Of a stretch of 63,616 nt of DNA, positions 1 to 63,616 are shown in pieces. The DNA is taken from positions 1 to 63,616 of the forward strand of contig QPGO01000304.1 in NCBI GenBank assembly GCA_008632985.1. The letters run 5' to 3'. The notes below the pieces were generated by a model. The model had not been told where the DNA came from, searched no databases, and saw only the letters and a list, made by a program, of their open reading frames with translations. Source of the DNA: Psammoneis japonica. Lineage: Eukaryota. How positions within the stretch are numbered: the first letter of the stretch is position 1; each line of letters starts with the position of its first letter. The position numbers were made by a program, and so were the translations under genes.

Positions 1-793
1 CCAAGTCTCTTGTCGACTTCGCTAGTGGAATGTTGAGATTGTGCCCTACTCCCGGTGTGCCATGTTGGCCCTTTTCTTTCACAGACCCCGATGTTGACGG
101 AAAGAAACCTGGTGCATGTCGATGAAACGATACGGTCAATACTCGATCCGTATCATAAAAGGCACGTTGGACTCCGTCGCAGTGATGAATATCAATATCC
201 ATGTAAAGGACTCTCTGAAAAGTCTTTTGCAATCGTCGAATGGCCAAGACCACGTCATTGACGAAGCAAAACCCACCCGCCTGATCTGCATGGGCGTGGT
301 GACGACCCCCACCCCAATTGATTGCGACATTAGCCTGATTGGTTGCCAGCAAGTCGACCGCCTGCAGGGATGCACCAACTACGTGTCGACAATACTCCCA
401 TAGAGTCTTGCGTTCCTGTACGCTCGTGGGCAAAACACAATCCTCAGTAAGACCCAGCGAGGCCAACAACTCGGGTGAAAAGGAACTGGAAACTACTTCT
501 AGTTTGGGTGGTTCCAGGACATTCAGATAATGCTCGTGATGAAATCTCTCGAGATGTTGTCTCGTTGCTTTTTTGGGCTTTACAACCTTGAGAAATTTGG
601 GTGTTTCATGAAGAAAGCCGCAATAATCCAGTAATCCAGCTAATAATAAGTCGCGGTCTTGATGAATATACTGCATGGCACTGTGCAAGACTTTGGTGTA
701 CTCGTCGGAATGCAAGAGAGCAACCCGTTGTGAGGATTTTCTTGAGCTTCGGCTGCCGAAATTTGATGACGACTCCGTCACCTGACAGTTCAT
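1..793 (-). CDS. Class I histone deacetylase (HDAC8-like), 5' part; runs off the window edge
   Basis: ATG at 793. Translation includes RVALLHSDEY, LGLTEDC, AINWGGGRHHAHADQAGGFCFVND and VLYMDIDIHHCDGV. About 98% identical, inverted, to 49450-50313. Confidence 0.9.
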   Translation of the reverse strand, partial: MNCQVTESSSNFGSRSSRKSSQRVALLHSDEYTKVLHSAMQYIHQDRDLLLAGLLDYCGFLHETPKFLKVVKPKKATRQHLERFHHEHYLNVLEPPKLEVVSSSFSPELLASLGLTEDCVLPTSVQERKTLWEYCRHVVGASLQAVDLLATNQANVAINWGGGRHHAHADQAGGFCFVNDVVLAIRRLQKTFQRVLYMDIDIHHCDGVQRAFYDTDRVLTVSFHRHAPGFFPSTSGSVKEKGQHGTPGVGHNLNIPLAKSTRDL

Positions 794-1219
794 CTTATGA
801 AGGATCCTGTCAAACAAAGATGATCACAGGGTACCAATCCTCTAGCACTGGCATGGATATCGTTGTCTGAACAAGTCCCACTGTTGCTCTGCGTCGCTGT
901 GTGGCGACTGATGCATGGCAAGGGAGGTAGGGTTTGTGAGGAAGCGGTCGATGGATTTTCGGCGGCTGCTGTGTGCGTGGCCTCAATAAGAGCGCGCGCG
1001 CCCGACTGGGATCTCGGAGGGAGTTCGCAAGTTTCGAATTTTTAGCGCGGGTTGGCAGCGCGCAAAATGTCTCGCGCGAAAGCATCGACGCACAGGCTCT
1101 GAGCCTGTGAAACTCTGCCTGAACGAACGAAAGCATACCATAGGCGCTCGCCGGCCATGGCGGCTCCAGACTCCAGAGCGCCGATTGCATATGCAGCGAG
1201 GTGCCTCCAACACAGCACA

Positions 1220-1584
1220 ATGAGTGATTCATCATCTGCGTTTCCGTATGCTTGTGAGATTGATATCGCACTGCCGACGGCGCTTCATGCTGAACGGGTT
1301 AAACGCGTAATGGAAGTAGATAAAGAGTTGGGAGATCGAGTGACAAAGACCTTTTCTCTGGTCAAAGGAGTTGACACGGACGAGCTCGTGGTTGTGCGAG
1401 TGTAAGTAGTTGAAATGAAGTGCTGTTGTGGTTTTATACAGTATCCTCATATGCTTCAATCTTTAAGCTACGCAGAAACTTTAGAGCGACGGAGGCAAAA
1501 ATGTTGAGAGTGGCGGTGTCGGCGTTTTATGATTTTCTCAATGTTTCCCTCAAGTGCTTTCAAGAGTTTGAGGAACCAATATAA
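1220..1584 (+). CDS. PCC1: KEOPS/EKC complex subunit Pcc1/LAGE3 (2 exons: 1220-1401, 1476-1584)
   Basis: Spliced product MSDSSSAFPYACEIDIALPT...VMEVDKEL...VRVNFRATEAKMLRVAVSAFYDFL. GTAAGT...CGCAG intron restores the frame. Confidence 0.85.
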
Positions 1585-1684
1585 AACTATCCTTTACCTA
1601 CCGGAGAAAAGTTCAATTGAAAAAGAGGTGCCTCTAGCAATGTAGCTTCTGAATTCCGGGGGGGGTTCTGTTTTCTACAGTACT

Positions 1685-3025
1685 CTAGAATTCTGATTGC
1701 ATGTCTGGTGGTGGCGGTGCATCCTGAGCAAGCTTCGCGGCGAGCTCTTTATGAGGAAACTTCCATTTCATGAACGAATAGATCAGAAATTGTCCACCAA
1801 AGAAAATAGCATAGAAAATGAGCTTGTGCACAAACCTATCCCATAAGGAGTTGTCCGGGGCATCAGCTTTGCCGTCTGTATCTGTGAGTTCTGTATCGGT
1901 GGTTTCCTTAGTATCACTGCTCTTTTTGTTTGTTTCGGTTTTCATCGACTTTGCCATTTTCGAAAACATTTCCTTGCTCTTTTTGTTGTAATCCTTCTTT
2001 CTTCTCTTGAGCTCGGCTCGCATCTTTCGTACATCCTCGTTGTCAGGATATTCATTCTCTGCCGCGGCAACAGCAGCGTCGCTTTCTTCATATGTACTTG
2101 CAGGATCAAGCATTGCGGCTCTGGCAGCTCGGAGTAGAGCTTTTAGATTTCGTCGGTCTTGAATCAATACCTGAGTGGCAGCCTCTTTAGCTTGACGATA
2201 CTCCTTTGCTCGCATCAATACCGCAGCAGTGTTGTTGAGACAGTCCAATTGCACTTCCCGTGCCTGCTCTTTGTACTCTTCATCGATTGGATCTTGAAGT
2301 AGTCTCGTCATTCCATCTGCGCCTCGCTTGTACAACATCAGAGCTCTCCCTTTCCCAAATCCATCCGACCACTCGTTTGCATAACAGTCGTTCCCGATTT
2401 GCTTTTTATGACGAGCGCGTTCAATCTGAAATGAGGGAGTTGCGAAATCCTTTGATTCGGCTGAAACCACCGATTTGACGTGCACGTGAAAAATGACACT
2501 AGACTGAGGAGGCAAAACATAATCCCCGTTCTTCCGTCCGGCTGGGCCATAGGCGTATTTTGGGTGGCTTTGAATTACCGCACGTTCTCCCTGTTTCATG
2601 AAACGAATTCCCATTTCCAAAGCTGGGCATACATCCTTGTCCACAATTACAACTAGCCAATCCTTTGCATCCTGAAATACCTCTTCCTTCTTCCATTCTT
2701 CATCATCTGTGCTGCTCGCACGATATCCAACAAAATCAACACGAACGGCATCGCCAATGTCGCAAGCTACAGAGTCGCTCGAATCCTCGACTATCTGTTA
2801 AAAAAAATCGAAGAAAAAGAGTCAGATTTTTAGATGTTTTGAGTCAAAAGAGAATTCAAAAAGGCAGTACAGTACCTTCATGCGAAGGTCGCTCCCCATC
2901 AAATCCATCCAGCGGCCACCGCGTGGCTGCTCATCCTTTTTCGCTTCTTCTTGGTTGTTTCCGGTTCCGGCATGACTGCGAGAGGCGGATTCTTCCTTTT
3001 CAAGGTGTTCTTCGATTTCTACCAT
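1685..3025 (-). CDS. FKBP-type PPIase with TPR repeats and C-terminal membrane anchor (FKBP8/38-like)
   Basis: DVCPALEMGIRFMKQGE...HPKYAYG FKBP domain, TPR motifs (KQIGN, CLNNTAA, NLKALLRAARA) and a hydrophobic tail. One intron at about 2795-2877. Confidence 0.85.
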
Positions 3026-3139
3026 GATGCTTTCGTTTTATGTAGCTAGGAACTAAACTCACAGCGGTAGGAGGAGCGACAAAGTCTCTATTGAAAATGT
3101 ATTGAAAGCAAGGAAATAATGTAAGAAGCAAAGTTCAAG

Positions 3140-3218
3140 CTGGTGTTGGTTGTTGGCAGTGTTGAGGAGTTGTGGTTGTGGCTCGTGGCTCGCGTGCACG
3201 GTGCATGCAGTGCAGTGC

Positions 3219-3249
<31 letters not shown>

Positions 3250-6200
3250 TGCGCAGGTGCGTGCGTGCGGTGTTACGGGCCAGTGTCTGCGGGCATGCAG
3301 GAAATGCTGGCAGGGGTTTGAGAGATGGGGTGGCAAGGTGAGTTGTACTCTAGTTTGGTGGAACAGCGGGCGAGTTGGTCGGCTTGGCGTTTGGCAACCA
3401 TGAGACTGAGGCTCTGAAGGCCCCTTGCTGTGCCGCATGGCGTGGGGCAGTGTGGTGGTGGGCAAAGCCCAAATGTGGGTGTGGGGTTGACATGCACGCT
3501 GTCGTCCTTCCACAGAGAGGCGGCTGTGACAGCAGAAAGAACTCCTGAAGGCAAGAGTTGGGCACAGGTGTGCATGAAGTGTGGGCAGCTGGATGTTGGA
3601 AAGAGGACATGGGTGCTGGGACAGGGTGGCTCTGGTTGGCTCCAAAGAGGAGGAGTTGTTGGAATTTCTCGTCTTGCCGACTGGTCTGGTGTGTCAGTCT
3701 CGCTGATCCCCATGCTCACTGTTGCATGGGCTGCAAACACTGCTCTCTGCTGACTGCCATGTTGTCCTGGTGCAGAAGCTGAAAAGTGAGCATGAGACCC
3801 ACCCTCTTGGTGGGCTGCAAAGGTTGATTCACCACGTCACCAACAATTGTCAGTCGCCAGTGTCGCTTTCACTTTTCAACTTTGTCTGTGTCTCTGCACT
3901 CCAAAAACTGCATCACACACTGATGATGATCCAACAGGAGTCCTCTCCATCATGCAGGCAAACACCCAGGAGGCTCCCAAGTGTTCAATGACAAATGGGG
4001 CAAAGCAGATGCATGCCCACTCAACTCACAGCAGTCATGAGAGTTGGCCCATGCTGGACTTCATGGTTTCTGTTGAACTTCTGCTTGGCACTCATGTGGT
4101 GTGCCTCAGCCAAAGGGTTGAGATTGAGGACAGAGGCAAGTGCTGGGAGCTGGGAGAGGAGGTGTGGTTTTGTGTTGGGTGTGGTGGCAGGGTGTGGCAG
4201 GTGGGTGGGTGGTGCATGGTGTTCTGTTGTCTGCTCACACATTGTTTTTGCACACTCCTGTGCTTTGGTGGTTGCATCATTCACTCACAATTCACAGGTT
4301 GCTGGGCTCTCAAACCCCACAACCATCAATTGCTGAGCAAGCCAGAATTGCTTCTGGACTCACCACACACTCAAAACTGACAACTGCACAGAGATGTGTG
4401 TGCAAAAGGAATTGGGCAGAGAGCAATTGTGAGCCAGCTGCTCTGGCTTGCAGCTGCTCTGGCTTGCAGCTGCTGCTCAGTCACCAACTTGCCCAGGAAC
4501 ACATGGCCATTCTTGACTTTTTGTGTGCCACGGCAAGAGCAGTGCAGAGCCTGCCCTTCAGTGCTGCTTTGTTGAGAAGATTGTTGTTCATCCATTGCTG
4601 GCATTTGCAAGATCAAAAAATGCATCTTTGTCCTTGGGCCAGCATGCAGTGACCCCACACCTGGGGCACTGGCCATGACTCAATTGCCATCAAACACCAT
4701 GCAGCAAGTTGACCTGGAGGCTGTGAGCGAGCCAAACCCAACAAAGATTGTGCCCTAAAGAGCGTGGTTTGTTGAGGATGAAAAGTTGGTTCTGCCATGT
4801 TGCTGTGTTGTTGACTCTTGTGCATGCTTTGCTGGCTTCCCACTTGCTTCACTTGCGTGCAAATCTTGCAAGCCAGATGTCTCATTGATGCTGGAGAAAG
4901 GGCACTTGCTGACATTGTGGCCAATTGCCTCCATCTTGAGAGTGGACACTGCAAGTTGGGCAAGGTGTCTTTTTTGAGAAGCTGGCACTTTGCTGGTGCA
5001 GCACTCTGCCTTGTCAGCTGGAATGACCTTTGAGATGAGCAAGAAAGCACCTTTCCCCCAGCAGGCTTCTTCGCCAGCTGAACAAGAGTGAAGTGCAATC
5101 CACAATCTTGAGCTCCTGGCAAATTTGCTGGCACCTGACCTTGATTGTCAGACCGCTGCTGCACAAATGTTTGCCCCTCCTTCCTGACAGGAAATGAGTT
5201 GGAGAATCTGAGAGAAACCCCTGCCGAGCATTGCAGCACATCAGAGATGACAAGAATGCCAGAGCCCCAAGCTGTCTTTGGATTTGTGCATGACAGTGAC
5301 TGGAAAGGGCAGTGATGCCAACTTTGCCTTTGCTCTCTGGAGACAATTGCAAAGGGAAACAAAAGATGTTGGTGTTGCAAAAAAGACAAGAAGACACAAC
5401 TCAAAGCTCAGCGAACCCTGGAGAGAAGCACCAGCTGGTGGCGTGCAAAGCAGACAAGCATTGAATTCACTCACATCAGCCATTTTGAATGCCAAATTCC
5501 AATCAAACCCCAAAACAGTGATTTTGGTCTTCTTGAGAAAAACTCTTTGTTGGCTGATGCTCAAGCAGCCAGCAGCTTCCTTGAAATGCCAGCTGGCCCA
5601 GCGGTCTTTTTTCAGCCTTTTGTCCAACTTTTCAGCAAAACAATGACATTTCTAGCCCTGCCTCTACCTCACACATCATCATCATCTGGACATGGATGTC
5701 ATGACTTTTGATGCTTTGTTCTTTTTCAAATCCTTCATTTTGACAATGCTCCTCATGACCCTCAATTGTGGCTTTTGGCTGGCTCAGTTGCCAGCAGCCT
5801 TTTGTCCCTCCAGATTGGAGCAAAGTTTTCTTTCTCCTCAAAGACAAGGCAACAAGAAGTCTGTGTCAGGGCAAAGAAGCTTTTCAGACTTGGCAGCTCT
5901 TGAGGCAAAGAATCTGCAACAAGCCTCTTGTCTAAGTGCTTGTCCTTCTCACCTCTTGCTCTGCATCCGTGCCTCCCTCCCCCCCCATGATTGTTGTTTT
6001 TCAGAGTGACAACCAGCCAACAGATTTTTCAAGCAAGGCGTGGCAACAGCCAGCAACATTGTCTCATTGAAACAAGGTGAACAACAGCTTTGAAGAACCA
6101 AAGTCAGGATGTTGATCATGGCAAAGTGATGTGTGTCTCTGTGGAGTCCCAACAAAGAGATGTTGTTGGCAAAGCTGCCAGCAACACCAACGGGCTTCAT

Positions 6201-7310
6201 GGTGCAATGCTCGCTGCACTTTCAACACAGCAAATGAAGCAAAAAGACATTTGGCAAATGGAAAACAGGGCTCTGTTGTTGCGTGTGGCATGGGTTGCTC
6301 TGCCACAAAAGCGGAGCTCTGCTGTGGGGCAAGGAAGATGACAAACAACATTGCCGCAATGAGCTGCCTGTTGTTCTGTTGTCAGACACAGGGAGAGCCA
6401 ACCTTGAGCTCTTTGGACAGACCTGGGCATGTTTGGACAACTGACTTGTCATGCACAATGCTCTGGGTGCACACTCATTGTGTGCCAACTTCTCATCATT
6501 GCGCGCTGATTCTTCACAAACAAAAAGGAAACCAAGCATCACAGCAGACAGCATCAGGACTCAAAGTTGTGGCTGGAAGAGTCAGTGGCCAAATGGAAGT
6601 CACTCTTGCTGTGCCAAACTTAAATGACCTGGAGTTGAAGATGAAAGAACCTCCCTCCCAGAGACTGCAAGGCTTTTGCCTGCAAGCTCTGTTCTTTGCA
6701 TTGACCACCAACTCAGCTCCTGACAGGCTGAAAGCAAATGGAGATTTTCCAATGAGGCAGGGACCCATGCACAGCTTTTGCTGCGAATGTTGCGCCCTTG
6801 TTCACACAGAAATGATTGAAACCTTGGGAAGCTGTGCAACAAAATCTTTGCAGACCATTGCTGTCAAAAAAGATGACTTTGAGAGAGATCAGAAAATCTT
6901 TGTGCCATCATCATCCACACCCCAACCTGCCAACAGCTGGAGAGAAGGTTGTTTTTGGCAGAGTCAAGAAACAGAACAGATCCAGCCAAGAAGCTGGGGG
7001 GGATGCAATTGTGACATGCATCTGTCTTGTTCATGTGCTGTGTTGTGCATGGAGCACCACTCAAGGGAACAGCTCTTTTTGTTGAAGATGTGGCAGCCTG
7101 TGTTGGCCTGCTGTGCCAGAAGTCTGCAGTGTGTCCGCAGTGCGTGAGTGGCAGCGAACTGTGGGGGGATGACTCTTTTGCCAATGTGGAAGATGCGCTG
7201 TCAATCTTCAATTCCCTGGGGCACATTTGGGAGAGACCCTGGTGGATGACACCCAAGACTGGCTCTTGCCACACTGCCAACCAAATTTGCATGACCAAAT
7301 GGACATTTGA
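3140..7310. mobile_element. Eroded repeat/TE-like island 1 (TpA- and CpG-depleted, TG/CA-rich); family not identifiable
   Basis: Only a handful of TA dinucleotides in about 4 kb. ORFs are Cys/His/Gln-rich and nearly Tyr-free. Sharp return to normal composition near 7310. Confidence 0.6.
3219..3248 (+). repeat. (GGCA)n microsatellite
   Basis: ggcaggcaggcaggcaggcaggcaggcagg. Confidence 0.9.
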
Positions 7311-7574
7311 AGTTCGGCGGCCTTACTCGCCTTGCTCAGCTTGGGCGCTTAGCTTGCTCGCTCGCTTGCCTTGCCATGAATGTAATTAACAGCACAAGTG
7401 CTCATTACTCATCACCTTTTACCACCACTTCAATCTTCGCGGCCTCGCTCCATGATCTCTATTTCTTGTACGGTATACGGTATCTCCATTTCGTCGGCGA
7501 CGTGTTATTGCTGTTCTTCGTGACGGCCGAACCAAAATGCCTTGACATTCACCAATGTGGTATCGTTCGTCGCC

Positions 7575-9401
7575 ATGAGCATGCACAGAACGAATATCAG
7601 TCTCGTTTTGGCTGTGGTTTCGGTGCTACTCCTAGGTTCAGAAGCCTTTTCGGCAAGCACCGCTACAGCACCCTCGATCCCAACTCCGACCTCGTCTGAG
7701 GAATCTACTACCGACTCGTCGACTTCAAAGAAACCACGTCCTCTTTTTCAGAATTGGTGGCCAGTATCCCTCGAGAGTGCGTTGGATCCAAGTAAACCCA
7801 ACACTGTCGAATTGCTCAGTCAGAAGCTGGTCCTCTTTTTCGATGGGACCGAATGGAAGTGTCTAGACGATGCCTGTTGTCATCGATTTGCTCCGCTTAG
7901 CGAAGGGCGTCTTGTGAACAGCAGCAATTGCAATCATATTCAATGTGCTTACCACGGGTGGGAATTCGATGGCAAAGGCGCGTGCCAACGAATCCCTCAG
8001 CAATCCTTGTCCTCCAGCACTACGGGCTTTGGAAAGCAAGTGGCGAATTACCCAGTTCGTGTCGGAGGCGACATGGTTTGGGTATGGTCTGATTCGAACA
8101 AGGCGACATGGCCCATTGCCGAAAGTGTACCTCTACCAATATCGCCCTTGCTTGAGAAATTTAAGGAGGACTACCCCGGTTCGGGTTTTATGAGAGATTT
8201 GCCGTATGGCCTCGAGCTCTTGGGCGAGAACTTGCTAGACATTAGTCATTTGCCTTTTTCTCATCATTCGGTTGGCGGCTTTTACCGCGAAGACGCGCGA
8301 CCATTGAAACTACAAATGCTTTCCGAGAAGGAAAGACTAGAATTTGCTCAGGAGGAGATGGATGCCGTGGTGGAGGACCATGATGGGTATAGCAACAACG
8401 GCATCATTCACTACCCGGTTCCCATCTTTCAAGTGCAGGTGCAGAATGCGTCACAATCAGATCCTACCCTTATGGCACGAAATCGAAGACGTCTCGTCGA
8501 GTCAAACTCCACTGCTGTGAGTGGTTTTTATGATCCATGTCACATTCGGTACCGTCGAATCTTTGGAGGTCGGCGAAGCGGTAGTGGAGCAAACATTGAA
8601 CTCTTCATTTCTCCCATTTCACCAGGACGAAGTCGTGTGTTCTTTTTCAACTCATTTGAACGATTCCTTCAACGAAATCTTGATAAATCGGTACAGAAAC
8701 AAAAGGGATGGTTTGCGAAAGCAAAACAACGATTCATCAACAGTCGCATCCGAGTCATTGTTGGGGGCTCTGGCTGGGAAGGGCACATGGTAGCACACGA
8801 CATTTTTGATGGTGATGGCATTTTCCTTAATAAGCAAGGCGATCGAATGAGTAGGAGGGGCTTGACACACAAGGACTACTTCACTCCGACCTCGACTGAT
8901 ATCTTGGTGAAGAGCTATCGTCGATGGCTGGATGCAGCCGCAGGTGCAACCGTGGATATGTATGGGCTGAAGGGAATGCAGGCCGCCGCAGCCGCATCTG
9001 GATCATTAGTGCCTAATCCAAGCAATGAGAAACCGGCATACCTCGATATAGACGAGCGAGCAAAGACGCTTGATCGATTCACTTCCCACACAAAGAACTG
9101 CAAGATTTGCTCTCGGGCGTTGGACAAGTTGACAAGGAGAAAATCGATACTGGATATTTTTGTAACCGCCATGTTGGGCTCCGTGGGCGCCTCAACAAGT
9201 GCGTTTTCCGTCGCTTCTCTCCTGGCATTATTGGGAAAGGACAGTGCCCTTACTGTTGTGGCTAGAGCTGTGTCGCGTTCTGCTGCTACCATTGCACTCG
9301 CATCGTGTGTCGCCTTCTTCTTGGCTGACCGTAAACGCAATGTGGTAGCAAAGCAAATCCAAAAGTTTTTCTTTGTTGATTACGTTCACTCAAACAAATA
9401 G
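7575..9401 (+). CDS. Plastid-targeted Rieske [2Fe-2S] oxygenase, pheophorbide a oxygenase (PAO/Tic55)-like
   Basis: CCHRFAPLSEG...CAYHGWEF Rieske motif, ENLLDISHLPFSH iron site, HTKNCKIC motif, C-terminal TM helices. Signal peptide followed by SEA|FSA (ASAFAP-like). Confidence 0.9.
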   Translation: MSMHRTNISLVLAVVSVLLLGSEAFSASTATAPSIPTPTSSEESTTDSSTSKKPRPLFQNWWPVSLESALDPSKPNTVELLSQKLVLFFDGTEWKCLDDACCHRFAPLSEGRLVNSSNCNHIQCAYHGWEFDGKGACQRIPQQSLSSSTTGFGKQVANYPVRVGGDMVWVWSDSNKATWPIAESVPLPISPLLEKFKEDYPGSGFMRDLPYGLELLGENLLDISHLPFSHHSVGGFYREDARPLKLQMLSEKERLEFAQEEMDAVVEDHDGYSNNGIIHYPVPIFQVQVQNASQSDPTLMARNRRRLVESNSTAVSGFYDPCHIRYRRIFGGRRSGSGANIELFISPISPGRSRVFFFNSFERFLQRNLDKSVQKQKGWFAKAKQRFINSRIRVIVGGSGWEGHMVAHDIFDGDGIFLNKQGDRMSRRGLTHKDYFTPTSTDILVKSYRRWLDAAAGATVDMYGLKGMQAAAAASGSLVPNPSNEKPAYLDIDERAKTLDRFTSHTKNCKICSRALDKLTRRKSILDIFVTAMLGSVGASTSAFSVASLLALLGKDSALTVVARAVSRSAATIALASCVAFFLADRKRNVVAKQIQKFFFVDYVHSNK

Positions 9402-9546
9402 ACTACCAACAAATAAATTACAGAACCCTTGCGTTTATCTTTTGATTTAATCGCTGGAGAGCGGGTTTTGTTGCTTTCCCATGGCTGCAGTGGCCATGGA
9501 GAGAATCCATATACGGTATGAATGTGCTCGTAATGGATAAGTTCAT

Positions 9547-10675
9547 CTATCTCACCAAGTGGAATGTCGCTCCGCCTTCTTCGCCGGAAGACGAAAACAC
9601 CTTGATCAGGCTTCCTGAATGCGGCCTCAGCGGTGGATTCTCGATGTAAACGCCGATTTCTCTGGCAATGTCTATCGGCTTTGTCCACTTGTTAAAGTCT
9701 GCCTTGGGGTCAGCATCACGGTTCGTGGGGGTATCAATCATGGTTGGTAGAATTCCAATAGCGGTGAGCGTATCCAAGTATTGACCACTGCCCTGACTGC
9801 GGACTCGACGTCCATCCTTTCGCTTCGGCTTTGATGTGGCCGACTTTCCGGTACTTGCGCCTAGAGTCTGTACAAAGTGATGAGCCGCAGCCTTAGCAAG
9901 TCCATATCCCATCATGCCAGGTGTAGGAGATAATGCTGCTGTAGCTCCAATGACAACAAAAAGTCCTTTTGCGACAAAGAACAAAATGCGGTGAGAAGCA
10001 GGACATTTGGTTCTGGAGTACATTGAGGCAGAAACAAAAGATGCCAGTAGCACAGTCATCATATTTACCTTCATCTCCCATGAATCGTTCTGCCACATGC
10101 CCGGCAGCTACCACCGGGTGGAGGTTCATTCGCGTCATTCTATCGATGCAATCTCCGTACCGAACTGCACCTTCAATCACTTCGTCACTAGTAGCATCCA
10201 GACTAACCGGTGTAGGATCTCCCTCCCATCCACCGCTGGCAACCACAATAGCATCTAGTTGTCCTTCATCCAATGCATTGCCAACCCCCTTGACAAGACG
10301 AGTCGTAAGGTCAGCCAGCGTGGGATTCTGACCAACGTGAGGGAGTGCCACAAAGTCACCCACCCCCCAATCAGCACTGTGGTCTAATTCTACAAGATCT
10401 GCCCCTATAACAGTCATGCCCAAATCTCTTCCCAAATGCTTTGACACTGTTCGTCCCAGCGCGCCCGACGATCCCAGCACCAATACGGACGCAGCATCAT
10501 CTGCCACCGAGGATACCATTGTACGCCTCATAACTTCAATTGGAAAGCTTGATAGATTTTTATTGTCCCACGTCAGACACGAAGATAACTTATTTGACTC
10601 ATTGCAAAGGGTACGCGACGTTCTTATCGTAGCCAAACGGATGTGCCCCGACGCGCCAGTAAGCACCGGTAACAT
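9547..10675 (-). CDS. QDPR: Dihydropteridine reductase (SDR family), one intron at about 9966-10068
   Basis: VLVLGSSGALG, VASGGWEG, GATAALSPTPGMMGYGLAKAAAHH, ILPTMIDTPTNR...ADFNKWT. Confidence 0.88.
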
Positions 10676-11008
10676 AATTCCCTGATTTCACCCGATCGTA
10701 AGATTTTNTAACAGTCATGCCCAAATCTCTTCCCAAATGCTTTGACACTGTTCGTCCCAGCGCGCCCGACGATCCCAGCACCAATACGGACGCAGCATCA
10801 TCTGCCACCGAGGATACCATTGTACGCCTCATAATTTCAATTGGAAAGCTTGATAGATTTTTATTCTCCCACGTCAGACACGAAGATAACTTATTTGACT
10901 CATTGCAAAGGGTACGCGACGTTCTTATCGTAGCCAAACGGATGTGCCCCGACGCGCCAGTAAGCACCGGTAACATAATTCCCTGATTTCACCCGGTCGT
11001 AAGATTTT
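10409..11008. repeat. About 300 bp direct duplication of the QDPR 5' region, joined at a single N (10708); probable overlap/haplotype artefact
   Basis: 10409-10707 matches 10710-11008 with about 3 SNPs. Confidence 0.8.
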
Positions 11009-11269
11009 CGATGTTGCTTTTTTGTGTTCGTCTCTATTTCAATTGACGGACAGACACGCGTCGCCTTTCGGGGACCTTAGTTTTCCTTTGCCGATTGTAA
11101 TCAGTGCTTGTATGACAGCGTTGTGGAGAAGCACATTGCGATGCTGGAGTTTTCAACATCTAACTTCGGGTGATGTATTTTGAAGCACAGTCGCCTATAG
11201 AGCTGAAGCGCGTAAAGTTCGAGCGCCAGTCAAATTACCTGTGGGCTCAACTTGAGCCTGTGAAATTAC

Positions 11270-13245
11270 GGTGGTGGCAAGAGGTGCAGCAAACAATCTC
11301 TTGAGTGACCACACCATGCTTTCACTGACCACCCTGTGGGCAAGTGGTTCAAAGATTTTCCCTGTGTGTGAGTGTGGGTGGGTGATGGCCATCAATGACT
11401 TCACACACACACACACACGTGTCGAAAAATGTGCCCAGAGGGGCGACACACCCGCCCATGTGGTGTGCAGTGGGACATCGCTTGGTTGATCATGTGGGAA
11501 TGGAAAAGCCAATTGATTTGATGCACAGACACACAAGAGTGAACCACAATGCCATCCTTCACACACACGAGCACCACACACAGCAGCAGTGCCAAAATCA
11601 TCGTGGTTGTTCACCCAGCCACGCTGCACATTCTCTCTCTTTCTCCTCTGCTTTTTCTTGATTTTCAGAGCCCTGCACATGTGCTTCTGTGTGCCTTGAC
11701 ATCAGCAGCACATTTGCCTTCTTTCTGCACCTGCATCCCCACTGCCAGGCTTGCTTTTTAAGAAACCCGCATTTCATGTGTTTGAAGCAAGTCATGGGTG
11801 CAGCAGAGAGAAGAGAGTTTTGTGAAAAGCACGTTGTTGTTTTTTCCCACAACAATCACTGCACATTCTTTTGTGCACAATTGTGACTCACCCAATGCGT
11901 TGCATCCATCGCTTGCTGACTTTTGAAAGCACAGTGCTTGCCCACACCACATGAGAGTTCACACCCCGATCAGTTGTCTTTGCACACAAAAGAGCTGCTG
12001 CACTGCCCTTTTCTTGCTGAAAGAAAGAACAACAAAACAACAGCATTGCTTGGGTGGAGCTCAGCTTTCTGGCACAAGCAAGGCAAAAAAGGCAATGCTT
12101 GGGCACATCTCAGCAAAGTTTTTTCAAAACAACTGATCGCCGCCACTTGGAGAGCATGTTTTCTGCTCAGCACAGTGGGAGCCAAGAAGCAAAGACAAGC
12201 AAAGTTGTGCATGTTGTGCCACTCCTCCATGCAAGGACCACATGCTGCTGTGACCATGACACAAAATCTGACTTTCTCTTTCACCTGACAAGATGTCAGT
12301 TCCTGGGGCACTTGTTCAAAGGGCAAAAAGAGCACTTCTTGATCTGCAGTCCCCTCACTCTACACCGACACATGAAGCATGCAATCTGGTGGATGGCTGC
12401 TGCAGAACTCATGAACAGTGCTGCAAGATGCTGCAGGGTGTGCTTGCTGTTGCAATGTTGTTGCACTTGTCAAGAACACACTGCACACACCAGCACATTG
12501 GTCAACACTCATGTCTCCTTTTTCCCATTGCAGCTTGTCTGCTGACTTTGCTTTCACCCTCATCCTCCCCAACACAGTGTTGCACCCTTTGCCTTGGTTT
12601 GTCAACTGCACAACTTGAAATGATGCAGCAGTTTTGGTGTTTTGGTCTGTGTTGAAGCAGCATGCCAACACTCAAGCAACAAGGCAGACGAAGGCAGCGT
12701 CGGCTCACACAGCACACAGCAAGCCCTGTCTCCCGCAACTTGTGGTGCTTTACAGAAAACAAGGTGTGTGCCAGGCAGGTTGGTGCTTCAACAACATTTT
12801 GACTTTCTTGTTCGCATGTTTTCAGGATCTGCTGCTGTCTGGGCCAACTCTTTCACTCTGTCGATGTCAAGTGCCACGTGCAGAGAACACACAAATTGTT
12901 GTGGAAGAAGGGCAGAAAGAACAAGAGTGGAGTGAACACACCACTGGCATTGTGGAATGGTTTTGTTGTTCATGCATCAGAAATGAGCAACAATGGCATC
13001 TTTCCATTGTGGCAAACTGAGAAAAACACTCTGTGGCACCCAGAGCAAACTCGCAGAACTTGGCTGTTCTTGTCTCGCAGCTTTGCAGCTGTCCCTCTGT
13101 AAAACAGAGAGGTGCTTCTTGTTCTTGTGCAGCCATCTTGTTGTCGCATGATCACCAGCCACCATGTCGAATTCACCAGAGGATTCATCCACAAAACGCC
13201 CAGCTGCCCATCATGTGGAATGAAATTAAAAATGAGCGTTGGTTT
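11270..13245. mobile_element. Eroded repeat/TE-like island 2 (TpA/CpG-depleted)
   Basis: TA nearly absent, CG strongly reduced, (CA)n tracts, no recognisable intact ORF. Confidence 0.55.
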
Positions 13246-13521
13246 TTGTGTCTCGAAGAAAAGTCATTATCCGGAGAGGAATCGGCAGTGATCACGTCAC
13301 CTGCCGAAAGCTTCTTTTGACGTAAGGCGTGCAACGAATTTTGACCGTATGATGGACATCACGTCAAGTCACGTGACGCGTTTTCGCAAGATCCGATCGC
13401 TCGCTTCACCTCTCACCTCTCTGTGATTTTTTGTCCCGTCTCCCATCCCTCTCACAATATTGAATATTATCCGAAAGTAAGAAAAAGGAACCTGCCAACT
13501 GTTTACTCCAAACATTCAACC

Positions 13522-15051
13522 ATGAGCACTCACAACTGGGAAGCAATTGAAAAGGACAAAGAAATGAAAACACAGCTTGTCGTTGACACTATTACTTCCT
13601 TTTGTACGTCTACGTCACCTCACGAGATTCTTCGTGAGATCGCCACTGAACTCCAAGCTGGTGATCATCTGGTCGCTAAAATTTTGACTGGAGGCCTGAC
13701 GAACTTTTCCTACAAGGTTTGCTTGTCCAATTCACCTGATAAGGCCTTATTTACAAAGCTGTGTTTTCCTTACGCCTTCTGGAATCCTGACCCCGATTTC
13801 TTTTACGACGTGAAGCGCACCGCCAATGAGTTTGAAATGATGCAGAGGTTCTCCAACATTGCAAACGACTGTGTCGCCAAACCTCTGCTATGCAAATCAA
13901 TCGATGATATGATGATCCTTGTGACGGAATGGTGTAGCAGCGGTGACGAACAGTGGGCGAACCAATTCATTGACGGCCGTGTCGACACGAGGTAAGGAAA
14001 ACAAGCAATGATAGTTGCTTGGGCGGGAGCGTGAGATCCAACAACAAGCACCTGATTTTTGACATTCTGTAGTCTCAATCCGGTCCTTTGTAATTCCCGT
14101 TTGATGTTAGGATTGCGCCCAAGCTAGCAGCATCCATTGCTAAACTTCACTGTGTCAGGACTTTCACCCCGACTTCAACACCAATGTGCGGCCATGCACT
14201 GTATCACTGTTTGGTCAAATCATTGATTGTCTGTGCTCCCTCATTGATTCGCCAGACACGGATGACAGTCACAGAACCCAAGAGATTGCAAGAGAAATTG
14301 GCAAAGAAGAATGCGGTGTGCTCGTGGAAAGAATGCTCGACAATTTTGAGAACGATCGTGACTGCCTCATCCACAACGATCTTCATCCCTTTAACCTTTT
14401 GGTGGAAGCCAAGCCAGACAAGGAATCTACAATGTCATTTGGACCCAACGGCGCCGTTGCCATTTGTGATTGGGAAATGTCAATAGCTGGTCCAATCGGA
14501 AGAGACATCGGCATCTTCATGGTCTTCCCACCGCTTGCGTACTAGCCCACGCACTCAACGGCGACACGGATGCATCTCTTCACATTTTAGATTTCGTGGA
14601 TATCATGTGGGAAGAGTATGCTGCAGCCATGGCGGACGGAGGATCAAAAACCAAAGAAGAATTATGCGAGATTTACCGCAATATTCTCGGTTGGTGTGGA
14701 GCCTTCCTGTTCTGCGTGCAGTTCATGATGCGGCTGCACTTGGATTGGTTGCCTCTTGACTCTTCCGATGAAGCAGTTTGTAAACAGTACAGGGACGCAG
14801 CAGGAGTTGTTGGTATCAACCTATTCCGTATGGGCTTTGAAGACAGCGATGCCGAGCACAGTTCTCTTGAACAGATTCGTGGGAGCTACAGAAAGGTGGT
14901 AGACTATGAACTAGAGGCCATCCGGCTCACAAAGGTGCCCTCGAGGCAACGCAGGCCGTCAGCGCTACGCGCCTCTGGATGCCGCGTCAGTGATGCTGCG
15001 CTCGGCTGCAGTTCTCTCGGTGTATCCACAATAGTCCATGAAGAGCACTAA
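13522..15051 (+). CDS. APH-family phosphotransferase / methylthioribose kinase-like protein (one intron; two apparent 1-bp frameshifts)
   Basis: LTGGLTNFSY, LFTKL, CLIHNDLHPFNLLV and ICDWEMSIAGPIGRDIG kinase motifs. Intron at about 13992-14110. Confidence 0.8.
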
Positions 15052-15135
15052 ATAGTAACATTACCTCTTGTAGAGTGCGCCCCACAACATCATCGACACA
15101 TACACAGGTAGGGATCATGTGCAGGCTCTTGACCG

Positions 15136-16621
15136 TCACGAGAAGTCCTCCGTTGTGACCTCGAAATCGCCCTTGGGAGACGGGCGCCAGATACCTTTGG
15201 TTATGACGTGGCTCTTGTGGCTTTCCTCATCAGAGCCATTCCGCATCAAACTAAACGTATTGTTGCTAACGCGGCCACCCGACAGCGAGACTATGTCTGC
15301 CCAGGCATCTCCAATAGGCTCTTTATCAGCATAAAGCTGCTCTTCGACACCGATATCCATTGGGCCTGGATCACTGGCCATCATGATTCGACAACTCATT
15401 CTCCAGGTGTAGTTAATGTAGTGCATAACACTCAAGTTGTCTACATCGTCACCGTAAGGATCTGACATGACCTCAGCTAGGACTCGGAGCCCCACAACAA
15501 AGATTGCTTGCAATAGTACAATGAAACCCGCCAATATATCCTGCAGCCAGTACGCATCTTGTCCAACTCCCGCAGCTATTGCAGATGACATGGAAAACAA
15601 TGGAAGATACACTGCCGAAAGAAAGCACATGAAATGATAGTAGGCGAATGAAATGGGCTGATCGTCATCATCGTAAAGTTCCGCAATGTTGCCTCGGAGC
15701 TGCAAAATTAGCTCTCGAAACTTGGAGGATAAGAAGGGGTTGATAATGCCTTCTTCTGATGCACTCTTCACTTCCAACAGGCACCATACTATTAGCTCTC
15801 GATATGCTGACCCATCCGCGTTCATGTCAATTCTTTCCATACGTTGAACCTCTTTGGGTGTGAGGAATCGATGCAGCTGGTTGATTTCCGTAAAGAAATT
15901 CCTGAAAGTGTAAATTCGTGACAGCCCCACGTATGCGGCGATATGCTACGGAAAACAAATGAACCGGAAGAGGTGTGAGCCTCGTTTATTCATTAATCCT
16001 TTCAACCACCCCAGCCATCGAATGAACGTACCACAGCATTCATGTACCTGACCAAGCGTAGTCCTCTTTCTCTCGGCAAAGTTGTTCTCGCTAGTGCTGC
16101 GCAATCAATGATACGAGATTCACACTTCATGGACAATCCATAGATAACCTCCAGACTTGAATTGGAGTCGTTGACGAACAATACTAAAAAGAACGACAAG
16201 AAGACACCAACAGCTGCTATGTCAGCGCCCGCAATGTCGTTCAAGACATCCGGCAAAGTATCAGTGTGGGCAAGGATCCGAACAATCACGTAAATTCCCA
16301 TCGTGACCCACATGAGCGTATCCTTGGAAAGAAGTTTCAGTAGAGTACCATCCCAGAAAAAGACTATTCGGAAAAATCCGTATCTGCCCTGCCTCTTAAG
16401 AATCGCCCGGCGTCTCTTTTCGATGGACTACAGGAAACAAAAGAAAAGAATGGGCGTGAGGTCGCAAGTCACAAATTACACATTATATGGATCTACAAAA
16501 AAAGATGTACGAAACACTGGAGACTCCTAGAGCGTCGCACCTGGAGCGTCTCCCAGCTATGCTCCTTATCACTGCCAGAGACGATTTTTGTCACGCTTTT
16601 TGCAAGGTGTTTAACTGGCAT
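15136..16621 (-). CDS. Bestrophin-family anion channel (3 exons)
   Basis: FFWDGTLLK, FLSFFLVLFVN, QPISFAYYH, MSDPYGDDVDNL. Exon 1 MPVKHLAK...WETLQ followed by GT. Confidence 0.85.
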
Positions 16622-17129
16622 CGTGAATCAGTTGCCGTCGTATCGTTGCTGCTTCCTCATTCTCTGCGCCATGTTGTTTGTTGTGCAGTGCATTGCACAG
16701 CCTTTCACCTTTCACGTGCGACATCACCGCATCGGGGATGTTTTCTTGTCTGACTCAAGCTCGTTGTAAGCGCCCTACTGTACAGTACAAAAAACGCCAA
16801 GGAGGTTTATGTCACGGACATTGAACGTCTTATGTCCATAATGTCTCCGTAAATGTCCGTAAATGCGTCATAAATTCAAAAAATTGAAAAAACCAGTTGA
16901 AGAGTCTAACATCTAACCCCCCTCGTCCGCAACATGCAAGCTGAGTTTTTGTTATGTTCTTGTGTTGAGAACAATTCTCACAAGAGAAATATAGACTAGT
17001 GTAGCTAGTTTGGCTCTCGGTCTCACCTTTGCCTTCTGTGTGGCCTCGTTTTTGTCTGGATCGTTTTGCCGCCAAGCAAAGCGTGCAAAGCGCTTGTTCG
17101 GAGGCCATTGTTTACGAGGGAAGAGAAGC

Positions 17130-18458
17130 ATGCCACCGAGAGCTGCATTTTTAGCTGGTGCCTTCTGGCTACTAGCAACGGGGCTAACTCAGATTTTTAT
17201 TGCCTTGTATTTGGCTCCGACCAGTGGAAAAATTGATAGCATTTCGCGACGCACTACAAATAATGAGAACACTATCGATTATTCTCTTTCCGAAATACCA
17301 CCCACAAGTTGGAGAATAGATGAAAACATCACCGTGAAATTTGATTTTGAAGTAAAGAATTCCTCTGACTCAAGCTACATCTATTGGCCTGAGGTTCCAA
17401 GGCAGCAATACTCCGATTTGACACGGGTATTTAAGCCGTGGACTTCTTCTACAAATTACTCGTGGTGTGAGCATGACAGGCGAAAGTTTTCTCGGGACAC
17501 ACCAGCTGGACTCCTCTTTGTCAAGGTACCAAAGGCGGCGTCATCAACGCTTTCAGGAATTGTACTGAGAATTGCTAATCACTATGGGCGTCGCCACGGC
17601 ATCAGGAGCATCCCAAACACTAGGTGTTACACCAAGCATCACCATGTTGACACTAAAGAATACCACCATCGGGACAGTTCTAGATCCTTCTTGATGGGAA
17701 ATATTCGTGATATCACAAGCCGGGCGTTAAGCCATGTCTATTTCCGGCACTCCGCAAGCCAGCTCGATCTGAGGTACTACCAAAACTCGTCGTTTCTGTC
17801 ATCGGGGCAAGTTGTGGAACTGCTATCAACTGACCCGCATACGCCATGGTGTTTTCCCGATAGAGCCAATCTTGATCTAGGATTTCAGTTGGGATACCTA
17901 AATACGCAGCCAGCATCGTTGCAGCTGGCTGTGACGATGAACTTGTCTCTAGTTCAAGAGCGCGTTCGACAAGTAATTCAAAGCTACGACTTCATCACGG
18001 TGGCAGAACGCATGGACGAGTCCATGGTAGTGCTTCAATTCCTCTTGGATTTGACCCCTCACGACCTCTTGTATCTACCATCTAAAGTGAAGGGATCCTA
18101 CGTCCCTGTGGGCGATGATAAAAACTGCAGGCGTATTTCCATACCAGACAAAATATCCCCAGAGCTTCATGAGTTTCTGTCATCCGAACTTTGGTACGTT
18201 AAGAATTACGGAGATTACTTGTTGTACAAGGCAGTCAACGCCTCTCTGGATAGAACCATTGAACAACTTGGAAGAAAACGTTTTGAGAGTGCCCTTAAAA
18301 ACTACCGGCGGCTACTTCGTAAGGCGCAAAGCGAGTGCAGCGAGGCAGCTATCTTTCCGTGTTCAACAAATGGCACGTCGCAGGTGGAGCGAAGCAAGAG
18401 CAACTGCTATGATAACGATTGGGGCTGCGGATACCCATGCATAGATCAAATCAAATAA
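17130..18458 (+). CDS. Type II membrane sulfotransferase (galactose-3-O-sulfotransferase-like)
   Basis: N-terminal TM helix, 5'-PSB motif FVKVPKAASSTLSG, YDFITVAERMDESMV, NASLDRTI, C-terminal CYxxDWGCGYPC. Confidence 0.8.
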   Translation: MPPRAAFLAGAFWLLATGLTQIFIALYLAPTSGKIDSISRRTTNNENTIDYSLSEIPPTSWRIDENITVKFDFEVKNSSDSSYIYWPEVPRQQYSDLTRVFKPWTSSTNYSWCEHDRRKFSRDTPAGLLFVKVPKAASSTLSGIVLRIANHYGRRHGIRSIPNTRCYTKHHHVDTKEYHHRDSSRSFLMGNIRDITSRALSHVYFRHSASQLDLRYYQNSSFLSSGQVVELLSTDPHTPWCFPDRANLDLGFQLGYLNTQPASLQLAVTMNLSLVQERVRQVIQSYDFITVAERMDESMVVLQFLLDLTPHDLLYLPSKVKGSYVPVGDDKNCRRISIPDKISPELHEFLSSELWYVKNYGDYLLYKAVNASLDRTIEQLGRKRFESALKNYRRLLRKAQSECSEAAIFPCSTNGTSQVERSKSNCYDNDWGCGYPCIDQIK

Positions 18459-18857
18459 AAACTTTCGAGTCAATTTGAACCCAAAGGCAGATTTAAAATT
18501 TTAATGGACGAAAGGAAGGAGTCGTCGAGTCGCACAAAAACCTTAGTCTAGTAGTAATAGTACTGTAGTTTTGAGTTTGGTCCCGCGAAAGCTTTGGCGT
18601 AGAGATGAACAGACCGAACGGAATAAATTGTTTGTTTCAAGCATGTGTGGTAATGACTTTGACCTTGGTATACTCGTAAACCTTAAAATAGTGCGTTGGA
18701 GTAACAACTTGCAACTCACGCAGGTCCCGAATGTGCTTGAAAAGCACACTCCAAGAAGTTAACGCACTCCGTTCGGAGCAGCGGGTAGCATGAATTCTGG
18801 TACGCTCATACTGTCAAAATATCTGCAAGAAGAACAAGGTGACAAACTTCGAACAGA

Positions 18858-19547
18858 ATGAGGGAATACATGTTGCCCAGGATGGTGAGAGAATCAGTGA
18901 AACCTCAAGTCCCCCCATGGTGCGAACTATACGAACGGTATGAAACGGCATGTGCGCATCTCCCACCGCTACCTCCTTCCATTAAGACCTTTTGTAAACA
19001 TGTTGTAAGCAACGTCAGCAGATGCACTTCATCCTGCAGTTGTATTCGACCCGATCCGACGAAGCTTGTAGATGAACCCTTCTCGTCTGACGGCAAAGTT
19101 TCGACGCACACAAGGACGTCAGAAGTAAATCAGAGACTTGGTTCGCACCGTTCGAACGACTGGCTCAACAGCGACTGTTCCTCTCCTTTTCTGTGGGACG
19201 AGATTGAATCCACGTCATCACTAGAAGATGTATGTATCGATGACGGCTTCGTTGACGACGAAAACGATATTGGATTGAACGCACGACCACCATCAATAAT
19301 ATCTGGAATGCTTTATGGTCACTGTGGCAACCAGGAGGGCGCCTCCGGGATCAACCGGTTCACGGGAGAGATCTACATACCGATGCATCTCACGAATGAG
19401 AAATGTTGCCGATTGCACCACTACCCTGCTCCACCAACCAAAGCACGCAATGGACACGCCATGATTGGAGCACAAAACGGTTGCTACCCAAAAGAAGCGA
19501 GAACACATTCACTCCGACAGAATCATGCACAAAACCTGATGGTATAG
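18858..19547 (+). CDS. Hypothetical protein
   Basis: 229-codon ATG ORF in normal-composition DNA; no recognised domain. Confidence 0.35.
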   Translation: MREYMLPRMVRESVKPQVPPWCELYERYETACAHLPPLPPSIKTFCKHVVSNVSRCTSSCSCIRPDPTKLVDEPFSSDGKVSTHTRTSEVNQRLGSHRSNDWLNSDCSSPFLWDEIESTSSLEDVCIDDGFVDDENDIGLNARPPSIISGMLYGHCGNQEGASGINRFTGEIYIPMHLTNEKCCRLHHYPAPPTKARNGHAMIGAQNGCYPKEARTHSLRQNHAQNLMV

Positions 19548-19944
19548 GCTCCAAGGCTACGTATGGTAGGATCGCAGCTTCCATGCTTCGCACAAGGACT
19601 TGAAGAAAACATATCTAACTCTCTAATACAACCCGCCAAGCTCTTTGTCAATATTCCCCTGTTCTTCGCCAGACATGAGCGGCATGAAGCATTTTCAAAC
19701 GAAGATACCGCACTTCCAACTTTGTCCCACTTTCGACTTTTAAGCCTTATTTAGCTTGAAAGCCTCCAGTAGAGTGGTCATAGGAGGGTTAAGCTTTGAA
19801 AGATTTCTTGTGCCGGAAAGCTGTTCATGGACTAAAGGAGTCATCCTCGATCGTCCAACACAAATTGCAACCTCAATTTGAGCCATCTTCAACATCTTGC
19901 GCGAGTGCTAGATGAAATCTCAAACTATGATCCATTAGACGTGC

Positions 19945-21150
19945 TCACTCAGTTTCAAGCTTCTCGCCGGTGAAAGTCTCGTGCACAGCTCTTGCTTCCT
20001 TCATTGCTGCACTTTCGACCTCGCTTGCCGTCGACGATGTGTTGGAACGGTGGCCATTCTTATTTGGGGGCGAGGTGTCTGGGCTGTGGATTCGCTTTGC
20101 CGATTGACCCGCTCTTGCTGCGCGAAAACCTCCGTCGCCGACGAGTGCTTGCGTCTTTTCGTCCATGGCAAGCACATTGTGCCGACGCATAGCTTCAAAG
20201 TTGTGCAAATCATTCAAATGAGGAAAGCAGGCAACGACGTGTGTGACAGCCATGAATCCCCAAATAAGGTGTGCGATATGGTCTTCACTGCCTTCCCGGG
20301 CGTGAATCGATTCGTAGTGACGTTTCATTGAATCGATTCTGGAGGAAATCGGGAATCCCTCTTGAAGCCAAGTATCTGGTTTGTCCCACTTTAAGGAACA
20401 TAGTTCATTATGGATTCCTAAACGTTCCAGTGCGACAGAGGGCAAAAGATCGATTCGGCATCCCTCAATTGCGTACTTTCCCAACGTGTTCTCTATGTCT
20501 GGATCATCCGCTTCTTCTTCTACCCACACAACGCTAGGATTCTGATACTTGTGATAGAAATCCTCACGTTGCTTCGCTCGCTGCTGTGGCGAATATTTCG
20601 CATACTGGAAGCCGTCTACTTCAGCTGCTGCCATTGCACACCAGCAAGCCATCTGAAAAAAGTCGCGACCGTCACAGGTTGCCAATCCTTCAGCTTCCGC
20701 CTTTAGGAATAGGGCATTTGAAATATTGGTAAAGTAGCGATAATCGTAGCCAGGATAAATCTTTGACCGCTCATATGCATATCGAGCCATCGTTTGCATG
20801 ACCCGAAACTCTCGATTGATGAATACTCCCATATCATATATCCAATAGCTACTCGTGAGATGTTGAACACCTCGGCCGCGTTTCTCTCCTGGAACTGGAT
20901 CCTCTAGAATACCAATATTATAAATCTTGATTCCCTTGATATAATCCTTATTTTCAGTGATGACTTCGTTCTTACATGGCACATGTTTGTCTTCTTTTTC
21001 CTTTGCTTTTTGGCAGGTACAGCGCTCGTGTTTTGTAATCGTCAAGCTCAGAGCCACCCCTGTTGTTGCCGACAGCATGATGGTTCCGCGCTCAAAATAA
21101 GGCCGACGAAGTCTGCAAAAGCAAAATCTTGTAAAGAAGCGAGTCGCCAT
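19945..21150 (-). CDS. Protein with a DUF5664 / dATP-dGTP diphosphohydrolase N-terminal-like domain; possible mitochondrial presequence
   Basis: Intronless 401 aa ORF. Residues about 230-300 read RIDLLPSVALERLGIHNE...W..GFPISSRIDSMKRH...EDHIAHLIW. Arg/Phe-rich N-terminus. Confidence 0.65.
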   Translation of the reverse strand: MATRFFTRFCFCRLRRPYFERGTIMLSATTGVALSLTITKHERCTCQKAKEKEDKHVPCKNEVITENKDYIKGIKIYNIGILEDPVPGEKRGRGVQHLTSSYWIYDMGVFINREFRVMQTMARYAYERSKIYPGYDYRYFTNISNALFLKAEAEGLATCDGRDFFQMACWCAMAAAEVDGFQYAKYSPQQRAKQREDFYHKYQNPSVVWVEEEADDPDIENTLGKYAIEGCRIDLLPSVALERLGIHNELCSLKWDKPDTWLQEGFPISSRIDSMKRHYESIHAREGSEDHIAHLIWGFMAVTHVVACFPHLNDLHNFEAMRRHNVLAMDEKTQALVGDGGFRAARAGQSAKRIHSPDTSPPNKNGHRSNTSSTASEVESAAMKEARAVHETFTGEKLETE

Positions 21151-21383
21151 GGTTGGGCTATCGAGTAAAAGTGCCGCGACGCAAAAAGATGTTGACCCGT
21201 GTCATCATGGCTGATGTTGAATGTGCGATGTGCTTGTGAGATTTGGTCCGTGTGCGTGCGTGCACACGAGTGGCGGCGCGCGCGCGAATGAAATCTTTTG
21301 GAAGCGCACACGCCCAAACCGGCCCAAACCGCGAAGCACGAAGAACGAAGGCTCAGAAGACAGCGGGAGAAGAAGGGTGCACC

Positions 21384-21701
21384 ATGGCGGAGGAACCAAC
21401 CCAAGAAACGACGCAGGAAGCACCTGCCGAAGAGGGTACAGCTCAGGAATCTCCACAAGAAGAGCCCAAGGCACATCCCGTCATGGATGCGCTGAAAACT
21501 GCAAAGATCGTTACGGAAGAAAAGGTGGTGAAGCCCCTCATTGAAGGAGTCAAGACAGCGCCGGGTACCACGGTACATGTCGCTAAGGATGCAACAAAAA
21601 TTACTGCCGATGCTGCCGTCAAAGGAGCAAAAGTTAGAAACGAGACAAACCCTATCAATCCTACCAAGAATCCTTTAGCGCCGCCAAAAGATGGAGAATG
21701 A
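21384..21701 (+). CDS. Small hydrophilic hypothetical protein (acidic N-terminus, Ala/Lys/Thr-rich)
   Basis: ATG in ACCATGG context, 105 aa, divergent from the preceding gene. Confidence 0.6.
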   Translation: MAEEPTQETTQEAPAEEGTAQESPQEEPKAHPVMDALKTAKIVTEEKVVKPLIEGVKTAPGTTVHVAKDATKITADAAVKGAKVRNETNPINPTKNPLAPPKDGE

Positions 21702-21821
21702 GAGGAGGAAAACTGCTGGTATACGGAATGTTGGACGTGTTGGTTTGGTTGCGTACAAAGGAGACAAGGAAACTTTCTTCTGTAGAAAGTTAAGTAGGTC
21801 CCTTTAATTTAACTTTCAATA

Positions 21822-23882
21822 TCAAGCCTTCTCCCATGTCGCTTTACCTTTGAAAACATCGAAGTGTGGTGCAGGCTCAGAGAGCAGAACTCCGCTCCCC
21901 CGCTCATACATTGGTGCTTCTGACCTAATTGCGTTACACGGTAGTCGCATCAAGGGCAAAGAGTTAGCTTGGGGAGTGTCTTTCAATGCTTTCATGGCGA
22001 TGTGCATAGCCACTTTTAGGTGAAGTTCAAAGAATTGGGCCTGAGCGTCGAAAGCGCCAATCACCCCACCGTTGTCTAAAACCGCTTTCAATAATGTCTG
22101 CGCAACAGCATTCTTGCCCTTGCAGCTTGAGAAACTCTTGTATTTTCGTCGGAACTCAGCAGCCAACATACGAAACCTTTTGTTGCCTGGATGGCTAACA
22201 TTGCTACCCACGTTGACTATAACATCCTTGTCTCTTGCTCCACGTTGATGAAACTCGCCTCTGTCGTTCGCGACGGCGACGGTCGCCGGTCCGCGGCGGC
22301 GGCGGTTCCACAAAATCTTTTCCAAGCTGTCGAATTCTATCCAAGTATATTGGGACTCGAAAATTCCACATCAGGGCGAGGCTCAAGCTGCCGCTTTTCT
22401 GATTCGCTGTTGTTTGCGGTACGCATACTGATCCAATCTACCCAGTCCTTGCTGCGTAGTTGCAAGTGGTGAGCATCCTTCCGAAAGCCGCGACTAAAGG
22501 CCTTCGGGCTGAGACGTTGCAAACAGACTTGAAGATTGGTCGGTATGGCTGTACATTTACCCAAAGAGTGATGATAAGACATTCCATGCAGCCATGTCGC
22601 AAGCTCCGATGGATTGTCCAGAATCTCTTCCTCAAGAACCAGCTTGGGAGGGTCAAAATCTCTTGACGTACCTGCTGGAGATCTTTCTTCTCGTCCATGA
22701 CAGAAACGACATTGAAGCTTCATTCGAAGGGGTTTTGGAGTACGCACATCCGAGCGCGTCTCCGTTTCAGCGGCGGCAGATATCTTTTCCGCAATCTCCC
22801 AACAATCCAACATTCGCGAAATAAAGGGAGATTCAACTGCACGTTCAGACCACGGAATCTCATTCAAACTACATACAGCACGTTCTTCAATCCCGTTGAC
22901 TTCATCACGGCGCTTCAGAACTGCCGATACGACAGCCTCTTGCAGTTCTTGAAAATATTCGTCAGGGATTTCTGGAGGAGCCACTACAGGGGGTGGTTGC
23001 ACCCTAGGTGGTGGCAACACAGGATTAATTTTTCGGTTCATGCCAAAGAGCCGGTACGAATTGCAATACCATCGAACGAATTGCTCTAACGGTATCATGG
23101 GATGCTTCGACGATGTCGTTGACGCCTTTGAAAGTTCGTTTTTGTTATAATCATCAACAAATGGACAACCGTCTTGGTGCTTTGCGATGCTCTCAAGCGC
23201 GTTTAACAAGGATGCTGAACAGTAATTTCAAATTGCCCCTTACTGTACTCCCAGAACGGACTTGAAGTTCTTGAGAAACAAGGATCGCATAGCCGGAGTC
23301 ATGGTCGTGCAACAAAAATGGGCTTCTGCCGTCATCCCATTCTGAACATTCACTTCCTGGGGATGTTTACTCCGGAACTGAAATTTCACGAGCTGCACAT
23401 TCTGAATCAATGAAGCGTTGCGGCTCGACAGCTGGTGAAGAAACTGCACGTGCAGCGAGGTGGGGTTTCTGCTGGTAGGGAACATGCTGCAATGCGTTGG
23501 TATGGCATCCAAAATCCACATATGACCTTTTTGAGGATTGGTGTTCTGTAGTTGAGAGTTAAGATGAGAATAAGGATGCCGCGGAAGTGGCTGGCGATTG
23601 CAATTGTTGGAATATCCCTGATTATAGTGCTTCCGAAGAGCTCTGTTTTTTTTTCATTGTTGGTATGCAGTATCTCTCCTTATTGTTATTACCTCGTTGC
23701 AACAAACTATGCAAGCTTATGGGAGGCTGATAGCCGATGGCTGGTGAGAGCGACAACGGCGGCTGATACGTATGATGATGCCATGGGCCATGGCATAATA
23801 GCGCTTGAAACTGGGAGTCAAGAGTCAATCCTTCGACCGTCACATAGACTACCATAACCTTACCGGTAGTCGATTGATTCAT
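21822..23882 (-). CDS. Diatom DUF6824-domain protein (multi-segment; exon structure and start uncertain)
   Basis: C-terminal RDKDVIVNVGSNVSHPGNKRFR...KY...KNAVAQ...VLDNGG motif. Upstream collinear ORFs 22337-23209 (QCRFC) and 23240-23521. Confidence 0.55.
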
Positions 23883-24160
23883 TCGAATGCTGATCGTGCT
23901 GAGTCGAGCTCTCCACGCGAGCTTTCCGCAAATGGAAAAATCGAAGGTGCGTGCGGTCACAAAAAATCTTGCAGCCAACATCAACCCATGGCGGCGCATT
24001 TGACGCTGCGCTGACTAATCGCAAGGAAGCTGTCCGTTGGAAAATCACCGAAGAAAGCTAACGTTGATAAAGTCGTAGGTACCGACAAAACTGGAAACAA
24101 GAAACGGAGAGTGGTGAACGTAAGCTTTGCACAATTTTTTTCAGAGTCACACCACACACT

Positions 24161-27100
24161 ATGAAGTTTTCTGGCCTATCAGTACTTTTGTTCACAACTT
24201 CAAAAGTATTGGCTGATCCTTCATCCAAGCCATATGTTCCATTTAGAACATCACCATTTGATCAGTCGGTCGATCATGAAGTAGAGTATACTGCCAATCA
24301 AGCAAGAAGCAGAGTTCGAAAACATAGTCGCAGCATGCTTCAGAAGGGCAATGAGGAGTGTCCTCTGCAGTTCACTCTCGGTGTCTCAAAACGGTCCCAC
24401 CACAATCACAATTTTGATGACAACAAGAAGAAAGACACGGCATTGTCACTGGTGAATGCCCCCGTCATTTATCCCGTCTATCCTTCTCGGGGGCCGGGAC
24501 GGCAAGTTCTGTATGCTACCCAATACGAGCATTTGGATTTGCTCACACCAGCGTCTGCGGCACAGTTCATGTCTAACTCTGCAACGACTAAGAGTGTAAA
24601 GGAAGGTCTGGTACAACAAGAGGACTTTCCGCTACTGTTCGAATCGAGCTCTTTTCATGCTTCTCCTATTGTACATGATATCAATGGCGACGGGATCCCC
24701 GATGCAATTCTCGTTGATTATGATGGAGGTATTTACGTGGTGGGTTTGGACGCCAAACCGAATGAAAGGAGATACTTTTCAAGAGCTCAGATTCCGCGAC
24801 TCTATATTCGTCGCTCATGGATGGAATCAAGACTCAACGAAACACTACAGCATAGCGAGGGCCACGAGAACGTCACGGTAGATGAAAAGGATCCGTACCA
24901 TTCTTATTTTGAATACTCTACAAACACCAATCATGACAAAATATTGCGAGGAGTGACAGCCAATCTTATGGGGCAAGATAACGCTGACCTTAAGGGGCTG
25001 GAAGAGCGACGGAAACGCAAGGTCCATCACAAGCGCTCACAAGAGGAAAGCAGTCATGTTGAAGCTGACCATGAACAGAAAAATGATTTCGAGGGTCACC
25101 ACCAAGAGGACCACCGTTTAGAAAGTGAGCAGCTCCAAGAGGAAGCCCGGCACGGTCGACGGTTGCAAGAGCAAGATGTGCAAGAGGGGGGGCACGACCA
25201 TGGTGAGCACGATAGCGCCTTTATGGATGAACACAGGAACGTAGGCGAAGAAGAACGGATTCATGACCAACACCATCATGCGATGAAGCGTGACGAGGTA
25301 TGGGTAGATGATGATATTGAAAATGTAAGGGACCCCTACCAAGACGATGACTTGGTCATTGCCAATCACCATTATGAGGATGAGCATGAGGAGGCCTCTG
25401 GCGAAGACAAGCCGCCGGATGAAGACCATGACAAGCATCTCATGGACGACGATTATCGTAGCATGTATGACGACATGTACATGGGGGCGCACGATGATTT
25501 CTACGGAGGTGGACACACAAGTGGTTACTACGATGAGGAGCATTACATTCGCATCCCACCGCATGTTCTTTGCGACCCTATCCTGGTCGAGATGCCCAAA
25601 CCTTACGCCAGAGATTCAAATGAGTACGATGATGTCTTGATCGTTGCTGTCAGCTATTATCTGGATGAGGATGAGTACGAAGGTCACTTCTCCTACAAGC
25701 GGTTTGAAAATACGGATCGCGGCGACGAAACAGAGACGCAACGCGGTATGTACGTGTCGAACGCAATACTCTTCTACAAATGGAGCGGTGGCAGCACTGG
25801 ATCGTGGGGACGTCAAGAACAGTTGGATTTGAGTGGGGATTTCTCAGCGCCCCAAAACTCGTCCCTCGTTGCCGCTGTTCCAGTAAAGTCCGATGACGTC
25901 TATCACTTGGGAGCTTTTGCGTTGGCCACTCCGACAGTGGCTGACTTGGATGGCGATGGGTCTCTCGACTTGTTGGTCGGTACCAGTATGGGTATGGTTT
26001 TCAACTTCGATGCACAAAACCTTTACAATCGAGACGGATGGCCCATCCAGCTCAAAAACCCGGTGGAGTCGCGTATTCTTGTTGAAGATGTTGCTGGTGA
26101 CACAAACCTTGAGGTGTTTGTGGCTGACATTGGCGGAAACGTATTATGTCTAGATCACAAAGGAAAGACCTTGTGGCATCGAAGTCTCCTGCAGAACCTC
26201 GGAATGGAGAGCGCCGCTCCACAAAAGCTGATTGTTGGATCGAGCCCCATGTCTTTGGGTGACGTGGACGGTGACGGAGTGCTTGATTTGGTTGTTGTCT
26301 TTTGTATCGGAGAGCCGTCCAAGGAGCAGTTCTACGTGTTTGCCCTGTCCGCAGCAACCGGTCAAGATCTCTTAAATTTTCCTCTTGCAATTGGACCGCA
26401 GTCAACAGTGCTGAGAGAGTCCGTAAATCAGAAGTTTCCTCAGCCTCTCTTAGTGGATTTGCATGGCGACCAAAGCTACTTGACGTCGTATCTGCATCGT
26501 AATGGTACCACCTACCGAAAGCCCTCGGATAAGATGAGCGGTAAAACACTTAGTTCCCCACCGAATGGCGGAAGAGCCCCGGGTTTACACATTGTTCAGC
26601 CCATCGGATCCGAGCTTTACATTATTGAGGCGGGTTCAGGATGTATCCAGAACGTCGATATTGGAGACAATGTCACGACCATGGTTCAGGTGGATGATGT
26701 ACACGGCACCAACTCGTTAGATCTCGTTGCTTCCACTGAATCTGGAAACATTGTAACTCTGGAATCGCCGGCGGTGCCGTTCCATCCCCTCAATATTTGG
26801 AACAATGGAGGTGGCGGCGGGTCTCAAAGTCATTTCGGAAATGCTGTGGTGTCTCAGGGTATGAGTGCATCGCAAGGAATCTTTATACGCGATGTCAGTC
26901 GTCAGTACCGAGACATCTTTGGTGTCTATGTACCAATAACGTTTGAGATTTTTGACAAGCGGCCCAACGTGCGAAACGAAAAAGACAAACAGACTTACAA
27001 GGTCGAGTTGCGGGACGGCACGTCTTCCAGACGAACGATAATGCGACGCGTATACAACGAGACTGGAACATACACGGAGCGGGTCTACGTTCCCTATGGC

Positions 27101-27358
27101 CCTGGCTACTATACATTCACTCTTCTCTTGAAGACATCGCATGGTTTAGTTTACGAAGACAGATTCCATGTCGGATACAATGTGGATTTCATGCAAGGTT
27201 TTGGGGTTATGCTCTGGTTGCCGCTGGTTGTTGCGGCTTTGCCCATTTTCTTTTGTGGACGCAAAAAGCCTAATTGGAGAGAGGATGACTTTGATCGCGA
27301 TGAAAGAGGAGGTCGTGGTCTAGGCATTCTTGGTCGAGGACTTCCAACAGTGTCATAA
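24161..27358 (+). CDS. DEX1 (defective in exine formation 1)-like FG-GAP repeat membrane protein
   Basis: Signal peptide, ASPIVHDINGDG, ATPTVADLDGDGSLDLLVGTSMG, DVDGDG repeats, His/Asp-rich insert, C-terminal TM helix. Confidence 0.85.
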   Translation: MKFSGLSVLLFTTSKVLADPSSKPYVPFRTSPFDQSVDHEVEYTANQARSRVRKHSRSMLQKGNEECPLQFTLGVSKRSHHNHNFDDNKKKDTALSLVNAPVIYPVYPSRGPGRQVLYATQYEHLDLLTPASAAQFMSNSATTKSVKEGLVQQEDFPLLFESSSFHASPIVHDINGDGIPDAILVDYDGGIYVVGLDAKPNERRYFSRAQIPRLYIRRSWMESRLNETLQHSEGHENVTVDEKDPYHSYFEYSTNTNHDKILRGVTANLMGQDNADLKGLEERRKRKVHHKRSQEESSHVEADHEQKNDFEGHHQEDHRLESEQLQEEARHGRRLQEQDVQEGGHDHGEHDSAFMDEHRNVGEEERIHDQHHHAMKRDEVWVDDDIENVRDPYQDDDLVIANHHYEDEHEEASGEDKPPDEDHDKHLMDDDYRSMYDDMYMGAHDDFYGGGHTSGYYDEEHYIRIPPHVLCDPILVEMPKPYARDSNEYDDVLIVAVSYYLDEDEYEGHFSYKRFENTDRGDETETQRGMYVSNAILFYKWSGGSTGSWGRQEQLDLSGDFSAPQNSSLVAAVPVKSDDVYHLGAFALATPTVADLDGDGSLDLLVGTSMGMVFNFDAQNLYNRDGWPIQLKNPVESRILVEDVAGDTNLEVFVADIGGNVLCLDHKGKTLWHRSLLQNLGMESAAPQKLIVGSSPMSLGDVDGDGVLDLVVVFCIGEPSKEQFYVFALSAATGQDLLNFPLAIGPQSTVLRESVNQKFPQPLLVDLHGDQSYLTSYLHRNGTTYRKPSDKMSGKTLSSPPNGGRAPGLHIVQPIGSELYIIEAGSGCIQNVDIGDNVTTMVQVDDVHGTNSLDLVASTESGNIVTLESPAVPFHPLNIWNNGGGGGSQSHFGNAVVSQGMSASQGIFIRDVSRQYRDIFGVYVPITFEIFDKRPNVRNEKDKQTYKVELRDGTSSRRTIMRRVYNETGTYTERVYVPYGPGYYTFTLLLKTSHGLVYEDRFHVGYNVDFMQGFGVMLWLPLVVAALPIFFCGRKKPNWREDDFDRDERGGRGLGILGRGLPTVS

Positions 27359-27444
27359 TAATGTAAAGGTCGATAGCCTCGCTCATCATGAGCTCATTCA
27401 TTCATTCACATTTTATGGTTCCCCGAATGTGCGTCTTATTTAGA

Positions 27445-30400
27445 ATGCCAGCAGTCCTGGAACTCTCTCTGCCCTTCCTTGCATGGACTGGGATGGGGAG
27501 ATTGTGGTGGATGATGGTGGAAATGATTTTCCACCTCGAAACTAGCCACAATCATGGCAACAGCAGAAGTGGGAGCTGCAGCAGTGCAAGAAATCACGGC
27601 TGCTTCTTTGTCATCAATTCCTGTTCCTCATTCTTCCTCATCTCTCCTGGCATTCCTTGAGTCCCCATTCCACCTCATTGCTTGTCGTCATTGCGGTGTG
27701 ACCAGATGTTGTCACCAAACAAACAGCTCGCAGCGTCACTTCAGAGGAGTTGCTTCACATTGTCACAAACATGAAGCTGCTTGATTTTGTTGAGATGACC
27801 CTGGAGAACTCTTGATGCTTGTCCAAATGAACAAACAGATGCTTGAGAATGCAAGCACCAGCTGATTGCCTTTCATCTGACCTGAGACACAGTGTCTGTG
27901 GACAAACCTCGATGCAGCAGGTTCTGAGCTCATTCTCATGCTTCCCAACATGTTTGCCCCACAATTGTGAGAATGCAAGTTGGTTTGTTGTCAGACTTCT
28001 GGCAAAAGTTTGAAAACAAGGGGGTGAAGTTCCATCATTTCAGCGCATGCAAGATTTTGTCAGATCATGCCAGAAGAACACCCAACTTGTCTCACAATGT
28101 CAAGGGCTGCCCAGCTGAATCACCAATCAAAAGTGCATGATCCTGCTGTGAGCAATGTCATGTGTGGAATGAAGCACCTCTGTGTCAACTTTGACAACAG
28201 CACAGCAGACACCAAGCATTTGAAGACCAGCCAAGAAACCTTCAAGGCTTGCCATGGCTGTGGTCAACATCAGGTGCAGCAATCCATGCAGGAGCACACA
28301 GAACTGTGCAGCAAGACCTGATGAAGAAGAACAAGGCATGTCAGAGAATGGCTTCAAAATGTTTGTGATTGCACTCTGCTTTCTCATCACTTGCCCCCCA
28401 GAGAGTGCCAAGATTGCTTCCAAGGGCTTTGGAGTTTGTGGGCAATGCTGCCCCCCCCCCCCCCAGGGAGAGAGCATGTGTGGAAATGAACTGACCAATT
28501 CACAGCACATTGAAGCTCAAAAATTTGTTTGGCTTTCATCAATGTTGACCACCCTTGTGGAGGATGTGGAGATGCTTGCAATTGTGGAGAATGTGCCCCC
28601 CACTTTTGGATTGAAAAAAAAAAAAGCATCTGCTGCTCAACAGAGACAGAAGGCACTGGTGTCTCTCACAATTTGGTGGTCCTGCTCTCAAGCATGAGAC
28701 TGGAATCCACACTTGCTCTTCAACTTGTGTGTGGATTGCTGGTCCCTTCAGAGGTAGAAAACATGACATGTGGCACAATTTTTTGCTGGTGAGGAGGATG
28801 AGAGCACAACAGGTGACTTTGCAAAGAGCTCGGTTGGGAACCTTGCCTGGTGCTCTGAGGCAAAATCCCAGATGGATGGCATGCCATTGCTGGAGGGGGT
28901 CATCCAGGCGCAGGAAGATGATTGTGGTGCCAAGCTCCATTTGCCCCCATTCCCAAAGAGCCTCAAGAGCTGCTCCTGAGCCTGCTGTTGATGCGAGCCA
29001 TTCATCAGACATCTCAAAAACTTTGCAGTGTTGTGAGGCAGGCTCTGTCATCAAGTTTGGAAGCATCCTTGGGCATTTGAAGTGTTTTGGGCTGCTGGCC
29101 AGCACCAAATGGAGCATGGTTTGGAGCTCTTTGAAGTTGCATTTTTTCAACTTCTTGCTTGCAGATGGACGCACCACACCCTTTGGCCCTTCCACCACCA
29201 GAATTGAGCAAATCTTCACAGGTGGAGATTTGCTTGCTTGCACCACAAACTTGTCAAATGAAATGTTCTCAGAAATTTGCAACAAACAATTCTCATGCAA
29301 TTTTGTTTTGGAGTGCACATTTGCTGAAACCTCGGGGGGGGGGGGGGGGGGCATTCTTGCAATTTAGGAACTTCAATGTCAACATCCAACACTGGTTTTT
29401 TGCATGCTCAATCTGTGGACAGGAGGAGCCAAATCTCAACCTTCAACAATGAAACTTGTGGTGAGTCACTGCCACAATGGTGCAGTGAATGCCACACCCT
29501 TGGAGCAAATCTCCAATGTTTGGTGTTGGAAGCCTCAAGACAAGAAAAAAATCATTTGAGCTCATGCCAGAGATCATCTCATGGTGGCACTCAAGTGTGA
29601 CATCTGTGTCTTCCACAAGCTGCACCAGTGGGACCTCTGGTGCACATTGCCTTGAGACAAGGTTGTGTCTGCATGCATCCACTGCATTGTGTCAGAGAGA
29701 TGCAATTTTGGGGTCAGGAGTCCACTGCGGTTGAAGCAAATGCCTCAAGGGTGGCAAGAAGGCTGGCATTGTTAGAGTGACTGGGGTTGTCCGGCCCTTG
29801 TCTGGCACCGGGTTCACCACCTGCATGCGGCCATTGCAGGCATGAGGTTGCAATGCAGATTGCATTGGGGTCAATGTTGCCTGGCAAATGCTGTGACCTC
29901 TGATGCTTGTGCTCAGTTTGATGTGGTGCAAAAGCTGTGTGTGTGTCCTGCTCAAATCAAGTTCAAGCCTCAGCTCAGGCCAATGAGCAAGCTCTGGCCC
30001 TGGCTGACTCAGAGAGCAAGCAATGTGTTTGAATCTGTGAAGACCCTTGTGCTTCCACATGGCTTCAATGTTTTTTGACAGGCTGCAAGTGACAAATGAG
30101 ACAGGATTGGTGGCCTGATCAGGCAATTTCCTTTGGCAATTTCTGCAGATGTGTGGTGCAACACCTCCTCCCTCAAGTTGGGGACAAGGCAAGGCAAGGC
30201 AAGGCAAGCAGCATTTGAGGCTGGCCGTTTTGTGACTCTCACACATGGTTTGCATTTGCAGCAAGCTGTTCTCTGTTGCTGCAGGGACCAGAGGGTCTGC
30301 TCATGGATTTGTCAGTGTGTGCCAGTGGACCACCTCCCAAGACATCCTGGTTGTGTGACAGCTCTGTTGTTGGGGAGGGCAAAGGGAGAGCATGGAGAGC

Positions 30401-31340
30401 AGCAGCGCAAGCTTCCAAATTTCAAAGTGACCTCCTTGGGGATCAACATCCAATGCTGGGTGGAGACGATTGCATCCATTCACAGCAATCAAAGCCGCAC
30501 TGGGGGGTGCCACATCCAACCTCCATGGGAAGGTCTTGATGACTCAGGAGCTCAATGTCCTCCTTCATGGGTTCCTTGGTGACATCAGTGATCACCACCT
30601 CACTCAGATGTTCAGGAGAAGTGCAACATGAGTCTTTTTTTGGCAAGGTTCAGATTCTCAAGCCACAGCTCAAAAGGTGTGGGAGGACAACATTGACGTC
30701 CTGAACAGATGAAGAAGAAGAAGAAGAAGGAAAGGTCTGGAGCAGCTGAGTCTGCTCACAAGATGCATCAGCATTGTGTGGATGTTGCTCTTTTGCCACT
30801 TTTGTTCTTCCTGTGCTGCGCCAAGGCTGTGCAATTTGTCGGTTGCAAGTCTTCGTTGGTGTTGGTTGCAGGAAGATCTGGCTCTTCCTTTTGAGGTGGC
30901 CACTGCCGGGGAGTCTCATCAAGGGACATGTGCTCTGCTCACTTCAGTTTTCCTGGGGAGTCACTGATTTGAGGTCAAGGCAGAAGTTGCTGCACTGTAC
31001 CTTTGACAACCCTGCTTTTTGGAACAAGGGGGCAGCAGGGTCTGGTGTGTCTCCCGCAACTTTGAGGTTGCTCTTGTCCTTTGGGTTGAGACACAGCAGA
31101 ATGCTGGAGGTCACAACCTGTGAAGCTGCTCCTCAAAATGCACCCAAGGCAGAGTTGCATTGCTTCTTTCTGCCATGAGCCCCTGTGCTGCCACACAGAA
31201 CCCTGGGGGGGGTTCAGATCACCCATCCCCCCTTGGTGCTCAGCAGAGCTTGCACTGAATTCTCTGCTCCGTGAGATTTCTGAGCACTTCAACATCAGCC
31301 AGATTGCTTCTCAGTGGTTCTTGGCCAGGATTGCAGAAGC
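27445..31340. mobile_element. Eroded repeat/TE-like island 3 (TpA/CpG-depleted)
   Basis: By eye, 0 TA and 1 CG in 28021-28620. Poly-C at 28451, poly-G at about 29334, (AAGGC)n at about 30186. Confidence 0.6.
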
Positions 31341-31539
31341 TCAAGTCGAAAGCGGCGGCTGGTGAAGTGCCGCACCCTGCCTCGAATCCCCTTCAAAAAC
31401 GAAATAAAATGGCGTAGCGACATCGTCCGACCTTCACCCGAGAGAACTCGTCGACTTTGATGAGCCTGTGTTCCAGTGTGTCGTCTCTCCATGGCAAGCA
31501 TCAAGGATGGCCTGAAGCCGCATAATTCTGCGGCGCACC

Positions 31540-32076
31540 ATGACGACGCTTCACTCTACTATCGAATCATCCCGGGCCTGGCCCGTTCGTGTCTATCGCT
31601 TTTCCGCCAGCAGAGGCTGGGAAGCCTGTTGTGTCAGTAATGACGAAAAGGTCATAAGTGTAATTGCGGCGGTTCCTAAGAAAGGCAGTGTCGAGATTCG
31701 TGATTTGCGGCTGCGGCTTGCACTCGGTGACGATTCGCAGAAACAAGAGTCGCTTGTGATTCGGCGTCAGAATACAATTTACTGGAGCGTACCGCAAAAG
31801 AACGGTGGGATTGTATTGCAATTTCGTGACACGATACAGTGCATAGAGTTCTCTGACGCTCTTTTGAAACTCAACCAGCACCTCACCTACCCACAAAGCA
31901 ACACGCAAGACGACGAACGGAACGATCGTCAAGCAAACGATTTACGAAACTACATGATTCGTCTACTGCACGATGAAGACTTTAATAAGTTTGTTGATGA
32001 TGTGGAGCATAGCATAACCTCGGCGGACGATGGTGGGGCTGAAATATTGAGAGCACTTCGCCGGGCTGAAACGTAG
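31540..32076 (+). CDS. Hypothetical protein (178 aa)
   Basis: ATG ORF with normal composition, convergent with the helicase gene. Confidence 0.65.
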   Translation: MTTLHSTIESSRAWPVRVYRFSASRGWEACCVSNDEKVISVIAAVPKKGSVEIRDLRLRLALGDDSQKQESLVIRRQNTIYWSVPQKNGGIVLQFRDTIQCIEFSDALLKLNQHLTYPQSNTQDDERNDRQANDLRNYMIRLLHDEDFNKFVDDVEHSITSADDGGAEILRALRRAET

Positions 32077-32139
32077 AGCATTCATTGATCCTAAACGGTA
32101 GTTTCATGACAAGCCTCGACTCAAGGATAAATCATCGAA

Positions 32140-35100
32140 TCAATACTTAGGCACAAGATCCATATCCATGAGTGTGTGAATAGTATCTTCTTTCTTGTCT
32201 TGAAGAAGGTGGACAACGTCTTTGAGAAAAATCGTTTCTTGATCTTGATGATTGTTTCCCTTTTCGAGTCGCTCTGACAAGATCTGATCCAAGCAACTCC
32301 GTACTTCACGAAATCTAACTGACGTTTGAGCAGCCATTGGCAGTGAGATCCAGTCATCAACCATGACTCTTCGTTCCATGTGTTTAATCGAAATATCACC
32401 ACCGAATAAGAAAATGGCCGACGGCAAAACAGGAGCGGTGGCGCTCACAGAAGTACAACGGCTTGTCGCAAACTTTTCGTGGAACAATAGCCAATCCTCT
32501 CCTCTATGCAAACGACGGTTGTGATTGGTGCTTGTCGAATGAAAAAACAAGCGTTCGGTCTTGTGCCATAGAGAAGGAACATCGGATACGTGATGCTCCA
32601 CGCGAGCAACATTGGCGTACAATCCCGCACAGACAACGGCGTGGACTAGATTCTCGTTTCCCGAGTGCTCACAAAGACGAGGACTGCTGGTCTTGATCCA
32701 CTCGTCAGGGTCGCCCTTGCTCCGTCCATTGTATCCTCTAGCAAATCCGAGTTGACCCAACAATTCGAGAAACTGCTTTCTCGAGTCAGATATCTCCGTC
32801 AGCGCTGTCCAACTCAAATAGTACTGTTTGCAAAAACGTCGACCTCTGTCCTTGCCCTGATTCTTAATAAAAGCATCCCAGACGTTGCATAAGGTGAGAA
32901 AGTCAGATCGCTCATGTTGAAAGACACGATGTTGAGCTTTAGCCTGAGATTCTTTTCCAAAGGAGGCGGAGAATGGTGATTTGACGCTTAAGCCAGCAGC
33001 GACAGTCAATGCCTTGTCCAAGCAAGAAAAGAGAGCACCAAATATCAGCATTTTTCCGAGACGAACGTGAACTGGTAACTTAGCCAAATGATAACCCAAC
33101 GGTGTAAGCTTTTCTTGTGCGGTGGCGGAAACTTCCAATGCACCAACCTCCTGTAAGAGCGTCAGGGCCAATTTGACTGACGTTTCTGACGGTGGTTGAG
33201 GAGCTTGCTGCAAGAACTCCGCACTTCTTGACGCCAGCCTTCCTGCTAATATATTCAAACATACTTCTTCCAGCGGCACGCGCTGCAACTCTGGTATAGC
33301 TTGTTCTCGCATCGTATCTTCAAAGGTATTACTTGAGAAGAGCTTGCAACAAATGCCTGGCTGAACACGGCCTGCACGTCCGGCTCTTTGCCTGGCGCTC
33401 GCACGTGAACACCAATCCAACACCAGCTTGTTGGTCGCATATCGCTTGTCTTGACGAATTTCTCGTACCAAGCCACAGTCAATCACAGCCACGACATCGC
33501 TTATCGTCACCGAAGTTTCCGCAATGTTGGTCGACAGAATGAGCTTGCGACAGCCACGAGGCGGCAAACGAAAGGCACGCTTCTGGTCTTGTGATGACAG
33601 AGCCGAATGAAGAGGAATCACGTCAAATCGGCGACCGTCGCCAAAGATGCGGCTTCCTTGTAATCGATCTGCAAGGGCACGAATCTCACCCAATCCTGGA
33701 AGGAATATTAAAATTGCCCCATTCTTACGTGTGGACATAGACGATCCGTCAGGTGGGGGCAAAGCACCGTTTGATTCATCTACAAGAAGAAGTAAAACAT
33801 CCTCAATCAAGTCGTAATTGATAACCTTTTCATCGACTCGATCCATGGAGCGTTGCGTTGTCATTTTGTAACCTGCGTACCATCCAGAGACTTCTGATAC
33901 GTCAGTTTGAGATTCTAGAGAAGCAATTTCTCGTCGTTTCTCGCCTCCTTTTGTGGTCACCCACAGCGTTTCTGTCTGAAACGTGCTAGAAGCTCCTCGG
34001 ATGGCATACCTAGAATCTGCCTCGATTATGTGATTGGTGGCATCCAATAGATCTTCCAAAAAGTAGTTGGCGACAGGGAAAGTCCGGCCAGGCACGTTGA
34101 GTATAGGTGCGTTGCCAAAGAAGGATCCAAAAACCTTTGTATCCAGAGTGGCTGACATAAGAACCACCTTTAAGTCGGGTCTTGTCGTCTGTAAGAGACG
34201 TCTTAGAGTAATCAATAGGAAGTCAATTTGCCATTGCCGCTCATGAACTTCGTCAACCAGAACATGTGATACGCCTTTCAAGTTTGGGTCATCTTGAAGT
34301 CGGCGCAACACAACCCCCGTTGTGCAAAACAAAAGCCGCGTTTCAGAGCTTTGCCGAGATTCCATTCGAATCTGATAGCCTATAAGACCCCCAACTCCAC
34401 GGGGTTCACACATTTCTTCCGCAACTCGATCAGCTACAGCCATTGCAGCAACTCGACGAGGTTGTGTGCAAAGGATATTGACGGATGCGTCCCCATCGGA
34501 CAAGGAATTCTCAAGTAGGAACGCTCCACACTGCGTCGTTTTGCCTGCTCCTGTTTCAGCACATAATATCGTGACGGCATTGTTTTCAATCATACCCAAC
34601 AGCTCGTTACGATAGTTGTACATGGGAAGCTCGGCACGCATTTTTGTCATTGCCATATATTCTTTCGACTTTTGCCTATCTAGAAAGTCCCTTGCCACGC
34701 CTTGCACCAAGTTATTGCGTCGCTTTGGACGACCCGCCTTTTCGTCGTCGCCCCCGGAGTGGCGTAGATTGAAAGTCTCGTCTATGGGGGTTGTCGTTGG
34801 AGTATTCATATACGCACTGTCACTCGACTCAAACCACATGGCCTTGGGAAACAGCTTGACGAGCTCTTTTATCTTGTTATCAAATTCCGCTTTGGTAGCA
34901 TTCTTCTTTTCAGTTTTTTGTCGCGCCTCTTGTTGCATCCATGACTTCCACAGAGAAGAAAAGACGGGTGGAAATAGTCTGTAGACCGGAAGCTCCTCCT
35001 TCCCCACCAGTTCCCATAACGCCTGTGTTGAGACGTAATTCTTCGCATCAGGGTACGAATAGAATGGTCCCTTTTGTTCGAGTACGAGAGGAGGTCGATG

Positions 35101-36413
35101 CTCGGCCTTGCCAGCAACTGAAAATCTTATTCTGACTGCACATCCATTTGTGCCAAGCTTTGAAAATGTTGGATGAGGCAACTTCTGTTTTCGGCAGTGT
35201 TCCTCCAGAATCTTCTTTGGTGTCTTGCCAGTCCATGAGTCAGGAATAGCAGGTTCGACACTAGACAAGCGGAAAAGATCAATAGAAGGCTCATCGTCAT
35301 GGCTACCATTCTCGTCTACCGGTTCATCCTTCGCGGTGTTGGCTTTCGGTTCTTCTGTTGGGGAATTACTTTGCTCCTCGTCAAACATGCCGAAGAAATC
35401 ACCATATCCTTCCATGGCTTCTTCCTCGGGTTCCTCTTCTTTCGCTCTGGCATTTGCCTCTGCGAGCGCTTTCGCTACTCTTCCTCTTGATTTTTTTTCT
35501 TTCTTCTTCAATTGAACCAATTCCTTCTGGAGTTGTTTGATTTCAGCCTTGCTCCGCATATAATTGGAGGGCTCGTCCTTTAGCGTGGCTTCCAAATCCT
35601 GAATTTCCTCTTGAAGCTTTTGCAGTTCTACCTGTTCAGGTAAAAGTCCAAGCTGACCATGAGTCGTCTCGTCCGTGCGTTCGTGATCGCCGCTACAAGC
35701 CTGTGTCAGCTCCTCTTCTTTGCCCTCTCCGCCATCAATGTCTGTTCCATCTTCCTCTACTCCCGAATCATCATCACAATACTCATATTCATTCAAAATC
35801 CAATTTTTTGAAGCACTATCCACCTGATCAGGCTTTTCGACTGCTGGGTCAGGAGCAAGAGTAGGTGATGGTGTTTGGTTGAAAACTATCGGATCGTCCT
35901 TCGATTCTTCCTGCGGCTTTGATCCAACAACCTCTACACTCCAACCAGAAGGGTGGCTGAGACCCTGCACCTGATCCTGTTGTTCTGTCTGAAGCTCACG
36001 GATATGTCCCTCCGTCAAGATGGGAGGCATTTCTTTGGCCTCAAAATGAAGACAAGCCCAATCAAGAGCGGCTTCAAACGATAGGTCTCCGTTCTTACTT
36101 TCGGCTAGATTGGATAATATGGTCTTGACCTGTGATTCTTCAAAGCCAACGTCGCTGGATAGCTGCGAGTATAATGTCGCTAGGCGCTTGTAGAACCGTC
36201 TAGGAGCTACTTCATCTTGAGGCTGGGAATTGACTGCCTTGTCGCCACGGATACACTTGTCGGTGTTGGATCAAGTGCTCCTGCAGACGAAACATTCTCG
36301 GCCTTTTCTTTCTCGTTTGTAGATATTTGAGGCACAGCTTTCGGTGCCACCGCTGCTGTTGCGTAACCCCGAGCATCATTCTTGGCTCCACCGCGCTTCT
36401 TCTTTTTCGCCAT
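32140..36413 (-). CDS. DEAH-box RNA helicase, DHX29/DHX57-like (apparent 1-bp frameshift at about 36225)
   Basis: AETGAGKTTQ, TQPRRVAA, DEVHER, MSAT, STNIAETSVTI, QRAGRAGR, HA2 and dsRBD-like regions. N-terminus MAKKKKRGG...RGYAT. Confidence 0.92.
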
Positions 36414-36743
36414 GGCTTGCCTACCTTCAACGCTAACCGCTAAAAATGCATGCCATGGCTGGCATGTTTCGAAGGCGGTGTGTGATGCGTCCGTTTCGCG
36501 AATTCCATACTGTCAGAAAAGTCATTTTTGATCATAAAAATGACTAAAGCTAGTTTTGAGCCGGAAACCACGAAAATCGAAATGAACAGCAGCAGCAACA
36601 ACATCAACAATGTCATTCATCGCGTCGCTTCCAAGAGCAGAAGAAGCAATACTCGTTCTACAAGCGAGCACATTTTACGCCAGCAAAAGAGAAAGCTCGA
36701 GTGAGGACACTGCATCATACAAAAGTGGTACAGTAGCGCGACA

Positions 36744-38008
36744 ATGCCCTTCGTCGATACAATCGATGACGAAACCACCCTCGTTGACCTCAAGGCTCGA
36801 CTCGAGTCGACTCCGCTTGCTCTCGTGGTGGCTGTGGCATCCTTTGGTGGGCCCAAATGCAAGTCTCTCCTTGACGATTTGCCCTTGCTCGAAAAAGACT
36901 ATGACAATGGTTCTACTTGCTGTGGTCCTGCCCCGATCAAACCCCAAGTTTTGATTTTGCATACCGACGCTTGTGACGAATTGGAAGACATGGCAATCGA
37001 ATTGGGCTTGAACGAAATACCGTCGTTTCAATTTACGCGAATGGCAAATTGGTAGCATCAAACATGGAGGGAGAGGCTGTGTCTGTTGCAAGCATTCGCA
37101 CTAGTCTTCAAGAGATTGCCGCTACAGGAACTCTCCGTAGTAGTAACGGAGGGGGCTGCTGTAGTCCCCCTACCAACAACAAAACCAACAAACCAGCCGT
37201 GTGCTGTCCGGATGATTCATCGGATCCCAATTCCGCTCCCACTGACCCCTCAGACGTGCTACGAATGGTGCAACAATCGTATGCCGCTACAGTCAACCGC
37301 AACAACGACAAGGACGGCGGCGGCGGTGGATGCTGTGTCAGTGTCGATCCAGCCTTAATGGGCTACACGCCGGAACAAATCACCAAGGCGGGCGCGGAAT
37401 CCAATTTGGGATTGGGTTGTGGAAATCCCATGAGCTTTGCCAACCTAGTTGAGAATGAGACTGTTCTCGATTTAGGAAGTGGTGCTGGAGTTGATTGCTT
37501 TTTGGCTGCCGACCTTGTGGGACCTTCCGGCACTGTGATTGGAGTCGACATGACGCCCGACATGATTTACAAGGCGAGGACCAATGCGGTGAATAAAAAG
37601 ACAGCCAATGTAGAATTCCGTTTGGGAGAGATTGAGCACCTTCCCGTAGCCGATGGTACGGTGGATTGCGTCGTGAGCAATTGCGTGATTAATCTCAGTC
37701 CCAACAAGCCGCAGGTGTTTCGAGAAATACACCGCATTCTCAAACCGGGTGGTCGCATTGCCGTGTCGGATGTGGTGATTCGTCCCGAAAAGATTATACC
37801 CGATCGTCTCAAGACGGCCGAGGCATTGGCTTGCTGAGTTACCGGGGCGCCACAAATGGCGTCCCTTGAAGAGTACTTGGTGGATGCGGGATTTTGTGAC
37901 GTGGAGGTAAAGCTCAAGGAGGAGAGCCGAGAGGTTATCAAGCAGTGGTTACCAGGGAGTGGGGCCGAAGACTATGTGGTTGGTGCCCAGATTACGGCGA
38001 AAAAGTAG
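36744..38008 (+). CDS. arsM: Thioredoxin-fold / arsenite S-adenosylmethyltransferase fusion; probable selenoprotein (TGA 37835-37837)
   Basis: [39 protein letters not shown]. ArsM homology continues in frame after the TGA (AC*VTGA...L.DAGF...[18 protein letters not shown]) to TAG at 38006. The N-terminal Trx-like part joins through a 1-bp shift at about 37031. Confidence 0.82.
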
Positions 38009-38079
38009 AACAATGAACTCGATGTGAGACTGCATGCAGAGAGCGATGCACGCATTGAGTCTGCGCTTCTAGAATGCGT

Positions 38080-38170
38080 TGCGGTTGGCGTGAATGAATG
38101 ACGATGCATCTACAGCTGCGCATGTGATATGACATTGCAGTGGAGGATGCGCCTGAAGAACGATTTCAAG
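38080..38170 (+). promoter_or_regulatory. Candidate SECIS element in the 3' UTR
   Basis: ATGAC (38098) GATGCATCT pairs with GGATGCGCC TGAA (38154), giving a quartet plus helix II. The canonical apical AA is not evident. Confidence 0.4.
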
Positions 38171-38384
38171 TGGACATCTAGTAGATTTCACGTGGGTCAA
38201 TTCATGTCGACAAGAGTGCTGCGCAACAACATGTGCTTCAACTCAGTCATGCTCTTATAAGCAACATTTAATGTGAACACTGCATGCATCTAGGTTAAAT
38301 GTGCTCAGATTACTTTTCGAGAAGAGCCACAGCATCCCTTGTCTATCCGTGTTGTCCGTCATGGTTTGTAGCCAGTGCATTTAT

Positions 38385-40434
38385 TCGATCTCTGCACAGT
38401 TGCTCCAATCACAAGCATTCAACCTCTGAATTAGCACAGCTGGTGCATTGTCTTTCCATCAGACTGCAAGACTTTCTGTCAAACTCTGTTTCCTGTGTTT
38501 TATTTGCCTTTTGGTTGTTCCTTCACAACACAAGAAATTCATTGCAGACAGGTGTGGTTCCTTGGAAGCAAGTTGCCACTGGCCAGCTTGACAAGTCAGT
38601 CATTTGCACTTTTGTTTTCTTTGAATTTGTGACAAAGTGCTGTCCCAAAATGCCAGCAGCAGATCTTACAATGACAAAAAGCACAGGGAATGATTGAACA
38701 ATCAGCACAAGGTTTTGGTGCAAAAGTGGTGGCGTTTTGATTGAAGGTGGTGGATTGCTTTCCTTGCTTGGAAACCATGGATGATGAGCCAACAGCCTCC
38801 ATTGAGGCAACATGTGGCTGCTGCTGAAAGTGTTGTTGTTGATGGCATCAAGGCACCCATGCAGCAACAAGGGAAGCATGTTCAAAACAAGTGACTCTGT
38901 GATGTTTGATTTGAGTGAGTGTCTCACTTGTGTGCAGGCACACTGCACAGCAGTTGCATCACAACATGCAACAAATTGACAAAAAGAAGCAATGAGCAAG
39001 ATGTGTGAAATCACCTGTGCTCAAGCGATGGTTTGGGTGGACATGATTTGCAAGTTAAACAGCAAAGCTGCAGCCCACAACTCTCCAAAAATTTTGGATT
39101 TGTCTGGTCTGCTGCCTGTGGTGATTTTCTGCTGAGAGCATCCCATGCTGCATGCAGGGCTGCACACTCTCACAGGCAGCCTGTGTTGCTTGACAGATGA
39201 TGTCCAGGTGCAGCTGAATGGGGTGCAGGAAATGACTCAGCAGTGTGGTGGGTGGCACATGATTTCTGGTGCTGCTGTTTTAGAAAGCAGCACAAGCATC
39301 CCGGTTTTCTGCTGATGGCTGTGCTTGGGTTCACACAAGTTGTTGTTGTTCTGGAATCAGAGCAAGCACTCCCAGCACAACATTTGCAAGCTTTGTGCAA
39401 CAGATTGCCACCCAGTCTTCAAAAGAAGCAAATGACTGTTTGTCAACCCAGGCTCTGGCAACAAGAGGAGGAGGTTTCAGTGTGCACAAACAGAACGGCA
39501 CCTGGCTTGCACAAATGTTGTTGTGCTTCCTGCAAGCAAGGTGATGAGTGAGGTCATTCTTGTTGGCTCCAGTCACAAGAAGAGTTGTGAAAATGGAAGC
39601 AACCATCTGATGTCTGGCTGGAGACACCCAAAGCCTTGCTTGCATGTGAACCACAATTGCTTTCTTGTCATGCTGTGCCAAGACCTCCTCCAAAAGACAA
39701 TCTGTGCCCCAAGAAAATGCTGCATGGAAGGACGCCCCAGCCTTGTTGTTCATCACATGTCATGGAGAAATTGCCTGTTCAAGAACATGTGGATGAACAT
39801 TTTGTCTCTGGCAAAAAGAGCAAGCACCAGCAAAGAGCATCAAGTCCATTGGGAGATTCTTCAGATGGCAGCAAAAAAATTGTCAAACCTGTGTGCCCAC
39901 AACAAAGATGTGGAGTGTGCAAAAATGTCTGTTTCTGGAAAATCATGTGAGGGCTCATGGCAGTTTGTAAAACAAGGCTCAAGAAAGTGGCAACATTGCC
40001 AAGGTCAGCAAATGGACAAACACAACAAAGAATGTGGCATTTGTCATGGTCTTCATGTTTGTCAGCTTGTGACTGTGCTGCAAACCTGGTGTGATGCCAT
40101 CACCCAGCAGCCACTTGTTTGTGTGGCATGTCAGGGGGGGGAAAAGAAAGCAAGAACATCAACCGTGATTTGTGCCACATCTGGAGCAGTTGTGTCAATG
40201 AAAAGAGCTGCCAAGCTTGCAACAAGCTCCCCAATGTTTTGCCACCATTCAGGGCAAAAGAAGCACTCTCAAGAGAAGCAACTTCTTTGTGCTTTCGGGG
40301 AAGAGCACAGGTGTGGTGCACAACAACCTTTTTGTTGCAGGCACAAAGAGTTTGGAGAGGAGAGTTCTTGCAGGGATGGCCCAGCCACCCCAAGTCATCA
40401 AGAATGTTGCACCATCCATTGCTGGCATCTTTGT
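38385..40434. mobile_element. Eroded island 4, left part (host of the copia insertion)
   Basis: TpA/CpG-depleted. Continues at 46805 on the other side of the TSD. Confidence 0.6.
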
Positions 40435-40710
40435 TGACAGAAACTGAAGGCAAATGGCAAGAATTCAAACAACAACTCCTTGCTGCTGTCTAAACAGCAG
40501 ATGAGTCTCAGCTCAGAGACCGTCACAGGAGCCGAAAGACGTGCAAGTCGGTACAACTGGGCCACTGTTGTCATTCTTGTGAGCCTTGTGGCTCGAAAGC
40601 AAACTGCATCGCGCGTGAACGCGCGGAACTAAAGCACACAAAACTGTGCGCGGCAAACTAAACAGCGCGCGACACTTCGCGCGCATCCAAATCCTGTTCA
40701 AATCCTGTCA
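40435..40710 (-). repeat. 3' LTR (276 bp)
   Basis: Begins TGACAG and ends CTGTCA. Preceded on the minus strand by the PPT-like AACTGGGGAG (40711-40720). Confidence 0.95.
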
Positions 40711-40719
40711 CTCCCCAGT

Positions 40720-43700
40720 TTGCTTGAGGAGCCACAGAAACAGATTCGACTTCGGATGGAATGAAGTTCCAGAACATGAGGGGGCAGAGAAGGTCCCAGA
40801 TTTGGGAGCAACCCCAATGCTTGCTGAGAATGTCAGCAGGGTTGCGGGAGCCTTCGATGAAGTGGAACTCAAGGCAACCAGAGGCAATTGCCTCACGCAC
40901 ACGGTGGAACGACAGTGCGGTGTGTCGCTTGTGTAACTTGGAGTGCGGGATGGTGGCACTGTCTACAACCGACTTGTTGTCACCGAACATGCAACTAACA
41001 TTACGGATCGGGACGCCAAGGCAGCGCAGGGTGATGCGCAGGTCGACAATCTGCTCAACACAATTCCTTGCGGCAACAAATTCAGATCCGTAGGTTGCAG
41101 TCTCCACGGTGGCTTGTTTCTTGGAGAACCAATCAGCCGGGAATTTGTTGAGGAAGTGGAGCATTCCCATGACAGAGCATCCGGTGAGCATGCAATGGTG
41201 CAAGTTTGCATCGACGTAGTGGGTGGCAGTGACGAACTTGCCAAGGGGCGGTGGAGCGTCCTTCGGGATCATCTCTTCTGCTTCACCATGCACGGAATGC
41301 ATCCATTCATAGGCCGGAGCAGGGAGATCCGAATGGTCGGGCTCTTCCGTGCGAACGCGGAGAGCACCGTGTCGCATCTTGGAGAGGTGCCCACAGACGC
41401 GTTTGGCACGATCCAAGTGGCCTTGACGGGGCGCAGCTCGGAAGCTAGAGAGTGACATGACAGCCGTGGTAATGTCAATTCGACCAAGGGACACTGCCCA
41501 TTGGAGTGAACCAACAAGAGACTGGAACTTGTGAATGCCATCGGATCCCAGCAGTTCGGAAGTGTCCAGTTCGGGGTGGTCACCCTTCTCTAGAGGTGAC
41601 AGGGCGTTGGTGGCAGGTTTCTCCCCAAACAGTCGGGCGTAGCTGTCAACCATGCGCTCGATGTACTTGCGCGGAGACAGGCACAAGGTTCCGTCGGGGT
41701 CCCGGGAAAAGTCGCAACCCAGATGGAACTCAATGGGTCCCGTGCCCTTGAGCTTGAACTTGCACTTTTCCGTGAGAGTGTCGACAAAAGATTGAGGGTC
41801 CTTCATGGCAATGGCGAGGTCATCCACATAAACGGCAATGTGTTCATAGTGGTCGCCGTTCCTGCGCATCCAAATGTCGGGTTCAGCGCAGCAGGGGAAG
41901 AAGCCTTCAGCTCGCAGGCAGTCGGCGAAGCGCTCGTGCCAGCGGAGACCGGAGCTGCGCAGTCCATGCAGTGCCTTGTGGATGACAAGGATGTGTCCTT
42001 CGAGTTTGCCAAATTCGGGTCCAGCCACAATGTAAAGCTTCTCCTTGGTGGTGGCTTCAAGGCAGGCATTGCCAATGTCGGTGGCCCATGTCTCCAGCTC
42101 GTTGAGTTCGGCCAGGAAAATCATCAGCCGAAGGCCACGGAGGGAGACTGCTCCGGAGCAGACACTGTCGACAGGTACGTCCGTGAGGTGCCCGTCGGCT
42201 ACGAGTCGTGCCTTGTGGCGACCGTCGTGTTTCACGTCGCACACCAGGTGCACTCGGATCTTCTTGTGTCCCGCAGGAGGAGTGGAAGACTTGAAGGGCC
42301 CGCAGTCATGGAAGACTTCGTATTCGTTGAGTTGGTCCATCTCGAGATTAGTTGCGTCTCCCCACTTGCGGTTGCCGTTGCGTTCGTCTAGTGACATGGC
42401 ATGTTTGCAGTTCCGGGGAACTTCGTATCCGCACTTGTGGCGAGGTGCAGTGCGGAAGGAGCGAAGCTTGGCTTGGTTGGCCATGCGAAATAGCTTCTTT
42501 TGGCGCCTCGCGATAGTGCGGAACCGCTTCCAGCCATCCGTGTCGAGGAGTCCGTTCTCTCGTGCATAGATGGCACAGGTGACGGGGTCGTCCTTGGCGA
42601 TGATGGCAAGAGGCTCGGACGTGATCTCCCCACTTTCCCATTCAAGCATGATGTTGTAGCTTGAGCCTTTCCAGGTTGGGTCGTGAGGCTTCAGAGGTCC
42701 TTCGTGTGATGCAATGCGTCGAAATTTCCAAATGGTGGTGTCTTCGTCTTCTTGCTCAATGTGATTCATGATGTCATTGCAGGCAAGGACTTCCTCGTAT
42801 TCGTCATTGTTGACAGAGCAGACGAACTCAGTGAGCTCGGGATTGCCGTTCACTTTCCATTCGTGGTCTTCGACGGCCTTGACGATGCGAGCTCTGTGGC
42901 GTTGTCTGTCCTCTTGTGGCTGCATGAGGAAGGTACGTCCAATGATGTCTTGCGGATCGAAAACTGGCATCTTGGGTGTCCTGATCTCCCCATCAGGAGA
43001 ATCGACGGGGTTGTCGTCATGGCGAGATTTGATGATGGGTTCAGGTGGCTCCCCATCAGGAGGATCAAGACGCAGGTTTCGAACGGCAGGTTCGGGGGTG
43101 GCGGAGCGAACGTTGGACCGGCAGAGGATCTTCTGAGTCTCGTCAGATAGGATCTTGAAGGTCATCTGGTGGCCGACGTGCTCAGCAATGCCAACAAAGC
43201 GTCCACGCAACTCACGGGATTCGGACGGCCAATCGGAGTCATCGAGGTGGAAGCACACTGGTTCCCACCAGTGAAAGCGAAGCAATGGGCTGATGTCCGG
43301 GGTGGATCCAGTGAGAGTCTCGAGGGGCGTGCGCCAGTGGAGACGTGGGGACGCTGTGTGGTTGAGTGTGAAGCACACGCACATGAGCGCCAGCAGCCAT
43401 GTGTGGGCGGGCGAACCAAAACGGTCCATGACAGTGTTCGCCATGCGCTTCACGGTCTGGCATCGACGTTCGGCAAAGTTTTGGTGTTGCTGGTGAGGCT
43501 CACTTTGCCAGCTGGAGATGAAGAGGGCGCGCAGGATCCCGAGCACTTTGTTGCTGATCTCAACTTGAGCACGGTCGCTAATGAGTTTGGATGGGGCACC
43601 ACGTTCACGGATCTGATCCTCGAGTGTGTTGACAAACTCTTTGTCCGTCTTAGTGCCGCAGACGTCAGTGACGGTAGACTCGGTGCCAACAAACAGTTGG

Positions 43701-46139
43701 GCGCTGGTGCAACCAGAGTCGACGGCCGGGGTGTCGGCACAAACGGTGTCAGTGGCGAGAGGCTCGTTGCGGAGGTGGAACGTCATCGCCCTTGGGGTCA
43801 ATCGCACGCAGATGACACTCGTAGAACACGTCGTCGTTCGGAATGAGGTGATCATCGAGGGCGGACGCGTGATCGGCAGACAAGGAAGCGGACAAGATGG
43901 TCTCGTTGACAACGACACGGTGACGGTAGTTGCCGCATTCGTCAAATGGGTTGGCAGTGGGATCGTCCTGCAGGTCAGAGATCGCGTCGCACCACTGGTC
44001 GTCGTCAGTGACAGAGTGATCGAGGACGGAAGGGTCCCATGTGTCATCACCGGCAAGGATGACATGGGGCAGGGTGTCCCATTCGGCATCAGTGCAAGGT
44101 CGCATGGCAACACAAGGCAGGCCAGCCTTGATGTCAATGGGGATGACATGCCATCAGGAGTGGCAATGCGTTGCAAGCCGTTGGGCACCTTGACAGAGCG
44201 ATCGTTGACATCCTGTTTGTGCCATTCGAGCTGGCCGCAGGAATGGATGGTCTTGCCCTTTCCCGTGCATGCGCACTGATGGAGGATGGCGATGACGGGA
44301 CCACGCTGGGTCTCAATGACGGCACCAGCGGTGACAATGGGGATGTCCACCAATTGATGATCGTCAATGCCCTGAACGTCGACTTGGCGAGAGGTGCGTG
44401 CAATGACGCGAACGTCGTCGCCAGCAATGCCGCCGTTGGCCCCACGATCGACTAGAGTGCCAGTGCATGTGGAGCGATGAGCAGAGGCAGAGTAAATGAC
44501 ATTGTGGTTGTTGACGCGGCGGCAAGTGCGGCCGTTAAGTTCTGTGTCATCTGCAGAAGCTGGCGGGGTAGAGGAAGCGGCGGATGGCCCCGGTCGACTG
44601 GCATTGGGGGCTTGGTTAGGAGACAACAGACGTTGCAGATCACCGGGTGGCAGTGGCTTGCGCTTGGTGAGGTGCGCCAGGATGGGATCATCCAAAGTGG
44701 CGTCCACATGTGTGGCGGGGTCACCACAGTCAGCAGGAGTCGTGTTGGACAAGTTGACATCACCGTCACTCCCAAGGTGTTGGTCGTGAAGGTTGGCCGT
44801 AACAGACTCATGCAGTTGCTGGCTCGCGGGTTGCGGGGAGGCGGACGAGAATGCTCAAGGATGATCGCCTTGGAGGAATCGGGCAACGAATCCCAGAGCC
44901 GTTGGTGGTCGGGAGGGAGACGTCTCCATTGGACACCGGTGAGGCTGGGACCGCGGGTGCAGGCAGCATTGGCTTGAAGGACGTCAACGTCGCTGTCAAT
45001 GTCGTAGAACACATCGTCGGACGGTTCCTCGGAGCAGACGTCGTGTGCGTGCATGGCGCGTTGGGGAGCTCTGGGTGTCGTCTTGGGTTGAAACGTGCTG
45101 TCGTGCTGAGCTGCCGCGGAGAGGAGCAAGCCACAGCATTGATCGTATGTGAGGCTCTTGCCACTCTGCGTACGATGCTGATCAGCTTGGTTCTTGACAG
45201 CACGGAGTTCCTCGACAGGGTGCACGGCATTCTCGAGCATGACGCGCTTCTGTCCTTCAGAGAAGTGGTCACTGGCAGGGATGAGTGCCTCGTACTTGCA
45301 CAACTGATCTTGCCAATGAAGGATGAACCCGTGGGTCGGACCTTTCCAAGTGCCATCACCAAGACGTGCGGTGGTGAGGTGCGTGAGCAGGGTGGAGGAC
45401 TCGATGGATGCACGGGTGGAGGCAAGCGCGCACTCAGACAAGGAGCGGCAGACGGTCTGTGCNNNNNNNNNNNNNNNNNNNNNNNNNNNNNNNNNNNNNN
45501 NNNNNNNNNNNNNNNNNNNNNNNNNNNNNNNNNNNNNNNNNNNNNNNNNNNNNNNNNNNNNNNNNNNNNNNNNNNNNNNNNNNNNNNNNNNNNNNNNNNN
45601 NNNNNNNNNNNNNNNNNNNNNNNNNNNNNNNNNNNNNNNNNNNNNNNNNNNNNNNNNNNNNNNNNNNNNNNNNNNNNNNNNNNNNNNNNNNNNNNNNNNN
45701 NNNNNNNNNNNNNNNNNNNNNNNNNNNNNNNNNNNNNNNNNNNNNNNNNNNNNNNNNNNNNNNNNNNNNNNNNNNNNNNNTGAGCTGCCGATGGACACAG
45801 AGACATGCAGTCCGGGCTGAGGCGGCAGGCAAGGAACTCGTCATGCGCGAACAAAGAGGAGTCGTTGGCAACGTCAAGACCTTTGTGTGCTTTGACAATG
45901 CACAGACTGACCAGTGCTGCTAACATGTTCTTATAACCACGGGGCAAAGGGATTGCATCAGTGCCATTGTCGCACTCAAGCGAGTCGATTTGGGACGGCA
46001 TGAACGTGAACAGTTCCTGATGCGAGTCCGTGCCGTCTTGGGCCAAAGCCAAACGAAGAGGACTCCCAGCACCTTGGGCAAGCACGGTTCCAACAACGTG
46101 CTCGAAACCATCGGTTTGTTGCTGACGAGTGAGAACCAT
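40720..46139 (-). pseudogene. gag-pol of the copia element (frameshifts, probable internal deletion near 43790, N gap)
   Basis: Gag MVLTRQQQ..., protease LVDRGANGG, integrase ATDTV...SDRAQ...SEPHQQHQNFAERR, RT KARLVA...YVDD, RNaseH YVDAN...GSEF...DNKSV...NPADILSK. Confidence 0.93.
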
Positions 46140-46587
46140 GGCAGACAAAAGTGGTGTCAGGACAATCAGTTCTGGTTGGGAAGCGAAGGCAGACTCGAAA
46201 CTTGGGTGAGAACAGACTTGACTTGAAATGGACTTGACTTGAAATCTTGAACTGTCTTAAAATCAGAAGTCGCCGGGCTTTGTTGTCCCGTTCGTTGTCA
46301 AGTGCTAAACTTCCTGTCCGGTCCGTAGAGTTGTGCCGGCACGTCCGAACCCGCAGCTGGTGGCGCTTTGGGTTGCTTACGAGCGGAGCAGCGGGTTGTA
46401 AACCCCTGCAGGCAAGCTGACTGGAGGTGGACAAGACCCCCGAACCGTTCTTGTTTTATGTCGGTTGGATTTCCCGATCAGGCTGGCCAGTTGACGAGGC
46501 GTTGGCGCTGTGGACGAACGAACAAACGCGGGAAAGCACCCTCGCCCCAACGCAGGCTGCAATCACGGCTGCTTGCTCTCACAGTNN

Positions 46588-46804
46588 ATAGCAGATGAGT
46601 CTCCGCTCAGAGACCGTTGCAGGAGCCGAAAGACGTGTAAGTCGGTATAATCGGGCTGCTGTTGTTATTCTTGTGAGCCTTGTGGCTCGAAAGCAAACTA
46701 CATCGCGCGTGAACGCGCGGAACTAAAGCACACAAAACTGTGCGCGGTAAACTAAACAGCGCGCGATGCTTCGCGCGCATCCAAATCCTGTTCAAATCCT
46801 GTCA
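46588..46804 (-). repeat. 5' LTR (visible part; inner end and PBS lost at the NN gap)
   Basis: Aligns without gaps to 40494-40710 with 11 differing sites. Confidence 0.93.
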
Positions 46805-49310
46805 TTTGTCATTGTCATGATGCACTCAGCTCTTGATTCCATTCTGGCTGAGGTGTCTGACTCAGCCAAGTGCAGTCAGGAGATGATGAGAAATCAACAA
46901 CAGCATTTTTCATGGAATCTAGAACAATTGTGCATGCATGAGAAGAATTTTCAAGCTTGCGACAGGCAGCTCCTTGATGTTTTGCCATTCAGGAATTGTG
47001 CTGTGCTTTCAGGGAAGAGTGCAGGTGTGGCATGCACAGAGACCTTTTTTTGTTGTGTTTTTTTGTTGACACCACAAAGTGCAAAGAGGAGAGTGCACAC
47101 AGAGACTGCCCACCCCAAGTCACCAAGAATGTCATGCTGTCCAATGATGTGCAAACACAAAAACAACTGGACAAAATGTCTTGCAAGCAGAGAGATGCAA
47201 TGCATGGCATCTAATGCCCCCATCATGCACTTCACAGATGCAGCCCAGCAGAGCTGGTGAGAACTTGTTGCACATGTGCTGTGGTGAGGATGTGAGCACT
47301 CAGTCATGGAATGACCATTTTCTGCAGTGTCAGGACAGTGCATTGTGAAATCAATTTCCCCTGTCTTGAAATTCAAATTTGAAAAATGGCATGCTGACCC
47401 AAGGTGACAGACAAGCTGTTTGGTGCAGAAAGTCCAGGAGTGACACCCAGCTTGTGCACCCCATTGGACAAACCTTGGTGGAGGACCAAAAAGAGTTCAG
47501 CATGCACCCAGCAACTTCAACTTGGATGCACCAGAATGCGTCATTTGCAAGATGTGCAGTGAGACTTGTCATCTTAACAAGGATTCTTGCCTCTGGATGG
47601 TGGAATGTTGGACAACAAACTTGGCACCAAGGGCTTTGGTGCTGGCCAGCACTCTCCACCATCGCAATGGCACAACATTCCAAGTGGCTCTGTTGGGAAG
47701 TGCTTCATCACAACATTGGCAGAGTTGCTGCACACGGGCTCAAGACATGAAAGCAGAGCTTGGAGCAGGTTCACAGTGTGCCAATCAGTGATTTTGCAGC
47801 AGGGTTGCAATGCAGAAGGAGGCAAGGACATCAGGACCTGGGACATGGACAAACACAAAATTCTGGCCCAGTCAATGATCAGCTGCTTGAGTGCAATCTA
47901 AAGTCTGCTCAGAGGGAGGAGATGTGCCAGAGCAGTGTGTCACAAAACATTCATGGAGTGGCATCATGAGAAAAGCCAAAGGGAGCATCATCACAGGCAC
48001 ATTTCTGAGGAGTGGGAAAAAGGTGGAATGCTTGCCTGGATGATGCTGATGAGAAGACCAAAAAGATGCCATGTTTGAGAACTTGGAGTCAACACCTGGG
48101 CCAGAGAGTTCTGGGAGAAGATCATTTTCACACATTCAGCAAGCCACCTGGGATCCAAGCTGTCATCATTGCTTGCTGATGGCGCCATCAAGACTTTCAC
48201 ATGAAGACTGTCTGCAAGAGCACAAGTCTTGGCAGATCTGATGCCAGTGCAGCATCAGATGGCTTCTCCATTGCAAAAAGGCCAGCAGGTTGCTTGGAGA
48301 AGTGTGGAGCATGTTCACAAATTGGCTGGCAAATGAGTCACTCTCTGTGGGATGCCTGCCATGCACACTCATGGCAAAAAGAAGCAGCTGATTGCACCAG
48401 ACAAACATGCCTCTGGATGCCCATCTGGCTGGCACAGGAGAGGTGCAGCAGAGAGCCACAGCCAAAGCAATTCTTTCAGCAGTTGCCAGAGCAAAAGCCA
48501 AGGTGAGAGTGATCCACTGTCTGTTCAGTGGAACGACCCTCTCCACTGACACCCCAACACACCAGGAAAATCAAAAGCATGGCAAAAACAGGATTGAAGA
48601 TCTTCCAGTGCAGAAGAGAAGTGGTGAGAGTCATGACTGCCAGACAAACAGAGAGACAGCAAAATGGAAACAAAAAATCCCTTGCGGCACCCTGTGCTGA
48701 ACAATGGCTGACTCACAAAACCAGTCAAATCAATCATCAACAACACCAACAGACTGGGAGGTTGCTCAGAGTGTGAGCAGGACAGCAAGCTGGGAGGTCT
48801 GCGGGGTGACACTAGAGTGTGCTGTGAGAAGGCCTTCCTGACCTTGCCCAATCCAAGAAGAAATCAGGTGGGCGACAGGAAGAGCCAAGCTGGCATCTGA
48901 CAACAACTCCAAGCTGTGCAGCCGCCCCCACACAACAATGGGGAGCTTGCAACATTGGCAGGGTTCTTGGCAGACTTGGACTTCTCCCACCAGCTCACAA
49001 GCTGAATGATCATTTTCCACATGCACTCACCCCTTGACATGCTGGTGACTCCACAGCAGTGGGAAAATCTGGGTCTCAGAGATTTTTTCTTGACTCTCAT
49101 CTGAGCTGAAGGCCCCGCCCAAGCATGCATGATGGACACTCCTGTTCTGCCAACAACTCTGAGAATGCCCTGGCAGGCCAGTCCCAGAATGCAACCTGCT
49201 GGAAAATGCCAGGACCTGCTTTGGAGACCACAGTTCATTGGCGAGATGGAAGCACGCAACAGATGGTTGGCAGAGAAAGCTGAGTTGTGGACCTCTGTCA
49301 TGTCATCCAA
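46805..49310. mobile_element. Eroded island 4, right part
   Basis: TpA/CpG-depleted up to a sharp boundary near 49310. Confidence 0.6.
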
Positions 49311-49522
49311 GGCAATTCGTACCGTATCGCATCAAGGTGGCACACAGCAAATGAGCGCGACATAATGCGCATCCCTCCCAACGCAATTCTCACAAAAACC
49401 ACCGCACCACAAAAACAAAAATGACGATGGTGAGTTCCTGAACAGCTCCGACACGATTTCCATGCCAGTGCTAGAGGATTGGCACCCTGTGATCGTCTTT
49501 GTTTGATAGGATTCTTCACAAG

Positions 49523-51025
49523 ATGAACTGTCAGGTGACGGAGTCGTCATCAAATTTCGGTAGCAGAAGCTCAAGAAAATCCTCACAACGGGTTGCTCTC
49601 TTGCATTCCGACGAGTACACCAAAGTCTTGCACAGTGCCATGCAGTATATTCATCAAGACCGCGACTTATTGTTAGCTAGATTACTGGATTATTGCGGGT
49701 TTCTTCATGAAACACCCAAATTCCTCAAGGTTGTAAAGCCCAAAAAAGCAACGAGACAACATCTCGAGAGATTTCATCACGAGCATTATCTGAATGTTCT
49801 GGAACCACTCAAACTAGAAGTAGTGTCCAGTTCCTTTTCACCGAGTTGTTGCCTCGCTGGGTCTTACTGAGGATTGTGTTTTGCCCACGAGCGTACAGGA
49901 ACGCAAGACTCTATGGGAGTATTGTCGACACGTAGTTGGTGCATCCCTACAGGCGGTCGACTTGCTGGCAACCAATCAGGCTAATGTCGCAATCAATTGG
50001 GGTGGGGGTCGTCACCACGCCCATGCGGATCAGGCGGGTGGGTTTTGCTTCGTCAATGACGTGGTCTTGGCCATTCGACGATTGCAAAAGACTTTTCAGA
50101 GAGTCCTTTACATGGATATTGATATTCATCACTGCGACGGAGTCCAACGTGCCTTTTATGATACGGATCGAGTATTGACCGTATCGTTTCATCGACATGC
50201 ACCAGGTTTCTTTCCGTCAACATCGGGGTCTGTGAAAGAAAAGGGCCGACATGGCACACCGGGAGTAGGGCACAATCTCAACATTCCACTAGCGAAATCG
50301 ACAAGAGACTTGGACTTTTGTCATTTGTTTCGATACACTCTGGAGAGTCTACGCAGTTCGTACTGTCCTGATGTGCTGGTCCTCACCGTGGGCGCTGATG
50401 GACTGAAATCTGATCCTCTTGTTGGAGAACAGACGGTTGGAGCCTCACCCCCGAGGGACTTGCCGAATGCGTCCGTGTTGCCAGCGAGTTTTGCTCTGTA
50501 CTTCTCAAAGAGAAAAAAGTTGCCGATACGATGAAGAACGGAGTCCATATTGTGAACGATGATAAATTGAGTGATGCTGACATTGTTGGTGATTGTAAGC
50601 TTTTAATTCTTGGAGGTGGAGGCTACAATCCGGTGCAGACTGCTCGCACGTTTCTGCTTGCCACTGCAGCAGCCTGCGAAGCAGCACGACCAGGAATGAT
50701 GTGGAAGGAGTTACCAGACGACATTCCTCGCCACGACTACTTTCCCCGATATGGTCCAGAATTTATTTTAATCCATCGAGAATCACCCTTGGCAAATTCT
50801 GAGTATGCTGCTGTTGATGCGGATTTCATTTCGGAAGCCAAAAAGCATGTGGATTTCTCAACCGCGTATCTACGAGCACAACGAAAGAAGTTGATTTCTG
50901 CACCTACGTTTAGTTTCATGGACGAGCGTGACCCAGTCGTCGGAATGCCAGGCAAATCTACGGGGAAGAAGCGAGCTCGAAGAAAGAAGAGGCCGCTCGT
51001 GTCGTCGGCTGGCAACGAAGAATAA
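49523..51025 (+). CDS. Class I histone deacetylase (HDAC8-like), second copy; 1-bp deletions at about 49842, 49851 and 50430 (errors or pseudogenisation)
   Basis: GGGRHHAH, DIDIHHCDGV, GADGLKSDP, LGGGGYN, PRHDYFPRYGP. Confidence 0.85.
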
Positions 51026-51377
51026 GCTCCATACAAACACTACTACAGTCAGTTCGTAATCTCTGCTGCTTGGGCATCGCCCGAGCAAATAGCTAGGGAA
51101 AAGTAATGAATACTGTAGGTAGCAGGCCTTTGAGGAGCTCACACCAATTTGTCGATATGTCTAGAGTCGGCATTAAGTATGTCCTGTACCAACTTCTTGT
51201 GGAACGATAATTAAGTTTCTTCTGAGCTGGTTCGAGTTCGCCCTCTGGCGGTGACGGACTCGAGCGAATGATCTTGTTAGAACTACCGGTAGTATACGTA
51301 CCATATCATCTCAATGTTGTGGTGGATGAGGGTCTTAGCGGTGCATAAAAAAAAAAACTTTGGCAAACTAGGAGATA

Positions 51378-52761
51378 TTAGGTCTGTTCAATATCCATTT
51401 CTTTCGTTTCATCATCCGCCGCCTTAGTATCTTCGGCAACGCGTTTTCCCGATTCTGTGTCCCGTTTTCGTTCTAGCTGTTGGTCATACTCCTCTTGTGC
51501 TGCAAGGGCGGCATTTCTCACCAGTTCGTAACGGTTGACTACACCCAGAGCCGCCGCCGAGGCTTGAGAATTACCAGCCACAACGTTAGCAGTCGATGCA
51601 GGCCTCGATTGCAAGAAGAACCCTGGATCCAAGCCAGCCGCGGCACGAGCTTGGTGTGCAATCAAAATATCTTTGGACGACAGCGCTCCATCGACGCGCC
51701 GCCGTTACCAATCGCTGTGCATATGCTTTCGCCAGTGTTGATACAACAACAGTGATCTCTTCAGATTCACCAGGCGCAACCATATCTTCAAGGGAGCGCT
51801 TTGATCGACCACCGTTTCGTCGTCCATTCTCACTATTAGATACTGAAGTAGAACCACTGTTGTGCCCATTGCTTCCAGTCCCATCGCGGATATATGGACA
51901 TCGCCGTGGCAAAGCGTTATTGGCATTCTGGGCTTCACCGCCAATTCCCAAGGTAGAGGAGCCCAGGAGCTGCCGAGTCTTTTCTCCACGAGCATAAGCT
52001 CTTTCATGCGATGCAGCAAGGCAGTGCACAACATAAGATGATATAGCGTCGCCGCGAAAGGTGGACCGTTTGAAAGCTTCAAAACGAACCCGTTCCATGC
52101 GATTGAACGTACTCAGCACCTGAGCCATTGCTTGGCCGTCGGCTGTTGCCATGCTGAATACCGACACAAGGTGTAGAGAGGAGATGAAGCATCAGTACCA
52201 CCAAAAAATAAAGGTTTAGGCAAGGCGTGTTATTCCCTCTTGATACTTACGATACTCTTGAAGACGAGGACGTTTTCTCTTCGTTGCTGTTCTTGTTTGT
52301 CTTCGCAGATTTCGACTTTTTCTGCTTCTTTTTTGTTTTTGTGGGCTTGGTAGGCTTAGCTCCCTTTTCCTCCGGTTCTAGAGATTGAAGTGACAGATGT
52401 AAAAGACGTAAGAGGAACTGAGGCGACGTGTAAGCACATTCAACAACGTTGGAAGTTGGAAAATACCTGCTTACCAACTGTCGTGGCCGCCTCTGACCTT
52501 GGCCGTTTGATTGAGCGATGATCCATCTTGAGGCTTCCAACAAAATGCTCGTCTAATGTATTCCTTTCAACTCACACTTTACAGTTGTTGTAGGGTAGAG
52601 TACCGTAGCCTCTAGCCAGAAACAGCTCCAACAAGCATGCAAGCAGCAGCAATAAGAGCAGCAACGACCTCCGCTCCGCAACGACCAAAAAAGGAGTCGG
52701 CGAGTTCGTGAGCTCTCCAGTCGGCGAGGTCCGGTCCGGTCCTCGAGCTATACTCTCCATC
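51378..52761 (-). CDS. TAF11: TFIID subunit TAF11-like (5' exons and start uncertain; one apparent frameshift at about 51690)
   Basis: QVLSTFNRMERVRFEAFKRSTF...ITVVVSTLAKAYAQRLVTAAR histone-fold motif. Confidence 0.7.
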
Positions 52762-53136
52762 GTTTTGATTTGAATTTTTATGGACACCTGTGGACAAACG
52801 GGACACTGCGTAGCCAGGGTGTATTTTAGTACTTAGTGATTCGTGGACAAGCGTGCCAAGGCGTGCCAATGTGTGCCAAGTGACNTCACGAACGATGGGG
52901 AGTGATGAGTCACGCGAAAATTCGCGCGAAAAAGGTTCTGAGCCGCATTCGAAACCTAGCCCGCACGGATGTTCGTGCGTCGGCCGGCTGTCGGCTGTCG
53001 TTTCCTGCAATTGCAAGTTCCGAAAAAACGGCGAGTTGTTGTTGCTATTGTTGTTGTTGTTGGCCCCATCAGTTTCTCCGTATTACAGTATAGACTAGAG
53101 CACATATGTGGTCATGATCTGAGCCTGGTATAAATC

Positions 53137-54774
53137 ATGGAAGAGCTTCAGCCAATCCTCTTGTCTACGGCGTTGTTTCTAGCCACGTCCCTCTATTTTG
53201 TTCGGATAAAAAGGTTAGATGCCGATCGTGACAAGTACGGGACCAATTATGCGACGCCGAATTGGAAAAAGAAGAGAGAAACCTTGTCGCCGTTAAAGCG
53301 ACTTAGCAAAGAAAACGTGTCTGCCCTTCGATCCAGGTACTTTTCGAAGGCTGTGAGTGTGTCCTACTCAAATTCAGGCGCGCTGATGATTGTTAAGGTA
53401 CTTCTATGTACAGTAGCTGTGTCATGATATCGCAAAGACTTTGCGAGGATTAAAGTGTCAGTTCACTTTTCTATTCGTCCAGGGTAAAGGCTCTATGCTT
53501 ATGGATGATTCAGGACGATGGTATCTTGACACAAGAAATAACGTGGCTCATGTTGGTCACTGCAATGAAAACGTAGTCCGAGCTGTGCAGGAGCAGGTTG
53601 CAACACTAAACACAAATACTCGATATCTGCACGCCAACGCAAGTGTATTGGCAGAGAGGCTCATCCAGAAACTTGTGAAACCATTGGAAGTTGTTTTCTT
53701 TGTCAATTCTGGGAGCGAAGCGAACGACTTGGCGTTACGATTGGCACGAGCATTCACGAAATCCAAGAATAACATTGTGGTGGACGGCGGTTATCATGGC
53801 CATACATTGTCGTGCCTCGAGGTCAGTCCTTACAAGTATGAGCACTCAAAAGAATTCGATTTAGGTGGTAGCTTTCGTAGACCTGGAGAGCATCATGTTT
53901 CAAGCTACCGTGTCCCGACATTTACCGTGGACCCCATCGAGATGCGACATCAGCTGGTGCTGACTATGCTGATTATGTAAAGGATGGATGCCAGTACTAC
54001 AGACAGAAGCAGGATAAAGTCGGTGCATTTATTGTTGAGGGTGGCATGAGTGTCGGCGGAGTCATTCTTCCGCCAACAGGATATCTGGAGGCGAGTGTTG
54101 GAGCTGTACGTGAGGCGGGAGGAGCTTATATTGCTGATGAAGTGCAAACAGGGTTTGGGCGGCTAGGCGGATGTTATTGGGCATTTCAGCATTCCTTCGA
54201 TAAGAGCACAGAGTCTTCTGTAGTACCTGACATTGTAACTGTAGGCAAGCCTTTCGGAAACGGAATGCCATTGGCGGCGGTTATCACAACANAAATATCC
54301 GATGCTTTTGAATCCATGGGCGTAGAATACTTCAATACCTTTGGTGGAAATCCCGTTTGTTCAGCTGCAGGTCTTGCCATGCTTGATGCCATGGATTCAG
54401 AGAATCTCCAGCAGAATGCGGCCAAGGTAGGGAAGTACTTCAAGAGTCAGTTTCTCATTCTTAGGGCCACTACATTGGATATCATTGGCGACGTCAGAGG
54501 GTCGGGACTGTTCCTTGGTATTGAACTCGTTCGGAATAAAATGACACTTGAACCCGCCACAATTGAGACTTCCTTCCTTTGCACTGTCCTAAAGGAGAAA
54601 TACGCAATTCTAACAAGCATCGATGGACCATGCAATAATGTGCTGGTTGTTAAACCGCCATTGGTGTTTAGTATGGATGACGCTGATTTCTTCATCGAAA
54701 GCTTTGAGAAGGCCGTTCTTAATGACTTGGCAAAGGTGAAAGACATACAGTCGTTATCCATGACGCCTACCTGA
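53137..54774 (+). CDS. Class III PLP aminotransferase, ETNPPL/PHYKPL (AGXT2L)-like
   Basis: YLDTRNNVAHVGH, LNTNTRYLH, VNSGSEANDLALRLAR, IADEVQTGFGR, VTVGKPFGNG, YFNTFGGNP. Intron at about 53398-53482. Confidence 0.9.
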
Positions 54775-54922
54775 AGCAGCGCAGTACAATAATGCTTTGA
54801 CAAATTTTTGAAAAACTTTATGACAGACTTATCGATTGTTTAGCTTTGTAGCAAAAGGAAATGCTCTGTAGAAAGATGTGATTTATTTCTCACTGGGCAA
54901 TATTAGAGGGTGCTGCGCATGC

Positions 54923-55837
54923 TCAGGCTTCCTTGACCGAGATACCATCCGATCCAGCAATGATGACAGCTGTTGTCATATCACAGAAGAGACCATGCTC
55001 TACAACTCCAACGACATTCTTGAGCTCCTGGCCCATTGTAGGGGCATCTTTAATTGGCTCCTCAAAGTGGAGATCAACAATGTAGTTGCCATTGTCGGTA
55101 ACAGCCGGTTCGTCACCATCGATTTCGTTGTTGGAGGAGGATCCAAGACGCAAAACAGGCTTGCACTTTCCTTTGCACGAGGGCAAATCGCCAATTGTGC
55201 GCATGGTATGTTCGTGGCAGAAGGGAACAATCTCAACAGGGATAGGGAATCCAGGTCCAAGACCATCGCATATCTTGGATTCGTCCACTAACGAAAACGG
55301 AAACACCAATTTAGGTTTGATACAATACCAGCAAGAGACAACAGGCCAGGTCGGTAGTTTACTTCTCAACCACTTACCAATAACGATGAACTTGTCAGAG
55401 CAGACCTCCACAATCTTTTCCCTGAACAAAGCTCCGCCGCCTCCCTTGGTAAGGTTGAGATCAGGATCGACTTCGTCGGCACCGTCTATCGCAACGTCCA
55501 GCTTGGAATGGGTGTCGAGTGTCACCAAGGGAATGTCAAGGCTCTCAGCTTGCTCTTTTGTACGAATCGAGGTAGGAATGGCAAGGATGTCTTTGAGTTC
55601 GCCAGACTTGAGCAATTCGCCAACGCGCTCGACAGCATAGTAGGCAGTGGATCCCGTTCCGAGTCCAACCACCATGCCGCTCTTAACGTAATCATCAACG
55701 GCCTTGTATCCGACCATCTTTTTCAATTCGTCCTGGCTCAACGCCATGGAAAGCGAAGTGCTCTTTCGGGAAACAAAAGCAGGGCTGCTGAACGCAGCAG
55801 CCGAAGCCATAAGAGTAGCAGCGATAGTGAGACGCAT
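54923..55837 (-). CDS. RPIA: Ribose-5-phosphate isomerase A, plastid-targeted (intron 55288-55377)
   Basis: GLGTGST, DGADEVD, KGGGGAL, TDNGNY, GVVEHGLF. Presequence AAA|FSSPAF. Confidence 0.95.
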   Translation of the reverse strand: MRLTIAATLMASAAAFSSPAFVSRKSTSLSMALSQDELKKMVGYKAVDDYVKSGMVVGLGTGSTAYYAVERVGELLKSGELKDILAIPTSIRTKEQAESLDIPLVTLDTHSKLDVAIDGADEVDPDLNLTKGGGGALFREKIVEVCSDKFIVIGKWLRSKLPTWPVVSCWYCIKPKLVFPFSLVDESKICDGLGPGFPIPVEIVPFCHEHTMRTIGDLPSCKGKCKPVLRLGSSSNNEIDGDEPAVTDNGNYIVDLHFEEPIKDAPTMGQELKNVVGVVEHGLFCDMTTAVIIAGSDGISVKEA

Positions 55838-56201
55838 GGTTGTGATGTTAGTAACACTCAATCAAGAGAGAAAAAATGATACGACGCAACCGACGGCATT
55901 GTGTCCGTCTGTTTCTTCCGCTTGGCGGCTGACGTACGCGCGCAAAATTTTGAAAGATATTTGAACGTCATGATGATGTCACGATGCGACGACCCACGCA
56001 TTTTTTCGAAAAAGCTTCCCGCGCCACATCCTGCCACCCGCCACCCGCATTCATCACACGATCGACATCGCCCATCACAAAACTCGTGGTTCACGTTACA
56101 GCCGTCACTTCCTCCTTCCGTTTTTCCATTGTCAGTCCCTACATTGTGTCTGCTGATAAATGATCAGACCCTTCGTTACTACGTCAAAAAGAGTAAGACC
56201 A

Positions 56202-57014
56202 ATGTCGTCACAAGAAGAATTGAAAAAGCTCGCGGGTTACAAAGCTGTTGACGACTACGTCAAGAGCGGCATGGTGTTGGGGCTGGGAACAGGGTCGACC
56301 GCCAAGTATGCGGTAGAACGAGTTGGTGAAAAGCTCGAGTCTGGTGAACTGCAAGATATTATTGCTATTCCGACATCTGTCCGTACAAGAAAACAAGCTG
56401 AAGGTCTCGGTATCCCGTTGACAACTCTCAACGAACATGGTGAATTGGACGTGGCAATTGACGGAGCCGACAATGTCGACCCAAAGCTGAATCTGGTAAA
56501 GGGTGGAGGAGGAGCGCTGTTTCGAGAAAAAATTGTGGAAAATCGGGCAAAGAAATTTGTTGTGATTGGTGAGTGCACGACATGACTTGATTTGCCAACC
56601 AGTGCGTGTCATTTTTGGCTAGGCGTTCTGATCTCCTTTGTTTATGTTGCAGTGGACGAATCCAAACTCTGTGACGGGCTAGGACCTGGATTCCCAGTTC
56701 CAGTAGAAATTGTTCCATTTTGTCATGAGCACACAATTCGTATGATTTCGAATCTAGATTCGTGTAAAGGCTGCAAACCGCAACTTCGAATGGGTTCCTC
56801 CTCCAACAATAGGGTGGACGGTGACAAGATTGCCGTTACAGACAACGGCAACTACATTGTGGATTTGCACTTTGAAAAGACCATTCAAGACGTTTCTATA
56901 ATGGCCAACGAGCTCATTAACGTTGTTGGAGTTGTAGAACACGGACTGTTTTGTAACATGGCGTCTGTTGCGATTGTTGCTGCCCGAGACGGGATAAGAA
57001 CTTTGAATCCATAA
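56202..57014 (+). CDS. RPIA: Ribose-5-phosphate isomerase A, second isoform (intron 56569-56652; alternative upstream ATG at 56160)
   Basis: GLGTGST, DGADNVD, KGGGGAL, TDNGNY, GVVEHGLF. No plastid presequence. Confidence 0.95.
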
Positions 57015-57087
57015 TGGGGTTATGTTATTAAAGTAGAAACACGGGAGCTATTGTGCTTTTCTGAACGGCAGCTTCCGTACTGTATTG

Positions 57088-57928
57088 TTAGAGCCTGGAA
57101 GATGGCTGAGTTTTGGGTAGCTTCCGAAATGTATCACGATTGAAGCGATGAACTTTTTGCATCCCCCGTATCCACGCCTCGTAATCCTTTCCTTTGAATT
57201 TAAAATGCTTGCCTGTATCTTCGTGTGGAAGAATCATGAATTGCCCTCGAGTCACGGCGTCCACGGTAATCTGTGCGACTTGTTGCGGTTTAAGAATCTT
57301 TCCTCCCCACACTGGAGTTGGATCGATCCCAAACAGCATGTTTGTTTGAACCGCCTGAGGACACAGACAGGACACTTGAATACCCTGATCTGCATAAGAC
57401 ATTTGAAGCCATTCAGCTACTGCTACGGCAGCATGCTTGGTAACGGAATAAGGCAGATTCCCAGCAAGTGTCAAGAGACCTGCAGCCGATGCCGTCACAA
57501 CGAGGGTTCCCGAACCGCGCTGTACATACTTGGGAAACAAGTGGCGTGCCACATGAACTGACTGCATCACATTAACTTTCCATAATTTATCCCACTCCTC
57601 GTCTGTTACATCAATATCTCCGCTCAACACGTTTGAACCGACAAATCCTGCAATGCCGGCGTTCGCAAAAAAGGCATCAATGTTTCCACACTTGTGTTCC
57701 GTTTCGAGAATAATNTACGTCGAATATCAGCTTCGACACACAGTCAGCCGTCACGGCGACACCCACACCTCTTGGTAGTTCGCTTGCGACAGTTTCAGCT
57801 ACATTGTGAAGATCCACCACAACTACATGTTTCGCACCCGCCTGAGCTAAGCAATGGCAAAGTGCTCTGCCAATTCCTGAAGCACCACCCGTCACGACGC
57901 AAACAGAATCTTTGCAGTGAAATGGCAT
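57088..57928 (-). CDS. Short-chain dehydrogenase/reductase (frame disrupted near the N at 57715)
   Basis: VVTGGASGIG, FFANAG, YSVTK, CPQAVQT. Confidence 0.88.
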
Positions 57929-58385
57929 ATTGAACGACCAGTATTGTTATGTTGTACGGAGTATAATTTTATGCAGGCGTCACCTTTCACCTTTTAGCCA
58001 GCATCAGCCCTGCCGTTCGATCTGGATCGTCAATCGTCATGGTCGGTCGCGAGTGGCGATCTTTGATCTTCTGTGGTTCGGGCGCGACGGAAACCACAGG
58101 AAGATTTCAAGCAGACAAACAAGCAGCGGAACTTCTCATTCGAGTTCGCTTCGAGCTATTTTTCTACGTAGAACTTCGTACTTATTTCCCGTAGATCACT
58201 CGCCAACCGCCCTCGCTCTTCTTGAACCTTGAACAGCGGCACAAAGACACCGATTCAATCAGAACCTTGTTGTTGCACCACCTGCCCCCGCATAGCAGTC
58301 GTTAGGGCCCTACTGTCACATAAGCTTTGCTAAGACGAGTGTTCTGACGAAATTCGTGAAAAGGCTCTTTGTTTGTCCCTTCAAA

Positions 58386-60444
<2,059 letters not shown>

Positions 60445-60862
60445 ACAACGCGAAATCCGGAGTTTGTTGAAGAAGTGCTAGGGCCCCTCAAATGTTGATA
60501 TGTGTGTGTTGGTGTAGTTTTTCCTACGCGTCTGCTTTGTAGTTCTGCACCAGAGAGATTGGGTAGGGCTTGTTACACAATAGATTTAGGTTTCCTAGCC
60601 CTACATCTTAGTGAATACTTTTAGTTGGGGAAGGGGCGGGCAGGCATTTTACAGCGATATTCCGTTCGACTCGCTCGTTTTCATGACCAGAGGTCGTCGA
60701 GCTTCGTCGCCTTTCGACGGCCAGTTCGCCTAGCTGTTTGCCAGCAGCATTGTTGACAGGTGGCCATAGTTTAAAGACTGATGCAACTATTGAACTGTAA
60801 CACACAACGTAGATCATCAAAGCTTCGTCAACAACGTCCAACGTCTTCGCTTGCCGAGGTAA

Positions 60863-63616
60863 TGACAGTTTTGGAAGTTTATTGGTTAGGGAAACTACCT
60901 CTACTCTAGAGCTAGAGTAGTACGCGGATTGACTTCGGCGCGCGACACAGGCAATGGTTTTTGTCTGGACCTCAGACCTCGCAACTCACGGTCCGCCCGC
61001 CACCCACGAGCGAACCGCGAGGTCTAGTCACGACTCAACGTCATTCTGGTCGCATCTCACGACTACAACCCAGACTCAGATTTTCTCTTCGAAATAATTA
61101 GCTCATCACAAAATCGATTCAAACAGAAGCAACGACATTCGTCATAATTTCTAGACAACGACTTTCAACAAGCGTCTGTTTACCTCTGTCGCCATTCATA
61201 TTGCTACCAACCTCCGAGGTCTTGTCCATCCTACTCAGCTACAGGACTGCATCTCGACTGGTTGTAGAGACCAATTTGCGCGTTGACGAGAGCTCCTGAC
61301 CGAGTCATCGTCACGGACGCTTTCGGTTTTTGATTTTGAAGCAAACCCGGGAAATAGCTGAGTCTCTCTCGCTTCTCTCGTCTTCACTCTAACAAGAACC
61401 TCCCACACTGCACTCTCTGTCATGGCCACCATCGATCCAGATGTTCTGGCAAGGCGTTTGCCGATGCAATGGCCGCTGACGCCACGGCGACTGCTCCTCC
61501 GGCTCCAACCAAGCCGTTACGTGGTGGAATTCACCCAACCCACGGGGTTTACATTGGTGGTTCCAAACTCAACAACAACTGCGAACAATCCAACGATGGA
61601 ACCTGCCGACTCGCCTCTCAGCGCCATCATCCCAAGGCTCTTGACTCGACAGAACGATCTCTCCGCGATCAACAAGCTTCCGCAATGACTTCCAAGTTCA
61701 ACGGTCGACTTGAGATTTCGGACGGTCCCATCAACGAGCTTGACAAGGACCATTTCGTCAAGACTGTTCGAGATCTGGCAGAAGCCCACGGTCAGCAGAC
61801 GTTCCACCATGTCAAGGACAGCGACGACAAGGTTCAACATGTCTTCGACCATCTTCACGAGTTTACTGTGACCGATCTCGTGAACGAGCACACGGTTAGG
61901 AAAGCAGCTGCCGATGATGCCAAGTGCGACGAGATCGAGCTCGACGATGTCGGGCTCTCTCAACTTCTCGTTCACTCAAGAATCACCNNNNNNNNNNNNN
62001 NNNNNNNNNNNNNNNNNNNNNNNNNNNNNNNNNNNNNNNNNNNNNNNNNNNNNNNNNNNNNNNNNNNNNNNNNNNNNNNNNNNNNNNNNNNNNNNNNNNN
62101 NNNNNNNNNNNNNNNNNNNNNNNNNNNNNNNNNNNNNNNNNNNNNNNNNNNNNNNNNNNNNNNNNNNNNNNNNNNNNNNNNNNNNNNNNNNNNNNNNNNN
62201 NNNNNNNNNNNNNNNNNNNNNNNNNNNNNNNNNNNNNNNNNNNNNNNNNNNNNNNNNNNNNNNNNNNNNNNNNNNNNNNNNNNNNNNNNNNNNNNNNNNN
62301 NNNNNNNNNNNNNNNNNNNNNNNNNNNNNNNNNNNNNNNNNNNNNNNNNNNNNNNNNNNNNNNNNNNNNNNNNNNNNNNNNNNNNNNNNNNNNNNNNNNN
62401 NNNNNNNNNNNNNNNNNNNNNNNNNNNNNNNNNNNNNNNNNNNNNNNNNNNNNNNNNNNNNNNNNNNNNNNNNNNNNNNNNNNNNNNNNNNNNNNNNNNN
62501 NNNNNNNNNNNNNNNNNNNNNNNNNNNNNNNNNNNNNNNNNNNNNNNNNNNNNNNNNNNNNNNNNNNNNNNNNNNNNNNNNNNNNNNNNNNNNNNNNNNN
62601 NNNNNNNNNNNNNNNNNNNNNNNNNNNNNNNNNNNNNNNNNNNNNNNNNNNNNNNNNNNNNNNNNNNNNNNNNNNNNNNNNNNNNNNNNNNNNNNNNGGA
62701 CAAGAATGGCAAGGAATGGAAGTGNGTGTGCCACGTGCAAGGCGAAGGGTGCCGACAAACCTGGAATCCACCAGAAGCACTCTACCGCGGAACATGCCGA
62801 CGACCGCAGGCAACCTCCCAAGGAGACCCCAGCCGGGAATTTGTCTTCCGTTGCTGATCCGGATAGTGGCGTGCCCATGGGTCCGCCCGCTCAGACTGCC
62901 AAGGCACCAGAGGGAGACGAATCCGACCCCAACGAGTTGGTTTTCACGGGAATGTGGTGCGCGGCTACGGATCCCGTTGCCGACCCGGATTTCTGTTCCG
63001 CCCCTGTTGCCACTGCAATTGTTGTTACTCCGGCTTCTTCGGCCGAGAGGGAGAGCGACACAGTCGTTAGCACTGAGGTGGTTTGCATCGAAACGAGCCC
63101 ACCTGCACTCACCTCAGTCGTGGATCCAGTCGTGTCTCCCATCGTGGTTGAGACTGTCACTCCCGAAGACGCCGATGACTTCTACGAACACTCCGACGCT
63201 TTCTCCACCTTTGAAAACGAACCACCGGCTATTGAGTTGTTTCCGGCCTCGAAGCTGTGCTCCATCAAGCATCCAGATGAGTTCTTTGATGCTCCCGCAC
63301 ATTTGACGGATATGCTGTCAGACGACACCAAGTTAGATCTCATCCTTGAACACGACGTACACTTTGAAGACGCACACTACGACTTGCCTCCGTGTGTTGC
63401 GTATCGTGGCTTCGATTTCTACGATCCAGAGGTCCTGGATGCGGATGGTTGTCACGAGGACGTCGAAGACGAGCCCACTTCGCGTCGCTCACTCTTGGGT
63501 CGAGTCAAGCTGTTCATGTTCTGGCTCGCCGCCATGTTTTGGGAAACGGTGCTACATCTTTGCTTTGCTCCGATCCCATGTGTTCCTCGAGCTCTACGCC
63601 GCCAGCGCAAACTCCT
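60863..63616 (+). mobile_element. 5' part of a second CoDi-like copia element (putative LTR about 60863-61144; gag from 61469; runs off the window)
   Basis: TGAC...GTCA-bounded segment, then a gag-like ORF with the Zn-knuckle-like KEWKWCATC...H..H after the N gap. Same Tyr>His/Cys pattern. Confidence 0.65.

Follow-up and report, generated by a model that had tools for sequence, protein, structure and literature searches.

TpA-directed hypermutation favouring T-A-Y in silent domains and a copia element of a diatom-like genome

The locus analysed here raises the question of how discrete stretches of non-coding DNA could have lost almost all of their TA dinucleotides, and why the few that persist tend to share a sequence context; an earlier note on the same DNA had answered that a mutator hits 5'-TAY and that YTAR, where both strands read TAA or TAG, survives. 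Our analysis covers a window of 63,616 nt, the whole stretch of DNA under study, in which five non-coding island interiors totalling 14,289 bp were compared with their flanks:

3352..7323, no strand: island 1, five TAs left (4756, 5653, 5665, 5933, 6621)
11268..13099, no strand: island 2, three TAs left (11759, 12361, 12751)
27544..31404, no strand: island 3, four TAs left (28755, 29365, 29773, 30998)
38433..40490, no strand: island 4, left half of the domain that a copia insertion interrupts, five TAs left
46805..49319, no strand: island 5, right half of the domain of island 4, five TAs left (46920, 47212, 47575, 47899, 48813)

Only 22 TpA steps remain in these islands (O/E 0.02) and CpG is reduced to 128 (O/E 0.15), while base composition is the same as in the flanks, CpA and TpG are doubled (CA/TG O/E 1.8) and pyrimidine-purine steps make up 23.7% of dinucleotides against 24.1% in the flanks (summed counts). 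A doubling of CpA and TpG at a constant pyrimidine-purine total means that TA and CG were converted to TG and CA by transitions, and the silent non-coding domains of the window have therefore had their TpA and CpG turned into TpG and CpA, an erasure whose CpG component the earlier picture had left out. Among the NA steps only TpA is lost, with no depletion of AA, GA or CA, and of the CpG contexts TCG and ACG show the strongest depletion. The process is confined to discrete regions, with neighbouring genes spared: each island has sharp edges, which fall within tens of bases, and the flanks have a TA O/E of 0.57. At the edge of island 1 the TA-poor zone already begins at about 3123, and CpG thins only from about 3522-3865.

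The islands themselves have no recognisable origin, none of their 125 stop-to-stop ORFs of at least 70 aa having a Pfam match at E<=0.01. They show no period-3 signal, and their ORF lengths fall within the expectation from Markov shuffles (P 0.03-0.83), with no ORF excess; island 1, taken singly, likewise has neither Pfam matches nor a period-3 signal, and a search with its 343-aa ORF (6116-7144) found no homologue. Comparison of the islands with one another revealed no resemblance beyond a single 135-bp match at 68%, and none is duplicated within the window, where each is unique. Many other contigs and joints match island 3 at ~29.2-29.6 kb, which is therefore repeat-like, and a DNA contig of run X1 spans the area of island 2 (11500-13855) with four differing letters and one gap. 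None of the run X2 contigs covers the islands, which says nothing about expression. Strand-coherent clustering of TG versus CA in the islands does not rise above the flank level, and a syntenic locus in relatives, sought through a PaO-like protein in metagenome contigs, yielded 129 pattern matches of which none was confirmed. At the end of the window (61-63.6 kb) TA O/E is 0.32-0.38 and there are no Pfam matches.

Turning to the TAs that remain, 14 are YTAR, seven are YTAY/RTAR and one is RTAY, close to the roughly 20 survivors and 13 YTAR of the earlier note, all 12 of whose example positions are real; the over-representation of YTAR among remaining island TAs is thus confirmed, and in island 5 it extends to all five survivors. 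The excess holds against a baseline from all flanks (270/1604, 16.8%; Fisher p=1.5e-6 versus 14/22), from flank outside long ORFs (86/369, 23.3%; binomial p=6.3e-5) or from the islands' own CA/TG contexts (~23%, derived from counts; binomial p=5.4e-5), and even with a baseline of 30% (p=1.1e-3), all of these being proxies for island ancestors whose sequences cannot be reconstructed. Equal depletion across the ten NTAN classes, the outcome that the earlier note had set against its own claim, is rejected (G=34.1, P=5.5e-5, 200,000 multinomial draws). Survival relative to the flanks, expressed per strand, is 0.084 for TAA, 0.065 for TAG, 0.025 for TAC and 0.003 for TAT, and a model of independent strands, with hazards fitted from RTAY and YTAR, predicts a YTAY survival of 0.030 where 0.024 is observed. 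The statement that YTAR survives nevertheless holds as a relative excess and not in absolute terms, YTAR being itself about 85-92% depleted (0.98 per kb in the islands versus 6.38 in the flanks, i.e. ~85%).

The direction of change can be read from the copia element that splits the domain of islands 4 and 5, which is young and qualifies as a target of foreign or mobile origin:

40496..40710, plus strand: left LTR of copia, the more TA-depleted copy
46590..46804, plus strand: right LTR of copia, retaining six TAs that read CA/TG in the left LTR
40658..44854, minus strand: open frame of the copia (RVT_2) polyprotein, 1398 aa, partly hypermutated

The two LTRs are 93.5% identical over 215 bp, and the right-LTR TAs changed in the left copy lie at 46589, 46638, 46648, 46666, 46699 and 46748, the first of these, next to two Ns at the LTR edge, being the least certain of the six. 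All six polarised changes fall at TA; read on the changed strand, five of them are A>G within TAY and the remaining one lies in TAA, while two CTAA sites are kept in both LTRs, which bears out the earlier reading of these repeats (five of six in TAC/TAT, cTAa in both). The polyprotein frame has a TA O/E of 0.23 with CpG intact (0.93), and its protein holds 1.0% Tyr versus 3.9% in relatives and 3.3% Cys versus 1.0%. At 44 Tyr-consensus columns it now carries 17 Cys, 7 His, 11 Tyr and 9 other residues, so that 24 of 35 consensus codons (17+7) have become Cys or His, whereas the same columns in 60 relatives hold on average 37.05 Tyr, 0.35 Cys and 0.52 His; 33 of the 44 Tyr columns are changed, compared with 5-26% for other residue types (Met, 0/8). 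Since Tyr was replaced by His besides Cys and the LTRs diverged in place, both strands were hit, at the DNA level and after insertion. Taken together, the O/E values, the Tyr columns and the six LTR changes consist almost only of A>G/T>C at TpA, and the loss of TpA is established as post-integration DNA-level hypermutation of both strands for which TpA is obligatory and a 3' pyrimidine is favoured.

This last preference is expressed at copia YTAY sites as a TGY:CAY ratio of 11:2, i.e. change mostly on the TAY strand, versus 6:5 at RTAY sites, a difference that is not significant (Fisher p=0.18); in a tally of mixed class, joining copia YTAY sites with the LTR changes (5:1), polarised changes number 16:3 (p=0.0044). 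The products in every one of the five islands are biased towards YTGY/RCAR, with YTGY/YCAY ratios of 1.34-1.94 as compared to 0.95-1.23 in five flank segments (Fisher p=4.6e-11), an asymmetry in which TA-derived and CG-derived products are mixed. The copia products are unconfounded in this respect because CpG is intact there, and relative to 58 CpG-rich relatives they show a gain of 12.3 YTGY versus 2.8 YCAY per kb. YTAR makes up 17 of 64 copia survivors where 18.4% is expected, which is marginal (p=0.068), and cross-codon A>G changes in copia (T|A sites; 4 mutated versus 6 retained) are too few for use. The T-A-Y preference is thus kinetic, a rate difference of roughly 2-6 fold, for which the single estimates run from about 1.7 to 6. 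L068 and L077, two copia relatives of metagenomic origin that are likewise hypermutated, lean weakly in the same direction in their survivor contexts, but they do not repeat the polarised TAY bias (Cys:His 5:6 at YTAY sites). In a control scan of copia loci from metagenomes (79 loci, 420,074 bases), only two stretches of at least 500 bases had at most two TAs, and none was island-like.

We consider it fairly probable that these observations are best explained by TpA hypermutation that favours T-A-Y, exerted by a putative DNA adenine deaminase, together with a slower loss of CpG. As the data show, A is changed to G solely where T precedes it and at rates that, ordered by the +1 base, run TAT >= TAC > TAG ~ TAA; RTAY, offering two good targets, vanishes first, YTAY/RTAR is altered mainly on the TAY strand, and YTAR, with two poor targets, is the last to be lost. 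The agent would be a nucleic-acid adenine deaminase acting on DNA, converting A to inosine that is read as G. It may be guided to a chromatin domain, an idea already put forward for the TpA hypermutation measured in Bigelowiella natans, and CpG, which these domains lose more slowly, would most likely have gone through 5-methylcytosine deamination in silenced DNA. Of the enzymatic, motif-specific adenine modification of the earlier note, the motif-dependent process is supported by survivors, product asymmetry and polarised copia changes, and an enzyme with adenine as its target would be a candidate for its cause. By analogy, a DNA adenine deaminase of the TadA/ADAT2 type would be a reasonable inference for the agent. 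Such an enzyme would carry the deaminase fold (HxE...PCxxC); the scan of window ORFs brought up no deaminase domain.

Thymines that have been oxidised can pair with G, and the same substitutions could arise if the T of 5'-R-T-A were modified (e.g., by a TET/JBP-like enzyme that oxidises it to 5-hydroxymethyl- or 5-formyl-uracil) and changed to C, with T-A-Y as its complement. All of our results are symmetric under complementation, and R-T-A with T>C therefore fits them equally, in a manner that sequence cannot separate from A>G; the literature searched, however, holds no precedent for thymine-driven hypermutation specific to TpA, whereas deamination of A yields precisely this transition and is a reaction that an enzyme is known to carry out on DNA (PMC10354150), and we hold thymine-centred chemistry to be unlikely. 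It is even harder to ascribe the YTAR excess to sites of new TA arrival or to ancestral island composition rather than to the mutator: at 98.5% depletion some of the survivors may indeed be new, the ancestral islands cannot be reconstructed and there are only 22 sites, but Y_R contexts account for about 23% of island CA/TG sites as against 14 of 22 survivors (p=5.4e-5), and the polarised Tyr-codon and LTR changes and the product asymmetry are independent of the survivors.

Selection on the islands as functional elements avoiding TA and CG, whether as RNA-virus-like dinucleotide avoidance or as nuclease avoidance, would agree with the sharp boundaries and with the self-complementary pyrimidine-purine nature of both avoided steps, yet it is very improbable given that the same process destroyed conserved retrotransposon Tyr codons, that the islands lack coding periodicity, ORF excess, Pfam match and homologue, and that de novo TpA mutation was directly shown in B. 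natans (bioRxiv 10.64898/2026.01.13.699255). Because the affected element whose protein can be recognised is an LTR retrotransposon, and because ADARs prefer U on the 5' side (Discussion of bioRxiv 10.64898/2026.01.13.699255), one could suppose that retroelement transcripts were edited by an ADAR-like activity and the changes fixed through reverse transcription. We regard this as extremely improbable, because both strands are altered (7 Tyr>His, 17 Tyr>Cys), the LTRs of a single insertion differ at TA sites, placing the change after integration, and non-coding islands carry the same signature. ADARs have, moreover, a 3' G preference, and TAG is among the least-hit contexts; ADAR-type editing as such (dsRNA, sense strand only, 3' G) does not fit, on the same grounds.

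TpA hypermutation with a T-A-Y preference and co-located CpG erasure adds new detail to a DNA-editing defence whose description, from an unrelated alga, dates only from 2026. TpA-directed DNA hypermutation being a very recent discovery, the per-strand T-A-Y rule, the CpG erasure and the presence of the signature in a diatom-like genome and two environmental copia elements all narrow the search for the enzyme, and together they suggest that the defence reaches beyond a single chlorarachniophyte; the rule is also a prediction for the published B. natans mutation-accumulation calls. Builders of base editors would also take an interest in a DNA adenine deaminase of natural origin that has a defined motif. 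It is conceivable, though rather unlikely, that one chromatin-guided DNA deaminase resembling TadA/ADAT2 erases both self-complementary steps in silenced DNA, acting fast on adenine (T-A-Y) and more slowly on cytosine (T/A-C-G); in that case stramenopile algae and Rhizaria, and maybe SAR protists widely, would possess a RIP-like deaminase-based genome defence whose enzyme is a natural TpA-specific DNA adenine editor.

Among known systems, fungal RIP and basidiomycete TCG hypermutation share with the window a regional, transition-only and dinucleotide-specific action that inactivates mobile DNA. RIP, however, turns CpA into TpA and thus creates the very step that is destroyed here while CpA and TpG pile up; as a candidate (C>T at CpA in duplicated DNA) it was ruled out, TpA being erased, CpA enriched and the islands unduplicated within the window. 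ADAR and the A-to-I mRNA editing of the fungal sexual stage likewise produce A>G with a 5' U preference, but they act on RNA, whereas here DNA is changed on both strands and TAR is a poor context. ADAR favours G at +1 and fungal editing UAG, a purine at +1.

TadA/ADAT2 and TadA-derived base editors deaminate A in U/T-A-C, TadA recognising U-A-C-G (PMC10586758), and the T-A-Y of the window resembles U33-A34-C35. The TadA analogy drawn in the earlier note is upheld at -1, where the loss is specific to TpA, and at +1 in the window, where per-strand survival and the 16:3 tally favour a pyrimidine (5:6 in L068/L077), although TadA favours C and TAT is here hit at least as much as TAC; it fails at +2, where a G comes after 6 of 17 Tyr>Cys codons versus 7 of 11 Tyr codons that were kept. 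In DNA, ADAT2 is able to act on C as well as on A, the cytosine lying in TCG, which is among the most depleted CpG contexts of the window together with ACG, while the DNA adenine context reported for amphioxus ADAT2 is GAA and not TAY (PMC10354150).

Our literature search on TpA hypermutation found a single preprint, on Bigelowiella, and nothing for diatoms. Mettrop et al. 2026 describe TpA-restricted hypermutation of integrated viral DNA in B. natans, with 231 de novo TpA mutations in mutation-accumulation lines, A>G/T>C at TpA only, measured at about 6e-7 per site per generation, and propose an adenine deaminase, an ADAT2 homologue (bioRxiv 10.64898/2026.01.13.699255). A directly measured rate about 1000-fold above normal is one of the traits by which hypermutation of the Bigelowiella type would be recognised. 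As in the window, only TpA is changed to TpG/CpA and the change is regionally confined, and the TpA-poor, CpA+TpG-rich clusters of B. natans hold reverse-transcriptase and DDE domains as well as many unannotated sequences. The window islands are near saturation (O/E 0.02) compared with a Rho of 0.45 in the B. natans NCLDV region, and the +1 preference and CpG erasure are absent from the accessible preprint text, in which the words 'CpG', 'trinucleotide', 'context' and 'flanking' do not occur. B. natans is a chlorarachniophyte, whereas the intron-poor window encodes proteins that come nearest to those of diatoms and other ochrophytes; this diatom-like, intron-poor DNA therefore represents a second lineage with TpA hypermutation.

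Over most of its length the window is about 48% G+C with a normal CpG observed-to-expected ratio (O/E) of about 1, and its 1-kb profiles set apart five exceptional stretches, or islands, in which TpA and CpG are nearly absent and CpA/TpG is doubled. Listing all TA and CG positions set their edges to within tens of bases (forward-strand coordinates):

Island 1, 3352-7323
Island 2, 11268-13099
Island 3, 27544-31404
Island 4, 38433-40490
Island 5, 46805-49319

In 14,289 bp the islands hold 22 TA (O/E 0.02), 128 CG (0.15), 1595 CA (1.82) and 1644 TG (1.81), compared with 1610 TA (0.57), 2426 CG (0.98), 3080 CA and 3104 TG (1.17 each) in 42,348 bp of flanks of identical base composition. Since these four steps together account for a constant share of dinucleotides (23.7% in islands versus 24.1% in flanks, summed from counts) while CA/TG is doubled, TA and CG have turned into CA/TG; that is, both self-complementary pyrimidine-purine steps are converted through transitions. 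The islands are intergenic, carry no period-3 signal, have ORFs no longer than those of Markov shuffles and yield no Pfam match among 125 ORFs; no homologue was found for the longest ORF, nor was any mutual resemblance seen among the islands. Contigs of X1, a DNA sequencing run, match islands 2 and 3 with 1-4 letters different, an agreement that is not independent support because X1 may be the window's own assembly sample. At 28842-29600, within island 3, many extra X1 contigs, joints and loose ends pile up (summed depth 571.6 versus ~55 elsewhere), so part of this island behaves as a repeat among the source reads; the loose ends shown, each 30 letters long, likewise appear TG/CA-rich.

The 22 TAs left in the islands fall mostly in one context (YTAR 14, YTAY/RTAR 7, RTAY 1), in agreement with the earlier note, which had placed about 13 of about 20 survivors in YTAR where about 25% would be expected. 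Our baselines are 16.8% for all flanks (270/1604; Fisher p=1.5e-6) and 23.3% for flank outside long ORFs (86/369; p=6.3e-5), and the excess also holds against the Y_R share of island CA/TG sites, from which any new TAs would come (~23%, arithmetic from counts; p=5.4e-5). The island-versus-flank count of NTAN contexts which that note had proposed rejects equal depletion of the ten classes (G=34.1, P=5.5e-5). Per-strand island/flank survival falls from TAA (0.084) and TAG (0.065) to TAC (0.025) and TAT (0.003), and a model of independent strands, with hazards fitted to RTAY (2.56) and YTAR (0.95), predicts a YTAY survival of 0.030 where 0.024 is observed; we estimate the overall TAY:TAR rate ratio at about 2-6. 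The claim that YTAR survives is thus borne out as a relative excess but not as immunity, YTAR itself being depleted by ~85% against the flank baseline and by an estimated ~92% against the non-ORF flank baseline.

The products of TA loss point the same way. In the mixed class, YTGY (=RCAR) results when the TAY strand is struck and YCAY (=RTGR) when the TAR strand is; counted on both strands, these are immune to simple strand bias. All five islands have a YTGY/YCAY ratio of 1.34-1.94, versus 0.95-1.23 in five flank segments, with pooled counts of 1064:646 and 1631:1483, respectively (p=4.6e-11), the island products being a mixture of TA-derived and CG-derived sites.

A single domain has been divided into islands 4 and 5 by a copia LTR retrotransposon, whose LTRs are 93.5% identical to each other:

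Left LTR, 40496-40710
Right LTR, 46590-46804

The element (40496-46804) is young and is seated exactly within the TA/CG-free domain. Its 1398-aa frame is open, with RVT_2 present, and it shows a TA O/E of 0.23 at a CpG O/E of 0.93. Because TA sites differ between the two LTRs of a single insertion, the changes came after integration. The TA process can thus be told apart from CpG loss and outpaces it. Three LTR positions read CA in the left copy and TG in the right, the outcome expected of separate strikes on opposite strands of an ancestral TA (or CG). Set beside the listed 120 relatives, at 59-71% identity apart from one at 45%, the copia protein is an outlier in Tyr (1.0% versus 3.03-4.97%) and Cys (3.29% versus at most 1.46%). 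At the 44 alignment columns with Tyr in at least 60% of 60 relatives it has Cys 17, His 7, Tyr 11 and other residues 9, compared with relatives' means of Tyr 37.05, Cys 0.35 and His 0.52; 33 of the 44 columns are changed, versus 5-26% for other residue types (Met 0/8). The replacements are polarised TAY>TGY and TAY>CAY changes, found on both strands.

Cys:His is 11:2 at Tyr codons that follow a pyrimidine (YTAY; 9 more are retained) and 6:5 at those that follow a purine (RTAY; 2 retained), a contrast that is not significant by itself (p=0.18). The LTR comparison contributes 5:1 toward TAY, matching the earlier count of five in six polarised changes, and the combined YTAY Tyr-codon and LTR tally is 16:3 (binomial p=0.0044). 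Against 58 CpG-rich relatives, an imperfect baseline as the copia (CpG intact) is G+C-richer, YTGY rose by 12.3 and YCAY by 2.8 per kb while YTAY lost 17.6. Among its surviving TAs, 17/64 are YTAR (18.4% in relatives, p=0.068) and 11/64 RTAY (31.9%, p=0.006). The earlier observation is thus confirmed as a real, context-dependent mutational process. The enzymatic adenine modification previously proposed is partly supported, as both the base that is chemically altered (A or T) and the enzyme are inferred.

Per-strand CpG survival is 0.11 in TCG, 0.11 in ACG, 0.16 in CCG and 0.24 in GCG, and TCA, TCC and TCT show no depletion. TA and CpG edges agree within tens of bases at most island borders; on the left side of island 1, loss of TA extends ~400-700 bp beyond that of CpG. 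There, at 3123-3521, TA is already scarce and CpG still dense, with a (GGCA)n run near 3225-3250. The plain explanation of the CpG loss is 5mC deamination within a silenced domain, because CpGs of diatom transposons are reported to be methylated by DNMT5 (PMC9998398); a bolder one would be a cytosine side-activity of the same putative deaminase, amphioxus ADAT2 being described as favouring TCG on DNA (PMC10354150).

Among 79 related copia loci from metagenomes, TA O/E is lowest in L068 (2759 bp) and L077 (2561 bp), at 0.31 and 0.33, and these two carry Cys or His at 14/28 and 8/22 scored Tyr positions, respectively; hence both are hypermutated too, and other environmental eukaryotes also undergo TpA hypermutation. 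Their YTAY sites together give Cys:His 5:6, and their product gains lean only mildly toward YTGY (9.6 versus 6.2 and 6.3 versus 4.7 per kb for YTGY versus YCAY), so that the TAY rule may vary from host to host, or its effect may be smaller than the window's copia suggests. No island-like stretch was found in this control set of 79 loci (420,074 bases).

Elsewhere in the window, long unbroken frames match Pfam families including a pheophorbide-a-oxygenase/Rieske protein (best named relatives diatoms and a raphidophyte, ~41-43% identity), a DEX1-like protein and a DEAH helicase. A ribose-5-phosphate isomerase gene, present as paralogous inverted copies (54977-55735 and 56211-56960, 68% identical), has its nearest Atlas clusters mostly in Bacillariophyta, as a lead only. 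Segments of 119, 86 and 113 bases with GT..AG (or CT..AC) ends, at 13989-14109, 15945-16032 and 16427-16541, are skipped by contigs of the second run, X2, and not by those of X1, so short introns are present, though few; X2 is recorded as 'DNA?' but behaves like spliced RNA. We take the host to be an ochrophyte with few introns, probably related to diatoms, and not Bigelowiella. An inverted duplication (1-863 and 49453-50313, 97.6% identical) adjoins island 5, its copy at 49824-50531 carrying a histone-deacetylase domain; in our tally, 7 of 19 substitutions between its copies are TA versus CA/TG and 3 are CG versus TG, so that duplicated DNA outside islands may receive some spill-over of TA-directed change, or may trigger it. 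Two 300-bp tandem copies at 10408-11008, 99% identical around a single N at 10708, are probably an assembly artefact. Around a 710-N gap, 61001-63616 has TA O/E 0.32-0.38, normal or high CpG and no Pfam match, and is possibly another element, partly TA-depleted.

TpA hypermutation as a general phenomenon is already published: Mettrop et al. (bioRxiv 10.64898/2026.01.13.699255) describe it in Bigelowiella natans, and no other description was found in the literature searched. Of the 302 de novo single-nucleotide mutations that they report, 231 lie in two integrated viral regions, those there being nearly all A>G/T>C and every one of the latter at TpA. They also describe 124 genomic clusters depleted in TpA and enriched in CpA+TpG, and propose an ADAT2 homologue as the enzyme; the words 'CpG', 'trinucleotide', 'context' and 'flanking' are absent from the preprint text. 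In the literature searched we found neither the +1 preference, the per-strand behaviour and the co-located CpG erasure, nor TpA hypermutation in a diatom-like host or in environmental copia elements. When compared with TadA, for which recognition of U33-A34-C35-G36 is described (PMC10586758), the TA process differs at +2 but matches the pattern at -1 and +1.

Follow-up and report, generated by a model that had tools for sequence, protein, structure and literature searches.

Probable TpA-directed hypermutation of chromosomal DNA in a diatom-like host, recorded in a copia retrotransposon and in TA/CG-free islands

Introduction

Which process could replace the conserved tyrosines of a retrotransposon polyprotein with cysteine and histidine? 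This question is raised by a Ty1/copia-type element of a diatom-like stramenopile, located in a window of 63,616 nt (the whole stretch of DNA that we analysed). A sequence-only reading of this window had proposed repeat-targeted hypermutation of TpA to TpG or CpA, opposite in direction to fungal RIP, and had regarded such hypermutation as not described. The latter view does not stand, since a preprint reports that integrated viral DNA (NCLDV and virophage) of Bigelowiella natans undergoes de novo hypermutation that is TpA-only and A>G/T>C, observed by mutation accumulation (Mettrop et al., bioRxiv 10.64898/2026.01.13.699255). This preprint of 2026 on a chlorarachniophyte is the one report of TpA-directed A:T>G:C hypermutation of resident DNA, and we found no report of a TpA signature in diatoms in the literature.

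A defective Ty1/copia-type retrotransposon

The element and its parts lie as follows:

40435..46804, minus strand, Ty1/copia-type LTR retrotransposon, a defective, TA-depleted copy (65 TA and 438 CG in 6370 bp)
40435..40710, minus strand, 3' LTR (element orientation), placed by alignments, with a TGACAG terminus and the GGGGAG polypurine tract adjoining 40711
46588..46804, minus strand, 5' LTR, inner part only, the outer part being lost in an NN assembly gap (46586-46587)
40430..40434, target-site duplication TTTGT, left copy (partner 46805-46809)
46805..46809, target-site duplication TTTGT, right copy (partner 40430-40434)
40748..46139, minus strand, gag-pol coding remnant, with differing frames among its tblastn HSPs

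The TTTGT duplication and the termini reading TGACAG...CTGTCA bear out the borders 40435 and 46804 that had been proposed before. The assignment to Ty1/copia builds on LTRs with TG..CA ends, the 5-bp target duplication, gag-pol colinearity (full-length homologs of about 1850 aa align colinearly over 46139 to 40748 in tblastn), and a Pfam match to RVT_2 (E 2e-24); the integrase of this mutated copy gave no Pfam match at E<=0.01. Contigs of the same sample that reach 46585 run on into other sequence. An N gap (45463-45780) falls within gag.

A 1398-codon open reading frame is not an intact Pol, since it crosses at least three frame changes of the gag-pol remnant (near 44811, 44149, and 43791-43888). 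Other copies of the family have one additional base at 44148/44149 and at 44811. The frame stays open only because TA-poor DNA is without TAA and TAG, and the copy at 40435..46804 is dead.

TA depletion of the element

Counting by program confirmed what had been estimated by eye, with 3 TA and 48 CG in 43201-43800 and 17 TA in the host stretch 17101-17400. Across the interior of the element, 14 windows of 600 bp contain 2-9 TA each, compared with 13-39 (median 23) in 125 windows of host DNA, and the two ranges do not overlap. The observed/expected ratio (o/e) of TA is 0.21-0.23 in the element and 0.21 in its pol region at a GC content of 0.569, while 26 related pol loci from metagenomes have a TA o/e of 0.32-0.93 at GC 0.43-0.52, all below the GC content of the copia pol. 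CG is normal in the element (o/e 0.91). Four related elements of other hosts (L011, L017, L018, and L046) show a CG o/e of 0.15-0.34 and a TA o/e of 0.46-0.89. About 70% of the codons of the element end in C.

These values support the view that the process is neither RIP nor CpG decay, in that TpA falls instead of rising and CG o/e stays at 0.91. Fungal RIP is ruled out by the TpA o/e of 0.21, by a GC content above that of all 26 relatives, and by Tyr codons having been lost rather than gained. A second TA-poor stretch of the window gave no Pfam match in the four ORFs scanned there:

61400..63616, no strand, TA-poor stretch with normal CG, high GC, and a TA o/e of 0.26-0.38, cut through by an N gap (61988-62697)

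Conserved tyrosines and the direction of change

Over residues 380-1398 of the copia Pol, Tyr makes up 1.28% (120 homologs: median 3.87%, minimum 3.03%), while Cys (3.04% versus 0.97%, with a homolog maximum of 1.61%) and His (4.71% versus 3.50%) are raised. At the 31 columns with Tyr in 80% or more of 60 homologs, the copia copy carries Y 10 times, C 11 times, H 6 times, F twice, and other residues twice; 20 control homologs scored at the same columns have no Y>C and between 0 and 2 Y>H each. Fifteen motifs had been singled out as carrying Cys or His at Tyr positions. This proved correct for 14 of them, with Tyr as the majority residue in 40/60 to 60/60 homologs (46/46 for C194), and ambiguous for ANLHH, where homologs have Y (22/60) or M (23/60). 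Tyrosines that are invariant in 60/60 homologs are replaced in the reverse transcriptase (RT), RNase H, and integrase regions. Because homologs keep the conserved Tyr where the copy has Cys or His, the direction of change is TA>TG/CA, as the sequence-only reading had claimed.

Polarisation over 639 conserved columns revealed 82 mismatches. A single TA>TG/CA step accounts for 21 (including 17 Tyr>Cys/His), loss of CG for 4, another single step for 30, and several steps for 27. Only 2 of the 30 other single steps are A>G outside TA, against the 21 TA-loss replacements, so that the proposed specificity for TA is supported. Mutation of both strands, also proposed before, is evident from 14 TA>TG and 7 TA>CA on the copia coding strand. 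Strand-coordinated clusters of TG or CA were not found, with runs test values like those of host DNA. A like Tyr>Cys/His signature appears in an unrelated metagenome contig, L040, at 0.45 of its Tyr positions, compared with at most 0.11 in the other 49 loci.

An origin of the TA poverty by inheritance or selection in the copia lineage, e.g., through avoidance of nuclease sites, TATA or poly(A) signals, or through GC-rich codons, would need no hypermutation at all. The C-ending codons and a GC content above that of the relatives suggest that the unmutated ancestor may indeed have been somewhat poorer in TA than the reference set. As a full explanation we nevertheless judge this highly improbable: it is at odds with the replacement of Tyr residues invariant in 60/60 homologs, with frame changes that mark a copy not under selection, with TA-bearing variants of the family in the same sample, and with a TA o/e above 0.32 in all 26 related elements.

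Flanking bases of retained and lost TA sites

TA sites with a pyrimidine before and a purine after them (YTAR) are resistant, and those of the reverse type (RTAY) are the most affected. The fractions of TA retained in YTAR, mixed, and RTAY contexts are 0.55, 0.27, and 0.11 in the copia element, 0.80, 0.39, and 0.29 in L040, and 0.17, 0.02, and 0.01 in the islands described below, such that one context rule is common to three data sets. The relative preference at the +1 and -2 positions was too noisy to be read from the products of mutation, with reference elements being only 60-70% identical.

LTR differences and other family copies

The two LTRs differ at 14 of 215 aligned positions. Five of these have TA in one LTR and CA or TG in the other, and three adjacent pairs read CA in one LTR and TG in the other; in all, 11 of the 14 differing positions lie at TA-derived sites, and the earlier statement that the two LTRs differ is supported. 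The 3' LTR (40435..40710) is the more heavily mutated one, with 3 TA remaining in the 215 bp alignable to the 5' LTR.

Other copies of the family were accessible in one sample, probably the source of the assembly, as contigs and not as reads, so that depth is a rough guide to copy number only. With this proviso, the summed contig depth of 27,000-206,000 over the element, compared with about 60-260 on its flanks, indicates a very abundant family. The copia copy differs from these copies by 226 transitions and 37 transversions (unpolarised, CpG transitions included). Among 27 listed variant events are 6 adjacent TG<->CA pairs, 9 TA<->TG/CA, 7 CG<->TG/CA, and 5 others. At contig ends, one variant has three TA where two other variants have TG or CA. 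The LTR differences and these variants speak for changes made once copying was over, or independently of it.

Such abundance implies many rounds of copying, and the mutations could have been acquired during retrotransposition: element RNA or cDNA would be edited by ADAT- or ADAR-like A-to-I conversion, or by a deaminase acting on single-stranded cDNA like APOBEC3, with copies arriving mutated and chromosomal DNA never being attacked. The coding strand is affected about twice as often as the other (14 versus 7), as expected for a sense-RNA substrate, and the LTR differences could in principle stem from reverse transcription. We still consider this scenario unlikely. Within a single insertion, the two LTRs differ for the most part at TA-derived sites, three of which were hit in opposite directions, and the fullest loss of TA is seen in single-copy-like islands without retroelement features. 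In addition, the sole experimental precedent, B. natans, involves mutation of resident chromosomal DNA. Furthermore, ADAR is known only from animals, and its preference for a 3' G runs against the high resistance of YTAR, with its purine 3' of the A. ADAR-type RNA hyper-editing fixed by retrotransposition, which would leave identical LTRs at insertion, fits neither the LTR differences at TA-derived sites nor the best preservation of YTAR, in which a purine follows on both strands.

The assembly is a draft that contains N gaps, and 300 bp are duplicated around one N at 10708, which could point to an assembly or sequencing artefact. However, independent contigs of the public run show no difference from 37738-40464 and no substitution in 46780-48623, and the adjacent host genes are normal on the same scaffold. 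No known platform error would be specific to TA and CG dinucleotides, and L040, with its like protein-level signature, comes from another data set. An artefact is, in our judgement, extremely improbable.

TA/CG-free islands around the element

The copia element sits inserted within one of several intergenic islands nearly devoid of both TA and CG:

3520..7140, no strand, island D1, 5 TA and 29 CG in 3621 bp
11270..13050, no strand, island D2, 3 TA and 23 CG in 1781 bp
27730..31270, no strand, island D3, 4 TA and 22 CG in 3541 bp
38500..40434, no strand, island D4, left half, single-copy-like depth, covered by a contig with 0 differences
46810..49242, no strand, island D4, right half, single-copy-like depth

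Together, these five islands (13,311 bp) contain 22 TA and 92 CG, where host density would give 523 and 755; the o/e is 0.03 for TA and 0.12 for CG, with TG and CA raised to match. D3 includes a 711-bp stretch without either dinucleotide. Since pyrimidine-purine steps have kept their share (0.237 against 0.241), the changes were transitions only. The borders of the islands are sharp at the kilobase scale. TA/CG-free DNA makes up a fifth of the 63,616-nt window.

Six island bins have a depth of 65-87, like the flanking genes, which is a rough, contig-based guide. The sequence-only reading had called the process repeat-targeted, and this part of it is not borne out: the most extreme TA loss lies in islands of single-copy-like depth. 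Repeats shared between islands were found neither by blastn self-comparison nor in a purine/pyrimidine code that is blind to transitions. A match of 40140-40418 with 46878-47143 was not counted (score 56 versus a null maximum of 54). We also dropped the idea that the island state spreads into the outermost 57 bp of the left LTR, with the counterpart in the right LTR falling into the NN gap and other copies sharing the outer sequence.

Since neither TAA nor TAG can occur in the islands, these contain long spurious ORFs. The excess of long ORFs is mild, with two that reach 333 codons or more (0.12 expected) and five that reach 250 or more (1.05 expected), and we rejected it as a sign of genes. 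None of the 117 island ORFs had a Pfam match at E<=0.1: the 16 ORFs of at least 144 aa gave only Amelogenin (E 0.55) and Serum_albumin (E 0.16) at E<=1, both taken as chance, and the 101 ORFs of 70-143 aa gave none at E<=0.01. No homologs were found for the ORF at 39436-40434, no matches for the one at 6116-7144 among 1.84 billion representatives at E<=0.001, and no relatives of two island ORFs among viral contigs. Searches of the islands with six copia proteins (tblastn) gave no match, and Rfam and tRNA scans of the whole window found nothing.

Discussion

We regard it as likely that a locally targeted TpA>TpG/CpA process acts on chromosomal DNA of this diatom-like host, affecting silenced or foreign DNA and sparing neighbouring genes. 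The changes have a defined direction, are restricted to TA, hit both strands, are local, and depend on the flanking bases. In base-pair terms, such a process would make A:T>G:C changes, and it would make them on either strand. The dead copia element would have been inserted fairly recently and would be seen midway, having lost about half to three quarters of its TA sites; the islands around it would have been targets for far longer and would have lost practically all TA. CpG would also have been lost there, more slowly and by a second route for which deamination of methylated cytosine would be the simplest source. This second loss would be nearly finished in the islands, so that every pyrimidine-purine step there would read TG or CA.

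As to the chemistry, for which the sequence-only reading had put forward deamination or mis-repair of adenine, the TpA changes would fit an ADAT2/TadA-type enzyme that deaminates adenine in DNA, a proposal also made for B. natans; the 16 host ORFs scanned within the window contain no deaminase domain. We assume that the islands are former foreign or silenced DNA, and targeting would follow silencing rather than repetition. A defence acting on adenine in DNA is plausible. More tentatively, and with considerable doubt, one may envisage a single diatom editing machinery that erases both TpA (via adenine) and CpG (via cytosine) from silenced DNA until kilobase islands have neither, e.g., an ADAT2-like DNA deaminase that accepts both A and C, or an adenine deaminase linked with RID-like DNMT4. 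If this were true, mobile DNA of diatom genomes would have a major fate that has gone unrecognised and that homology-based repeat annotation cannot see.

The two new points made here are the YTAR/RTAY context rule and the TA/CG-free islands. The islands are a warning that former mobile DNA, beyond recognition by homology searches, may account for a sizeable share of such genomes. The rule that YTAR is resistant and RTAY sensitive provides a fingerprint for testing candidate enzymes. Diatoms are transformable and editable, and candidates such as ADAT2/TadA-like paralogs and DNMT4 are therefore open to knockout. The base-editing field, too, would take an interest in an enzyme from nature with adenine of double-stranded chromosomal DNA as its substrate for deamination. 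Finally, the presence of the signature in a diatom-like stramenopile, and there on a retrotransposon family, suggests that the process is widespread among marine protists rather than a one-species curiosity.

Comparison with known systems

Like the process described here, fungal RIP inflicts heavy dinucleotide-specific transitions on both strands of chromosomal mobile DNA and destroys its coding capacity. However, RIP proceeds by C>T and makes TpA from CpA, whereas here TpA is destroyed and G+C goes up; RIP also depends on duplication, whereas the islands look single-copy. Deaminase-type hypermutation fixed in genomic retroelement copies is a further parallel, to APOBEC3 and ADAR. APOBEC3 reportedly edits retroviruses and LTR retrotransposons, and APOBEC changes are C>T/G>A, unlike those seen here. 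ADAR acts on double-stranded RNA in animals and favours a 3' G, while sites with a 3' purine resist in our data. Both APOBEC3 and ADAR act before integration; here, the LTRs differ and DNA other than retroelements is affected.

Diatom transposons are CpG-methylated through DNMT5a, and many diatoms also carry the RID-related DNMT4, according to PMC9998398. Decay of CpG in methylated transposons would account for CG>TG/CA in the islands and for 7 of the copia family's 27 listed variant events. In the islands, CG o/e is 0.12 with a matching gain of TG/CA, a sequence trace in which methylation itself is not visible. CpG decay cannot remove TpA, and the copia element lost TA and kept CG (o/e 0.91).

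The closest known system is that of B. natans, where 230 of 231 de novo mutations were TpA-only A>G/T>C, at a measured rate about 1000-fold above background, and an ADAT2-like candidate DNA adenine deaminase was proposed (bioRxiv 10.64898/2026.01.13.699255). As reported in that preprint, and as here, only TpA is mutated, both TpG and CpA are produced (hence on both strands), particular stretches are affected next to normal DNA, reverse-transcriptase-bearing sequences are among those depleted, and, over the long term, runs of 1-kb windows are left with little TpA and much CpA+TpG. By the thresholds given in the preprint, 15 of 63 1-kb windows qualify here, with three runs of at least three (3001-6999, 28001-30999, and 38001-40999); in the copia interior, TpA is low enough in all 6 windows and CpA+TpG high enough in only 1. 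The two cases differ in the host, a diatom-like stramenopile versus a chlorarachniophyte (a rhizarian), and in the target, a high-copy LTR retrotransposon and islands of unrecognised origin versus the giant-virus DNA named in the preprint. Depletion also goes further in our islands (TA o/e 0.03 versus 0.45 in B. natans' NCLDV region as given there), and CpG is erased in them, a term absent from the main text of the preprint. Near-exclusive A>G/T>C changes, restriction to TpA, and confinement to particular stretches are all found here, with foreign origin shown for the copia element only, and with this window the TpA signature of B. natans gains a diatom-like host and, as a target, an LTR retrotransposon.

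Structure and state of the copia element

The window carries a retrotransposon, which is recognized by its LTRs, target duplication, homologs and an RVT_2 match in its Pol (E 2e-24):

40435-46804, minus strand: Ty1/copia-type LTR retrotransposon
40430-40434 and 46805-46809: TTTGT target duplication, from sequence reading

Its termini read TGACAG...CTGTCA, a GGGGAG tract adjoins the left (3') LTR, and full-length homologs of about 1850 aa each align from 46139 to 40748. The LTRs share 93.5% identity over 215 aligned bp, with the outer part of the right (5') LTR missing in the NN gap at 46586-46587, where contigs extending to 46585 run on into different sequence. The copy is dead; a single-ORF homolog matches it as four HSPs in three frames, and other copies in public-run contigs have one extra base at 44148/44149 and at 44811. 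Despite these breaks, a frame of 1398 codons (40658-44854) remains open, as TAA and TAG cannot form in TA-poor DNA. The family is highly repeated, since summed contig depth, which does not equal copy number, is 27,000-206,000 on the element vs ~60-260 on its flanks, and three small public runs give coverage on the element only.

TA depletion and loss of tyrosine

The sequence-only reading had claimed that the element is TA-depleted and that Cys or His stands in place of Tyr throughout its Pol. Its dinucleotide counts are exact on recount, and 14 of its 15 Tyr-to-Cys/His motifs hold, the other being ambiguous. Per 600 bp, the element has 2-9 TA (14 windows) compared to 13-39 in host DNA (125 windows). 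Its TA observed/expected ratio (o/e) is 0.21 at a GC content of 0.569 and a CG o/e of 0.91, while 26 related pol loci range from 0.32 to 0.93 in TA o/e at GC 0.43-0.52. Tyr accounts for 1.28% of its Pol and Cys for 3.04%; in 120 homologs, Tyr is never below 3.03% and Cys never above 1.61%. Of 31 columns chosen for Tyr in at least 80% of 60 homologs, the copy keeps Tyr at 10 and has Cys at 11, His at 6, Phe at 2 and other residues at 2. Among 20 control homologs, Y>C is absent and Y>H occurs 0-2 times per homolog. The observation is confirmed.

Elsewhere in the window, 61400-63616 is TA-poor (o/e 0.26-0.38) and CG-normal with GC up to 0.61, an N gap (61988-62697) and long ORFs that gave no match in Pfam. 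This stretch may be a further element edited at TA.

A TA-specific change on both strands

Because the Tyr positions are conserved, the direction of change is TA>TG/CA. The copy has 82 mismatches at 639 conserved columns, of which 21 are explained by one TA>TG/CA step, 4 by CG loss and 30 by another single step (only two of these being A>G outside TA). The remaining 27 require several steps and mostly lie in residues ~225 to 365 of the 1398-codon frame, which are out-of-frame text. Coding-strand products are TG in 14 cases and CA in 7, so both strands are hit, with a bias of ~2:1 to the coding strand. The earlier proposal was right in kind, in that the process acts on DNA, is specific to TA and has the opposite direction to RIP, though its "repeat-targeted" part is unsupported.

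The LTRs differ at 14 positions. Five have TA in the right LTR and CA or TG in the left, and three differences are of other types, one being TG vs CG. Three adjacent pairs have CA on the left and TG on the right; the best reading is that in each a single ancestral TA was hit on different strands in the two LTRs, with an ancestral CG as the alternative.

Contigs from four public runs of one sample were mapped onto 36000-50600 and show at least 27 variant events between the element and other copies (with 228 further variant rows). Among the 27 listed, 6 are adjacent TG<->CA pairs, 9 are TA<->TG/CA (TA on the window side in 5), 7 have CG in other copies and TG/CA in the window, and 5 are other changes. 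Run X1 overall has 226 transition vs 37 transversion places. One contig end has three TA in an 18-base span, and at those places two other variants read TG or CA, so TA-bearing and TA-erased copies coexist in the sample.

Related elements in metagenomes

L040, a metagenome contig of 2759 bp from an unrelated data set, encodes a copia Pol relative (280-2759, 64% identity) with a TA o/e of 0.32. Cys or His stands at 0.45 of its Tyr positions, compared to 0.49 in the window copy and at most 0.11 in 49 other loci; 7 of 57 loci, each with under 60 Tyr positions, were left out. L040 is a second natural case of this signature.

Four related copia elements from other hosts (L011, L017, L018 and L046) have CG o/e of 0.15-0.34 and TA o/e of 0.46-0.89. 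Theirs is the reverse of the window copy's pattern: ordinary CpG decay, with no loss of TA.

TA/CG-free islands between host genes

Five stretches almost devoid of both TA and CG lie between the host genes:

3520-7140: island
11270-13050: island
27730-31270: island
38500-40434 and 46810-49242: one island, with the copia element inserted within

These islands (13,311 bp, ~21% of the window) hold 22 TA and 92 CG, where host density predicts 523 and 755; o/e is 0.03 for TA, 0.12 for CG and 1.83 for TG/CA. Pyrimidine-purine steps keep their share (0.237 vs 0.241 in host DNA), as predicted if TA and CG turn into TG/CA by transitions alone. The longest stretch without either dinucleotide is 711 bp at a median spacing of 8 bp in the window, and there are 49 such gaps of 120 bp or more (two being N runs), compared to five, the longest of 169 bp, in 247 kb of related loci. 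Island depth is single-copy-like and resembles that of flanking genes (65-87 in six bins, 264 in one), and independent contigs reproduce the sequence. A Pfam scan of 117 island ORFs gave no hits, homolog searches with island ORFs found none, and neither repeats among islands (window self-comparison) nor RNA families (window scan) were detected. We suggest that a fast TA process would have run to completion in the islands, as old targets, with a slower CpG decay nearly complete too. TA-free DNA can stop only at TGA (stops are 2.6% of island codons), which leaves spurious ORFs as long as 343 codons and makes the islands and 40658-44854 a trap for gene finders.

Among the host genes are long intron-free ORFs (Rieske/PaO oxygenase, DEX1-like protein, HDAC, RpiA and others). 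For a DExH helicase, diatoms (50-57% identity) supply all of the best named relatives, with Nannochloropsis at 42% and plants at 37-40%. The host is a diatom or closely related to one, and a close named relative was not among the matches. An inverted duplication (1-863 and 49453-50313, 97.6% identity) extends to where the histone deacetylase ORF begins and has 19 unpolarised substitutions including 7 TA<->TG/CA and 3 CG<->TG. Two 300-bp copies at 10408-11008 (99% identity), flanking a single N at 10708, are most likely an unmerged assembler overlap. Two sequences resembling ribose-5-phosphate isomerase (54945-55746 and 56200-56992) form an inverted pair; they share 68% base identity and 84% in purine/pyrimidine code, and have thus diverged mostly by transitions.

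A flanking-base rule

TA sites were classed by their neighbours (Y, pyrimidine; R, purine), and retention is the density of each class relative to a reference. For copia and L040 this was a set of 16 related pol loci whose CG is normal; the islands were compared with host DNA.

Retention of TA by flanking bases
Data set; YTAR; RTAR/YTAY; RTAY
copia; 0.55; 0.27; 0.11
L040; 0.80; 0.39; 0.29
islands; 0.17; 0.02; 0.01

In all three data sets, TA is safest with a purine after the A on both strands (Y before the T) and most exposed in the opposite context. TGC/GCA is the product with the largest gain; a breakdown of products by context was noisy. The natural TadA substrate loop is U-A-C-G, which may offer a lead.

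Comparison with known systems

The sequence-only reading knew of no such system, but a 2026 preprint provides a precedent. In two regions of integrated viral DNA in Bigelowiella natans, it describes 230 of 231 mutations as A>G/T>C, all on TpA and at ~1000x background rate, with an ADAT2-like protein as the proposed enzyme and 124 genomic clusters, poor in TpA and rich in CpA+TpG, enriched in reverse-transcriptase domains; its main text is without the terms CpG and diatom (bioRxiv 10.64898/2026.01.13.699255). By its thresholds, 15 of 63 1-kb windows qualify here, with three runs of at least 3. No report of TpA hypermutation in diatoms was found in the literature searched. Diatom transposons are described as CpG-methylated through DNMT5a, with a RID-related DNMT4 in many diatoms (PMC9998398), and this methylation would be a ready route for CG loss. 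The window copy is of the same kind as the B. natans case, DNA-level and TA-specific, and the flanking-base rule and TA/CG-free islands are additions to that case worth following up.
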